DNA of 64,000 nucleotides from Chiloscyllium plagiosum (taxonomy: Eukaryota): contig NC_057718.1 in assembly GCF_004010195.1 (NCBI RefSeq), positions 62,445,928-62,509,927 of the forward strand. Reading direction: 5' to 3'. Under the pieces are notes generated by a model that saw only the letters and a program-made list of their open reading frames with translations, had not been told where the DNA came from and did not search any database. This document shows, piece by piece, positions 1 to 64,000 of the stretch. Within the stretch, counting starts at the first letter, position 1, and each line of letters begins with the position of its first letter. Made by a program: the position numbers and the translations under genes.

Positions 1-205
1 TTGCATTTCCAAAGCCCCTCCCCCAAGTCCCTCCTCCCTACCTTTTATCTTAGCCTGCTGGACACACGTTCCTCATTCATGAAGAAGGGCTTAGGCCCGA
101 AACGTCGATTCTCCTGTTCCTTGGATGCTGCCTGACCTGCTGCGCTTTTCCAGCAACACATTTCCAGCTCTGATCTCCAGCATCTGCAGCCCTCACTTTC
201 TCCTC
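1..205 (+). mobile_element. Penelope-like element terminal repeat (family A) with a mutated hammerhead motif
   Basis: Same sequence as the termini of the GIY-YIG elements at 41590-43180 and 48905-50016; motif aTGAAGA-a-GGGC..GCCC-GAAA-CGTC at 79-106. Confidence 0.75.
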
Positions 206-2020
206 AATTTCTTTAGTTCATCCAGCATTCCATATACCTACCAACCTTTCCTTTCACCCTAACAGGAATATACTTTCTCTGGGCTCTCGTTATCTCATTT
301 CTGAAGGCTTTCCATTTTCCAGCCGTCCCTTAACCTGCGAACATCTGCCCCCAAACAGCTTTTGAAAGTTTTTGTCGTCAAAATTGGCCTTTCTCCAATT
401 TAGAACTTCAACTTTTAAATCAGGTCTGTCCTCTTCCATCACTATTTTAAATCTAATAGAATTATGGTTGCTGGCCCCAAAGTGCTCCCCCACTGACACC
501 TCAGTTGCCTGCCCTGCCTTATTTCCCAAGAGTCGGTCAAGTTTTGCACCTTCTCTTGTAGGTACATCCACGTACTGAATCAGAAAATGTTCTTGTACAC
601 ACTTAACAAATTCCTCTCCATCTAAACCCTGTACACTATGGCAGTCCCAATCTATGTTCGGAAAGTTAAAATCCCCTATCTTAACCACCCTATTATTTTT
701 ACAGATAGCTGAGATCTCCTTACAAGTTTGTTTCTCAATTTCCCTCTGACTATTAGGAGGTCTTTAATACCATCCCTATAAGGTGATCCCAATAACAGAG
801 AACCTATTTCTCAGTTCCACCAAAATAACTTCTCTGGATGTAGTTCCGGGAAGGTCCTCCCTCAGCACAGCTGTGATGCTATCCCTTATCAAAAACGCCA
901 CTCCCCCTCCTCTCTTGCCTCCCTTTCTATCCTTCCTGTAGCATTTGTATCCTGGAACACTAAGGTGCCAGTCCCACCCATCCTTGAGCCATATTTCTGT
1001 AATTGCTATGATATCCCAGTCCCATGTTCCTAAACATGCCCTGAGTTCATCTGCTTTCCCTGTTAGGCCCCTTGCATTGAAATAAATGCAGTTTAATTTA
1101 TTACACCTACCTTGTCCCTGACTATTTGACTTGTTTCTGTTCTCAACTGTACTAGTCTCAGATTGATCTCTTTCCTCACTACCTCCCTGGGTACACCCCC
1201 CCACCCCTCCCCAGCTTACTAGTTTAAATCCTCCTGAGCGACTCTAGCAAATCTCCCTGCCAGTATATTAGTCCCCTTCCAATTTAGGTGCAAACCGTCC
1301 TTCTTGTACAGGTCACTTCTACCCTAAAAGAGATTCCAATGGTCCAAAAATGTGAATCCTTCTCCCATACACCAGCTCCTCAGCCATGCATGCATCTGCT
1401 CTAGCCTCCTATTCCTGCCCTCAGTAGCTCGTAGCACCAGGAGTAATCCAGATATTACTACTCTCGAGGACCTCCTTTTTAAATTCCTGCCTAACTCTAT
1501 GTAATCTCCCTTCAGAATCTCAACCTTTTCCCTTCCTATGTCGTTGGTTCCAATGTGGACAATGACCCCTTGCTGGCACCTTTCCCCCTTGAGAACATTC
1601 TGCACCCTCTCTGAGACATCCTTGATCCTGGCACCAGGGAAGCAACACATCATTCTGATTTTTCGCTGCTGGCCACAGAAACGTCTGTCTGTACCTCAGA
1701 CTAGAGAGTCCGCTAACACAACTGATCTCTTGGAACCCAACGTACCCTTCATTTCATTACAGCCAGTCTCAATACCAGAAACTTGGCTGGTCATGCTACA
1801 TTCCCCTGAGAATCCATCACCCCCTACATTTTCCAAAACAGCATACTTATTTGAAATGGGTATAGCCACAGAAGGCTCCTGCCCTAGCTGCCTATTCTCT
1901 TACCTTTCCTTGAGTTAACCCATTTATGTGACTGTATCTGAGACTTCCCCCCCTTCCTATAACTGCCATCCATCACATACTGTTGCTGTTGCAAATTCCT
2001 CATTGCTTCTAACTGTCTCT
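206..2020 (-). mobile_element. CR1 LINE fragment: ORF1 SGNH esterase and ORF2 APE endonuclease, degraded
   Basis: ORFs 1324-1653 (FPGARIKDV..VIVHIGTND), 776-1204 (CIYFNARGL..IIAITEIWL..RGGGVA) and 290-688 (GDFNFPNIDW..SNHNSIRF). Confidence 0.9.
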
Positions 2021-5000
2021 CCCTCAAGAGATCTTGTGGTGCAGTGGTATTATCCCAACCTCTGGGCAAAAGATATAGGTTCCAGTCCCACTTATCCAAG
2101 AAGTGTTTTGTCGCATACCAAACAGGAAAAAAAAAACTTTATTTGTAATAAATTTTTGATAATTTCTTATTGAAACAATTAATATTAACATTTTCTTGCC
2201 CAAATTTTTCTTTTATGAAGCTTTTTATGTTGGATATAATTTCTTGGGTTCCAGCAACCCTCTGGCATCTTATCCACATATGCCACATATCTTTAATTTA
2301 TTTGGATTTCATAATAATGGTTACACCTCAGAGATTCAAAAAGACCAAAGTGACTGCCTCTATGGTTTCACCAAAAAAAAGGTTTGTCACCGGTGCACAT
2401 ACCTAATTCACTTGTCCAGGTGCTTTCCTTTTCTTCATCACTCTGACTCCATTTTAGTTTATTTTAAAAGAGTTGCTGTGCATGGTTCTGCATCATATTT
2501 TTAAATCAATCTTCCTGTATTTTCTTGAATATGCAGCTGAAATATGATACATGCTGTTACAAGAAAGTACCCAATCAATTTCAATTGTTTATCCCTAATG
2601 TGATTATAATGGCTTTACACAATTCTAATTATACGTTTGTATATTTGAGATGTTTGATATTAAGTTGCTCAGTTAGTTTGGATGTTTTTTGCCAGTGAAG
2701 TTAAAAAAGTGAATGACAATTTCTTGCCTTATTGGTTTTGACAGCTTGTATCTTTCATTAGTATATCTCAGAATGAATTGATAAACTGTACCATTAATTA
2801 GCTGCCAATGTTTACAAACATATGAAACAGACGGACAAGGAAAGACCATGTGGCATGTCCCATCTAGACAAGGGGTATAGCATGTGTGCATCAGCAACCA
2901 ACCCACCATCTTCTTGGAGAGATATATGAACTATTTTTAAATATTTCTCTCTGATCTCTTAAAGCAATCAAGCAAGTTCCAAATGACTATCTTAATGTAA
3001 TGCAAATAGTTATGAGACCCAACTACTTTCCATCATGCGAGATTTCTTCTACTCATAGAAAGTCATCTTGTTTCATTTTTTAAACCCATAACAAATCTAT
3101 CTACAATCACCACAGTCCATGGCAAACTGTGCCAGGAGTCAGTGTTTAAAAGTATTGTCAAGTGTAGATCTTGCCTCCACTGTTTTTTCTTTAGTATTGT
3201 GCCCCTTAGGTCTTCTTTCTCAATCAAGCTCAAATATCCTAACCACCCACAGTACAGCCTTTTCATAATTTTGGAGACCTCTATCATGTCACTATAAGAC
3301 TACATTCCTTCAGCTAAACATGTTGATGCCCTAAGAGTTAAATGTCAAACTGGTGACCTTACTCTGGATGTTTGCTCAACATAGATATCTCCCAGCATGA
3401 ATAGGACAAAATTGAGTACAATATTCAGATTGTGTTACAATGGGAGAAGTATTGTATCTCTGGTTATGCAGTTCAATGTTTTTGTTATACATTGTTATAC
3501 CCCATTATAGCTTCATAACAATGTCCACAGACCTTCAGACTTTTATAAACAATGAGCCTTGCCTGATCCACAGCCATTAGAAAGTAAACTGGCTTAGGTT
3601 ATGCATATGTGCATGTGCTTGAAACTATCATAATCCAAATGCATCACTTTGGAACCTGTAATTGTATAGTGTCTTTAACATCGGAGGAATGTCCAAAACA
3701 CTTCAGTGGAGTAAAAGGCAGAAGTGAATGTTGAGCTAAAGATTGAAATATTAGGAGGGTTAGCAAAACTTTAGATAGTTCTTGAAGGTATCAGGAGGAT
3801 AATGAAGTACAAATGTGGAGAGATTTAGGAAGAAATTCCATTGAGGGAGGCCTGGACATCAAAAGGCACAGCTATCATTGGAGCAGCAAAGGGAATGAAG
3901 AATGCATGAGACATTAAGGATTTGGGAGCCAATGCATGTCACAGAATATGGGGATAATGGTGCAAAGATCTTGATGAGGATTAAGGTATAGGCTGCAACT
4001 TTTGATGAGCTGAGTTTTATGGAGGATGGTAGCCTGGCCAGACAGCATTTGAATTCCAAGTCTGAAGGTCACAAAGGCATGGATGACAATTTCAGATGCA
4101 GATAGATAGAAGCAAAGGTGAGTTAGGTGACTAAATGGAGGTAGTAATAGGTTTACATAAGCACCAATTCATCTTTTACTGGTGGATTGGGAACTAATAT
4201 ATATTAACAAGCACAGAGATAAGGGATGAACAAAGTATGAAATTGGATACAAGCAGCAGAGTTTTGCTCCAGTGTGGTAGAAGAAAAGCTGGAGGATAAG
4301 TCCTGAATTTCAAATGTGGAAGCTTTATTAGGATGATTGAGGATTTCACTAGGAGATGAGCTACAAAAATGGCACCCCTGAGGCTAAATTACTGAGTGGA
4401 TTCAGACAATCGAGTGATTATTTGGTCAGAGGCTGGGCTCCGTAAGACTGCAAAATTAATAGACTGGTTCAGCCTCAGTTGTTAGGGAGAGGGTAGAATC
4501 AAAGACAAAGAAACAGAGTTTGCGATAGGGACTGAAGATAATTATATGATTTTTGTAATATTTAATTGGAAGACATTTCTGCTTGCCCTATACTAGGTAT
4601 CAGACAAGCAGTATGACAATTTAGAGAAATTTAAAGGATTAGGAGCAGGTGATGTTGAGGTAGAGAGTTAAGTGTTTTCAGCAGCTTTTTTTAATCTTGT
4701 CCAGCGATGGCATGTGGACAATAAAAGATAAGGCCAGAGATAGATCCTTGTGTCAATGTAATGAGAATGAAAAATAGAAGCCTGTGCAGGTGATTTTCTG
4801 GCTGCAAGTGGTTCGGTAAGAATGGAATCAGTTAAGGCCTGTCCCAGCCAGCAGATGACAGAGGAGAGAAGCTGAAGGAGGATGATGTGGTCAACAATGA
4901 TGCAGTTGAGCCTTGAAAAATGAGGGTTAACTCACTAAGTTAATGATCACAGCATATGTCTTCTGTGACACTGTAAGAACTGTTCCAGTGCCCTGTCAAG

Positions 5001-5559
5001 GTTGGAAATCTGATTGGTGGAATTTTTGGAAAAATCAGGGAGTTTTAGGAGATGATAAAACATTCAAATGTGTTGAATAGGGAAGCTAGTTTGGAACTGG
5101 GTTGTATTTGGAAGAACAGAGAGGTCAAGGATGGGAATTTTGAGGAGAGGAATGATGATAGTAAATCTGAAGAGGTGAGGAAATAATGTCAGATTTAATT
5201 TCTGTGCTGCAATTGCTGGAGTGCAGCCTCTGGCTCAAAGTCAAATCTGCTATCAACTAAGGCACAAATGATAACTTATCAAGATAGTAAATAAAATATA
5301 GCCAACTTTACTTGAAAGTTTTATTCCCCTCACTCCCCAGTATTATGCTGTTTGTGTTTTTCTATGCAATTACAAATCTTAGTTACAAGATTATCTTGAT
5401 GTCTTTTACTTAATTGTCTATTATAAAAAGTTTTAAAATTCTTCAGAGATAGAACAATAATGTTTTCATCAAACAATAAATTCCATCTTCCAAACAATAA
5501 ATATTTTCATGGATTTTAAAAAATATTTTTAATTCTTGAGATATTTTAGATATTTCTGA

Positions 5560-5910
5560 TCAACCTGTTCAAAGAGTTTGGTTTTGGACTCGGCTCAATT
5601 CTTTGGTGGCTTGCATGATGTGCTTGAGTATCTGTCCTTTTAACTCCTAAGAGATAATGATTATTTCCCTTGTACAATATGCTGTCTTGGGCAGCCAATT
5701 CATGTTTCTACCCAAGATGATGTTGTGGCATCAAACATGTCCTTCATGCTTTTCAGCCATACTTTCATTTTTTTTTATCAATACTTGTAGAATTGTAGCT
5801 TGTTGGGTACTTCAATTGATTTAAGTGAGGCATTTGTTTGTCAGATTCAATGTTTCCAATGAGTTGATGATTTCCAGACCATATTGAGCTGCTGCTTCGC
5901 AATGGATCTG
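5560..5910 (-). mobile_element. Old Gypsy LTR retrotransposon remnant (region preceding integrase)
   Basis: Hand translation of the minus strand gives ELAAQDSILYKG...QILKHI..SHQ-like segments typical of Gypsy pol; many stops. Confidence 0.45.
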
Positions 5911-6104
5911 AAGATTTTATTTTATCTAGCAGGTTATAAATTTGCTCCTGAGCTGGTAGATGAAGAAGGGCTCATGCCCGAAACGTCGATTGTCCTGCTC
6001 CTTGGATGCTGCCTGACCTGCTGTGATTTTCCAGCACACATTTTCAGCTCTGATCTCCAGCATCTGCAATCCTCACTTTCTCCTTTGTTTAGCATGTCCC
6101 AGGA

Positions 6105-7335
6105 TGGATACATTATCCCAGTTGAACTGGTGTTCCTCTTGATTTGTGTGTATGGATACCAGTGATAATTATTCATGTCTTTTGGTGGCTAGTTGGTGCT
6201 CATGTATCCTGGTGCTAGTTTCCTGCCCATTTGTCCAATGTAATGTTTGTTGCAGTCCTTGCAGAGTATCTTGTATATAACATTCATTCTGCTGGTTGAT
6301 GGTACGGATTCCTTTTAATTTATCAGGAGCTATTTCAGTGTGGTGGTAGGTTTGTGGGCTACCAAGATGCCGAGGGACCAGAGTAGCTGGTCGTCATCTC
6401 CAAGATATCTTTGATGTACGGCAGGGTGGCTAGTCTCAGGGCGTGTTGTGTCTTCTTGTTTAGGTCTGTTGTGCAGGAATCTGCGGACTGCGCTTATCCC
6501 GTCATTCCTGAATACGTTATATAGGTGTTTGTACTCGGCTTCTCCTAGTCCCTGGGTGCTGCAGTGTGTTGTGGCTCATTTAAATAATATCCTGATGCAG
6601 CTCTGTTTGTGGGTGTTGGGATGATTGCTCCTGTAGTTGAGATGTAGTCAGTGTGTGTGGCTTTCCTGTAGATGCTGGTCTGTAACTCTCCATTGGTTTT
6701 TCGTTCTATTGTGATGGAAGAGGTGTCTGTTATTGTTGTCTTCCTTTTTGGTGAACTTTATACCTGTAAGGATGTTGTTTATATATTTGTGGGTTTATTC
6801 TAATTTGTTGCGTTTCATGACGATAAAGGTATCATCCACATAGCGGATGCAAAGCTTGGGCTGGATCATGGGAAGGGCTGTTCATTCTAACCTCTGCATA
6901 ACTGCTCCTACTATAAGCCCTGATATTGATGATCCCATTGAGTTGTTTGTAGACCTCGTCATTGAAGGGGAAGTGAATTGGAAGGCACAGGTCCGCTAGT
7001 TTGAGGATGCTGTCCTTGCTGATGGAGTTGTTGCTGTCAGGTGTTTGTGTCCTTGATTCGTCTAGCAGGGAGGCCAGTATTTCTTTGGCGAGGGTGATGT
7101 TTATTATTGTGAATAGCGCCATCACATTGAAGGTGACCATGACCTCGTCGTCCTCTATCTTGGTGTCTTTGATGATGTTAATGAATTCCTGGATGGGAGT
7201 GGATGGAGTGGATTGAGTCTTCTACTAGGTGTTTCCGTTTGCGTTGCAGTTCCTTTGCTAGTCTGTATGTCAGTGAACCAGGAAGTGAGACTATGGGTCT
7301 GAGGGGGGCCCACTCCATCTACTCCAGTTTGAAGT
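6105..7335 (-). mobile_element. Penelope-like element RT/GIY-YIG remnant
   Basis: ORF 6832-7140 (MVTFNVMALFT..ILKLADLCL.IHF.FN..VYKQ) parallels the Penelope RT at 12247-12545. Confidence 0.75.
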
Positions 7336-7439
7336 GGTCTGTAGTCCAACTCAACTCTAACTTTGTCTCTTCCAAGTAGGTATTGATGAAAATGTTCATT
7401 AAAAAAAAAGGCCTGATACATTTTCTTAACATGAGCTTA

Positions 7440-7950
7440 CCATTATGTTTGTTAGCATACTAGATGGAAATATAACTGGTTGTTCTTGTATTAGGATTGC
7501 TCCAAGTCCTGCCTACTGACATTATACTACAAGGTAACTTTATAGTTCAGCATTGGCGTTTCAGTCACTAGTTACTTGATTTTAATGAGTGCTGCTTGTT
7601 ATTCCATGTCTCAATACCAATGCATGGTTGGAAGTTGCAATTATAGTCACAATTCAAAGATGAATTTGCCAAGAATTATATTAAGTAGTTGATTAATCCA
7701 ATAAATTATCATACGTTTTTACATTTATTGATTGAACATTGATCCTTTCCAGGATCAGGTGAAGATCTTTTGCTGTCAGGTTTTGGAAATATTTAATTGC
7801 AATTTTTCTCACTTAGTTTCAGATACATCTGGCAAACTCTGCCTTGCAGTCGCATTGGTTTGTGGACAGCAATAATTTCTTGCTTTCTTTTGGAAATTGA
7901 GACCCCTTTGGAATTTTTTAAAATAATATTTCCTGTTTAACATGAAATCT
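7440..7950 (-). mobile_element. Old Gypsy RT/RNase H remnant
   Basis: Minus-strand fragments RVCQMYLKLSEK and VTL..GAILIQEQPVIFPSSMLT resemble the Gypsy RT end and RNase H start. Confidence 0.45.
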
Positions 7951-10229
7951 CATGTAACTGCTGTTAAAATTTCTAATGAGCAAGGACAAAACAACAGTGT
8001 CAACAAATATCACCAAGGCCACTATATTTGATATCCTGGCATCAAATAATTATCTGGCACCATATGTACATTATTATTAATGCAGTGTTTAAGAAATTAT
8101 TTGCCAATGAAAATTAACCTTCACATGAAGGCAGGCAAGGGACTGTCCATTATTCTTATGTTGTGTAAAGTTGCCCTGAGATCATGGAAAAAGAGTTTTC
8201 AAATGAGTGACACAACATAGAAAGTCAGCCCCAAAAATGTGATATATCAACAAGTGCTAAGAGTTCAAGAGCAATCCTTGAAGGGGACAGTTCTCATCAG
8301 AAAGCTGTCTCCTTTTAATAGAAGATGGACCTGAAGAGAAAAAGAACTCACCTATGGAATTCCTCAAACATTTCAGCTAAAGAGCAGGATGATGCCTTAA
8401 CAACATTAATGAGATCAACACACTCTGTGTAACAAAAATTAGAAATTGCTGGAAAAAAACTCAGCAGGTCTGGCAGCACCTGTGGAGAGAAAGCAGAGTT
8501 ATTATTTCAGGTTCAGTGACCCTCTTCAGAAATGTTAATTCACTCTGTGTAAACTATTTGTTCATCCTCTCGCATCAGTTAATCACCCATTTGTCTAATT
8601 TCTAGATGAACTGTGAGAAAGAGAGAGAGAGAAAGAGATAATGTTTCAAGTTGAGATGACTCTTCAGAGCTGACAACAAGTGGGAGGGGAAGTATTTATG
8701 CAATAGTTGTGATGGTGGAGTGCTGTGGGAGAAAGGGTGCTAATACTATAGATTAAGTGTTTGGAATGTGAGAATACCAAACTGGAAAGAACAGATGTTC
8801 CCACAGGAGTGTAAATAAAGTCTGGTTGAAGTAAAAGATGCCTTTGTTTTAATAGAGTCAAACTCAAACCTTTGTTTGTTTTGTTGATATGTTACCGTAC
8901 AAAACTGAATTGTGTTTGCGACTTTGTGTATATATAAGTATATGAATAAAGCATATTTGGAAATTTAATAAAGTATTAGATCACTGTCTGAGGCCCTTCT
9001 GCCAAAGTTAAACGGGGGTCTGCTCAGTTATCAGACCATCCCGGTGCCTCAAATGTACGAAGATATAGTCTTGCACAAGTAAGAGATAACTTTGATTTTT
9101 TTGGTTGATAGACAAACTCCAACGTTTGTTTGTTTCCTTGACATGCTACTGTACAGAACCAAATTGTGTTTGTGACTGTATATAAAAGATATTTTTTATG
9201 AAATAAGAAAACCTGATGAGCTATTTGAAACAATCAGGTTTCTCTTCCATCTGAAGAAGTGAACATTTAGTGAGACAACTGCAAATCAAAATAGGGAAAT
9301 AGACCTGAAAGCCGATGTATGGGAAAACATTTTCACTTGAGAATAGTTTCATTAAAGCATCAACGCTACAATATTTCCTTGAGTTAGAATTGTGTAAGAA
9401 ATCAATGGCTCTCATCATTAGGCATAAATTTTTCAGCCAAGCTAATTCAACGTAATCTTCGACACTGACACAGAGAAGTTCACTGTGGAAGCAAATGAAA
9501 TAGATTTTTCTGTTTCGGGTGAAGATTTGGATGTTTTCATTGAGTGTTTTTATTCTAGATTTACGTTAGTTTTATTCAGAGAATAGGTATTAGAGACATA
9601 AGATTTATTTTTCTGAAAAATACTCTGTTCAAAAATTTAAAACTTGAAATATAAGATTATTCAAATAGAGCTTATTGATTCAAGCAAAGTAAAACATTGT
9701 GCGCATTTCCAGAAAAAAACTAATGTGATAGCAGATGCATTATTTAGAATGTGAAAATGATAGAATGAGAATTTAGGGGAAACATGACAAGAACTTGTTG
9801 AAATACTGTACAGATGAACAGTGTATGTATGTGTGTTTTGTGCTTTGCTGTCTGTTTCATGCATTTCAGTAGAAGATATATTTGAAAGTAACATTTCTCT
9901 TAAAGGTGGAATACATAAGACAATATATGTTATGTTTGGACTATGAACCGAAAATGTGAAAAATGGCCACTACTTTTAAAAAGGGGAGAATAAACAAGGA
10001 GATTTTGCAGTTTGGAAAAACAAACACAGAATCAGAACAAACACCTGAGTGGTCAAGTGGCAACTTAACACAGAATCTGAGGGGGAAATGAAACAGAGAG
10101 GAGCAATAAACCTCCAAAAGTTGGCTGCTTCAATCTTTCTCTCTCCCCTTTGTGTGTAAAGTTGCTATCTCCAATTTTCTATTAAAAGACCAGAAAAATT
10201 ACATTTGGAGACACTGAAATTAGTAATGC

Positions 10230-11520
10230 CAAAAAAAATCATACAGTACAGATGAGGCCCTTCAGCCCATCAAGTGTGTATCATCAAAGATATATTACTA
10301 CCTACAATAGGGCCAGTTTCCCACACTAGGCACTTCAAGTGCTCATCCAAAAACCTTTAATTGGTTGACATTTCCCGCCTCAACTATGCTCCCAGGCAGT
10401 GCAATCCAGATGGCCATCACCTGCTGGGTGAAAATATTTTTCCTAAAATCTTTTCCTGTCTTTCTCTTTAAAAATTATGTCCTCTTGTTACTTCATCTCA
10501 GGAGGACAGCTGCTTTGAGTCACCCTGTTCAACTCTCCAGTCTTACAAACTTTTATCAGGACCCCCCTCAACCTTCTCTGCTCCAAAGAAAACAACTTGA
10601 GCTTAGCCAGCCTCCCTTCATAGTTAAAATGGTCCATCCCAGGTAACATCCTGATAAATCTCTGCACCTCCTCCACTGCAATCACATCCTTCCTTTAGTG
10701 TGGTGACCAGAACTACATCTGGTCTAACCAAATTTCTAAACAGTTCCAACATGACCTCCCTACTCTTATGATCTATGCCACAACTGACAGAGGCAAATGT
10801 CCTGTCTGCCTTCTTAACTACCTATTATCTTGTCCTGCCCCCTTAGGGATCTGTGGACAAGCACCCCAAAATCCCTCTGTTTCTCTAAGCTTCTTAGTAT
10901 CTTGCCATACATTGAGTACTCCCTCGTTTTGTCCCTTTTTCCAAAATGCACCATCTCACATTCATCAGGGTTAAATTCTATCTGCCAGTCGTCCATCTGA
11001 ACAATTCATTTATATCTACCTGTAACTTAATCCATCTTCCTTCTCCCTGTCAATCACCCATTCAATCTTTTTGTCATCCATAATTATCAGCCCCCCCCCC
11101 AATATTTTTGTTGATATAATTTATGAATATCGTAAAAAATAAGGATCCAGCACTGATCCTTGTAATATGCCATTGCACACTGGTCTCCAGTGAAACAAAT
11201 AACCTGTCACTAACCACATTTTAGATCCAACTTGGCAAGTTACCCTGGATACCATAAGCGTTTACCTTTTTTATCAGATTCTCAAAGTCCTTGGTAAAAT
11301 CCGTATAAACTATATCAAATGTTTACCCTCATCCAGACACTTGGTCACCTCCTCAAAAAATTCCATTAGATTTGTTAGGCATGACTTAAGCTATGCTGAC
11401 CATCCCTGATTAAATCGTGCCTCTCCAAAGGAAGATTAATTTTCTCCTTTACTATTTTCTCCAGTAGTTTCCCACCAGTGATGTTAGACACACTGGTCTG
11501 TAGTTCCCTGGTCTATCTTA
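10230..11520 (-). mobile_element. CR1 LINE 3' fragment (RT C-terminus and 3' UTR)
   Basis: ORFs 10488-10685 (VQRFIRMLPGM..YEGRL..LFSLEQRRLRG) and 10814-10996 (WQIEFNPDECEMVHFG). Confidence 0.85.
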
Positions 11521-11553
11521 ACCACTCTCAGCTTTTTAAGTTGCTTCACTCAT

Positions 11554-12803
11554 TGTTGTGGTTCTGTTCGCCGAGCTGGAAGTTTTTGTTGCAAACATTT
11601 CGTCCCCTGGCTAGGCGACATCATCAGTGCTTGGGAGCCTCCTGCGAAGCGCTTCTTTGATGTTTCCTCCGGTGTTTATAGTGGTCTGTCCCTGCCGCTT
11701 CCGGTTGTCAGTTTCAGCTGTCCGCTGTAGTGGTTGGTATATTGGGTCCAGGTCGATGTGTTTGTTGATGGAGTTTGTGGATGAATGCCATGCCTCTAGG
11801 AATTCCCTGGCTGTTCTCTGTCTGGCTTGCCCTATGATAGTAGTGTTGTCCCAGTCAAATTCACACACACGCAGACAACAAGCAACATGAATTCGACTGG
11901 GACAACACTACTATCATAGGGCAAGCCAGACAGAGAACAGCCAGGGAATTCCTAGAGGCATAGCATTCATCCACAAACTCCATNNNNNNNNNNNNNNNNN
12001 NNNNNNNNNNNNNNNNNNNNNNNNNNNNNNNNNNNNNNNNNNNNNNNNNNNNNNNNNNNNNNNNNNNNNNNNNNNNNNNNNNNNNNNNNNNNNNNNNNNN
12101 NNNNNNNNNNNNNNNNNNNNNNNNNNNNNNNNNNNNNNNNNNNNNNNNNNNNNNNNNNNNNNNNNNNNNNNNNNNNNNNNNNNNNNNNNNNNNNNNNNNN
12201 NNNNNNNNNNNNNNNNNNNNNNNNNNNNNNNNNNNNNNNNNNNNNNTTGTCAATCGAAGTGAACAGTGCTGTCACGTCGAATGATATCATGGTTTCTTCT
12301 TTGTCTATGTTCTGACCCAGAGTTTGGGTTGAATTTGTGGTAAGACTGTTTGTTCTAACCTTTGCATTACCACATCTGCTATGAGTCCCGAGATCGCTGA
12401 GCCCATGGTGTTCCGTTGATTTGTTCGTATATCTGGTTGTTGAATGTGAAGTGTGTTGTGAGGCACAAGTCCAGTAGTTTAAGTATGCCGTCTTTGTTGA
12501 TAGGTTCAGCATCCTGTTTTCTGTTCTGTATGTCCAGTAGGTTGGCAAACTCCATCAACAAACACATCGACCTGGACCCAATATACCAACCACTACAGCG
12601 GACAGCTTAAACTGACAACCGGAAGTGGCAGGGACAGACCACTATAAACACCGGAGGAAACATCAAAGAAGCGCTTCGCAGGAGGCTCCCAAGCACTGAT
12701 GATGTCGCCTAGCCAGGGGACGAAACGTTTGCAACAAAAACTTCCAGCTCGGCGAACAGAACCACAACAACGAGCACCCGAGCTACAAATCTTCACACAA
12801 ACT
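11554..12803. mobile_element. Penelope-like element (family C) with inverted terminal arms, internal hairpin and RT fragment
   Basis: 11554-11780 is the inverted repeat of 12545-12770. 13-bp flanking direct repeat TTGCTTCACTCAT (11541-11553, 12804-12816). RT fragment MISFDVTALFTSID; GIY-YIG C-terminal AREFLEAWHS. Spans an N-gap. Confidence 0.85.
12693..12732 (+). ncRNA. Minimal type-I hammerhead ribozyme motif (family C)
   Basis: GCA-CTGATGA-T-GTCGCCT-agcc-AGGGGAC-GAAA-CG-TT-TGC: stem I GCA/TGC, intact core, palindromic ACGT stem III, GUU triplet. Confidence 0.8.
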
Positions 12804-12816
12804 TTGCTTCACTCAT

Positions 12817-13630
12817 ATCACGCTGTTAGTATTTTGGAGTTGTCACTTTCTTGATTATTTCTTTTCGAGTTCTTCTATCTTGTCCTGAAGGCTGGTCTTG
12901 CGAACAGCTGGAACTTTCCTTGGTAGATGCTGAATTGGTTCCCCCTCTTTCATTTACTTTGAGATATCATTCTAAACCTGTAAACACATCTTGCATTTCT
13001 CTAGGATCTCTTCTGCAGTCAATACTTTAGTGTGCTGTGCCTTGCAGCAAATCATTTCTGGTATATCAAAGGTAAACAGTCTAAGTTTTACTCTGCTTCG
13101 TCTCAGAGGAGTGGCTTTTACTTGCCATCTATGACATGGAACACTTGATCTTTTTCTTGTCATTAAATTGGAGTCTGAATAGTTTATCCTCTCGACACAA
13201 ATATAGTGCTATTATATAGCCTCAACCTTACTTTAGAAAGATTCATTTTTTGGATTGTTGCGTTGAGCCATTTCATATAGGTCTATGAAGGTCATGATGT
13301 TGTGTGACATACAAGGATACTTCTTAAGTTTCATGTTGATTTGTTGTTCTCCTGCTGCAGTCATCATTCCAATAGTCATATATCATTCATTGTCTAACGA
13401 CCTGACTGAACCAACCTGTTGTATGACGTGGAGTGATTTATCAGGATCTTCTGTTGATCTCTCTCTCTAGGGGCTATCTGTAGCCACATATTATGCTTCT
13501 TTCTGGCCAAACAAGATGTTCAAAATGATTTGAACTTTTGCAGTGAGAATACTGCTTTATCTATGCTGAATTTTTTCCTTTGTGCAATGACCTCCACAGT
13601 ATTCTGCCTTTTGTCTACAATATTTTGCTA
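12817..13630 (-). mobile_element. Old Gypsy gag Zn-knuckle, protease and RT-start remnant
   Basis: Minus-strand fragments YCGGH..CKSSNHF, LTAEEILEK and PIQHLPRKVP..LQDKIEELEKK; degraded. Confidence 0.6.
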
Positions 13631-13689
13631 CTTCAGATTTGAATACATAATTCCAATTATATTTTAGAATGGGGTATGTTATACGGTAA

Positions 13690-16600
13690 AGATAAATTAT
13701 ACAAGGGGGACGGGTTGCACCTTAGTAGGTGGGGGACCAGCATTCTGGCAGGCACGTTTTCCACTGTAACATAGTTGTGTTTAAAATAAGTAGTGGAGGG
13801 GAGGGGACAAACTGGAAATTCAAGAAGTAAGTTAAAGGGAAAGTGAGAATAAGATAAGTTAAGAAAGACAACCGAATCAACGGAGCAGAAAACTCAAAAA
13901 GGGATCATACAATATGGTCAAGTGAAATAGGGATTGATAGGAAGTGTGAGGGGAGTAACAAATTTAAAATATTATATATGAATGCACGAAGCATAAGAAA
14001 TAAGGTGGATGAGCTTGAGGCTCAGCTGGAAATTGGCGAGTTTGATGTTGTAGGGATAACTGCGATGTGCCTTCAAGTGGACAGGGAAATGACTATGCAA
14101 GGCTATACATGCTATCAAAAGAACTGACTGATGGACAGAGAGGGTGGGATGGCCCTATTGGTATTCAGTCCCTTGCGAGGGAGGACATAAAATCAGGAGA
14201 TGTAGAGTCAGAATGGATAGAGCTGAGAAATTCTAAGGGTAGAAAGACCCTAATGGGAGTTATCTACAGGCCCCCAAACAGTAGTCTGGATGTAGGGTGT
14301 AAGTTGAATAAGAAGTTAAAATTGGCCTGTCGCAACGGTATTGCTACAGTTGTTATGGGGGATTTCAAAATGCAGGTAGACTGGAAGAATCAGGATGGTA
14401 CTGGATCCCAAGAAAAGGAGTTTGTGGAGTGCCCCAGAGATGGATTCTTAGAACAGCTTGTACTGGAGCCTACCGGGGAGAAGGCAATTCTGGATCTGGT
14501 GTTGTGCAATGAACCGGATTTGATCAGCAAACTCGAAGTAAAGGAGCCATTAGGAGGTAGTGACCATAATATGATAAGTTTTACTCTGCAATTTGAGAGG
14601 GAGAAGGGAGAAGCGGAAGCGTCAGTATTGCAGTTGAACAAAGGGAATTATGGAGCTATGAGGGAGGAGCTGGCCAAAGTTCAATACCCTAGCAGTGATG
14701 ACAGTGGAACAACAATGGCAGGTATTTCTGGATATAATGCAGAAGGTGCAGGATCAGTTCATTCCAAAGAGGAAGAAAGATCCTAAGGGGAGGTAGGGGT
14801 GGCTGTGGCTGACGAGGGAAGTTAAGGACTATATTAAGATAAAAGAGAACAAGTCAAACATAGATGAGTGGGAAGCCGGAGGACTGGGAAATTTTTAAAG
14901 AGCAACAGAGGATAACTAAAAAAGCAATATGCAGAGAAAAAATGATGTGCTGGCCAAAAATATAAAGGAAGATAGTAAAAGCTTTTTTCGATATGTGAAA
15001 AGTCAAAAAAATGGTCAAGACTAAAAATGGATCCTTGAAGACAGAAACGGGTGAATTTATTATGGGGAACAAGAAAATGGCAGAAGAATTAAATACGTAC
15101 TTTGGATCTGTCTTCCCTGGGGAAGACACAAGCAATCTCCCAGATGTAATAGTGGCTGAAGGACCTAGGGTAATGGATGAACTGAAGGGAATTTATATTA
15201 GGCAGCAAATGGTGTTGGATAGACTGTTAGGTCTGAAGGCTGATAAGTCCCCCGGACCTGATGGTCTGCATCCCAGGGTACTTAAGGAGGTGGCTCGAGA
15301 AATCGTGGATGCATTGATAGTCTGGTATGGAGGGACGGTCTTACGAGGAAAGGCTGAGGGACTTGAGGCTGTTTTCGTTAGAGAGAAGAAGGTTGATTAG
15401 GTGACTTAATAGAGACATATAAGATAATCAGAGGGTTAGATAGGGTGGACAGGGAGAGCCTCTGACGGCGAGCACGAGGGGGCATAGCTTTAAATTGAGG
15501 GGTGATTGATATAGGACAGATGTCAGCGGTAGTTTCTTTACTCAGAGAGTAGTAAGGGTAAGGAATGCTTTGCCTGCAATGGTAGTAGATTCGCCAACTT
15601 TAAGTACATTTAAGTCGTCATTGGACAAGCATATGGACGTTTGTGGAATAGTGAAGGTTAGATGGGCTTCAAATTGGTATGACAGGTCGGCGCAACATCG
15701 AGGACCGAAGAGCCTGTACTGCGCTATTATGTTCTATGTTCATTTTCCAATGTTCTAAAGATTCAGGATCAGTTCCTGCGGATTGGAGGGTGGCTAATGT
15801 TGTCCCACTTTTCAAGAAAGTAGGGAGAGAGAAAACAGTGAATTATAGATCAGTTAGCCTGATGTCAGTGGTGGGAAAGATGATGGAGTCAATTATAAAA
15901 GATGAAATTATGACTCATTTGGATAGCAGTAACAGGATAGGTCAGAGTCCACATGGATTTATGAAGGGGAAATTGTGCTTGACTAATCTTCTGGAATTTT
16001 TTTGAGGATGTAACTATGAAGATGGACAAGAGAGAGCCAGTGGATGTAGTGTACCTGGACTTTCAGAAAGCCTTTGATAAAGTCCCACATCGGAGATTAA
16101 TGAGCAAAATTAGGGCATATGGTATTGGTGGCAAAATACTGACTTGGATTGAAAATTGGCTGACTGACAGGAAGCAAAGAGTAGTGATAAACGGGTCCCT
16201 TTCGGAATGGCAGGTGGTGACCAGTGGGGTACCATGAGGTTCGGTGCTGGGACCGCAGTTGTTTACAATATACCTTAATGATATAGATGAAGGTATTAAA
16301 AGCAATATTAGCAAATCTGCTGATGATACAAAGCTGGGTGCAGGGTGAAATGTGACGAGGATGTTATGAGAATACAGGGTGACTTGGACAGGCTAGGTGA
16401 GTAGACGGATGCATGGCAGATGCAGTTTAATGTGGATAAATGTGTGGTTATCCACTTTGGTGGCAAGAAAAGGAAGGCAGATTACTATCTAAATGGAGTC
16501 AAGTTAGGTAAAGGAGAAGTACAACAAGATCTAGGTGTTCTTGTACATCAGTCAATGAAAGCAAGCATGCAGGTACAGCAGGCAGTGAAGAATTAGCTAA

Positions 16601-17008
16601 TAGCATGCTGGCCTTCATAAAAAGAGGAATTGAGTATAGGAGTAAGAAGGTCCTTCTGCAGCTGTACAGGGCCCTGGTGAGACCGCACCTGGAGTATTGT
16701 GTGCAGTTTTGGTCCAAATTTGAGGAAGGTCATTCTGGATATTGAGGGAGTGCAGCGTAGGTTCACAAGGTCAATTCCCAGAAAAGCAGGTTTCTCATAT
16801 GTTGAAAGATTGGAGCGACTGGGCTTGTACACACTTGAGTTTAGAAGGATGAGAGGGGATCTGATTGAGATGTATAAGATTATTAAAGGATTGGACACTG
16901 TGGAGGCAGGAAGCATGTTTCCACTGGTGGGTGAGTCCAGAACCAGATGACACAATTTAAAAATAAGGGGTAGGCCATTTAGAACAGAGCTGAGGAGAAG
17001 CTTCTTCT
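13690..17008 (+). mobile_element. CR1 LINE, near-complete degraded ORF2 (EN+RT)
   Basis: ORFs 14067 (GVIYRPPNS..MGDF..SDHNMI), 15011 (KSPGPDGLHPRVLKE), 15679, 16016 (VVYLDFQKAFDKVPH) and 16699. Confidence 0.92.
15321..15739 (+). mobile_element. 5'-truncated CR1 3' end nested in the larger CR1
   Basis: Interrupts the host RT frame between ..VDAL and IFQCS..; ends in a TTATGTTCTATGTT tail. Confidence 0.75.
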
Positions 17009-17045
17009 GCTTGCAGATTTGCTCGCTAAGATGGAAGGTTCATTT

Positions 17046-17085
17046 CCAGACATTTCATCACCCTACTAGGTAACATCTTCAGTGG
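17046..17085 (-). ncRNA. Minimal hammerhead ribozyme motif (family D) in a short Penelope-type fragment
   Basis: Minus strand CCA-CTGAAGA-T-GTTACC-tagtag-GGTGAT-GAAA-TG-TC-TGG; stem I CCA/TGG, GUC triplet, stem III decayed (CG>TG). Confidence 0.65.
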
Positions 17086-17104
17086 GCCTAGTTGTTGATG
17101 TACA

Positions 17105-17770
17105 ATACGTGTTTCTGCACAAATCAATCTCTTTCCTGAGAGTAAGTCTCTCCACTCTCAGCAATCATGCTCACAGTGGGTTCTCTTACATTTAATAGAA
17201 TCTTAATTAGATAATTGTTTTGTTGTATAAATTCACAGGATTCTGTGAGTTGTGTGAATGTAATCACGTAGTAAGCAACAGTCTCTTTTCCACTTTTCGG
17301 TTTAATATTGAACATATATTGTTTATTAATTATGTTCACTCAGATTTCAAAACATGCCTTCAAGGTTTCAAAGTTTATTCAGTTTTGTGTTTTCTGTTAT
17401 TTGGACAGATTGAGGATGAAACATTTTAAATCACAATCTCATTCCAATGGTGATAAAAGTAGGACAATTAATAACTGCTTGGACTTGTTCATTAAAGCTG
17501 TCACAACCTTGTAGATTTGCCACAGCAAGGGGTAAACTGCAAGTTGTTTCATATCACTTTCCATTTCAATTGGAACTGGAAAAGAAAATTTGCAACCATT
17601 TTCTCATATAACGTTCTTTCAATTGTGGTCTGCATCTTTGTTCCTTTCCTGTGACTTCCAAAGGCTTTGAGCAGATTTAGTAACTCCAACAGTCCTGATT
17701 ACCTCTTTAGTGCCTGTGCTGCTCTAAAGCTCTTCAACACTGAAGCTCAACTTCACGCTGACAGTATGTT
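17105..17770 (-). mobile_element. Old Gypsy gag remnant
   Basis: ORF 17124-17339 (QYMFN..KETVAYYV..TQLTESCEF) resembles Gypsy gag ERY.FN..Q..GE.V..YV..L..LA..CEF. Confidence 0.6.
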
Positions 17771-18029
17771 AGAGATGAACGTCATGATTAAGGTCACATG
17801 ACTATACCAAACCAAGCGGCCCATTAGTACATAGACCAATACAGGCCCTTCGGATCTCGACGTTGTGAAGGCCTTCAATGTAAATTTCTATAGCTAAGTT
17901 TCTGGTCAATGATGGTGGGAAAATTCATTGGTGGTAATTCCATAATGGGGAGATTATCCCCAACTGAAGTGAACTTGATCAAGTTAAAAATCACACAACA
18001 CCAGGTTATAGTCCAACAGGTTCATTTGG

Positions 18030-18615
18030 TGTGGGAGATTAGAAATGTTGTTTTTGCATGTGAGGGAGGGGGTGTAGTGGAGGGGGGGGGGGAAGGGAAG
18101 GGGAACATTATACAAACGGTCACGGAATTCTTGTAGCATGTAGCATACTTAAGGCTAAGACTTTAATGAATATTGAGGGTCTTTTAAAGAAAATAGTTTT
18201 AAGCTAGGAAATAACTTTAAAGTGTTGTACTTGACCACAAAAAGCAGCAGCAGGGGCATTTCACAATAAAGCTTATAGTATGATAAGAGAAAATGGATAA
18301 AAGAACAAGTTGTAACAAACAAGGAACAAACAAGGAACAAAGAATGCAGACAAGGACGGCAGGATGGCCAGATAAGAAAATAACTAGAGAGAAAAAAAAC
18401 AATGAGGCAATCGGCTTATGATAGGATGGGAAAAGGGAGGCGTGATTTTGCAACTTGTAAACTGAATAAGAATGCTAACAGGCTCTGTTTTTGCGCGCAT
18501 TTCTGCTTGATTGCAGAAGCGTCTGGTACTTGCAAGGCTGTAATAAATTGTTCTTTTTTCCAAGGCTTTGTCTCAGGCTGATTGATTGATTTATGAGTGA
18601 GTTCTGTTTCTCACA
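18030..18615 (+). repeat. ERV 5' LTR (586 bp)
   Basis: TGTG...TCACA termini, followed by the PBS; aligns along its length with 23298-24154. Confidence 0.92.
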
Positions 18616-18617
18616 AT

Positions 18618-18637
18618 TGGGGGCCTCGTTCCGGGAT
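18618..18637 (+). promoter_or_regulatory. Primer binding site, tRNA-Pro-like
   Basis: TGGGGGCCTCGTTCCGGGAT resembles the MLV-type tRNA-Pro PBS TGGGGGCTCGTCCGGGAT with two extra bases; it starts 2 nt after the LTR terminal CA. Confidence 0.8.
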
Positions 18638-19621
18638 CCAAAACTCCGACTGCTCGACACTCTTGGGATGACGGGGGAGGTGCAACTCGCCGATTTTGGT
18701 GATCTCCGACTCCCTTGCTTGTCTTTCGCGGTTTGGGCGAATATGATCCGGACTGGGAGACCCTGGAAACAAGGCGGGCAGACGCGATGGGTTCGGTTGG
18801 GCAACTCTTGTGCACAAGACCCAGGTAGGGAAAGGTCTTAAAGGATATATCCGGGCGATCGGGGGCAGCGTTATTTGCTGCAGGAATTGCTGCGGGACGG
18901 GACGCACCGAAATGACCAGGTAACTCTGTGCACAGACCAAGGTAAGAAAAGAGACCTTTAAGTATTGCCTTGGTGGTCGGGACATACGAAAGTACGGGGA
19001 ACTGGCAATATATAAAATTAAGCATATGTCAATGGAAAACAGCCCGTGTCAGAAGGGCTAGTAGCTGAAGGGCTATTGAGGGTGCACTTTGTAACTAACT
19101 TATGGCCAGACGTCCAGAAAAATATTCAAAAGCTCGAGGAGTTGTTGCGGGAAGTGTCTGTGAGACATGGTGTCTGTGTGTGTGTGAGAGCGAGAGCGAG
19201 AGAAAAGAGCTGTACAGCAAGTAGAAAGTTTAACCCTTTGTGATTCGGTTTAAATGCACATGTGTTTGTTGGTGATTGAATGTTTGTGCTTTGTTCCCTG
19301 GAGCTTGAGATCCTGGACTGTTTTGAATCTGATTTCTACTATGGAAATTTTAACATGATTTCTTTTAAGGTTAAGGATTTTACAGATTATGAAATAAAAT
19401 GTTAACTCCTGTTCTTTTTACAGGTCATGACTGCCTTATTATCAGTTTCTAACTAATCTATTTTATCCTACATAAAAGTGATTTATGGAGAACAGTTGAA
19501 GTCTCAAAAAGCATATAATTGGTCAGATTAATCGGACGAGTAAGGTGTCTAGTCAGGACCCTGAAGGGGGTGTGGAAGAAGGTGACACCGGACCTTGTTA
19601 AGATTAATTAAATTAGCAACA

Positions 19622-21110
19622 ATGGGAGGCACGGGGAGTTGCCTGGGTAACGATCGATCTGTAAATAATGTTAAAGCGGAATATATTCTGCCCGACAGTC
19701 CTTTGGGGAAAATGTTGGGTAATTGGGAACACAACTCCCGGACGTGGGAGAAAGATAAGGCTACAATGATAAACTATTGTTGTTTCATTTGGACTAGAGA
19801 AAGTATTAAAGCGCCTGGGTTTTTTTTGGCCCAAATATGGGTCCGATGAGGATTGGCTGTGTCAAGATCTTAATATATATGTCAATCGAAAAGAACCGTA
19901 CAGTCAAAAAGAGTCCGATTATGCGGCATGTTGGATAGGGAGCGCGGGAGTAAAATTATGTCCCATGAATACGGAGGAATCGGAAAAAACAATGAAAAAG
20001 GGAAGCCACAATGGGATCCCGTAACGTGTTTGCCGCCCCCATATACTACTCCCCAGAACAAGCCTACAGCTCCCGAAGTAGAACCGACTCCAGACACAGA
20101 AAGGGGAACGGACTCTGAACTAAAAGATGCAGAACCTAGGGTGGCTCAGAAACACTCGAGCCACCACACGTAAAGGAGGGGCAGAGATAATGGAAAATGT
20201 AAAATTATGTCCCTTACGAGACGTTCTGATTGGGGAAGGTACAATCGGATATGTAAACTCTCCTTAACGAGCAGTGAAGTTAGGATCTTTAAAAAGGAAA
20301 TGAAAAGTTTAATAGAGGATCCGGTTGGACTAGCCGAACAATTAGAGCAATCCCTAGGGCCTAATTTATATACCTGGGGAGAACTGATGGCAATTTTAGG
20401 AAGAACGAGGTATGATTAGGAGAGCGGCTTTATAGGAATGGGAAAAAAAGCACCCAGTTGGGGAAGAAGGGGCCCCAGCAGAACAGAAATTCCCAAATGT
20501 TGATCCGCATTGGGAAAATAATGGCAGAGAAGATAGGGAGTCAATGCGAGATCTACGAGAAATGGTAATATTAGGAATTAAAGAGGCGGCACCTAGGTCA
20601 CAAAACTTTGTTAAGGCCTTTGAAGTACGACAAGAGAAGGATGAAACCCCTTCTGCAGTTCTTAAAAGACTCAAGGAGGCCACAAGGAAGTATTCGGGAA
20701 TGGATCCTGATAATCAGATGGCACAGGGACTCTTAAAGGTCCAGTTTGTAACTAAATCATGGCCGGACATACAAAAGAAATTACAGAAATTAGATGGATG
20801 GAGTGAAAGACAGATGGAAGAACTGTTATGTGAGGCACAGAAAGTGTATGTAAAAAGGGAAAACGAGAAGCAGAAACAGAAAGCCAAAATGATAGTGGCG
20901 GCAGTAGAAGAAATAACAAAAAGGAGAATGGGATCAAGGGATAACAGGAAGGGTAGGGGAGGACACTAAAGACAAGGGTCAGATACCCAGGAAAGGAGGC
21001 AACAGGCAGGGTGTCACCATTGCAGGAAAGTGGGGAATTTTAAACAGGAATGCCCGGAATTAGCACGAGAAAGGGAAGCCGTTTCCCTAATGACTTTAGA
21101 TGAAGATTAG
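19622..21110 (+). pseudogene. gag: ERV gag (MA-CA-NC), frameshifted
   Basis: Myristoylation-type start MGGTGS, PPPY late domain (ORF 19928), MHR-like VRQEKDETPSAVLKRL (ORF 20544), degenerate Zn knuckle CHHCRKVGNFKQEC, ending in TAG 21108-21110. Confidence 0.9.
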
Positions 21111-21720
21111 GGGAGTCAGGGGTTCCTTCCTCCTGAGACCCACCGGGAACCCTTGATAAATGTAAAGGTGGGACCTGAAGGGGAGGAGGCAGTATTTTTG
21201 GTGGACACAGGAGCGGCACGATCATCCCTAAGTTTTAGACCTACCGGTGTTAAATTGACCAACAAGAATCTCAGGGTTCCGGAGTAAAAGGCAAGGAATT
21301 CTTGGTGCCTATTTTTGAGCCAACCCTAATTAGAGGAAATGATGAGGAAGTGACAGGACAATTACCAACTGTAGAGTTCAATGATAAGTTTTTAAAGAAC
21401 TATATTGTGGCGCTCGGCTCTTCTTTGTCTGTCCTTAGGATGAAGGGTCTGTTGACCCAGACACCTCCACTTGAGTTCGCAATACATCGGATACGACCAG
21501 GTGATTGGGTCCTGATAAAGACCTGGAAAGATACCAAACTGAACCCAAGCTGGGAGGGACCGTTCCTAACTGACTACTGAAACAGCCATCCGAACTGCTG
21601 AAAAAGGAGTCATCACACTCGTGTTAAGGGCCCCGTGGATGCTCCTTCCCGGTCGGCAGAGTGGCAAGCACATCCTGCAGACAACCCTCTGAAAGTCAAG
21701 CTGAACAAAAAGAATGGACT
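21111..21720 (+). pseudogene. pol: ERV pol remnant: protease joined directly to the integrase C-terminus
   Basis: Protease FLVDTGA (D at 21204), then after ~21350 HRIRPGDWVLIKTWK...PSWEGPF (GPY/F-type IN C-terminus). No RT YXDD, RNase H or IN core. Confidence 0.85.
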
Positions 21721-21847
21721 GAGAAACAGACTATTAAGTATTGGGTAAAAAAAACTGTATCCCAAAACAATTGTAAGTGTTGCATGGACTCACTCCTCCC
21801 TGGTATTTAAAGGGTTAGGGAATAGACAGATAGGGTTGTGAGCTGAA

Positions 21848-23185
21848 ATGAATGGTCAGCTTTATGTTGTCACGATAATATTGGCGCTAGCTGCGAAGGA
21901 GGGTGGGGAAAAAAAAATAATTTTACCACTTTATGTCAGAATTATGCTAAACTAAAGGGGCATACCGACTGTTGGAGTTGGGCGGAGCTCCTATACCATG
22001 GGGAATCCGGAATTCCTCTCACGGTAATACCACTTACCAAAGAAGAAGTGTACGATGTTCAACAATTTGACTCGGGCTCAAATGATACAACTTGGAGATT
22101 TGAAAGGGGTAATTATAACTTTGCGGGATGGTTCCCTCGACCAGCCCCGAAAACTCTGGGTGCTATCGATGGCCTTAGAGTTTCCCCATGAAAGGAGCAG
22201 TAAATACCACTTGCTTCTGTAATCAGAATGATACTGTACCCTTCCGATTAGGAAAATCATCTTGTGTCTACACCAGCCAAGTCACTGCCACAACCATTCC
22301 CCAAATATTAAATGGAACATACCGGGTGGGTGGCTTAAAGGCCTACCCATTTATCCCCGGCGAGAAATACGTTTGGAGTGGCGGATGTAACGGGAATGGG
22401 CGCTGGGACCATCCAGTTCAAACACTGCCTCAAAGCCAGAAAGGATGGAGTGGCTGCTGCTACCTCACCTATATAATTCCCCACTTGAGGCTGTTAAAGA
22501 GAGCCCTAAAAATACCTCGGAATAAACAGGGAGGAAGGCGAGTAACCCGGAAAGTAACCGAAGGAGAATCGCCTCCTCTGGACTTTGATACCTATGCATG
22601 GGACCGCAGGAGCAGGAGTAGAAATACAAAAGTTGGCGGCTTCCCTGGAAGAGTTGGCCAACAATACTGCTGATGTGTTGGCCGAAACCCAATCCCAAGT
22701 AGCAGCCATAACGACCGAAATGATTGCCACTAGACTAACGACTCTTCAGAACAGAATGGCTCTGGATTATATTCTAGCAGAGAAGGGTGGTACCTGTGCA
22801 CTAATTGGAGAGGAATGTTGTACATACATACCTGAGGTCTCCTCTAACATTACTGATTTCTCCAAACATGTGCGAGACACAATCGCCAAGATAAGGGAGG
22901 CCGGTAATCGGTATCGGAACGAAAAAGGATGGGAATGGGGGAAATTGGAGATTGACTGGTTGGGGAAGGTGGTTAGCCAATCTAGCTATCTATGGATTAT
23001 TGATATTAGTGGGTCTGGTGGTAGGGTTCAATGTCCTAAAATGGGTAATGAGCCGACTGATGACATCCCTTGGGGAAGGAACCAAAATAAATCATCAGAT
23101 GCTTTTACAATCAGCAGGTGATATGCAACAAAGAGAAAGTCAAAGAATGCTTCTAGAGTTCAAGAGACGAACAGCACAAATGTAA
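21848..23185 (+). pseudogene. env: ERV env, gamma-type TM, frameshifted
   Basis: Hydrophobic signal after ATG 21848, basic cleavage site RRVTR, immunosuppressive domain LQNRMALDYILAEKGGTC (from 22744), CX6CC (CALIGEECC), membrane anchor in ORF 22952. Confidence 0.9.
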
Positions 23186-23274
23186 AATGTAAGACTGTGA
23201 ACCCCATCGCCAAAAGGAGTAAGAGGGCAGAACATGAGAAAATGACTGAAAGGAGACTTAATAACCCAACAGTT

Positions 23275-23296
23275 AGAGAAAAAGAAAAAGGGGGAA
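23275..23296 (+). promoter_or_regulatory. ERV polypurine tract
   Basis: AGAGAAAAAGAAAAAGGGGGAA directly before the 3' LTR TG. Confidence 0.9.
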
Positions 23297-23297
23297 T

Positions 23298-24154
23298 TGT
23301 GGGAGATTAGAAATGTTGTTTTTGCAGGTGGGGGGNNNNNNNNNNNNNNNNNNNNNNNNNNNNNNNNNNNNNNNNNNNNNNNNNNNNNNNNNNNNNNNNN
23401 NNNNNNNNNNNNNNNNNNNNNNNNNNNNNNNNNNNNNNNNNNNNNNNNNNNNNNNNNNNNNNNNNNNNNNNNNNNNNNNNNNNNNNNNNNNNNNNNNNNN
23501 NNNNNNNNNNNNNNNNNNNNNNNNNNNNNNNNNNNNNNNNNNNNNNNNNNNNNNNNNNNNNNNNNNNNNNNNNNNNNNNNNNNNNNNNNNNNNNNNNNNN
23601 NNNNNNNNNNNNNNNNNNNNNNNNNNNNNNNNNNNNNNNNNNNNNNNNNNNNNGGGGGAAGGGAAGGGGAACATTATACAAACGGTCGTGGAATTCTTGT
23701 AGCATATAGCATACTTAAGGCTAAGACTTTAATGAATATAGAGGGTCTTGTAAAGAAAATAGTTTTAAGCTAGGAAATAACTTTAAAGTGTTGTAGCTGA
23801 CCACAAAAAGAAGCAGTAGGGGCATTTCACAATAAAGCTTATAGTATGATCTGAGAAACTGGATAAAAGAACAAGCTGTAACAAACAAGGAACAAAGAAT
23901 GCAGACAAGGACAGCAGAAGGCCAGATAAGAAAATAACTAGAGAAAAAAAAGTGAGGTAATCGGCTTATGATAGGATGGGAAAAGGGAGGCGTGATTCCG
24001 CAACTTGTAAACTAAATAAGAATGCTAACAGGCTCTGTTTTCGCGCGCATTTCTTATTGATTGCAGAAGTGTCTGGTACTTGCAAGACTGTAATAAATTG
24101 TTCTTGTTTCCAAGGCTTTGTCTCAGGCTGATTGATTTATGAGTGAGTTCTGTT
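23298..24154 (+). repeat. ERV 3' LTR (contains N-gap; terminal TCTCACA missing)
   Basis: Direct repeat of 18030-18615. Confidence 0.9.
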
Positions 24155-24399
24155 GGAAATACTCGTTTTCAGAGCACTGCTCCTTCATCAAGATACAGCT
24201 ACCTGATGAAGGAACAGCGCTACGATCGCTAGTACTTGTTGCGTGATTTTTAACTTTGTCCACCCCAGTCTAAAACCAGCACCTCCACATCACAGTTGTA
24301 GATAGACATTGCCTGCGTAGCACCTGTTTGCTGTTGAAAGTCACTTAATTTAAATGCACCAGGCCTAATGCTCTATTTTCACCAAAGTGAACTTTAAGA

Positions 24400-25700
24400 G
24401 TGCAGAATCCACAAAACGTTAAAGAAGTTGACGTCACATTGACATTCGTGCCGTACTCCCGGTAAGTGGATTGTGCGCATGCGCGTAATGCGACCGTTTG
24501 CTGTTTGGGCACACGGTAATTACAGTTGGAAACGTGAAGCAGATAAAATGTCAAAAAAAGGGTGAGAGCCAAGCTTCGCAGTTTTTATATAATGATATTA
24601 GATTATATTTATAGTATGACAATAAATTAGTAATCCGAATATTTTAAATATGGGTATACTGGAATTAGAAGTATGGGATGACATCAGAAAAGCATGACGT
24701 TTGAAGGGGGTTTAAACATTAGGCATGAGCATTAATAGTGATACAGAATTAACACAATCTTTGACTTTTTGCTTGGAAGCCTGCTTGAAACTAAGAGATT
24801 CGCTGAAGAGTGTTTGTTTTCTCTCCTAAATGCTGTATCAGAAAACAGAAAATGCTGGCGAAACCCGGTAGATCTGGCAGCATATTTGGGTAGAAAGCAG
24901 AGTTAACTCTTCATCAAAACTCTGTATGTCGACAATTTTTACGATTAGCTTTTATTTTACCTGCAAGGTAGACCTTTCCCTCCTTTTAAGTATGACGGCT
25001 AATTGGGGTTCATGTGCAACCGAGGCCTATTTACCCTGTGAACTCCTTTCGCATACTGTCCGCGCAGGCGGCCGGTTGCTTGGTTACACAGACGCCGGTC
25101 TTGCTGCAGTGCGGCTCCACTTTTAGGGTGGGACGTTAAGCGACGTCCGCGCGCCCGGCCTACGCTGGCCGGAATACACGCCCACTCCCTTCTCCCATTG
25201 GACATATCCAACACCGGCGTGCTTGAAGCAGCCCGTTTATTGGTTGTTTCTGGATGTCAGTCACACGGAGAGGTTGCCTCCTCCCTCCACATTGTTGTGA
25301 TCAATGGGCGTGAGAGTCGGGTGGATAGACCAGAAAGATGGGCGCTTTCTATTTAAGAGAATTTTAAAAACATCAGTGCGATTTTAGAAGTGTGCAGTGT
25401 GGTGAGTGTGCATAGCCGACATATCTATTGCGGTACAAACTGAAGGAGATCTAGTGAGTAATTTTCCCTGCAGCCGCTACTGGAAGTCTCTGTTGTCGAG
25501 GTGAAGGGCAGTCTGTCTCTTTGGGCAAATACTACTGGACCGAGTGGATAGTGAATTAGGATATTCAACTCGCGTTCTACAATATTACTCGTCCACCCGA
25601 AGCAACGGACCCCCGTAAGAGCATAGTTTGGTTTTAAACTTGTTGCCTGACTGTTAACGTCTTTGAAATTTTTGGTTGGATCATTGGTCTCCGTTCGGAT
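24400..25700. promoter_or_regulatory. CpG-rich housekeeping-type promoter region
   Basis: Local CpG enrichment in otherwise CpG-poor non-repetitive DNA. Perfect CRE TGACGTCA 24429-24436, NRF1-type TGCGCATGCGC 24474-24484, CACGCCC 25177-25183, ATTGG (CCAAT) 25197-25201 and 25239-25243. Confidence 0.65.
25290..25401 (+). other. SANBR: Probable non-coding first exon (5' UTR) of SANBR; start approximate
   Basis: Consensus donor G|GTGAGT at 25402, just downstream of two inverted CCAAT boxes and a CACGCCC box in CpG-rich DNA. The first coding exon has an acceptor upstream of its ATG, so an upstream exon is required. Confidence 0.5.
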
Positions 25701-26293
25701 TAGCTCTAACACATTAGTTACGTTTTGATAGCCATCTATTTGTGTAGGTGCAAATTATAATTTCGTGTTATATTGTATAAAACCTGCTAAATTATGTAGC
25801 TGGAGCTGCTGTATTTCGCTAAAACGTTAAACCAAGGTGTCATCTGAATGTGAAATATCCCACGGCACTATGGGAAGAAGAGTATAGGATTCTCGCCAAA
25901 ATTTTTCCCTCAATGTCAATTTTTAAAGGCGTTAACCACGTTTGTCAGTGTTGATCAATGTGTCGGATACAACTGAACCAGAAACATAATTATCTACTGT
26001 GAAAGAGAATAATTTAAAATTTGATCATTAGTATGTGTATGGTTCGCAAATAAATGAAAATACGATTTCTGAGAACACCATGAATAGAATCATTATGTCG
26101 AATGGCCTCCTTTTGTTATATTGTGTCAGTGCTGGCCCTCTGAAAGACCAGTTCACCACTTACCTGACTTTTCCTGGTTGTCTTGTAAATTCTTCCCTTC
26201 TACAGTTAGGCAATATTACTGAAGATATGCTCCAGAATTTCCTACATCCTGACTCAATCTGTTCCAGTACAGCTACAAGACCAATTATGTCCC

Positions 26294-26453
26294 TTCAGGA
26301 GAAAGTGAGGACTGCAGATGCTGGAGATCAGAGTCAAAAAGTGTGGTGCTGGAAAAACACAGCCACTCCAGCTTATGCTGGAAATGTCAACTATCCTGCT
26401 TCTCTGATGCTGCCTGACTGGCTGTGCTTTTTCTGTACCACATTTTTTTGACT
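26294..26453. mobile_element. Short fold-back insertion from a family A Penelope terminus
   Basis: Inverted arms (GTGGTGCTGGAAAAACACAGC / GCTGTGCTTTTTCTGTACCAC); 11-bp direct repeat AATTATGTCCC at 26283-26293 and 26454-26464. Confidence 0.65.
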
Positions 26454-26479
26454 AATTATGTCCCATCAGTCTACTCTGA

Positions 26480-27210
26480 ATGATTAGTAAGGAAATGGGA
26501 GTTGTTACCAACAATGCTATCAGGCAGCACCTGCTCAGCAATAACCACTGATGCTCATTTTGTGTCCTACCAGGGCCACTTGGCTCCTGACCTCATGACA
26601 GCATTGGTTCAAATGTGGACAAAAGAGCTGAGTTCCAGAGGTGAGATGACAGTGACTACCCTTGACATCATAGCCACATTTGACTGAGTGTGGAATTAAG
26701 GAGCCCTGGCAAATTGGAGTCAGTGGGAATTGGGGAAACTCTCTGCTGATTGTCAGCCATTTTCCGATGTTTTGAGACCTTTTACAATGTTGTAGATCAG
26801 TCATCTCGACTCTAGGACACCTCTGCAGGAGTTCCTCCGTGTAGTGACTTACACCAACATTCTTCAGCTATTTTATCAATGACCTTCCCTCCATCATAAG
26901 CTCAGAAAGTGGGGATGTTCACTGATGATCATTCGTGACTCCTCACCCAAATGTAGAAAGACCTGGACTATATTCAGGCTGACAGGCATCAAATAACATT
27001 TATACCACACAAATGCCAGGAAATGATCATTGCTGAAAAACAATCTAATCACCACCTCTCAATACCCCACAATGTAATGGGGATCACCATTGACCAGAAA
27101 TTGAACTGGACTAGCCATATAATGGCCACAAGATCAAATTAGAAGCTAGGAATCTGAGTAACTCCTCTGACTCTCCAAAACCTTTCCACCATCTACAAGA
27201 CACAAGTCAG
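26480..27210 (+). mobile_element. Degraded CR1/L2-group LINE RT fragment
   Basis: ORF 26502 (..DLMTALVQMWTKEL..TLDIIATFD) resembles the LINE RT LDxxxAFD motif. Confidence 0.55.
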
Positions 27211-27992
27211 AAGTTCTAGTCTGGTAACTCCTGATCAGCCAAACCTGCACAAGCTTGTCAGATGATTGCACCAACCAATTGACATTGATATTTAGACCAT
27301 GTTACAGTGTGAAATCATGGTCAAGCCATCATTTTATACCACAATTTCACAATGAAACCCTGCAAGTAGGGCTAAACCTTCTGAGAAAGTTAATTGTTGT
27401 CAATTAGAGAAAAGTGATATTGATCCAGGAAGAAGAAAACTGTGGTGTGAAGCAAAAAAACAGATGTCAGTAGTTTGAGTAGTAGGAGATTCCACCATTG
27501 AAGCACATGGCAAAATTCTGGAATGGTTGCAGTAAGAAAGAGGATGAGAATGTTACCTACCCTGACATCAAAGGAGCGCTGATAACATAATTGAAGGCAG
27601 GATGAGCAGTGAATGTTCCTGTCTCCAGTTCAGAGGTCGTTCTGGGAGCGAGGCTGGGTGACAAGAAGTTTCCCTACAATTGTGGATGATTTGATTGATT
27701 CAAAACAAAACACAGTATTGTCTTCTGTGTTGTAAGTAGTGTGAGTGCAGCAGTTATGACAACGATTATAACATGATTAAATTAGTTAACTTACAGTAGG
27801 CAGCAGTGCTAACCACTGTGCCACCGTGCCGCCCAGAAAGAGGATGAGAATGTTACCTACCCTGACATCAAAGGAGCGCTGATAACATAATTGAAGGCAG
27901 GATTCAAAACAATTCAAAACAAAACACAGTATTGTCTTCTGTGTTGTAAGTAGTGTGAGTGCAGCAGTTATGACAACGATTATAACATGATT

Positions 27993-28334
27993 AAATTAGA
28001 TTACTTACAGTGTGGAAACAGGCCCTTCGGCCCAACAAGTCCACACCGACCCACCGAAGCGTAATCCACCCAGACCCATTCTCCTACATTTACCCCTTCA
28101 CCTAACACTACGGGCAATTTAGCATGGCCAATCCACCTAACCTACACATTTTTGGATTGTGGGAGGAAACTGGAGCACCCAGAGGAAACCCACGCAGACA
28201 CAGGGAGAATGTGCAAACTCCACACAGGGAGAATGTGCAAACTCCACACAGTCAGTCGCCTGAGGCGGGAATTGAACCTGGGTCTCTGGCGCTGTGAGGC
28301 AGTAGTGCTAACCACTGTGCCACCGTGCTGCCCA
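27993..28334 (-). mobile_element. HE1-type tRNA-derived V-SINE, full length
   Basis: Reverse complement of 50780-51100: Pol III A/B boxes, V-domain, (TAATC)n tail; internal 22-bp tandem duplication near 28200-28245. Confidence 0.85.
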
Positions 28335-28339
28335 CTATG

Positions 28340-29870
28340 ACTATGACTGAAACGTGCATGAAAGATGAGGAGGATTGGCAGTTCTTCATTCCTGGATATG
28401 AACTATTCAGATCATATAGAGGGGAGGTTGGAAGAGAGATATTGCAATATTATCAAAGACTAAGTTATAGCAGCGAAGAAGACTGCTATCTTGGAAGTAT
28501 CATCAAATGAATCCATATAGATAGGTTAAAAATACAACAGAGGCAAACATGCCTGTAGGTGCATATTATAGTCCACAAACAATCAGAGTGAGAGAGAGGA
28601 TTAAATATGCAATTACATTCAGAATAAAAGTGTAGGAATAATGAGCCAATAATAATAGAGGCTTTAACTAGCCAAATATGAAGAGGGTTACGGCTGTGCT
28701 GTTCCAGCAATAAAGTTTCAACTTTGATCTCCAGCATCTGCAGACCTCACTTTCTCCTCCTAGTTTGTGTGCAAGGTAAGGAGGGATCACAATTCTTAAA
28801 TTCCACCCAGGAGAACTTGCTTTAGCCAGTATATAGACAGCCAACCAAGGGACAGAGTAGTTCTTGAATTGTGCTGAACAGTGGGAGGTATACAAGGGGA
28901 AAATAAAGTACAGGGCAAATATGTTCCTGTGAAGACAAAGGGTGGTGCCAATAGCAGGGTACCTGGATGTTGAGGGATATGCTTATGATAGGTACCAAGC
29001 ACTTATTGTGGCAGAATCCTTCAAAGAGTATTAAAAATGTAGGGAAGAACTTAAAAAGAAAATTTGGAAAGCAAAGAGAATGCATAAGAAAGTATTGATG
29101 GATGAAATAAAGGGAAACCCAAAGAGGCTTCTTAAATATATAAAAAGCATTAGGATAACTCTGGGACGATTAGGGCCTATTAGGAACTATGGAGGCAAAC
29201 TGTGTGGACCTGGAAGATTGGGGACATAGACTTCAAAGAATACTTGGCATTGGCCTTCATAGGTGTCAGGATGGAGGACTGAAATGTTAGAATAAATTAA
29301 CACTGAGAAAAGAAGTATGAGTGTGTTTTGCAGACTTAAGAGTGAATAGATCTGCAGGTTTGGATGAGATGAATCCCATTCATGCAATTCTAGTCACTGC
29401 ATTATAGGGAGGATATGATCGCACTAGAAAGGGTGCAGAGGGGATTTACCAGGGGGTTGCCTGGGCTGGAATGTTGAGACAATGAAGGAAGATGAGTTGG
29501 GTTGTTTTCTTTGGAGCAGCAAAGATTGAGGGTGGACCTAATAGATGTGTATACAATTATGACGGGCATAGATAAGGTGGATAGGAAGGCACTTTTTCCA
29601 TTCATAGAGAAAGCATAGATTTAAGCTGAGAGGTGGAAGGCTAAAATAGGAGTTGAATTTTTTTCCTTCATTCATAGGTAGATGGGAGTCTACAACTCCC
29701 TGTCTGAAAGGGTGGTTGGGTCAATAACTCTCAACAGTTAAGCAGTTTTTGAGTATTCACTTCCTTTGCATAACCTCCAGAACTATGGACTAAAAGGTGG
29801 AAATTGGGATTCGGGTAGTCAATCGTTGGTCAATGTGGACATAATGGCTGAACGCTGCTGTTCTGTAATA
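28340..29870 (+). mobile_element. Highly degraded CR1 LINE
   Basis: EN-like ITET..PGY fragments at the 5' side; LERVQRGFTRGL and 3' UTR near 29420-29870. Confidence 0.6.
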
Positions 29871-31652
29871 TTAACATCTATCAGTCAACTGCACAATGGT
29901 AATGCACATGTATTGAATGAGTATGCACTGAGGAACATTTTAAACACATGAAATTGGATTGTTCTAAATTCTTACAGATATACAGAAATAAAACATATAG
30001 TGGTTAAACAGAAGAAAAGGAAGATTATCGTTACAGACAATTGCCTTGTGCACCCTGATATTGCTGGCCTCAACAGCATCACATGACATTTCTGCCTCAG
30101 AACAGCATGGCAAAGCTTCAGCCTAAACCCAACGACTGATTTCTCACAGTATTAAGGCCATTGCTAACAAGTAGAAGTACAACCCAGCTATTCTAAAGTT
30201 TGTATTTAAGATGTAACTGTGGAGGGTGGTGAAGAAAATCACAGTAGTCAGCTGCCTCTGCCATATTGGGTTCAACCAGGCTGCCACTGTGCAGGTGAAT
30301 AGAAACGGCCGCCTCCTGCTCATGCTCAGTCAGCTGGATCATAAGACTTTCTTTTTGCTTAGTTGCAGCAGTTCAACAGACTGAACCATGGAAACTTCAG
30401 CAAGGTGGTTGACTCCATACATTGTAAAATGGAACTGACACATGAGATAATTGTAGATTCAATATGTTCTTCAACCATGTAGGCCAATGACCCTGAAAAA
30501 TCCAGTGAAAGCCACCTACTTACCTGTGGTTGATGCTGTTAAGGCTGTAGAGTTGGTTTGGAACTCTGCAGCACAAAAGCATGGAAAACATGCTTGACTG
30601 CGTTAATGGCATGGCGGATTGTATTTCACCCATCCAAGACAGCACGCTAAGAAGAAAGGCTACTCAGACTTTACATTTTTCGATGCCTTTTCCTATAAAA
30701 GGTCAGGCCATTGCAAAGTGTGAGCAAATTGAAAAAATATATACTTTTCACACATTTACTGCTTTACACTGTTTTCATTTGTTTTCTTTTTGACAGATAT
30801 CATCCTTGTTGACAAAACCTGTTACACAGGTGCCCTCTACAATTCAGCAATATCATTTTATTGTAATTAGTTCTTCAACCCTGGAACAATACTCATGGAT
30901 CTTCTGTACCTCTCTAATGTTTTATTGCCTCTCTAAAATGTGGATACAATATTCCAGTTGAGGTCAAACCAACCTTTTCTTATAACTGTTTTTCATTAAA
31001 CTGCATCCGCCATGTGTCTGTCCATTTCACTAGTCTATGCCCTGCAACTGTCTGATCCTGTCCCCATCCTGTTCAGGTCATTTATGTATAATGAGAAAAA
31101 ATAATGGTCATAATAATGACTCCTGAAAACCTGTCAGAAATAAAAGGATTTCTTCATCTCTCTCACCTTATAATCTTTAGCCAATTGCATATTCATGTTA
31201 ACACGCTCCGTTTCATAATACCTCTTTTGCTGAGTAGGTCTGCTGTAATATTATAGAACATTATAGTGCAAAAGGATACTATTCAGCTTGTCTTGTCCAG
31301 GCCAAGATTTACTCTGCCGATCTTGCTTCCCTGTTTTTTAACCCATGGTTTTCTGTATGATCATCCACCTCTATTTGAAAACTACATTTGATCCTCCTCC
31401 ACCATATTCTCCCAGATTTAGCATGCTATGTAAAGAGCTTCGTTTTTTTTAAGTTGATGTTCACTTTAAAATCATATCCTCAGCTTCTCAACCTTTTCTC
31501 TAATATGAACAGTTTCTTCCTGTCTGGTCAGACTTATGATTTTTGCACCTGTTTATGAAATCTGGCTTCAGTCTTTTATTTCTAAGTAGAACAACCCAAC
31601 CCTCTCTAATCTTTCTACTTAATTGAAGTCATGTATTCCTAGAACCAGTCTT

Positions 31653-31853
31653 TGAGAGAAAGTGAGGGCTGCAGATGCTGGAGATCAGAGCTTAAAATGT
31701 GTTGCTGGAAAAGCGCAGCAAGTCAGGCAGCATCCAAGGAACAGGAGAATCGACGTCTCGGGCATAAGCCCTTCTTCAGGAAACCTTCTGAAGAAAGGCT
31801 TGTGCCCGAGACGTCGATTCTCCTGTTCTTTGGATGCTGCCTGACCTGCTGCG
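31653..31853. mobile_element. Fold-back mini-element (family A) with two inverted hammerhead-like motifs
   Basis: Arms 31712-31781 and 31785-31854 are inverted repeats; 14-bp TSD CTAGAACCAGTCTT at 31639-31652 and 31854-31867. Confidence 0.85.
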
Positions 31854-32639
31854 CTAGAACCAGTCTTGTCAATGTTTTCTCCAGCTTCCTGAATCGTTTC
31901 ACCTCTATGAAATGATGGTGTTCATAATTGGATGCTTCGTTTCAGTTGAAGCTAAACCAGTATTTCATAAAGGTTCAGAAAAACTTTTGGTTCTCTGGAG
32001 AGCAAAGGCTACAAAAATGTACATATAATATATTATTTCTGGGAAATCAACTTAAAATGTCAGAATAGGAAAGTGAAATTTCTTAAAAGTTGTGAGAGTG
32101 TTTTCTTGCAGAACATACTTGAGGCAGCAATTATTGAATTGTTATGAGGAATGGTGCATAAATCTTTGAACCAAAGGTAGAAAGACTGGGGGGAGAGAAT
32201 AAGACATTGCCATTAACTGTAGACTTTTCAAAATAATTAATTTGCCACATTTCTCCATCTTTTTTCTCCTTTCTCTTAATTCTTTTAGCTTTGTATCAAA
32301 TTTCATTTAATTACGTTCTTGTGATCATTTGTGCATTTTACTAGCATTAAAACTATCTGGTGTTCACAATATTCTATGCAAGTTGTTGTATTAGTAAAAG
32401 CCCAAATTTGACACGAGGTCTCTTGACTATTAAATGTGCATGGTTAAATATGTTTTGGAGAAGTGTGCAAACATCCGCTGAAAATGTAAACTACAGTAGG
32501 TACAAGAGAGGTCAGATAGTTTAATGTGGAATAAAAAGTGTGCAGGAGCTTGTCTGTACCGGAGCGTAGGTCTTTCCTTGGGCTGGTGAACTATGTAACT
32601 TCCATCCTGGCATCTTTGGTCGTTTTTTAAAGAGCTGAT

Positions 32640-35600
32640 GCAATCTTGGTAATGGTCACATAGCCAAACCATAGCTTTCAGGGAAGTGAAGAAACAACTA
32701 TCATCTAAGGTGATGGCACACCAAGATCCCAAGTGAGATCTAGTATTGACATGTGATGCCTCTCCATACGGGTAGTATTAGCTTATAGGTGGTCCAACAG
32801 AGAGGAATGCACAATAGTGTATGCCTCCAGGACTTTGGCTAATGCAAAGCAAAAATAGGCCCAGTTAGAGAAGGAAGGTTTGGCATCATACTTGGAGTCA
32901 GGAAGTTCCATTACTTATGAATGTAAATTTGTAATAATAATGGATCAGAAGCCCCTGCTAGGTCTAGTGGGAGGCAGCCCAAGGCATCTGCATTTCCACT
33001 TGACCTCCCAGACGGTGTTCAAACTTATAATTGTACAAACTCAGAATAAGAGCTCGTTACTTAATTCAACCTGAAGCTATGGGCGGCACAACCCTATCCT
33101 CTTTACAATATTGGTTGAACTTGCTCACACCAAAGATGACCGCCAAATCTTCCTTCTCTATTGGGTCATATCTTCATTTGGCATAAGCCAAAGTCCAGGA
33201 AGCATAAGCTATTGGGCATTCCTCTTCGCTAGGCCATCGGTGAGCCAATACTATCCCGACACCACATAGGGAGGCATCACAATTCAGCTTCACGTCTTGC
33301 TTGGGAACATAGTGTGCCAACAACTTAGACAAAAGCTGTTTCTTCATTTCTGTAAAGGCTACATCTTGGCTATGAATCTACTTTCAAGGCTGACCCTTTT
33401 TCAACTGTAGTTGTAAAGGTGCCAGGATGAAGGCCCGGTTACATATGACTTTTCCATAATAATTCACCAACCCAAGAAAAGACCTAAGCTGCAGTACAGA
33501 TGTGGGAGCTATTGATCACCCTCATTTTATCTTCCAATGGATGTAACCCAGCTTTATCAACTCTGTAGCCGAAGTTGGTCGCTTGGGATGCCTGGAATAC
33601 ACAATTTTCCCTCCTAAATAGAACACTCACCTTGGAGGACATAGTACTTGAGCATTACAGAACTTGAAATGTTATTTATTGGTCTTCCTGGTTATTAGCA
33701 TGTCATCCAGATAAATGACAACCTGGGATAGACCTTGTAAAGCATTTTCCAACATCTGCTGGAAAATGGCACAGGCTGATAGCATACTTTTAGGAATCCT
33801 TATTAATTGCACTTGCAGGCACACATAGCTTACTTCCAGCTTCATGAAGGACAACACCCCTCCACCAATATTGCATTTATGTCCACTATGCAAGGGATTG
33901 GGTATTTATCCAGCTGCAAGTTTTAGTTTGCTGTTTGTTTTAAATCTCCACAAAGGCAAACCAACCACTCAGGTTTCACAATCTGTATGACTGGTGGTGC
34001 ACACTGGACTTGTTTGATGATTGTTTCACTTTTCAACATACTAATTTCTGTGTCTACTTTTGCACGTACGGCATATGGTACTGGGTGGGCCTTGCAGAAT
34101 CATGGAATTGTTTCTTGGTCAACATGTAAGGTGGCCTTGGCCCCTTTGATAATCACTAGGCCTTCGTGAAAAGTGTACGGGTGTTTGGATATCACTCAGG
34201 CAACCATTTTCTAATTGAAAAAAGTTGAGCCTATCAAGGTGAATCGTTCTCAACCAATTTTGCCCCATTAAGGTTGGGCCTGAGCATTTTACTAAAATCA
34301 GTGGTAACTGAACCGGCTGCTTCTCTTAAGAGACCGGACCCAAAGTTGTATTCTCAATCTGTCAGGCCTAGCCAAGGTCTTATGAAAACTTAAGGGTCGG
34401 AATCCAGTGCAAATTTTGTTAAAGACCAGTTCCACAATCAGTGATTCAGCTGTGTCGGTTTCGATCTTCGTTAGAACTGGGTGATCATTTAAGCTGACAT
34501 TTATTGTAATTAATTCTGATTTAGACTGGTCTATGAGATCTCTTATTTAATTCAGGCCTAGTGAGACTCTCTTGCTGTCTTGATTCCTTATACCGGTAGG
34601 AGAGAGTGAGGACTGCAGATGCTGGAGATCAGAGCTGAAAATGTGTTGCTGGAAAAGCACAGCAGGTCAGGCAGCATCCAAGGAGCAGGAGAATCGATGT
34701 TTCGGGCATGAGCCTTTCTTCAGGAAGGATCTCAAAAACTTGGATCCTCAAAAATTTTAACTGTTTAGCTGAGGCTTGGCTTTGTTTAGGGGCTTTGCTG
34801 TGGACTGACCTGGAGTTCCTGTGTTCAGGATATGTCCTGAGTGAGGCTATGCAATCACCTTTATTAAAGTGGTCTTTCTCAAGCTCAGTCAGACTGGCAA
34901 GGGTGTCCACTTCCATTGGTGTACCCTGTGTTATGAAGGTGTAGAGGTGCTGTATCTTTTAAGAGAGTTGAAAACTAGCAAAACTGCCTGCCACAGCACC
35001 AAGAGTTCTGAACAAGGTAACGATGTAACACATGATCGACACAGATAGTAGCTGGGTTGCCATGAGATAAAAACAAATTCAAATTTGGTCAATCAGTTTA
35101 ATATTAAAACCAATGAAACAATCTGATGTTTTAGGCTACAAAACCAGACATTTTGAACAGCTAGAGAGAGAACTACCAAAAGACCAACACATAGAGGCTG
35201 CTAGCTCAAGAGGTCTCTGAGAGGTACCTGTCTGTGGGGAGTCTGCGCCGCAGAATATCGAAACTGACCTGGAGAGAATCTACAGAGGAGACTCAGCAAA
35301 GCTGACTGGTTTAGAAACATGAATTGTTTTGTAACTCTAAATCGGGATTTTTGTATCTGACAAATATTGTAGATGGGGAGGTAGAAGATAGGTTTAAGAG
35401 AAAGGAGTTGTAAATAATTGTTAGTTTTAATATTCTCTGTTGGACTTAAAGAATAAAGTTGTTAATTTTTATTTATCTCTAGTATAGTTCTTTGCCCCTC
35501 AAAATTTAACAGATTACAGCACGGGGTGAATCTTTTCTGTGTTGTTGGTTTAAATTAGCAGAGGGTTTACCTCATAACACCTGAAAGTCATAAACTCCAC

Positions 35601-36290
35601 TTGCCACAGTTTCTAACAACTAGCCAGTTGGAATGCCTGTTGAAGTTCAGTTGGCTTCTGCTATTAGGTGCTTTTTGCAAGATCGCATCTTAATCCTATA
35701 TAGTAAAACGTTTCTCAGCATCTCAGTGTTAAACCAAAGTCACATCCCTCTGCCAGCCGTCTTAATCTTGTTAAAAATCCCGATACAGATTCCCCTGGTT
35801 CTTAAACTGCAGAGTAAAACCAGTAGCATCTCAGAATTAGAGAACGCTTGGGGTCATTAATATTCCTTAGCTAAATCTGTAAACTCTTAAAAGGTTTTAT
35901 TATACTGTATAGTGCTTCCGGGAAAGTTAGGCTTCCAGTAACTGAAAACGTGCAGGTCCATAAACTGTCAGGCGAATTACTCGTTGCTTTTCATCTGCCT
36001 CAGTGTCACTTGCCCAGAAAAAATAATGCATTATTTCCACATACTGTGGCCAGTCTTCAACAGTAGGACCAAGTTTCCCAAATAGCGGCATGATGCCAGA
36101 AACGCTGACCTCAACATAAAGATGACAGTTGCAAGCGAATCCCTTCCGGGGCGTGCTTTTCACTTGCCTCCACTGAAATAATTCCATGAAAGCTGATGTC
36201 CCGTCACCAAGTAGCCCTTTATTTATACAGTCATTGTGCATGACTGTAACCTAACTAACTCAGAGCTGACTCCTTGAGTGAGTGTGCAGA
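32640..36290 (-). mobile_element. Degraded Gypsy LTR retrotransposon (gag-pro-RT-RH on minus strand) plus an opposite-orientation RNase H fragment at 32640-32965
   Basis: gag start MPLFGKL..EDWPQYVE..(ORF 35927), RT VVIYLDDMLIT (ORF 33672), RNase H CDASPYG..YASRTL..QLEKEGLA on the + strand at 32750-32900. Confidence 0.8.
34929..35579. mobile_element. Solo LTR (651 bp) inserted in the Gypsy remnant
   Basis: Inverted termini TGTTATGA...TCATAACA, 4-bp TSD CCTG (34925-34928, 35580-35583), internal AATAAA. Confidence 0.8.
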
Positions 36291-37667
36291 TTCCTCCTTA
36301 TTTGTCTTTGGTGGATCTGTTTCTATGTTTCATTGGCTTTTACTTCTATTCAGAATTCATTGCCTCAGAAGGCTGTGAAGGCCAGGTCATTGAGTATACT
36401 TAAGATTGAGATAGGTAGATTCTTGACTATCAAGGGTTACAGGGAGCAAGCAGGAGAATGGGGTTGAGGAACTTCTTACCAGGTAGGACTTGAACCTGGG
36501 CCTGCCTGGGTCAGAGGTAGCGACACTACCACTGCACCACAAGAGCCCCAGCAAAGATGAGATACCCGTACAGTTTCATTGCAAACATATGCTTCAAATG
36601 AAAATACGAACATTAAACTTGTGGTTGGAAGCCTGAAGACTTGGTCAGTATGGGGAATATTCCTGTTTATATTGGTCAGCCAAGAGACCCTGACTGGACC
36701 AGGTTAACAGCCTCAGTCAAGGAACTCGCATTCTAAGAGATCAACCTGACTGATCTTGTTCCAATTACTGCACTCTTCAGCTGCCAGGCAAAACACCGGT
36801 CACCTGGAATAAATTCCAACCAAAGGTTGATGTTCACACAGAAAGCTTGATGAATCGTAACTTAATGAATGCAGAATGTTTGCCAAGTTGTTTATGCTTT
36901 GTAATCGGCAAATTAGGTACTTCACCATGGTCACTGGTGCATGTTTTCTGCAAGGCGAACTGAATTTGTGTAGACCCTTTCACTACCTCCAGGAGTTCTG
37001 AATCATTTTATAGCCGAGGTAGTACTTTTGAAATGTAGTCTCTTTTGTAATGTAGGACATGTGACAGTTAACTTATGCATAGAAAGGTCCTACAGTCAGC
37101 AGTCTGATGACCCATATTGGCTTGCCTTTGCATATCTACTAAGTTTTGAAATATGTGCAATATATTTAACAAATATGTCATATAATGGCTACTGATTTAA
37201 AATTATTGTTGTACTATATATTGACAATGGTAAATCCCACCTCCTGACTTCCATGTTGCGTTTTCTTGTATGAGTAACTTATTTTTATAATTTGGGCAAA
37301 TTGATGTTTGAAACAAACTGGATTGCTCTTTGAAAGAAATGACACTGACTTGATGGACTGAATGTTCTCCTGTACTCTATTCTGATTTTGTATGTATTTT
37401 ATGGATCTAAAGTTTAGAGGAACATCATGTTTATTTGCTTGCCTGATATAGCCCTTAATGGATTAGGCTTTGGTACTGTTAGAGTAACCTGCCTTTCTAT
37501 AAAAGACAAAACTGTATTCTCCATTCAACAATAATTTTGGTGTTAGAAGAATATATTCATGCCATGACAGTTTAATCACTCATAGGAGCACTGTTACTGC
37601 AGACTTTCCAGAAATCCATGAAGTACTTGGATTATAAGATAAACTTAACTGCTGCTTTGTTGCAGGT

Positions 37668-37835
37668 ATACTAGATTAGATTAGATTAGATTACTTAGAT
37701 TATTTACAGTGTGGAAACAGGCACCTTGGTCCAACAAGTCCACACCGCCCCTCCGAAGAGCAACCCACCCAGACCCATTCCCCTACATTTACCCCTTCAC
37801 TTAACACTATGGGCAATTTAGCATGGCCAATTCAA
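37668..37835 (-). mobile_element. HE1-type SINE 3' fragment
   Basis: (GATTA)n tail and body matching 27993-28140. Confidence 0.75.
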
Positions 37836-37939
37836 TTACAATGAATTTTAACTGGCTTTTGTTCATTTTGTTATTTTTAAAGTACTGTTATCTGTAAAAC
37901 AAAACACTTTCAAATCTATGCTATTCTTATAAAGTCAGT

Positions 37940-38910
37940 TGCATGTAGAGTGGAAGCATGGAGGCTTGTGATTAGGAGTATGCAACTAGGATTGGTTCTG
38001 AATCCACTATTATTTGTCATTTATATCAATGATTTAGATGAGAATTTAGGAGGTATGGTTAGTAAATTCACAGATGACACAAAACATAGGTGTAGTGGAC
38101 AGTGAAGAGAGTTATCTCAGAGTACAATGAGATCGTGATCAGGTGGGCCTGTGGGTTGTGAAGTGACAGATGGAGTTTAACGTAGATAACTGCAAGATAT
38201 TACATTTTGGTTAGGCAAACTAGGGTAGGACTTACACAGTTGTGCATGATCATAGTTCCTTGAAAGTAACATTGCAGGTGCACAGGGTGGTGAAGAAGGT
38301 GTTTGGCACGTTTGCCTTTATTGGTCAGAGCATTGATTCTCAGAGTTGGGACGTCATGTTGCGACTGTACAAGACAATAGTGAGGCTACTTTTAGAATAT
38401 TGCATACAATTCTGATCACCCTGCTGTGGGAAGAATATTGTTAAATAGAAAGAGTGCAAAAAAAATGTAAAAGAAAGTTGCTGGTTCTGGATGCCTTCAG
38501 TTATAAGGAGAGGCTGAAAAGGCTGGGACGTTTTCCATGGAGCGCCAGAGGCTAAGGGGTAAACTTACAGAAGTTTATAAAATTATCATGGGCATAAATA
38601 AGGTGAATAGCTGACATATTTTTCCCGGGGTAGGGGAGTCCAAAGCCAGAGGGCATAGGTTTAGGTGAGAAGGGAAATATTTAAAAGGGACCTAAGGGCT
38701 AACTTTTTCACACAGTGGATGGTGTGTGTATGGAATGAATTACCAGAGAAAGTTGTAGAGGCTGTTCAATTACAACATTTAAAAGACATTTGGACAGGCA
38801 CATTAATAAGAAATGTTGAGAGGGATGCAGGCAAATGGGGCTAGTTAAGTTTGGGATACCTGGTTGGCATGAATGAGTTGGATCAGAGGGTCTGTTTCCA
38901 TGCTGTATGG
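37940..38910 (+). mobile_element. Degraded CR1 3' fragment
   Basis: YINDLDE..SKFTDDTK motif and 3' UTR similar to 59480-61410. Confidence 0.75.
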
Positions 38911-39042
38911 TGTGCTAAGTTATTTAAAGCTCAAATCCAAAATACTCAACCGAGGCTATTTGTATACATAGTAATGCTGTTGACAGTACCTATTAACATT
39001 TTTAACTAAATTACTATTTTTCTCAGTCTAGTAGAAAACAAG

Positions 39043-39198
39043 ATGAGTCATTCGTGTTCAGTAAGTGTCCCATTTCTTTATGAGAACCGAGGATTGGTGC
39101 TGGATATGATTCTCCGCTCTTTGTTAGGAGTAGCCCAACCTAAGACTATCAACTGGGAAAGTATAGCTAGACTCATACCTGGAGTCACAGCCAAGCAG
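39043..39198 (+). CDS. SANBR: SANBR (KIAA1841) first coding exon, N-terminus and first part of the SANT domain
   Basis: Acceptor ttttttctcAG ends at 39026, ATG at 39043, donor CAG|GTACTG at 39199. Hand translation MSHSCSVSVPFLYENRGLVLDMILRSLLGVAQPKTINWESIARLIPGVTAKQ matches the recalled human SANBR N-terminus (..[33 protein letters not shown]). Absent from the ORF track because it is short. Confidence 0.9.
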
Positions 39199-40121
39199 GT
39201 ACTGTAAGTTACTGTTGTAGTCATCACTAAAGAATATTACATTAAAACGTATCAAATTAACAAATCCAATTGATTGTTGTTGGAATTATTACTTATTTCT
39301 CTTAAGGCTGGAAGCCTGTAAGATTGTTTCAAGGAATTGCTATAAAGCAATCTGACTTCCTTATGTTTAAAGTAACACCATTTATAGAAATTCTTCTTCA
39401 GTTTCCTGGCATAATTTTAGTTTGGGTCACATATAACAATGAAAATTTCTGATTGCTGTTTTCTAATAATAAATCTAATATTGGTTTCTTAATAGATTTT
39501 TTTGACAAAACATTAATAAGATGTATTACTTTATTTTTACTGTTAAAAATCACACAACACCACTTTATAGTCCAACAGGCTTATTTGGAAGCATTAGCTT
39601 TTGGAGTGCTGCTCCTTCAACAGGTGGTCGTGAAGTATAGGATCGTAAGACACAGAATTTATTGCAAATGTTTACAGTGTGATGCAACTGAAATTATATA
39701 TTGTTTGTTAAGTCTCTCATGTTTTAGAATGACTGTGTTAGTTTCAGTTCTTTCATATGTAAATCCCAAGCCTTATTTTTTGAAGTTACATTCTCAAGTG
39801 AACTTTAACAATAGATGCCATGTTAGCCAAGATAATGCACTGAGGTGTGAGGTGCCTTGTGCGAGGCTATCTGTGCCCCAATGTTCAGACTGATTCTATT
39901 TCTAAAAAAGGGATTTAAAGAATTTTACATGGATTCATGCAGTTTTACAGCAAAGTAAAATGTAATTCTGCAAGTACAAATTCACCTCACAAATTTGTGT
40001 GTGTGTATGTGTATGTGCGCGTGTAAAGGGGTATACGTCTGTGAGAGGGTGTGTGTGAGAGAGTGAGTGTATATGTGTGAATGTATGAGAGCGTCTGCGT
40101 GAGTGTATGGGTCTGTAGGAA

Positions 40122-40158
<37 letters not shown>

Positions 40159-40266
40159 AGTGCAGTGGGGTCACCTGTCGTGTGACATGAACCCAAGGTC
40201 CCATGGGGATGGCCTCAACTGGGACCTTGGTTTCATGTCACACTATAGGTGACCCCACTGCACTAT

Positions 40267-40490
40267 GTTAAAAATCACACAACACCAGGTTATAGTCCAA
40301 CAGATTTAATTGGAAGCACACTAGCTTTCGGAGCGACGCTCCTTAATCAGGTGATGAAGGATCACCTGATGAAGGAGCGTTGCTCCGAAAGCTAGTGTGC
40401 TTCCAATTAAACCTGTTGGACTATAACCTGGTGTTGTGTGATTTTTAACTTTGTACACCCCAGTCCAACACCGGCATCTCCGAATCATGA
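40267..40490. mobile_element. Nested fold-back mini-element (family B) with two inverted hammerhead motifs
   Basis: Arms 40267-40355 and 40361-40449; 12-bp TSD CCACTGCACTAT at 40255-40266 and 40491-40502. Confidence 0.88.
40363..40397 (+). ncRNA. Minimal type-I hammerhead ribozyme motif (family B)
   Basis: CAC-CTGATGA-A-GGAGC-gtt-GCTCC-GAAA-GC-TA-GTG: stem I CAC/GTG, 5-bp stem II, palindromic AGCT stem III, CUA triplet. Confidence 0.82.
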
Positions 40491-41589
40491 CCACTGCACT
40501 ATACACACATACACACACAAGTTTGTGGGGTGAATTTGTACTTGCAGAATTACATTTTATTTTGCTCAAGAACTGCATGAATCAATGTAAGATTCTGTAA
40601 ATCCCTTTTTTTAGAAATAGAATCAGTCTTAACATTGGGGTACATGCAGCCTCCCACAGAGCACCTCACACCTTCAGTGTATTATCTCAGCAGACATGGC
40701 ACCTGTTGTTAACGTTCACTTAAGAATGTAACTTTTTTAAAAAAGGTCTGAGATTTACATAAGAAAGAACTGAAACTAACATGGTCATTCTAAAAAATGA
40801 GACTTTACAAACATTGCAGGTCTTTTTCAATATACAATTTCAGTTGCATCACACTGTGCATGTTTGCTATAGATTCTGTGTCTTATGATCTTATACTCCA
40901 CCTGATACTCCATCCGATCTTATACAACCACCTGATGAAGGAGCAGTGCACTAAAAGCTAGTGCTTCCAAATAAACTTGTTGGATCATAACCTAGTGTTG
41001 TGTGCTTTTTAACTTGGTAATTCAGCACCTCCAAATCTTTACTTTTTACATTATCGAAAATCTTTAGTCTGAAAGATATAATTTAAATAGTCATGCAAAA
41101 TTAATTAAAAGCTAATTTCTTAATGGCATCTGGCCTTCATATGGGAAATAGCAAAAGATTATCATAAAAGGGAGATGTATTTGCAGAATGCTTATCTTGA
41201 TTTCGATGTTCCTTGAAATATTTTTCACTTTAGGTCCTAATGACGACAGTTTTCATCATCTTGATTACAATAGTACTTTAACATTTCCATCATTTTGGAA
41301 ACACACTGCTCCATTCTGCAAACATCTGGAGTACGGTATTCAGTTTGGTCACTGAATCTCAGGAAAGATGTATTTGTCTTGGATGAAGTGCAGAAAAGTT
41401 CAGCATGGATGATAATGGGGCTTAACGAGTGTTACGAATGCAACTTACGTTCCCTTGAATATGAAGGATTGAGGGCGATGTGATCCAAATGGTTAAAATA
41501 TTAAAATTAATTGATGAGAGATGTAGAGAAATTATTTTGTCTAGTGGAGGAATCCAGACTATGGAGGATATAATTATAAAATTTAATTA

Positions 41590-43180
41590 GGAGAAAGTGA
41601 GGACTGCAGATGCTGGAGTACCAGAGTTGAAAAATGTGGTACTGGAAAAACACAGCAGGCCAGGCAGCATCCAAGGACCAGGAGAATCGACGTTTCGGGC
41701 ACAAGCCCTTCAGGAATGAGGCTGGTGTACCAAGCGGGCTGAGATAAAAGGTAGGGGAGAGGGAATTTGGGGGAGGGGCGCTGGGAATACAATAGGTGGA
41801 AGGAGATGAGGGTGAGGGTGATAGGCCGGAGAGGGAGTGGGGGCGGAGAGGTCGGAAAGAAGATTGCAGGTCAAGAGGGCGGTGCTGAATCTGAGAGTTG
41901 GGACTGAGATAAGGTGGGAGGAGGGGAAATGAGCGGCACCACATGGACCCCAGCTATGCCTGCCTCTTCGTTGGATATGTGGAACAGTCCATCTTCCGCA
42001 GCTACACTGGCACCACCCCCCACCTTTTCCTCCANNNNNNNNNNNNNNNNNNNNNNNNNNNNNNNNNNNNNNNNNNNNNNNNNNNNNNNNNNNNNNNNNN
42101 NNNNNNNNNNNNNNNNNNNNNNNNNNNNNNNNNNNNNNNNNNNNNNNNNNNNNNNNNNNNNNNNNNNNNNNNNNNNNNNNNNNNNNNNNNNNNNNNNNNN
42201 NNNNNNNNNNNNNNNNNNNNNNNNNNNNNNNNNNNNNNNNNNNNNNNNNNNNNNNNNNNNNNNNNNNNNNNNNNNNNNNNNNNNNNNNNNNNNNNNNNNN
42301 NNNNNNNNNNNNNNNNNNNNNNNNNNNNNNNNNNNNNNNNNNNNNAACCAGGACAGAACCCCACTGGTCCTCACCTTCCACCCCACCAACCTCCGGATAC
42401 ATCGTATCATCCTCCGTCATTTCCGCCACCTCCAAACAGACCCCACCACCAGGGATATATTTCCCTCTCCATCCTTATCATCATTCAGGAGAGACCACTC
42501 CCTCCGCGACTCCCTCATCAAGTCCACACCCACTACTAACCCAACCTCCACTCCCGGCACCTTTCCCTGCAACTGCAAGAAGTGCAAAACCTGCGCCCAC
42601 ACCTCCCCCCTCACCTCCCTCCAAGGCCCCAATGGATCCTTCTATATCCGTCGCAAATTCACTTGCACCTCCACACACATCATTTATTGTATCTGCTGCA
42701 CCCGATGTGGTCTCCTCTACATTGGGGAGACAGGCCGCCTACTTGCGGAACGTTTCAGGGAACACCTCTGGGACACCCGCACCAACCAACCCAACCGCCC
42801 CGTGGCTGAACTCTTTAGCTCCCCCTCCCACTCTGCCAATGACATGCAAGTCCTTGGCCTCCTCCATCGCCAGACCCCGGCTACATGACGCCTGGAGGAA
42901 GAGCGCCTCATCTTCTGCCTAGGAACCCTCCAACCACACGGGATGAATGTAGATTTCAGCAGCTTCCTCATTTCCCCTCCCCCCACCTTATCTCAGTCCC
43001 AACCCTCGGATTCAGCACCGCCCCACAGCCGTAGTTATGTGACTGGCCAGGACTTTTATCCCAGCCCACTTGGCACACCAGCCTCATTCCCGAAGAAGGG
43101 TTTATGCTCGAAACGTCGATTCTCCTGGTCCTTGGATGCTGCCTGGCCTGCTGTGTTTTTCCAGCATCACATTTTTCAAC
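41590..43180 (+). mobile_element. Penelope-like element (family A) with GIY-YIG endonuclease region and an inverted terminal arm
   Basis: CKKCKTC..FTCTSTHIIYCICCTRCGLLYIGETGRLLAERFREH (ORF 41914); RT motif M.PSYACLFVGYVE; termini are inverted repeats. Spans an N-gap. Confidence 0.9.
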
Positions 43181-43468
43181 TAAGATTTGAATTAGGCCAT
43201 TTAAAGTGAAATTAGGAGCAGCTTTTGCACACAACTTATTATAAATCTGGAAACCTCCATCCAAAAGAGTATAGATGCTAAGATGAATGAAGCTTGCAAG
43301 ACAGAGAATAAAAATTGTTAACTGAAGGTATGGAAATGTATAAAGTGTCCATGAGTCTACTGGAAGAGCAGATTAGACTTGAGCTGCAATAAATATTCCT
43401 ATTCCTTGTGACCGGCATTATAAGTCTAACTTTGTGAATAATGACTGGTTGCTGAAATTATTAATTAT

Positions 43469-43890
43469 TGTGGTTCTGTTCGCCGAGCTGGAAGTTTTTG
43501 TTGCAAACATTTCGTCCCCTGTCTAGGTGACATCCTCCGTGCTTGGGAGCCTCCTGTGAAGCGCTTCTGTGGTGTTTCCTCCGGCATTTATAGTGGCCTG
43601 TCCCTGCCGCTTCCGGTTGTCAGTTTCAGCTGTCCGCTGTAGTGGCCGGTATATTGGGTCCAGGTCGATGTGTTTGTTGATGGATTTTGTGGATGAGTGC
43701 CATGCTTCTAGGAATTCCTGGCTGTTCTTTGTTTGGCTTGCCCTATATAGTGTTGTCCCAGTCGAATTCATGTTGCTTGTTGTCTGCGTGTGTGTAGACA
43801 GGGGACGAAACGTTTGCACAAAACCTTCCAGCTCGGCGAACAGAACCACAACAACGAGCACCCGAGCTACAAATCTTCATCCAAACTTTG
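43469..43890. mobile_element. Fold-back Penelope terminal fragment (family C)
   Basis: Matches 11554-11880 and 12715-12803; flanked by ATTATTAATTAT / ATTATCAATTAT. Confidence 0.8.
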
Positions 43891-45989
43891 ATTATCAATT
43901 ATGTTTCTTGAATGCCTCAATAAAACTGTTTACAGCCTGCACAATTTATCTATACTTCTCTGGAAAAAAAATATATATGTGAGGTAGATGATGACATGTT
44001 AGTTTTTGAGTTTGAGATTATGCTGATAAATTATTTGACAAGTATTTCTTACAGACAGAGGTCACTTGAATTCTCATTATCATAACATCTATAGTATTTC
44101 ACGCAGTAGAAACATCTGGAAATGGGGGCCACAGTTTTATTATTATTATTTTGAGTTGACTGCATCCTTCTGTCAAAGGATATTGCACTCTTGTGAAAAT
44201 TGTATGTACTATTTAAAGTTCAGAATTTACTTTCATAGCCCTGAAGAAATGTTGTTGGAGCCACAATATTTTATTTCCTAAGTGTCTGGTAATTCTAATG
44301 TCCAAGGCTTGTTATTTCAAAAAATATAATGGTGGTCATTATATAGGCAAAAAGGAAGAATCTGGCCTCTGCATCTTAATTAAACTTTTTGAACTGAAAT
44401 TTTATTTTGCATTTACACATAGTTATTTTAGCTTGCTATATTGCTAATTCTAACCATGATAGTTCTGCAGTTTCAAGGAAATAATGCTTGGCAGGGACTA
44501 AACCCTTAAGTTTTGATTGTTTTCAAGAGTGTAAAAAGTGATTTGCCAATAGTAGTAAACCTTCTCTTGTGCAGAGATGTTTCCATTGGTAGGGAAATCT
44601 CAAACTAGGAGACATAGTTACAGAATAGGAGGATGATCATTTAAAACTGCTATGCAAATGAATCTCTTTCTGCTCGAGGATAGGGAATGTTTGTAACGTT
44701 CTACCCCAAAAGGTTGTGGAGGCTAGAGATAGCTATCAGCTCCCCAGTATTTCAAAAATATGTGACGAACTGGCATGAAAGAGAAGTTGAGGCCTGAGAC
44801 TGATCAGCCATGATCTTTACAGGTTGGTGGGGCAGGCTTGAGAGACCTACTACTCTTCTTATTTCTTGTGTTTTTATGAGAACATGCAAAGTTCTGTTTA
44901 GCAGCTTGCATTTGGATGGTTTGGAAGGTAGGAGTGGAGAGCAGAAAGTGGAGCAGCTTGCTTTTTAAGTTTGTAAGCAATTTTATTTTTAAGCTGTATA
45001 TTCCAAACTGTGATTAATACGCTTTTGGACACTTAAGGGCATAAAAATATTTGAGGATAGGGAAAATGAAGTTGCATTAGCTGATCAGCAATAGTGTTAA
45101 ATGGTAAAACAGACTGGAGGAGTCACATAACCTAACTCTGTTCTTACTTCTAGTGGTGTTAAGCAGAATTACATAGCCACATGGATTGCAATACGTCAAG
45201 AGGTGTGTCACCACTTCCTTTTCTATAGAACCAAATAAAGGACAATAAATGACTTGACAGGCACATTCCATGAATGAACAAATAAAATAATTTTAAAATC
45301 AAGTTACAACTTGACCAATATTTATTTTAAGAATGGGACTACAAGAAGGGAGCATATAGAGTTCCTTCAAGTTCTTTCAGTTTTGATTAGCAGACATTGA
45401 CTTGAGTAAACATACTCAACTCAAATAACTTGATCTCAATATTTCAGAATTTGAAGTGGAGTTTGTGACATTCCAACATATAAGAGAGGCAGAGAGATTT
45501 GTGTAATCAAACTGCTGAGAGTGAGTTGACAATGTGAATGGAAGAAGTGGTGACTATGTGCAGCTCAGAGCAAGATTCTAAGACCTGATTTCTGTGAGAA
45601 TGTTCTGACACTGGAGAAGAGGCACCAAAATGACTTGGGAGGGAATGAAACTTGGAAATTCAATTATATAATTGTTAATAACAGGATTTCATACTTGCAA
45701 GGATGGTATTTGTGATTGGGTTCAAACTGAGAATCTAAAATATCTTACCAAGGTGTAGGGATAACTAAAAGGGAAGAAGAGCAACTACTCTGGGAGTGCT
45801 TAAGAAGGGAAATTGCATCTGATCAGGAAGGACCTAATTTATTGACATTGAAAATTGAGATATAAAGTTTCATTTTAAAGTGACAAGCAAAGAAGGCAAA
45901 CAAAAGAAAGTAAGAGTAGTCAGAAAACGCAAGTAAACTGTAAGAACGAATGAATGTTTTTTGAGTTATGAATATGGTAGTTATAGTGA

Positions 45990-46252
45990 TGATGTGGAGG
46001 TGCTGGGTTGGAGTTGTGTGAACAAAGTAAAAAATTACACAATACCAGGTTATATTCAAACAGGTCTATTTGGAAATACAAGCTTTCAGAGCACTGCTCC
46101 TTTGTCAGGTAGCTAGTGGGGCAGGATCATAGGACACAGGTTTATAGTAAAAAGTTCTGCTCCACTAGCTATCTGACGAAGGAGCAGCGCTCTGAAGCTT
46201 GTACTTCCAAATAAATCTGTTGGACTATAACCTGGTGTTGTATGAGTTTTAA
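45990..46252. mobile_element. Fold-back mini-element (family B), degraded hammerhead pair
   Basis: Inverted arms 46030-46120 and 46163-46252; same consensus as 40267-40490. Confidence 0.75.
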
Positions 46253-48997
46253 TATCGTTTCAGTGTGCAGAGAGAAGAGGAGAAAATGTGAGAGTGACGA
46301 ATTGTAAGCAGGGAAAATGTTTTGTGTGTGAGAAAGGACTTATGGAAATTAGAAGGAATTGTCACAAAACAGATTCATTATAATAGAAAGCTGGATGCAA
46401 ACTGCAAAGTGTGGGTAAAAACACATATGCCCAGGATTTCCTGTTGGGAGTACAATTAGAATGTCGATTTGTGAATGCCAATTTTAACAATGCAGATTTA
46501 TTTTAGCATTTCCAGTGAAACTAATTACACTAAATGAAAGTGTAGGAAAATGAGATTTGCATTCCAGCCATTAAATAAATTCTGAGATTATGTATATTTT
46601 TTAAGAATAGCCAAATGTAGTATTTCTTTAACATTCATCCAAAATTAACTTGAGGGTTTGCTTTTTATGGTTCTCCAGTTTAATGCTTTGTGATTTCTTT
46701 TAATTTTGTGATTATTCAACAGTTAGAGACCTTCTAAAATTCCACAGTTCAACACAATCTCTTTTAGCTATTTTCCTAAAGTCTGTGATCAATCTGTAAT
46801 ATCACTGATCAGAACACATGTCTGTCTCTATAAAATATCGTATGGATTATTATGATAAAGAAGAATTGGGCAGTCAAATTTAGCTATTATTACTTCATAC
46901 TGAGAAAACATTGCAGCTAAAGCTGTAAATCATTGACAATTAAATCAGAAGAAATAGTTTTGAGGTGTTCCAAATTCTTTATACAGGAAAATGAACATTT
47001 TTTAAAAAAGTGCAGTGAGAAGAAAACGTGATCTATGAGCATTTGCAGTTTAATAATGTACTTGGATTTTGAAATAATAGAAAATGACAAATGGCTTTTG
47101 ATTAATTTGGAGCTTCAAATTAATTTCTAAGTTACAACTTCAGTGATGGATGTTAAATGAGACCAATGGATTAAATCTTTTTCTTTTCTTCAGTTGCCTT
47201 TAATATGCAAAGGCTTGAGGTAAATTTGTTGCAGCTGAAACTTTATTGCTGGAACAGCACAGCAGGTCAGGCAGCATCTAGGGAACAGAAGATTCGACGT
47301 TTCGGGCACATGCCCTTCTTTGTTGCAGCCCACCATATGAATATGAAGTGATCTACATTTTACTGAAAGTCACTTTTGTAGAGTGTAGGGGTCAGAAAAA
47401 CAATGGTTTATTTCCTATCATGAACATATTTTGTTAATTCAGCTTCAAAGTAGCTACCTAGCAACACTTCATTTATTTGTTCAGTGAGTACATCGAAATC
47501 TGCTGTGTGCTAAATTGGCTATATTGTTTTCTTGGTTTTAAATATGCATATTTACTTGTTACAAATATTTTTTAATTATCAACGCCCCCTGCCAAATTTA
47601 TTTCTCAATACATTGAAAAAATGCCCAAAAACATTGCAATTCAGACAGTTGTAATGACATTTGTGTACCAGTTTCATTGAAGAGATCTCAAAACTAAATG
47701 ATGAGAATGGACAGAAAAGTTTGTTTACAAATTTACACCTATTCTGAACTGCAAAAGTGAAGGAAATGTGATTTGTACATTTTTTTGTTTTTAGATCAGA
47801 AGCTCAAAGTTATGCTTTTGAGTCATTGAGAGTCCAGGAGAAGGCTTTTGGAGAACTGAGGCAAAAAAACCCAAAAGATTCAGTGTGACTCAAATTTCCT
47901 TCATTTTTTACATTAAAACATTGTGCCATAATTTGGATAGAAATTAACCAGGCCTTCCAAACCTTAATACTTTCTAACAGTAAACAGAATAGATAAGAAT
48001 CGAATAAACAGGAAATTCTGGGAAAACACAGCAAGTCTACTGGCATCAGATGAGAGAAAACGTGATTTAATGTTTCATGCCTGTGATCTTTCATCAGAAT
48101 TACAGTTTTTCTCTTCACAGATGCTGCCAATTCTGCTATGTATTTCCAATATTGTTTTTATGTTAGACTTTTACCATCCCCAATATTTTTGTTGGAAAGA
48201 AACCAAAATTGATGGTGGAACATGTACATTGTATAGAAGTCTAATGTACACGCAATTAAATATACCCAATTAATAGAATTTAATTACATTACAGACTCCC
48301 AATTGTGGGAGGGAAATAGAAGAGGAAATGTGTAGACATCAACAAAATAAATAGGAATAATTTAGAATAATTAGATTTTAATTCAATGATTGACTAAGAG
48401 AGAGAAGAATGAAAGTAGTAAAAAGGAAATCCTACAACGTTCATTCTTTTAAGGAATATTATTACATGTTTACATAGGTAGAGACATTGCTTGATCAGTT
48501 TAGAGTGAAAAAGTAAATCAACTAGATCACGAAATGTGTGAGTACTATTGAATTTATTTTAAGCATTAAAGCAAGTGTACCAGATTGCTGTGGGGCAGAA
48601 TTTAGGAAGGAATCTGGTCATGATGAGGTCAGAAAAGAAAAAAACTTGACATTAGGGACTGATAGATCAACAGTTATTGAAAAAGAAATAGCAAAGATTC
48701 AGCTGAAATAGGTACCATAAAAAAAGAGTTTAATATTTCAAGATACTGTCCTAAATAAATGTTAGAAACTAACAAAATTGGAGAAAATGGCAAGTGGGTC
48801 TTTCTGGGATGATAGTAGTGTCCAAACTTCTGTAGAGGGAGGAAGAGAGCTTCTTCAAGGAAGGCATCCTTGTAAGAGGATTCGCAGTAGGTTGAAATCT
48901 TTGAGGACAAAGTGAGGTCTGCAGATGCTGGAGATCAGAGCTGGAAATGTGTTGCTGGAAAAGCGCAGCAGGTCAGGCAGCATCCAGGGAACAGGAG

Positions 48998-49033
48998 AAT
49001 CGACGTTTCGGGCATAAGCCCTTCTTCAGGAAT
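48998..49033 (-). ncRNA. Minimal hammerhead ribozyme motif (family A), intact core
   Basis: Reverse complement reads ATTC-CTGAAGA-A-GGGC-ttat-GCCC-GAAA-CG-TC-GATT. Confidence 0.72.
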
Positions 49034-49920
49034 GGGGAAAGTTTGTCCAGCAGGCTAAGATAAAAGGTAGGGAGGAGGGACATGGGGGAGGGGCGTCGGA
49101 AATGTGATAGGGGGAAAGAGGTCAAGGTGAGGGTGATAGGTCAGACGGGAGTGGGGGCGGAGAGGTCGGGAAGAAGATCTCAGGTTAGGAAGGCGGTGCT
49201 GAATTCGATGGATTTGACTGAGACAAGGTAGGGGGAGGGGAAATGAGGGAACTGGTGAAATCCGAGTTCATCCCTGGTGGTTGGAGGGCTCCTAGGCGGA
49301 AGATAAGGCGTTCTTCCTCCAACCGTCGTTTTGTTGTGGTCTGACGATGGAGGAGTCCAAAGACCTGCATATCCTTGGTGGAGTGGGAGGGGGAATTGAA
49401 ATGTTGAGCCACAGGATGGTTGGGTTGGTTGGTCCGGGTGTCCCAGAGGTGTTCTCTGAAACGCTCCGCAAGTAGCCGGCCTGTCTCCCCAACATAGAGG
49501 AGGCCACATCGGGTGCAGAGGATGCAATAGATGATATGTGTGGAGGTACAGGTGAATCTGTGGCAGATATGGAAGTTTCCTTTGGGGCCTTGGAGGGAGG
49601 TGAGGGGGGAGGTGTGGGCGCAAGTCTTGCACCTACGGCGGTGGCGGGGGAAGGGGCCGGGAGTGGAGGTTGGGTTGGTGGCGGGTGTGGANNNNNNNNN
49701 NNNNNNNNNNNNNNNNNNNNNNNNNNNNNNNNNNNNNNNNNNNNNNNNNNNNNNNNNNNNGCCTTCCTAACCTGAGATCTTCTTCCCGACCTCTCCGCCC
49801 CACCCCAGTCTGACCTATCACCCTCACCTTGACCTCTTTCCACCTATCACATTTCCGACGCCACTCTCCCAAGTCCCTCCTCCCTACCTTTTATCTTAGC
49901 CTGCTGGACAAACTTTCCCC

Positions 49921-49956
49921 ATTCCTGAAGAAGGGCTTATGCCCGAAACGTCGATT
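49921..49956 (+). ncRNA. Minimal hammerhead ribozyme motif (family A), intact core
   Basis: ATTC-CTGAAGA-A-GGGC-ttat-GCCC-GAAA-CG-TC-GATT; GUC triplet, palindromic ACGT stem III, weak stem I. Confidence 0.72.
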
Positions 49957-50779
49957 CTCCTGTTCCCTGGATGCTGCCTGACCTGCTGCGCTTTTCCAGC
50001 AACACATTTCCAGCTCCAAACCTCTGAGTCAGGATACTCGGATTCAAGTCGCACTTGGCTCCAGATGTGTGTCATAATATCTCTGCAACAGGTTGATGAG
50101 AAAAAAGCTCTGGGAACACTAAAATTAGAAAAGGTTTATGGAGGAATATGAGGAACAGATCTCAAATAGAAAGCCTAGCTGTTAACTTTTATTGTACAAA
50201 TATGCCAGTCAGAATTGCTAAAAGTAAGATGGGACCTTTAAGGAGACTGCAGGAAGTAGACAATAGATGAAAATTGGTGAGTTACCTCAGTTAGAGTATT
50301 TTTATGACACAGAAGCAGGCATTTCGGTCCATCAACACTGTGCCAGCTTTCCAGAGCAATCCAATTAATCAGATACCTGGGCTCCATTAACATAACCATG
50401 CAAGATTACTTCTTTTATAGCAATTTACTATTGATCACCTGCTTTGCAGCAATTTCCAGGTCATCACTACGTCCTGCGTAAACCATTTCTTCCTTGCATC
50501 TTTTCTGCATCTCTTGTCCAAAGTTTAAAGTATGCATCTCCCAGTCTTGTACCTTCAGCTAACAGGAGCAGCTTTTCCTGGTCTACCATATCCAAGTTGT
50601 TAACTCTCACCTCCATCCCCTTTACTACATTGAGAATAAGTCCGGTATCTGCAACTTAGCCTTTCAACTAAAATCCCTCATTCTTTTAATATTTCCTGTC
50701 ATTCTTTTCAAGACACAACAATCATGTTGTGGTCAAAGCAGACTTGTTAAAAGTTCAACATAACTTTCCTGGTTTTGGT

Positions 50780-51100
50780 GGGCAGCACGGTGGCACAGTG
50801 GTTAGCACTGTTGCCTCACAGCGCCAGAGACCCAGGTTCAATTCCCACCTCAGGTGACTGTCTGTGTGGAGTTTGCACATTCTCCCCATGTCTGCGTGGG
50901 TTTCCTTCGGGTGCTCCGGTTTCCTCCCACAGTCCAAAAATGTGCAGGTTAGGCGAATTGGCCATGCTAAATTGCCCGTAGTGTTAGGTGAAGGGGTCAA
51001 TGTAGGGGAATGGGTCTGGGTGGGTTGCGCTTCGGCGGGCCGGTGTGGACTTGTTGGGCTGAAGGGTCTGTTTCCACACTGTAAGTAATCTAATCTAATC
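50780..51100 (+). mobile_element. HE1-type tRNA-derived V-SINE, full length
   Basis: GGCAGCACGGTGGCACAGTGGTTAGCAC (A box), GGTTCAATTCC (B box), V-domain GTGGAGTTTGCACATTCTCCCC, tail (TAATC)n. Confidence 0.88.
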
Positions 51101-54100
51101 AAAAAACCTTTAATAAAAAGCCAAAAATCTCATATATCGTTAACTATTTTCTCAAAATGACCTGCTCCTTCACATTACACAGAATTTCTTCTTACCCTGC
51201 ACATTCTTTAGGTCTGTGCTATTGAAACTATATCGCTTCTCTTTATCTCTTCTGCCAAAGTGCATCACCTCACATTTATCTGTGTTAAATTCCAACTGCC
51301 ACTTGTCTTCTGATTCTGCAAGCCTCTGTGTCCTATCACAGTTGATTTAATCCCCCTGTTTGGTATGGTCAGTTCCTAGCACTTATTTCTGTGGAACACC
51401 ACAGTCCACCCCATTGTGATAAATAACCCTTTATCATAACTCACCACTTTCTATCCTTAAGCTGATTTATTTTCTAACCAAGTTAGTATTGACCCTATTT
51501 CATGAACTACAATTTTATTAACAGTCTTTATGTGGTATTTTGTAAATATTTTCTTAAAATCCATATACATAGTATCCAATCCTCTGCACATATGTATCCA
51601 GAGAAGATTTGAAAATCATGGCAAGTCTTCTGCTATCTCCACCCTAACACCCTTTAGAGATTTGGGATGTAAAACATCTGGATATATCCACTTTCAGCAT
51701 AGTCAACCATTCCAGTACAACCTGCCTCTCAATTCTTAGGATAGCCATTACTTTTGCCATCATGGTTTCTCTCAACTTGCTGACTACTTTGTTTTCCTTA
51801 GTAAACATCAGCACAAAACAGCCATTAACAACTCCGCCTCATCTTTTTTATTCAAGTATATATCCACCTTCTTTGCCCCAATTTGATCCACCTCTTAGTA
51901 CCCGTTTACCATTTACATGGCAGTAGAATCTTTTAAGGGTTCTATTATTTCTATTGGTTTGTTTTCTAAATCAGTCTAATTTAGCATGTTGTGACACAAT
52001 CTCAGGGCAAGTGTGACTTTGAACCCTGACTTTTCTGGCCCAGAGGCAGGGGCAGTACTACTATGCAGAAGACTTGCATGTTCCTTTTAATTCTATTCGC
52101 ATATTCTCTCTTTGCCAGTCTTCTTTTCCTCTTCACTGCCTTCTCAATCAATTGTAATGATTGTTTTTTTTTGCTGGAATGTTTGCCTGACATGAACCAT
52201 TTATCCTTCTTTTGTTTACATTTTCTATTTCTCTTGTCATCAAAGAATTCTGGCTTTGGTTCAAATGTGGGTTTTTGATCTTGTTGAATGTGCCTAACCT
52301 GTATCTGAAATTTCATCTCAAAATTCACCTATTGTTCTATTCCAGTTTTTGGGTTAGTCTTTCTTCCATTTTATCTTGATGACATCCTGTCCAGACACTT
52401 GGTCTATTTCAGTACTCAACACCAGATCCAGTAATTTCTCTTTTCTAGTTGAACCGAGAAGATGTGGACTCAGAAAGCCTGAACACATTTCATACATTCC
52501 CCCTCCTCCTTACCTTTCCTCTAATGCTCCCAATTGACATTCTGGCGACGCATATCTTCCAATAAAATCACATGATATTATAAATCTGTGATTACACTGC
52601 AGATCTGCTTCCCTATTTCTCACACTGATGGCTTAGATGATGCTCCCAATTTTGTGGTCATCCTTTTTCTGGGTCTTGACACTAACCAACTGAATTCTAT
52701 CTTTGCCACCTGAAGTGCATTCTCTCTTCCTAACACAATTTCTTCTCAAATCAGTTCCTTTCTTGCTTTCCCTATCTTTCATAAGCACTTTGTATTATTG
52801 AATATAGAGTGCCAAGTCTGCAATATTTTTATGCCCTGCGTCTATTTTTTGCTACTGCATCATATTCTAACATGGTTTTCATGCTGTTAAGTCACCCATT
52901 TGCCACACTTTTTTTATTTGTGTATATGTTAATATCAGGGGTTTGGTCAGCTGGTCTGCAATGCAAAGTGATGTCAGCAGGATGGGTACAACTTCTGCAC
53001 TGGCTGAGGTTACCATGAAGGACTCTCCATTTCAACCTCTACCCTCACATGGTATAGTGAAACCCAGGTCAAACCATAACCAGTCATCTGTATCTAATGA
53101 GAGAGCTTGAAATATTTAAAATAGAGTAATCTATTGAATGAAGTACTTAAGATGAAATAGGAGGAGCAATGTTTTGAAACAGATTTTGAAACTATAAAGG
53201 AGGGACAGAATAAATAAAATGTTTCCAGTGTTGAGAGATCTAAAACAAGGGATGTAGATATAAATTAAAAATAGTAGATATAGGCAGACAGCATGCTAAA
53301 CATTTTCAAGGTATTTTTCGATTGCTGTGGAAAACTGAAATTAATGAATGAAAGCTTTTAAAATAGCCAGGTGGTTGAAGTAAAGGCGGAAGTTGGAATA
53401 GGGCGGCCAATAAGCTTAGAATTATTTAGTAGTTAGTACAAAATAAAGTAAAAGATACATTTTATCAAAGGTTTTCATCTTTCAATCTGGGCATTTGCAA
53501 GGATATGACTTCAAGGAGAAAACCGGTGCTTATACTTCAAGGGAAGAGAGTGCTGATTGATTGGTAAGTGGACTCCAATCATTAGAGGTTTTGCCATGGA
53601 GAATGCAGCATTTAATGATGATTTGACAGTTAACTACAACATTTTATTTACATTTTAGACCAAGCAGGTTGTATCTGATTGGTCAGAGTACTGATTAGGC
53701 TGCCGCCTACTTTGTTGAGTTGAAACAGAAGCAGGGCATCTTCATGTTCTTTCTGTGTAATGAACAGGACCCTGTGTATTAATGTATGGAACTTCCAGTA
53801 AATGCAAGAGTGTCATAGTGCAAGCCCAACTGACAGTTTGAAGATTTGTCAAAATAATTCTTTGTACAGTCAGGATTATCCAAAGGAATAATATGGTATT
53901 TGAATTTCTGTGCCTGCAGGTGTAATGCTGTGTATGTAGACTATAAGTCACAAAGTCTGATAGATTGTATCAATGCAGCTATATATAACAAGCAAGGTAC
54001 TGACCAAATCCAATCCATCCACGTTTGCAAAACTCACAACAGTGTCCAATAATAGCTGTGATTCTCAAATGGACATCATGTGTTAGTTAAATAATCCCGA

Positions 54101-54684
54101 GTGTCCAAATCATTATGCTGATAACCAAGGTAGGAATTTTCAGTCCGGCTAATATTGTAATGTGGTGCAATTGTATATCCTGGAAACTCCATAATGTTGA
54201 TATATAGGATCCTATTCTCTGCAGACAGCAAGAACACGTACACACTGCGCCTATTTCAACTCAACAAAAATAGGTGATATCCATTTGCTGGTTCATTTCT
54301 CAGAGCAGTATCCTGACCAGAGTAACAGTCATCAGAGTAAATCTGCCTTATTTAATGAAATGTAATTATTAAATTTAAAAATGCATGGTGAATAACTGTC
54401 ATCATTAATCAGAACATTCTCCATAATAGTGCCTCTACCAGAGTCTACTTGACAGTCTGTCAGCATTTTCCTTCCATGCAGTATAAACACTGGCTTTGCT
54501 TTTGAATTTGTATTCAATTAGTAAAATTATTCATATGGTTGGGCAAATAGTTGATTACTTATTGCAATTTCGCTTCAATAATCAAATTTAAAATTATTGG
54601 GTATTTTTTAGAACAGGAATTGTGATCCGAAGGGACTTGAATATTATAACTTACTATTAAAGCTGAGCTTTAAATTACTTGCAG

Positions 54685-54865
54685 TGTGCCAAGAGATTTG
54701 AAGAAATGAGAAACAATGGAACCATGCCCCATATTTGTGATGAAAACAAGTGTGAAGGCAGTCCCTCTAAATCGCTAGCAACATATATTAAATCAACACT
54801 ACTGGATCATGAAGATGATGAAAAATCTAGATTATCTGTGGTGCAGAATTGCATTTCCACACCAG
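54685..54865 (+). CDS. SANBR: SANBR second coding exon (end of SANT domain and linker)
   Basis: Acceptor ttacttgcAG (54683-54684), phase-0 join to the previous exon. CAKRFEEMRNNG...GSPSKSLATYIKSTLLDHE matches recalled human CAKRFDELKSSG...ESPVETLATYIKSSLLDIH. Donor G|GTCAGT at 54866 (phase 1). Confidence 0.9.
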
Positions 54866-55212
54866 GTCAGTTATGTCTACTCAGTGTTTAAATCTTTATA
54901 ACAGAAGTCTCATATATTTGTTATGAATTGATTCTTAAAATGTGTTATTGTAGACCAAAAGAACTACATAAGTTCTACAGGTTGCAACTAATCAAAACTT
55001 TTTATTTGGAAATCGTGAGTTACAAGTTTATTTCAATGTCCTGTCTTGCTGAATACTTCTCAGGAAGCTGTATTGTTGCATGTGACTTGCTGAGTAATGC
55101 TCAACACTAAGTCACACAAAATTACAAGTTGCAAAGGGAATCTGTTTGACTTATATCCCTTTTAGATTTCTGAAAGGGCTGTCCAGTTAGTCCCACTCTT
55201 TTGCTGTGAAGA

Positions 55213-55760
55213 CATTGGAGCAGAATTAGCCATTTGGCCCATTGCATTTACTCTGCTGTTGATGGCTGATATGTTTCTCAATCCCATTTTCCTACCTTCT
55301 ACCTGTAACCTTTGATTCCTCTTATAATCAAGAACCTATCTATCACTATCCAAAATACACTCAATGACCTAGCCTCCGCAGCCTCTGTGCCAATGCGTTC
55401 CACAGATTCACCACCCCCAGCTGAAGAAATGCTTCCTTATCTCCATTCTAAAGGGTTGTCAGTTCACTCTGTGACTGTGCCCTTGGGTCCTAGTCTCTTC
55501 TAGTAGAAACATCTTCTCCACGTCCACTCTATCCAAACCTCTCAGTATTCTCTAAGTTTCAATTAAATATCCCTTTCATCCTTCGAAACTCCATCGAATA
55601 CAGACCCAGAGTCTTTAACCACTCCTTATCTGACAAGCCCCTCATTCCCATGATCGTTCTTGTGAACACCTCTGGACTCCTCCAAAGTAGCACATCCTTC
55701 CTTAGGTACAGGGCCCAAAACTGCTCACAATATTCCAAATGTAGTCTGATCAGAGCCTTA
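55213..55760 (-). mobile_element. CR1 3' fragment
   Basis: ORF 55559 (ALIRLHLEYCEQFW..LGLYSMEFRRM); similar to 62545-63140. Confidence 0.75.
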
Positions 55761-57841
55761 GACACCCCCCTTTGCCTTGCAAATTTCACTTTTCCAAGTA
55801 TATATCTGGTTCTTTTTTGGATGTTACTTCTAACTTAGCTTTCAGCACTCTTTCACATAGTGCATTCCACCTTCTAACAATTTGTTATGTTGAAAGAGAA
55901 TTCTGATCTCTCTTTTTGCCAAATTTTGTCTTCTAGTTGTGTTCACGTCAGTTGACCAGTTTTCCTCCATCTACCCTATCAAAATCCCACACAACTTTGA
56001 ATACCCTTCTTGAATCTCTCCTTAGTGTCTCTATTCCGCTACATTTAATTTGGGTACTATTCATTAACTGGCAACATGACAATAGTTATTAATGCATTAA
56101 TTTGAAGACTTGTAACTGTTCCAGTACTGCTTCCAAGATGACTTGGCAGTTACTCAGGCAACTGAATGATGTGTAAATTAGTGACATTTTAACTTCCATT
56201 TTTAGAGGACTGTCCACACAATATTACACATTTGTGAAAGGCGGTATTAATTACCTAAAAGAAATTGTTACACCATTATGGAAAGCTACTTACCATATAA
56301 AACAGAAATAATGTGATAAAATGTTAACAAAAGCAGAATTAAGCACTTAGAATAGAGATACTTGGAGATTGTCGTCTTGTTACACTAAATTATCTTTCAA
56401 TTTCAACATTTTCAGCACTTATAATTCCCACATTTTGTTTTGTTTGTTGTGGAGTAAAGCCCACATCTGCCAATGCAGACAAGCACTGATCATGCCCTGT
56501 TTTGTGGGAATAGGACCATTGAAATGACCAAAGGAGCTGCATGTGTTTAGAAGGTTGTCATAGCTACTCTGCAGAAAAGAGGTGCAACAAGGGTCCACTT
56601 GAGAGTTCTTTGATGCAGCCCACTCAGAATACACTTCAGCTGTTAAGTAATTCACTCAGAACTCTTATAGTCCCAATTGCTGTCATTTGTTAGATTCTAA
56701 TACAGACAATCAACCCTTTGTAAGGAATTTTCAGAACGTTTATTAAGTTTGTTAAGAAGCAGCAGTTTAGATTTGGTACATTAGATGATAAAAAGTATAT
56801 GATCCATGACAATTGAGGATGGTTCACTGATAAATACAAGTCCAAAATGAGCTCCTGTTATAGAATCTGTCAATCATTAAAATTGTGACAGCAGTAGCCT
56901 GTTTTCTAGCTAAAGGTTTAAAGAACTCTTCCATCTGAAAATAGCTGATTGACAATGGTTGCTCCTTACAAGGACTGCCTGATCACTTATTGTCTAACAC
57001 CTATTGCTGGAGCTGGCAGTTTATGCTGTATCAATCACCCATGTGAATCCTTCTACCCAATAAACACTGGACGACTACGCTCAACATAAAGAAACTGTTC
57101 CATTCTTTCCCACCTTCATCTGAAGGTTAGTTTTGATTTGTTTTGGGAAAGAAACTTTGATTTTCTTAAATACTGCATTTATAATAGGATAAATATAGCA
57201 CAATATAGTTCTGTAGTTCTTTGATATCAACTTAAGAAACACTGTGGCCTTAGTAGTCTTTTGAGAAAGCAATAAATGCTATGACAGAAGCTAAATGAAA
57301 TCTCATTCCACATAGGAAATGCTTAAAAAAAAGGATCAGTTTCAAGGGACCCCAACATCTTTCCATCACACTTCACAATACCTACACCAGATACATGCCC
57401 ATGATTTGAAGAAGGCCTGGAAGTCAAAATATTCTTTTCAGCCCCCAGCGCAATTTAAGGACTTGTAAATTGATTGGAAATTCTGACATGAAGAGATCCA
57501 TCATAAATACTGATGCAACATTCCATAGAGCAGTAATGGGGGAAAAATAATCTTCCATCCCATCTCCCAGATGAAACTTAGGATTTGCGTCTCAACTTTG
57601 CTCACTCTACCATGTTGTATGAACCTGTCCTTTATTCTATGTAGTCACAGCCAAATTGTTAGTGTTGAGTACAGTAATAGTTAAATTGGAAAGGCACATG
57701 GATGGCTTGAATTACATTTTGTGTTTCAAATGTTAAAGGGTAAAATTGATTGAATAATGCATTTGACTTTTTGATCAGTGCAATATAGTTCGGCTGCCTT
57801 GAGTCTGTAATGTCTAGTTTTAATACTGTTCAATATTCAAG

Positions 57842-57932
57842 GACGGACTGCAATATCTTCAGGAAGAAATTGCACTCTAAAAGAAAATGGTGCAACTGAT
57901 AAAGATGAAGACAAACTGGATGAAAGCCAAGG
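57842..57932 (+). CDS. SANBR: SANBR third coding exon (linker before the BTB domain)
   Basis: AG at 57840-57841. A phase-1 start gives GRTAISSGRNCTLKENGATDKDEDKLDESQG, similar to recalled human GRHSIASTRNCSSESEN...EESEG. Donor GG|GTGGGT at 57933. Confidence 0.8.
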
Positions 57933-59479
57933 GTGGGTAATAATGATATGTATCTATTTCTGTAAAGGGCTATAATTGGACCTTTTCATGTTATCCTGAT
58001 GAGTATACTTGTTTTACGAAATTCTTTACTGGAACATAAAAATGGCGTATTTTTGAACTGAGTGGATAGATTTAGATGAGCCAGATCCTGGTTGTGGTAG
58101 GTAAAGTGTGCAAACATGTAAGCTATTACAATGATTTAAAAACAAATATTAATCATCTGACAGCATTTTGAAAGGCTTAAAGTTAAGACACTTCGGAATT
58201 CCATGATTCAATTTAATTACTCAGTGCCTTCCTATTAATGTAACAAAATGTCTCATGGCATATTACAGGGCAAATTGGTAGAGAAATTAGTGGCAATAAC
58301 TGAGATACAGTAGAAATTTTGGAAGAAATGTAGTGTTGTAAAGATATTCATGAAGAGAATCTGAGTCTTGAAGCCTGGAGGATATTGTTAAGACAAGCAT
58401 GTTTTCTTCCAGACTGTGAAGATTGTGAGCTTTGGTATATAGTTGCCGAATATCCACTGTGTCCCTGGAACTATGGTGTGGTGGGATTTTGCAAGCTGGG
58501 TGTTGAAATTGCTACTGCTGGGAGACTGGGAAGAAATGGTGGATGACCAGAATATGAGTGAGCTTTGGGATAGCTTACAAACTCTGGACTCCTAAATTAG
58601 TTTCGAGTTTTCATTGCATAGAGCTGAGGAGGTTGGCAAGGAGAATGTTGGACAAATAAGATCCATGTTAGCACTTATGCTCACAGTGCAAACAGTAGGC
58701 ATAAGTTGACATAAGAACAGTTTATTCACTTGTGATGCCTTGTGTTACAGGGAACCCCACATTCTGAAAACTTTGTACTTGTGCAGGTGGTGCCTCCTTT
58801 CCACAAAGAAGATAATAAAGTCATTGCCATTTCCAAATATTATGTCATTTATTTTAATATATGTGTGCACTGTTTTGGTGCAAAAAGAAATACTACACAA
58901 AAGCTTCGTACTGTGGTTATATTTATGACATGGTTCAGACTTTGTCCTGTTTCAGCAATTGTCAAGATTACTTTACAGCAAATGATGCAGCAATAATGTC
59001 CTCCTTTGTGGGGCAGATGATGCAGACTGTCTTGTTTAGGAGATGTGATGGGAGCTACAAATGTGAGACTTGAGGCAATAGTGGTGCAGACAAAACATCT
59101 CTGATGTTACAACTGCATTGGTTGGTTATGTATGAACTGCTCTTCCACATGAACACAGTCATGACCTTTGAACCCAAAAGATGTATTCAGTGGTATCAAC
59201 TTACAACTTAAGTGACAGCCACAACTGAAGAATGAAAGCAAGCACATTAAGATCCCAGAAAATGTCTTCATGGTGCACAGCTCAAAGTTACCACCTTTAG
59301 TTCTAGAGTTTGGTGAAACTAGGGAGGTAGGACACAAGTTTAGTTGAGCTGAGAAAAATGCAATTGACTGCACTCCTGGTGTCTGCCCACAGTGGGAATC
59401 TGAGGGTAGGGATAGGAATGGGATCATTTAGACCTGACACATTGGATGAGTGGCAGTGAGGACTTCCCTTGTTACTAAT

Positions 59480-61415
59480 TTTTTTAATCGAATGTTTGAC
59501 GTCGGTGGTGGGCAAGTTGTTGGAGGGAATCCTGAGTGTCAGGATGTACATGTATTTGGAAAGGCAAGGACTAACTAGGGACAGTCAACATGGCTTTGTG
59601 TGTGGGAAATCATATCTCACAAACTTGATTGAGTTTTTTGAAGAAGTAACAAAGAGGATTGATGAGGGTAGAGCAGTAGATGAGATCTATATGGACTTCA
59701 GTAAGGTGTTTGACAAGGTTCCCCATGGGAGACTGATTAGCAAGGTTAGATCTCACGGAATACAGGGAGAACCAACAATTTGGATACAGAACTGGCTCAA
59801 AGGTAGAAGACAGAGGGTGGTGGTGGAAAGTTGTTTTTCAGACTGGAGGCCTGTGACCAGTGGAGTGCCACAAGGATCAGTGCTGGGTCCTCTACTTTTT
59901 GTCAATTACATAAATAATTTGGATGCGTGCATAAGAGGTACAGTTAGTAAGTTTGCAGATGACACCAAAATTGGAGGTGTAGTGGACAGCAAAGAGGATT
60001 ATTTCAGTTCAAAGTTTGTGCGAAGATTTGTAGCTCGGGTGCTCGTTGCTGTGGTTCTGTTCGCTGAGCTGGAAGTTTTTGTTGCAAACGTTTCGTCCCC
60101 TGGCTTGGCGACATCATCAGTGCTTGGGAGCCTCCTGCGAAGCGCTTCTTTGATGTTTCCTCCGGTGTTTATAGTGGCCTGTCCCTGCCGCTTCCGGTTG
60201 TCAGTTTCAGCTGTCAGTTTCAGCCATGATTATATTGAATGGTGGTGCAGGCTCGAAGGGCNNNNNNNNNNNNNNNNNNNNNNNNNNNNNNNNNNNNNNN
60301 NNNNNNNNNNNNNNNNNNNNNNNNNNNNNNNNNNNNNNNNNNNNNNNNNNNNNNNNNNNNNNNNNNNNNNNNNNNNNNNNNNNNNNNNNNNNNNNNNNNN
60401 NNNNNNNNNNNNNNNNNNNNNNNNNNNNNNNNNNNNNNNNNNNNNNNNNNNNNNNNNNNNNNNNNNNNNNNNNNNNNNNNNNNNNNNNNNNNNNNNNNNN
60501 NNNNNNNNNNNNNNNNNNNNNNNNNNNNNNNNNNNNNNNNNNNNNNNNNNNNNNNNNNNNNNNNNNNNNNNNNNNNNNNNNNNNNNNNNNNNNNNNNNNN
60601 NNNNNNNNNNNNNNNNNNNNNNNNNNNNNNNNNNNNNNNNNNNNNNNNNNNNNNNNNNNNNNNNNNNNNNNNNNNNNNNNNNNNNNNNNNNNNNNNNNNN
60701 NNNNNNNNNNNNNNNNNNNNNNNNNNNNNNNNNNNNNNNNNNNNNNNNNNNTTCACAACATCCTTCCTATCTGAAAGATGTTGTGAAACTTGAAAGGGTT
60801 CAGAAAAGATTTACAAGGATGCTGCCAGGGTTGGAGGATTTGAGCTACAGGGAGAGGCTGAACAGGCTGAGGCTGTTTTCCCTGGAGCGTTGGAGGCTAA
60901 GACTTTATAGAGGTTTACAAAATTATGAGGGGCATGGATAGGGTAAATAGGTACAGTCTTTTCCCTGGGGTGAGGGAGTCCAGAACTAGAGGGCATAGGT
61001 TTAGGGTGAGAGGGGAAAGATATAAAAGAGACCTATGGGGCAACTTTTTAATGCAGTGGGTGGTACGTCTATGGAATGAGCTGCCAGAGGAAGTGGTGGA
61101 GGCTGGTACAATAGCAACATTTAAGAGGCATTTGGATAGGTATATGAATAGGAAGGGTTTGGAGAGATATGGGTCAGGTACTGGCAGGTGAGACTAGATT
61201 GGGTTGGAATATCTGGTCGGCATGGATGGATTGGACTGAAGACAAAAGTGAGGACTGCAGATGCTGGAAACCAGAGTTTAGATCAAAGTGGTGCTGGAAA
61301 AGCACAGCAGGTTAGGCAGCATCCGAGGAGCAGGAAAATCGACGCAAAAGCCCTTCATCAGGAATAGAGGGGTCTGTTTCCATGCTGTACATGTCTATGA
61401 CTCTATTACTCTAAC
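59480..61415 (+). mobile_element. CR1 LINE RT and 3' UTR, interrupted by Penelope fragments (60007-60215, 61240-61368) and an N-gap
   Basis: SQHGF..YMDFSKVFDKVPH..GVPQGSVLGP..FADDTK; 3' tail TCTATGACTCTAT. Confidence 0.9.
60084..60123 (-). ncRNA. Minimal hammerhead ribozyme motif (family C), intact core
   Basis: Reverse complement GCA-CTGATGA-T-GTCGCC..GGGGAC-GAAA-CG-TT-TGC. Confidence 0.75.
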
Positions 61416-62539
61416 TGACTGTTGAAAGTTTATCTGTTTTCGCATTCTGACTTGTGTTTTCCCTCTCATCAGCACAATATTAACATCTAACTAATAATAA
61501 AACATAAGATAAATATAGGATTATTAAAAATTGATCTTTTAAAAAGTAAGCCAAGTGACATTAATGAGTTAATATACCTTTTGTTTTAACTTTTCAGAAT
61601 ATGAGATTCAGAAGCAACTTGAGATACGGCAGTAATTGGTTTAACTTGGTAACTTGTCCTTCTTTACCACAATTGCCACCACTGTCATAAATATAAAATT
61701 ACACAAATTTAACTTTTGCATTTTGTCCCCAGCATTTTGCAAAATAATTTTGGAAAAACTGCCAAGTAAAATTTTAAGTTTACTCAAAAATTCCAGTTAA
61801 ATGGTGCAGATGCATCTGGAAAATAGTACACTTTCCATATGCTCCGGCTTCAAGATCATGCTTTAGATAATAGTTGCACTATGAGAAGAACTATTAATCA
61901 TTGATCGATATCTTTGGAGCTTCAGAAATCTTTAAGTAATACCGTAAAACTGACAAAATACATATAAGAAATAATTGTTGAAAGTAATTTAAGTTACAGC
62001 ATTTTTCCATGCCAGTGTTTTTATAAATTGTACCCTGTTTAATTTCTTAAAGGTAAAATGTCAGCATATGCAAAGCCTAAATGAATGTTATAACAAAGAG
62101 ACATATGTTGAAGATTACCTGTGATAGCTTAACAGCATTCTAGTTTTAGCAGAACTTTGCTTACATTTGACTCCATGTCTTTTACTTTTCTGAGCTGTGT
62201 AGGTGCATATCATGGAACCTAGGATCCCATGTTTAAAATGTAAACCTATGTTCCTAAATGTTTGAATGCTATTTTAGCTGTATATACATTAGATCTTGTT
62301 GGTCACATATCTGTGGCAATAATGCTAATATAATGATTTTGAAAGCTTCAGGTTCATGGTGTTTTAAACAAGATAACCTACCTAATTGTTTAAAAAAAAC
62401 ATAAATGAAGCTTGGGCTTCAATCATCAGGTTGTCAGGTCTACCAGCTGAATGTACACTGTAGCTAAAATATGAACATCTTTCTTGCCACCACCAAAGCC
62501 CCCGCCCTCTGCCTTCCCCAGTCTAATTGTTACTTATAA

Positions 62540-64000
62540 GACCATAAGATATAGGAGCAGAATTAGCCATTTGGCCCTTTGAGTCTGCACTGCCATTCAA
62601 TCATGACTGATATGTTTCTCAACCCCATCCTCTTGCCTTCTCCCTGTACCACTTGATCCCCTTACCAATCAAGACCTTATCTATCTCTGCCTTAAATACA
62701 CTCAATAACTTGGCCTCCATAGCCCTCTGCTGCAATGAATTCCCCAGATTAACCACCCTCTGATGAAGAAATTCCCCTTTATCTCCATTCTGTTGGATGG
62801 TCCCTGCAGTTTGTAGCTGTGCCCTCAGGTTTGAGTCTGTCCTGCTTGTGGAAATGTCTTCCCCACATTCACCCTATCCCAGCCTCTCACTATTCTGTAA
62901 GCTACAATTGAATCCCTCTTCATCATTTTAAACTCCAAGTACAGAACCAAAGTCTTCAACCACTTCTCATATGATTAGCCCTTTATCCCAGAATCATTCT
63001 TGCAAACCTTGCCTGGACCTCTTCCAAGGCCAGCACATCCTTTCATTGATATGGAGCACTACACTGCTCACAATATTCAAAATACGGTCTGACCAGAATC
63101 TTATACAGCCTCAGCAATATATCGCTTCTCTTGTATCCTAGTCATAGTAATGTACAGCACGGAAACAGACCCTTTGGTCCAACTCGTCCATGCTGACCAG
63201 ATATCCCACCCCAATCTAGTCCACCTGTCAGCACCCGCCCCATATCCCCCCTAAGGCTTCCTACTCATATACTCATCCAGATGGCTTTTAAATGTTGCAA
63301 TTATACTAGCCTCCACCACTTCCTCTGGCAGCCCATTCCACACGCGCAGCACCCTCTGCGTAAAAAAGCTGCCCCTTAAGTCTCTTTTATATCTTTCCTC
63401 TCTCACCTAAACCTATGCCCTCTAGTTCTGGACTGCCCCACCCCAGAGAAAAGACCTTGTCTATTTACCCTATCCATGCCCCTCATGATTTTATAAACGT
63501 CTATAAGGTCACCCCTCAGCCTTCCTCCAGCTCTCCAGGGAAAACAGCCCCAGCCTATTCAACCTCTCCCTATAGCTTAAATCTTGCAACCCTGGCAACA
63601 TCCTAGTAAATCTTTTCTGAACCTTTTCAAGTTTCACGATATCCTTCTGATAGGAAGGAGACCGGAATTGCATGCAATATTCCAAAAGTGGCCTAACTAA
63701 TGTCCTGTAAAACCGCAACATGACCTCCCAACTCCTGTACTCAATACTCTGACCAATAAAGGAAAGCATACCAAACACCTTCTTCACTATCCTATCTATC
63801 TGCGACTCCACTTTCAAGGAGCTATGAACCTGTACTCCAAGGTCTCTTTGTTCAGCAACACTCCCTGGGACCATACCATTAAGTGTATAAGTCCTGCTAA
63901 GATTTGCTTTCACAAAATGCAGCACCTCGCATTTATCTCCATCTGCCCATCTGATCAAGATCCCATTGAAATCTGAGGTAACCTTCTTCGCTATCCGCTA
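62540..64000 (-). mobile_element. Two adjacent CR1 3' fragments (62540-63140 older; 63141-64000 younger)
   Basis: ORF 63509-63958 (KCEVLHF..RDLGVQV..LVRPLLEYC..VQKRFTRMLPGL) and CR1 3' UTRs. Confidence 0.85.

Follow-up and report, generated by a model that had tools for sequence, protein, structure and literature searches.

Minimal hammerhead motifs in 3' end-pieces of Penelope-like retroelements in the shark Chiloscyllium plagiosum

Introduction

Minimal hammerhead ribozymes (min-HHRs) are known from the pseudo-LTRs (pLTRs) of metazoan Penelope-like retroelements (PLEs). The available text of PMC4209133 describes them as type I, without a stem III loop, with a palindromic 15.2/16.2 pair, an unpaired base between A9 and 10.1, a G-C pair at 10.1-11.1, a stem II of 4-7 bp and a short stem I. 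Several covarying consensus families occur per genome, mostly as single truncated copies, with some opposite-strand pairs 100-700 bp apart; copy numbers are given as ~4,000 in coelacanth and ~9,000 in Xenopus. The motifs analyzed here share these structural and arrangement traits, whereas the host is a cartilaginous fish and four motifs yield ~53,000 matches. In PAc, the Poseidon PLE of Anolis carolinensis (PMC11167929), the hammerhead likewise lies at the junction with the ORF start, two internal reverse transcription start sites 30-40 bases apart give rise to an optional tail, and both DNA strands are cut and extended, as the shark copies also suggest on sequence grounds.

Two further systems are comparable. 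In U6/LINE-1 chimeras formed by RtcB ligation (available text of PMC6789731), as in the junctions reported below, a U6 RNA ending in five U residues has become linked to a retroelement RNA fragment, at the 5' end of that fragment, and copied into DNA; here, however, the partner is a PLE tail, the join falls at one fixed base, the predicted ribozyme cut, instead of at a range of truncation points, and the copies show inverted arms and ends of the PLE type. Metazoan non-LTR retrozymes, as presented in the available portions of PMC7229834 and 10.64898/2026.07.22.740005, are also non-coding hammerhead repeats related to PLE pLTRs, but are built of units repeated head to tail, have canonical type I hammerheads and give rise to circular RNAs, whereas the motifs described here are of the minimal kind and form no head-to-tail array in the window.

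The window analyzed is a 64,000-nucleotide stretch of the C. plagiosum genome (NC_057718.1). We consider it very probable that 3' end-pieces from at least four PLE lineages in it carry type-I minimal hammerheads, and that most copies in the window are dead relics. The kind of hammerhead has already been described; the four shark-genome families, A to D, are further members.

Hammerhead motifs in the window and in the genome

The original prediction reported about 20 hammerhead motifs and a high density of catalytic RNA. All 24 listed coordinates are copies of the four repeat families, with the motif or a decayed form of it, but only 7-8 are intact and 16 are relics; the density is one of PLE motifs, most of them mutated rather than potential catalysts. 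The loose pattern CTGAWGA-N6-30-GAAA occurs 22 times in the window, compared with 4.10 +/- 1.83 (largest 11) in 100 dinucleotide-preserving shuffles. A strict descriptor (stem I of at least 2 bp, CTGANGA, a spacer of 0-1, stem II of at least 3 bp, GAA, then A-NN-T with NN pairing and H not G) matched seven sites, whereas 100 shuffles gave 0.08 on average and 2 at most:

11594-11627, minus strand
12696-12729, plus strand
17049-17082, minus strand
40366-40394, plus strand
49002-49029, minus strand
49925-49952, plus strand
60087-60120, minus strand

The full set of invariant core bases is present at 8/24 sites. In the eighth (34695), bases 10.1 and 11.1 no longer pair and stem III is not a palindrome; the remaining 16 carry at least one core substitution or deletion. 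Rfam hammerhead models gave zero matches in whole-window scans, and nothing at E<=10 in 81-91-base searches around intact family C and A motifs.

Across the 3.56-Gb genome, the four family motifs have ~53,000 exact or near-exact matches: 27,158 exact copies of a family A 38-mer, 20,227 matches to a family B pattern, 3,483 exact copies of a family C 40-mer, and 2,482 matches to the family D motif at <=2 mismatches (85 exact). Each backwards control returned 0.

Core conservation and stem covariation

The stems were found as originally described, both for stem II (GGGC/GCCC, GGAGC/GCTCC and GTCGCCT/AGGGGAC) and for stem I (CAC/GTG, GCA/TGC and CCA/TGG), and the proposed covariation was borne out: both stems vary as pairs between families, with two to five pair types at each of stem II positions 2-4 and stem I positions 1-3. 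Among nine lineage representatives, the spacer base after A9 is present in all (9/9), and the partner of G10.1 is C in six and U in three. Positions 15.2/16.2 pair as CG or GC, with UG where a CpG used to be; stem I is short and has just 2 bp in family A.

The prediction had also been staked on a core better conserved than its flanks in family alignments. Within families, this is not what was found (22/235 versus 80/963, p = 0.60): core and flanks have decayed at an equal pace, reflecting neutral decay in dead copies. Because the copies are dead, the within-family comparison is no valid refutation, and the valid test is the comparison between families. There, the core is shared without change, against 4-17/45 and 7-14/40 identical positions in the flanks; families that differ in coding context have in common the 13 invariant bases, the spacer base and a palindromic 15.2/16.2.

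Element architecture

The repeats are 3' end-pieces of PLEs. All families have a fixed 3' end and a variable 5' truncation, which is ragged or stub-like (graded in families C and D), together with inverted 5'-truncated partners. An optional tail of 35-40 bases distinguishes two end forms, both found in families A, B, C and D. Three head-to-head pairs each lie within one target-site duplication and carry the tail on one arm only. Optional tails and inverted truncated partners are PLE traits (available text of PMC8557442; PMC11167929). In families C and D, a reverse transcriptase (RT)/GIY-YIG frame runs into the hammerhead. The PLE origin originally proposed is supported by these RT/GIY-YIG frames (A, C and D), the optional tail, the inverted partners and the published min-HHR traits.

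By analogy with published PLE work, the PLE protein would nick both DNA strands, and reverse transcription would begin at one of two internal sites located 3' of the hammerhead. Two start sites would yield the optional tail, and priming on both strands would yield head-to-head pairs.

Family A

Family A is represented in the window by the following copies:

49919..50016, plus strand: end-piece with intact hammerhead (core 49925-49952, predicted cut after GTC at 49952); forward arm, head-to-head with 48938-49691(-)
48938..49691, minus strand: long copy, intact hammerhead 49002-49029(-), GIY-YIG frame 49188-49691(-), interrupted by an N run at 49692
42523..43174, plus strand: second long copy, GIY-YIG region 42661-42876, core mutated (CCGAAGA at ~43091)
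31653..31854, both strands: head-to-head pair, arms 31653-31782(-) with tail and 31788-31854(+), both cores GAG for GAA, inside a single 13-base target-site duplication TAGAACCAGTCTT (31640-31652, 31855-31867)
74..170, plus strand: relic, ATGAAGA, C3 changed
5961..6050, plus strand: relic, C3 missing at the 5' edge
34632..34726, minus strand: core bases retained, 10.1 G>A, stem III ACAT
41624..41880, minus strand: relic, CTGAAGA with a 3-base deletion
47233..47320, minus strand: relic, first core box gone
61285..61365, minus strand: family A-like relic, stem II 3' strand and GAA deleted

The two long copies are collinear: from the GIY-YIG region through the hammerhead module, 42523..43174(+) and 49691-48945(-) are 84% identical. 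They place the frame ~155 bases upstream of the hammerhead. The frame at 49188-49691(-) scores 22.5 bits against Pfam GIY-YIG (cut-off 22.6; E 1.4e-4).

Family B

Family B copies in the window are as follows:

40267..40490, both strands: head-to-head pair within a 12-base duplication CCACTGCACTAT (40255-40266, 40491-40502); left arm 40267-40357(-), short form, core CTGATTA; right arm 40360-40490(+), long form with tail, intact hammerhead 40366-40394, predicted cut after CTA at 40394
39542..39629, minus strand: relic, CTGTTGA, AAA for GAA; outer arm of a nested inverted arrangement
40929..41014, plus strand: relic, AAA for GAA; partner of 39542-39629(-)
24153..24292, both strands: head-to-head relic pair, 24153-24190(-) and ~24202-24292(+)
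46026..46252, both strands: head-to-head relic pair, 46026-46110(-) with CTGACAA and 46173-46252(+) with one GAA base missing

No contiguous reading frame was present in 30 family B loci, and none within ~530 bases upstream; the PLE assignment of this family is made from structural hallmarks, without a linked frame.

Short copies, above all of families A and B, could instead be non-autonomous mini-elements, SINE- or retrozyme-like, that borrow the PLE enzyme, with a unit made of the hammerhead and the RT-initiation module only and not of random fragments of autonomous PLEs. The forward copy begins within ~10 bases of the hammerhead in 19/30 family A loci, of which 13 adjoin an inverted copy and 6 unrelated DNA (three locus pairs in this set are the two arms of one site each), and contig depth over the stub 49921-50016 is 20-50x that of its upstream part, with sharp edges (runs of three organisms; run kind uncertain). 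The frameless upstream region of family B fits this reading, as does the derivation of animal retrozymes from PLE pLTRs in the available text of a preprint (10.64898/2026.07.22.740005). We nevertheless regard it as rather unlikely: longer family A copies run collinearly into the GIY-YIG frame, truncation in C and D is graded, tandem arrays of such units are absent from the window (only one unrelated repeat row), the stub shows no obvious promoter, and a similar picture would result if the 5' end of a pLTR-started transcript were copied by run-off.

Families C and D and coding fragments

Families C and D, with the PLE coding fragments, occupy six positions:

11553..12806, both strands: family C head-to-head insertion with an N run (11984-12246), within a 9-base duplication CTTCACTCA (11544-11552, 12807-12815); left arm short, hammerhead 11594-11627(-); right arm long with tail, hammerhead 12696-12729(+), predicted cut after GTT at 12729
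12249..12549, minus strand: PLE RT fragment inside this insertion (tblastn, P0027 residues 423-529, 83-95% identity)
43465..43689, minus strand: family C relic, CGGAGGA
60010..60215, minus strand: family C copy, intact hammerhead 60087-60120(-)
17000..17088, minus strand: family D stub, intact hammerhead 17049-17082(-), G-U and U-G wobbles at former CpG sites
6076..7309, minus strand: decayed PLE RT and endonuclease coding fragment (tblastn with P0004, P0015 and the family C tail protein), not contiguous with any same-strand hammerhead

In family C, the endonuclease frame stops at a TAG in loop II, on bases that the predicted start of the next frame also covers. This predicted ORF start parallels PAc, with its hammerhead at the junction with the ORF start, whereas termination of the preceding unit's endonuclease frame inside the motif sets family C apart. 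Copies end ~125 or ~160 bases into the predicted downstream ORF; of 20 loci, 7 are long and 13 short. The tail frame contains VVYKIPCKDC...YIGQTGR...EH and has 35 longer homologues, one of which (P0002, E 8.8e-126) scores 67.4 bits for RVT_1 and 23.3 bits for GIY-YIG. BLASTP to the GIY-YIG region of P0034 gave E 7e-21, and among named proteins the nearest comes from Chiloscyllium punctatum (87% identity).

In family D, RT and endonuclease (EN) lie directly upstream (locus L130 versus P0004 residues 258-702, E 1.9e-128). Families C and D are related, with 28/45 downstream bases identical and a best match of D to the C endonuclease tail of 61%. No complete frame was seen in full-length copies, which read as N runs.

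Probable cleavage and U6 junctions

According to the available texts of PMC4209133 and PMC6765202, PLE minimal hammerheads cut poorly in vitro, dimers included. In Anolis, the PLE motif was cleaved once protein was added, and C3/G8 mutants abolished cleavage (PMC11167929). In active master elements, the shark hammerheads likely cut a multi-unit transcript after GUC, CUA or GUU, probably as a dimer or with the help of the PLE protein, since stem III is only a 4-base palindrome.

For PAc, the one PLE examined biochemically, no RNA-seq reads end at the cut site (PMC11167929), whereas the shark genome contains U6 junctions at the predicted cut site. A-like tails are joined to U6 snRNA in 2 of the 30 best U6 loci of the genome. 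A pattern search allowing 31 spacings placed the join exactly at G1.1 in 5/5 matches; spacings of 31-60, a range covering the much commoner stub 5' end, gave 0 matches. In all U6-joined loci, six A-like and one of family B (1/1 at G1.1) and all elsewhere in the genome than the window, the 5-U tract that closes U6 is followed directly by the first base after the predicted cut. Such a join is expected if a U6 cyclic-phosphate end is ligated to a ribozyme-made 5'-OH end, and the junctions indirectly suggest that ribozymes of this kind likely cut in vivo. The six A-like loci differ in flanks and U6 5' extent and have PLE-type ends; they could descend from a single ligation event. A tRNA-like SINE follows U6 in ~11 of the 30 best U6 loci; U6 joins can therefore have other origins, such as template switching at an RNA 5' end. 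A U6 junction search in families C and D found none, and 12 loci with TTTT before the family A post-cut sequence included 0 with U6. A literature search combining 'U6 snRNA' and 'Penelope' found no paper.

Retention of the core for a reason other than cutting, as a protein-binding platform or within overlapping coding sequence, with hammerhead look-alikes that do not cleave in vivo, would accommodate the overlap of the family C motif with one frame's end and the next frame's predicted start. It would also suit the anole PLE, in which the protein binds RNA in the first 172 ORF bases, immediately 3' of the hammerhead, and insertion in vitro was unaffected by ribozyme mutations (PMC11167929), as well as the successful proliferation of PLE clades without a hammerhead noted in the available text of PMC8557442. 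We judge this quite improbable, however, given that the invariant core recurs in differing coding contexts (~155 bases past the stop in family A), the stems covary, U6 junctions in two families fall precisely on the predicted bond, and the anole motif was cleaved with protein while C3/G8 mutants were not (PMC11167929).

Chance matches, or hairpins that are DNA transposon/MITE ends, deserve practically no credence even though near-perfect head-to-head hairpins (40306-40410, 46078-46202, 11818-11933) weakly match plant and animal miRNA models, as this reading is refuted by the strict-descriptor enrichment, the long and short tails of family C and the RT/EN frame of family D, and the arms have retroelement-type 3' ends, an optional tail and unequal lengths, with RT/GIY-YIG upstream.

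Hammerhead motifs in the window

Sequence was inspected at all 24 flagged hammerhead sites of the window, within an assembly of 3.56 Gb comprising 101,977 contigs. Each of the 24 belongs to one of four families of repeats (A, B, C and D). In the window, 22 matches to the loose pattern CTGAWGA-N6-30-GAAA were counted, versus 4.10 ± 1.83 in 100 shuffles. When each copy was aligned to the intact representative of its own family, all invariant core bases were retained in eight copies, and the remaining 16 carry at least one substitution or deletion in the core. The original prediction of about 20 motifs therefore holds for family membership, but only 7–8 of the copies are intact, the others being relics. 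A strict minimal-hammerhead descriptor recovered seven window sites, against 0.08 in 100 shuffles. Rfam searches of the whole window yielded no hammerhead match at the gathering score and, at E ≤ 10, 17 rows from which hammerhead families were absent. These families were also absent at E ≤ 10 when 91- and 81-base stretches around intact motifs of families C and A were queried. This blindness may reflect models that expect a stem III hairpin, which the window motifs lack.

Architecture and covariation of the hammerheads

Nine lineage representatives were compared, four from the window and five met incidentally in fetched flanks. The traits attributed to minimal hammerheads (min-HHRs) in PMC4209133 are all present in these nine. 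The core, C3-U-G-A-N-G-A9 ... G12-A-A ... U16.1-H17, is kept in 9/9, as is a single unpaired spacer after A9 (A in six, U in three). The 10.1–11.1 pair is G-C in six representatives; in the other three it is G-U, where a CpG once stood. Stem III has no loop in any of the nine and consists of four self-pairing bases, ACGU, AGCU or AUGU; positions 15.1–16.1 form an A-U pair, and 15.2/16.2 are palindromic, which would let two copies pair. In the AUGU form the pairs include G-U wobbles, again at positions that used to be CpG.

Stem II spans 4–7 bp and stem I 2–6 bp. As tabulated by script, two to five pair types occur per position at stem II positions 2–4 and stem I positions 1–3, among representatives chosen by a descriptor that itself demands stem pairing. 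On this comparison, stems I and II are maintained through compensating changes across families. The flanks of unrelated families are at chance identity (4–17/45 downstream and 7–14/40 upstream), with the invariant core identical.

The families could not be aligned together with MAFFT because stem II differs in length. A covariance model confined to C/D/E, R1, detected five C/D copies in the window at E 8.2e-13 or better; it recovered no family A or B copy there, and the other 18 rows had E 0.48 or worse. Stems I and II were recovered by monomer folds of B and D, as well as by those of C, where additional pairs formed. Homodimer folds mostly collapsed to long hairpin-to-hairpin duplexes and were uninformative on a hammerhead dimer.

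Extra hammerhead lineages were observed in the flanks of three loci outside the window:
L105, 733-774 (-): stem II GGGUC/GACCU
L114, 2830-2869 (-): related to family A (A-like), with a 6-bp stem I
L042, 3047-3089 (+): C/D-like, with stem II GUUACCU/AGGUAAU

Genome-wide abundance and 3' ends

Motif searches across the genome, each paired with a backwards control, gave the following counts.

Genome matches to the motifs of the four families
Family A: exact 38-mer; 27,158 matches; backwards control, 0
Family B: degenerate 32-mer; 20,227 matches; backwards control, 0
Family C: exact 40-mer; 3,483 matches; backwards control, 0
Family D: 34-mer with at most two mismatches; 2,482 matches, 85 of them exact; backwards control, 0

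Rfam-based annotation misses the motifs entirely despite approximately 53,000 exact or near-exact matches for the four families combined.

In samples of 20–30 loci per family, copies of all families share a sharp common 3' end and vary in their upstream reach. Two alternative 3' ends, 35–40 bases apart, are found in families A, B, C and D; in family C they lie at about +77 (13/20 loci) or +115 (7/20 loci) relative to the first core base. Heavy 5' truncation and an optional "tail" of 30–40 bases are typical of Penelope-like retroelements (PLEs) according to PMC8557442. In PAc, the Poseidon PLE of the anole Anolis carolinensis, two internal reverse-transcription start sites explain both the tail and the truncation (PMC11167929). 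The fixed 3' end, strong 5' truncation and optional tail of canonical endonuclease-bearing PLEs are likewise present in all four families, whose tails measure 35–40 bases.

Reading frames upstream of the hammerheads

Upstream of its hammerhead, family C carries a frame reading VVYKIPCKDC...YIGQTGR...EH and ending ...LPSTDDVA, with its TAG stop in loop II. This tail frame scored 13.6 bits in Pfam, under the threshold, and a database search with it retrieved 35 longer relatives. The second-best of these, the related protein P0002 (E 8.8e-126), matches both RVT_1 (67.4 bits) and GIY-YIG (23.3 bits), and the tail also aligns with the Pfam-positive GIY-YIG region of another related protein, P0034 (E 7e-21). 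A genome search with the tail raised 93,652 first-look candidates, of which 150 places were scored; these 150 are all at least 94% identical. In family D, homology to a reverse transcriptase (RT) and endonuclease lies directly upstream in the same orientation (e.g., at locus L130, E 1.9e-128). Two long family A copies share, in collinear order and at 84% identity, a stretch that takes in both a GIY-YIG frame and the hammerhead module:
42523-43174 (+): long family A copy
49691-48945 (-): long family A copy
The GIY-YIG frame scored 22.5 bits in Pfam (E 1.4e-4), with the cut-off at 22.6.

Judged through homologues, an RT followed by a C-terminal GIY-YIG domain in one frame is found for families C and D and is not found for family B, in which no contiguous frame was detected up to about 530 bases upstream (30 loci). 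Family B is counted as a PLE on account of its tail, inverted pairs and motif. No full-length frame was seen, the internal parts of full-length copies being N runs; the longest family C copies (loci L051-L053 and L046) contain inner N runs of 0.6–7 kb, which are either gaps in the assembly or withheld sequence. Frames of 962–2,477 aa that seemed to adjoin family C tails in the genome search were rejected as N-run artefacts.

Taken together, the min-HHR traits, tails, inverted pairs and RT/GIY-YIG homology (A, C and D) bear out the original interpretation that several PLE lineages carry min-HHRs. The window motifs are of a known kind that is very abundant in the host genome, and most window copies are relics. 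By themselves they are ordinary, representing additional members of a described class in another vertebrate genome.

Residues 1–53 of P0027, a predicted gene model from a shark, fall on 12651-12806 and are read in a different frame from the endonuclease tail, so the family C motif probably lies where the frames of two successive units overlap, the first ending as the second begins. PAc is similar in that its ORF begins at stem II. The family C motif (12651-12729 (+), and at loci L003 and L025) may be constrained by two reading frames plus RNA structure. Another shark gene model, P0005, named MAP3K7 isoform X3, is 87% identical to the PLE endonuclease tail over 58% of the query and is probably a PLE fragment absorbed into a gene prediction.

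Head-to-head pairs and hairpins

Half of the window sites (12/24) form six head-to-head pairs, comparable to the adjoining inverted, 5'-truncated copy of canonical PLEs. Each of the three pairs examined lies within a single target-site duplication (TSD) and has a tail on one arm only:
11553-12806: family C pair, 9-base TSD
31653-31854: family A pair, 13-base TSD
40267-40490: family B pair, 12-base TSD
Head-to-head pairs within one TSD fit the published activity of the PLE protein, by which both DNA strands are cut and extended (PMC11167929).

Tandem Repeats Finder returned one unrelated row for the window, and no partial tandems or direct pseudo-LTRs (pLTRs) were seen. The window therefore differs from non-LTR retrozymes, which carry head-to-tail tandem hammerhead units. 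A tandem reading of the same-strand neighbours 39600/40320 and 40363/40930 was rejected, as these are arms of nested inverted insertions. In every copy the end of one unit's frame is followed by bases predicted to open the frame of the next, which would imply a template of more than unit length.

The nested arrangement comprises the following parts:
39542-41014: long family B copies in inverted orientation, forming the outer pair, with arms including 39756-40018 and 40496-40761 (85% identity)
near the centre of the outer pair: young family B stub pair, inserted with its own TSD
40159-40264: second hairpin

Here, a stub denotes a short copy that starts at the 5' edge of the hammerhead. Near-perfect hairpins formed by head-to-head stubs (40306-40410, 46078-46202 and 11818-11933) score 33–64 bits against miRNA precursor models, all under the gathering scores, and probably give rise to spurious miRNA predictions. 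Hairpin-forming DNA from head-to-head stubs totals hundreds of thousands of bases and can be confused with miRNA precursors or MITEs.

Core decay within families

Within families, the core proved no better conserved than its flanks, an outcome that the original prediction had named as counting against it. Among the 20 non-reference window copies, 22/235 core positions differ from the intact representative, compared with 80/963 positions of the downstream flank (Fisher p = 0.60). We attribute this equal decay to neutral change in insertions that are dead, with CpG sites accounting for much of it. On this reading it does not argue against function in the master elements, for which the comparison between lineages is the relevant one.

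Stubs, U6 junctions and cutting in vivo

In 19 of 30 family A loci, the forward copy begins at most about 10 bases ahead of the first core base; three locus pairs in this sample are the two arms of one site. Thirteen of these stubs adjoin an inverted copy and six adjoin unrelated DNA. Stub-type 5' ends are found in approximately 14/30 family B loci, 1/20 of family C and 2/30 of family D. Contig depth over the stub at 49921-50016 is 20–50 times that of the upstream part in three runs from three organisms, the runs being of uncertain kind, possibly DNA, and showing copy structure only. Loose contig ends lie at 49920/49921 and 50006-50016. The bases between TSD and core in three TSD-delimited family A stubs are C, AC and TTC; no cap-derived extra G is present in these three, a sample too small for this purpose.

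A second class of 5' junction was found outside the window. An A-like tail directly follows U6 in two of the 30 best genome matches to U6, and it starts immediately 3' of the predicted cut. A genome pattern joining the U6 3' end to a conserved A-family word through any 0–30 bases gave five matches, all with the same spacing: the five T's of U6, then G1.1, the first base past the predicted cut. The same pattern with 31–60 bases, a range that includes the far commoner stub 5' end, had no genome match. Six A-like U6 loci differ in their flanks and in their U6 5' extents and have PLE-type 3' ends, with an inverted arm in several. Family B has one U6 match, joined exactly at G1.1. Pattern searches for U6 joined to family C or D gave no match, and a cruder pattern (TTTT plus the family A post-cut sequence) found 12 loci, none with U6.

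Hammerhead cleavage leaves a 5'-OH. U6 terminates in a tract of five U's bearing a 2',3'-cyclic phosphate, an end that RtcB can ligate to 5'-OH RNA (PMC6789731). Joins at the predicted bond in six A-like loci and one B locus would be an indirect sign of site-specific cutting. A single subfamily accounts for all the A-like U6 chimeras, which may stem from one event. In addition, approximately 11 of the 30 best U6 loci (L160, L167, L168, L172, L177 and L180-L185) continue straight into a tRNA-like SINE 5' end, in one case across a spacer of 10 bases, which shows that U6 joins also arise by other routes.

The observations can be joined in one reading, to which we give an even chance. Weak, loop-less hammerheads would cut in the germ line, U6 would be ligated to the ribozyme-made 5'-OH of A-like and B RNAs, and the product would enter the genome as a copy made by the element's enzyme. 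Stubs of 95–130 bases, numbering tens of thousands, would be run-off copies of pLTR-initiated transcript starts rather than random truncations. Stub 5' ends were never found joined to U6, which is consistent with these ends not being 5'-OH.

The question of cutting in vivo by metazoan PLE hammerheads dates from 2014. The U6 junctions would record such ribozyme cutting and are more interesting than the window motifs; occurring in two families, they offer a purely genomic read-out that can be counted across genomes. Our literature search found no paper with both "U6 snRNA" and "Penelope".

Other elements in the window

The window also contains fragments of other elements:
293-1695 (-): LINE fragment with a GDSL-type esterase beside an endonuclease/exonuclease/phosphatase domain, the arrangement of some CR1/L2-like LINEs
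14046-16002 (+): LINE fragment with an endonuclease; its match to RVT_1 is weak
20436-23118 (+): gamma-retrovirus-like endogenous provirus fragments, followed by an N run at 23336-23653

The provirus fragments match Gag_p30 (E 2e-24) and the TLV_coat env domain (E 1.1e-8) in Pfam, together with an MLV integrase C-terminal domain (E 1.5e-6) that falls just under the cut-off.

Follow-up and report, generated by a model that had tools for sequence, protein, structure and literature searches.

Insertions of Penelope-like elements (PLEs) are heavily 5'-truncated and often carry an adjacent inverted copy, itself 5'-truncated, together with a tail of 30-40 bp; non-autonomous PLEs also exist (PMC8557442). 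In rotifers, PLEs contain an inverted pLTR, a 31-bp tail and target-site duplications (TSDs) of 8-10 bp, self-priming has been suggested on the basis of palindromes at their junctions, and pLTRs are also able to work in trans, on captured DNA (PMC3846280). The inverted terminal repeats of PLEs differ in size between copies (PMC2377424). Pairs of minimal hammerheads (min-HHR) on opposite strands, 100-700 bp apart, were described as probably truncated PLEs, and the end of the intron in the D. virilis Penelope maps at helix I (PMC4209133). The PAc protein nicks and extends both target strands and begins reverse transcription at two internal sites, one at each boundary of the tail; its template is uncut RNA, it is predicted to form a dimer, no difference in start site was seen between the strands, and cleavage of its RNA is abolished by a change at G8 (PMC11167929). 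Metazoan retrozymes are tandem repeats of the same sense (PMC7229834; 10.64898/2026.07.22.740005).

We analysed a stretch of 64,000 nt of Chiloscyllium plagiosum DNA (the window), in which a short fold-back at 40255-40502 (the insert) carries a hammerhead motif on each strand. A first-pass annotation had taken it for a mini-retroelement of its own kind. Our analysis indicates that it is very probably an endonuclease-positive (EN+) PLE fold-back of stub length, extremely 5'-truncated and dead on arrival, which was inserted into an older copy of its own family. Because published PLE anatomy comprises an inverted pLTR, a pLTR, a tail and a TSD, every structural feature that had been annotated is already known from PLEs.

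The insert, its host and neighbouring fold-backs

The features of the insert and of the related units are summarized in Table 1. The annotated arms, 5-nt loop and tail of about 40 nt were recovered, with three mismatches between the arms (at 40304, 40335 and 40345). The TSD, CCACTGCACTAT, was found to be exact at 40255 and 40491, as had been claimed, and does not occur again on either strand of the window. Its score of 12 was reached by none of 288 usable random position pairs in the same search, the best of which scored 10 (300 pairs were drawn, and 12 were dropped for N). N-runs are absent between 23653 and 42035, so that no gap is involved at the insert, in agreement with the first-pass annotation. 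The insert is thus a young (3/89 arm mismatches), clean and gap-free record of one insertion event. The 41-nt tail is unpaired and present at one end only, and therefore the insert does not have terminal inverted repeats at both ends. The letters of the GAAGG centre duplicate part of the sense hammerhead core, from which it looks like a short templated insertion via TGAT microhomology. Folding of the insert RNA yielded -160.7 kcal/mol (z -26), and none of 200 shuffled sequences was equally stable. The Rfam matches over the insert were MIR845_1, mir-875 and MIR7996, all below their gathering scores; these miRNA-type matches reflect the hairpin shape.

Table 1. Features of the insert, its host element and other fold-backs of the window.
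Feature	Position	Strand	Remarks
Left TSD	40255-40266	+	12 nt
Inverted tail-less pLTR arm	40267-40355	-	89 nt; outer end is the conserved pLTR end point
Centre (loop)	40356-40360	no strand	GAAGG, 5 nt, sequence read directly
Sense pLTR arm	40361-40449	+	89 nt; begins 5 nt ahead of the hammerhead core
AC-rich PLE tail	40450-40490	+	41 nt; bounded by two family end points
Right TSD	40491-40502	+	12 nt
Predicted minimal type I hammerhead, intact core	40363-40397	+	motif search and pair check
Predicted minimal type I hammerhead, broken core	40319-40353	-	CTGATTA, G8>U at 40345
Poly(A) signal module	40406-40447	+	ATTAAA hexamer, cleavage at 40423-26, GT-rich stretch downstream
Host fold-back, left tail-less arm	39542-40203	-	about 660 nt, long microsatellite stretch
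Host fold-back, remainder	40204-41036	+	16-nt centre, right arm split by the insert, tail remnant
Older relative, unequal arms	45989-46253	-	tail on left; inner ends -52 or beyond, and -16, from core
Third relative, outer half of inverted arm	17981-18029	-	split by ERV-like insertion
Third relative, rest	24153-24293	+	inner inverted arm, differing centre, sense arm with internal deletion, tail
Second-family short fold-back	31653-31853		exact 14-nt TSD; turns at the 5' edge of the hammerhead
Fold-back, tail-less arm extending further upstream	26297-26453		16-nt TSD, 1 mismatch
Fold-back, tail-less arm extending further upstream	43465-43890		12-nt TSD, 1 mismatch
Young third-family insertion	11549-12806		outer and inner inversion, RT-like remnant, 13-nt TSD, internal N-gap
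Second-family long fold-backs with GIY-YIG remnants	41585-43190, 48900-50016		assembly gap mid-element in both

The insert had been described as nested in a fold-back of about 1.5 kb of the same family, and this holds: the host extends from 39542 to about 41035, and a degenerate hammerhead lies near 40929-40963. The target site is inside the host element, directly past a stop codon and ahead of a CA microsatellite. The host arms are identical at 404 of 469 aligned positions, and the insert arms share 84-87% identity with them and 80-87% with relatives, versus 97% with each other. By these comparisons, the host fold-back is an older relative. The target sequence occurs only once in the host left arm, and the sequence directly following it there differs. 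Also in the host left arm, about 145 nt of microsatellite-like sequence (40014-40159) are missing from the right arm beside 40503.

Two similar units that had been proposed are indeed present, at 45989-46253 and at 17981-18029/24153-24293, but their centres differ from that of the insert and their TSDs are not significant, as the TSD search for these two units and for the host returned only background-level scores. Each of the four insert-family units in the window has a centre of its own. In all four, the inverted arm has its outer end at one fixed position, the inner family end point. The third unit is split by an ERV-like insertion, in line with the annotation. This ERV-like insertion (18030-24154, about 6 kb) has two LTR-like direct repeats with 91% identity and matches to Gag_p30 and TLV_coat; the second repeat contains an N-gap and ends a few bases short of the first, and TTGG is found on both sides. 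An AG resembling a 3' splice site is located 4 nt ahead of the hammerhead core at 46112-46116 (minus strand) and at 24196-24200. It is preceded by a pyrimidine-rich run at 46112-46116 and is missing from the insert and the host.

No RT/GIY-YIG ORF was tied to the insert family, of which just 16 codons are left at the host centre. The corresponding 16-residue peptide ahead of the stop codon has a weak likeness to the GIY-YIG C-terminus: a C-terminal profile placed it 9th among 65,756 windows, and its pairwise scores were not above those of shuffled sequences.

Two further hammerhead families in the window have the same fold-back form and exact TSDs of 13-14 nt. Over both families, TSDs of 14, 13, 12 (one mismatch) and 16 nt (one mismatch) were found, and TSDs were weak in two more units. 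Gaps in the middle of the two long second-family fold-backs are expected where inverted repeats break a short-read assembly. The relatives of the GIY-YIG remnants in the second family are proteins of 800-900 residues with RT and GIY-YIG domains; both domains were present in all four of the proteins scanned out of 150 matches, several domain matches being below the curated cut-off of Pfam. A Pfam search of six fragments returned nothing for three of them and a weak unrelated match for one. Large inverted repeat pairs were also noticed at 60761-63659 and 32659-33374. The former was considered as a PLE unit and discounted, as the TSD search found none; this repeat pair reads as LINE-like coding sequence.

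Hammerhead motifs, family RNAs and junctions in related genomes

The claim of one hammerhead motif per strand, the plus copy intact and the minus copy with CTGATTA, was reproduced by a motif search and a pair check, which also identified the change in the minus core as G8>U. The plus motif consists of a 3-bp stem I, CUGAUGA with one extra A, a 5-bp stem II and a palindromic AGCU, and its predicted cut is after A40394. Because Rfam reported no hammerhead family over the insert, the ribozyme call relies on our own motif search and on the published description of the minimal hammerhead, with which the architecture of the plus motif agrees (PMC4209133).

The two hammerheads are encoded on opposite strands, and therefore no single RNA contains both. 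In a transcript of the whole unit the plus motif is buried in the 89-bp stem, and its formation was computed to cost +57.5 kcal/mol. Together, the opposite orientation, the lost G8 of the minus core and the buried plus motif lead to the prediction that the insert cannot process itself in the fashion of a retrozyme. In the explanation that we favour, both hammerheads came along as passengers when uncut RNA was copied and would serve no function in the insert.

Sequence reads were used to characterize family RNAs and junctions. Four of 24 listed runs were aligned to 40205-40565 at 85% likeness, namely three DNA contig sets from three organisms and one RNA run, a raw poly(A) single-cell library from one sample. 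The best run holds just 65% of the sampled words, and thus the runs are probably derived from relatives and not from this genome. No RNA run was listed as containing the sampled words, which has no bearing on expression.

In the RNA run, 898 of 2,841 aligned reads (413 + 485) end in an A-run at 40423 or 40426. These positions are 12-15 nt past the hexamer at 40406-11 and ahead of the GT-rich stretch, and in the DNA 3 of the next 20 nt are A. The hexamer is ATTAAA in the insert and AATAAA in many relatives (a 40407 T>A variant in the reads). Family RNAs are polyadenylated about 30 nt beyond the uncut ribozyme. About 1,000 reads over the hammerhead extend upstream into the element body (563 and 451 loose ends), and 563 of them go on upstream of 40361 with other letters, those of the family body. 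The read depth is steady over the predicted cut site (1,325, 1,349 and 1,481). This lack of a fall in depth shows that uncut, polyadenylated family RNAs exist, the share of cut RNA being beyond this library. The reads include several sequence variants, which suggests that several loci contribute, with the reservation that one run of one sample can contain duplicates, and the polyadenylated RNAs may be host transcripts that end in dispersed copies. In a literature search, no poly(A) site was found described for the pLTR of a PLE; the two mentions of polyadenylation in one review concern another ribozyme.

The depth at the loop relative to the adjacent arm bin was 0.33, 0.31 and 0.16% in the three DNA runs, which are probable relatives and in which contig depth does not equal copy number. 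In the RNA run, 8-11 reads were present at 40356-59 versus about 1,230 at 40361-73, i.e. less than 1%. The search yielded 634 different joints, and the 15 listed were heterogeneous, most of them with approximate positions, as the letters between the two sides are not given. Of these 15, 13 lead from the left arm into the right arm, each at a place of its own and in 1-3 contigs per run; one connects the left arm to the tail, and one involves a change of strand. The joint expected for an empty site (40266 to 40503) was absent among the 15 of 634 joints listed. In all three DNA runs, loose ends pile up at 40450-54 (319-748 contigs per row) and at 40481-88 (419-904 contigs per row), and the flanks beyond both points are AT-rich with low agreement (0.34-0.41). 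These positions are two family end points, which enclose the tail.

In a few contigs that span the centre, the geometry of the insert is preserved, with a loop of the same or nearly the same length; one of them has 14 differences in 99 nt and no gap. Small deletions at 40356-60 were found in 1-5 contigs per row, and the turning point recurs with varied letters, so that a small old family is possible. In the window and the three DNA runs of relatives, we did not find many copies with one junction, which would characterize a MITE-like family; a burst confined to Chiloscyllium plagiosum itself may be compatible with these data. An initial exact-pattern scan of metagenome contigs gave no match, and a scan with an exact 20-nt pattern gave one match each in metagenome and genome contigs, both of which were rejected as the likeness ends with the pattern.

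Formation of the mirror arm

The non-coding, hammerhead-bearing and TSD-flanked insert had been attributed to retro-insertion by a Penelope RT/GIY-YIG protein, and by analogy this is still the most likely origin. Target-primed reverse transcription would be the route of mobilisation, as comparison with PAc suggests (PMC11167929).

For the mirror arm, twin priming is the explanation that we favour with moderate confidence. A PLE protein would nick both target strands 12 nt apart and thereby generate the TSD; the TSD is seen at the insert, and two-strand nicking is known from another PLE in vitro. From one nick, reverse transcription would begin at the outer of the two internal start sites and give rise to the tailed arm; from the other, it would begin about 40 nt further inward, at the inner site, and give rise to the tail-less inverted arm. 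Both cDNAs would halt 5 nt ahead of the hammerhead core at a recurrent stop, which may be the 5' end of the RNA or a stop of the RT. Repair would then join the cDNA ends via microhomology with a templated patch of 5 nt, so that the mirror half would be made afresh at each insertion. Among the fold-backs of the window, the longer arm is the tail-less one at 43465-43890 and 26297-26445 and the tailed one at 45989-46253. As either arm may be the longer, two separate cDNAs fit better than the snap-back of one. However, later deletions could likewise yield unequal arms, and both arms of the insert end at the very same base, which snap-back explains equally well. In a literature search that covered mostly papers outside subscription, no PLE paper using the term 'twin priming' was found.

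Twin priming can be extended to a run-off model that includes the poly(A) site, which we offer as a whole only tentatively. In this model, mini fold-backs would be short products inherent to the PLE cycle. Transcripts would start a few bases ahead of the hammerhead, and the poly(A) site, about 30 nt past the ribozyme, would remove the two RT start sites of the 3' pLTR. A PLE protein dimer would thus prime both strands mostly on the 5' copy and run off after about 90 and 130 nt. If the model is true, palindromes of near-fixed size should be recurrent, full-length copies should need poly(A) read-through, and scattered stubs should provide host transcripts with poly(A) signals throughout shark genomes.

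In a second explanation, which leaves the PLE identity unchanged, the mirror arm arose when one cDNA, or an antisense template, snapped back and primed itself. Self-priming has been proposed for rotifer Penelopes from junction palindromes (PMC3846280), and it agrees with the insert arms ending at the same base and carrying the same variant letters (97% mutual identity, versus 80-87% to relatives). We nevertheless consider it rather unlikely: the fixed outer end of the inverted arm in four of four units would require a second priming or cutting event, and two units of other families in the window have upstream sequence in the tail-less arm but not in the tailed one.

The inner ends of the arms could also fit a third explanation, namely that not a full PLE mRNA but a hammerhead-headed RNA with a length of about 130 nt, a non-autonomous SINE-like module, served as the template, the palindrome still being made at insertion. 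The inner ends are within -8 to +3 of the hammerhead core in 10 of 27 arms from three families, and both insert arms stop at -5. Of 16 arms that end within 60 nt of the core, 10 end at the 5' edge of the hammerhead (binomial 4e-7); counted per insertion, it is 7 of 13 ends within 60 nt (9e-5). The window of -8 to +3 was picked after the data had been seen, and two offsets were read by eye. In contrast, 11 of the 27 arms extend more than 60 nt upstream of the core, and roughly 1,000 RNA reads over the hammerhead run upstream into the element body. Moreover, a structural stop of the RT or a splice junction could produce the same cluster, the D. virilis intron end at helix I being a precedent for splicing (PMC4209133). 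We therefore regard a dedicated short template as doubtful.

The first-pass annotation had interpreted the insert as a distinct 'MITE-shaped retrozyme', i.e. a palindromic mini-element with a fixed junction, transcribed as one unit and then inserted anew in trans. The neat symmetry, the young age and the exact TSD would be in line with this reading, as would the few contigs in other genomes that turn at the same point. In addition, pLTRs are able to act on captured DNA in trans (PMC3846280), and non-autonomous PLEs are known (PMC8557442). However, the four units of the window have four different centres, the loop has less than 0.4% of the arm depth in three of three DNA runs and less than 1% in the RNA run, and its letters vary among the few contigs that cross the centre. 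The two hammerheads are on opposite strands, one without G8 and the other at the energetic cost given above, whereas metazoan retrozymes are same-sense tandems (PMC7229834). The annotation had itself proposed a comparison of junctions, with junctions that vary from copy to copy arguing for ordinary truncated insertions. We performed it with the window and the runs of probable relatives, and the junctions differed, largely as foreseen for that case. A distinct mini-element is thus very improbable. The RNA run, in which 8-11 reads cross the centre, is a poly(A) single-cell library, which is blind to circular RNA. Practically no weight is given to an assembly artefact or a hairpin duplication after insertion: the assembly has gaps, and three other fold-backs of the window contain N-runs, but there is no gap at the insert, its arms differ at three positions, a single TSD brackets the whole unit, and fold-back joints are also present in independent runs.

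Among the very many dead PLE stubs, the insert is an ordinary one. It is of use as a record of how the PLE inverted arm is formed. Outer ends that are fixed, arm lengths that vary independently and inner ends that cluster yield a twin-priming prediction that is testable in the existing in vitro PLE system. The poly(A) site within the pLTR could matter for the annotation of 3' ends in cartilaginous fish. Had the retrozyme reading held, the insert would have represented a novel type of non-autonomous element with ribozymes; the data argue against this.

Comparison with described systems

MITEs are small, have inverted repeats and are flanked by a TSD, and these features are common to the insert. 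Unlike MITEs, the insert has a one-sided tail, its family has unfixed centres, and its ends are those of a retroelement.

With non-LTR retrozymes, the insert shares its small size, the lack of coding sequence, the type I hammerhead and the relation to the PLE pLTR (PMC7229834, 10.64898/2026.07.22.740005). Retrozymes are head-to-tail tandems with same-sense hammerheads that excise a circular RNA of unit length (PMC7229834), whereas the insert is a single head-to-head unit with motifs on opposite strands, one core mutated and the other, by computation, buried.

The plus motif has the short stem I, the extra nucleotide ahead of stem II, the G10.1-C11.1 pair and the palindromic stem III positions of the minimal hammerheads, for which pairs on opposite strands were noted in Schistosoma (PMC4209133). 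Those pairs are 100-700 bp apart, whereas the predicted cores of the insert, at 40350 and 40366, are separated by a few bases.

Like Poseidon PAc of Anolis carolinensis, the insert family has two end points around an AC-rich tail, AT-rich targets and a hammerhead that was presumably copied from uncut RNA (PMC11167929). Unlike in PAc, the frame from the ATG within the hammerhead core closes after 8 codons in the plus copy of the insert, and a poly(A) site is located between hammerhead and tail; the parts of the PAc study consulted contain no model for the inverted arm (PMC11167929).

The closest agreement is with the units of EN+ PLEs. The insert has their inverted pLTR in head-to-head orientation, their tail on one side only (41 nt), a minimal type I hammerhead and a short TSD of variable length, and it shares with them variable arm lengths and insertion into another PLE copy (PMC3846280, PMC8557442, PMC2377424). 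It differs in being cut down to 130 and 89 nt with no coding sequence, and the TSDs of the insert and of the neighbouring families are 12-14 nt long, compared to 8-10 in a rotifer PLE (PMC3846280).
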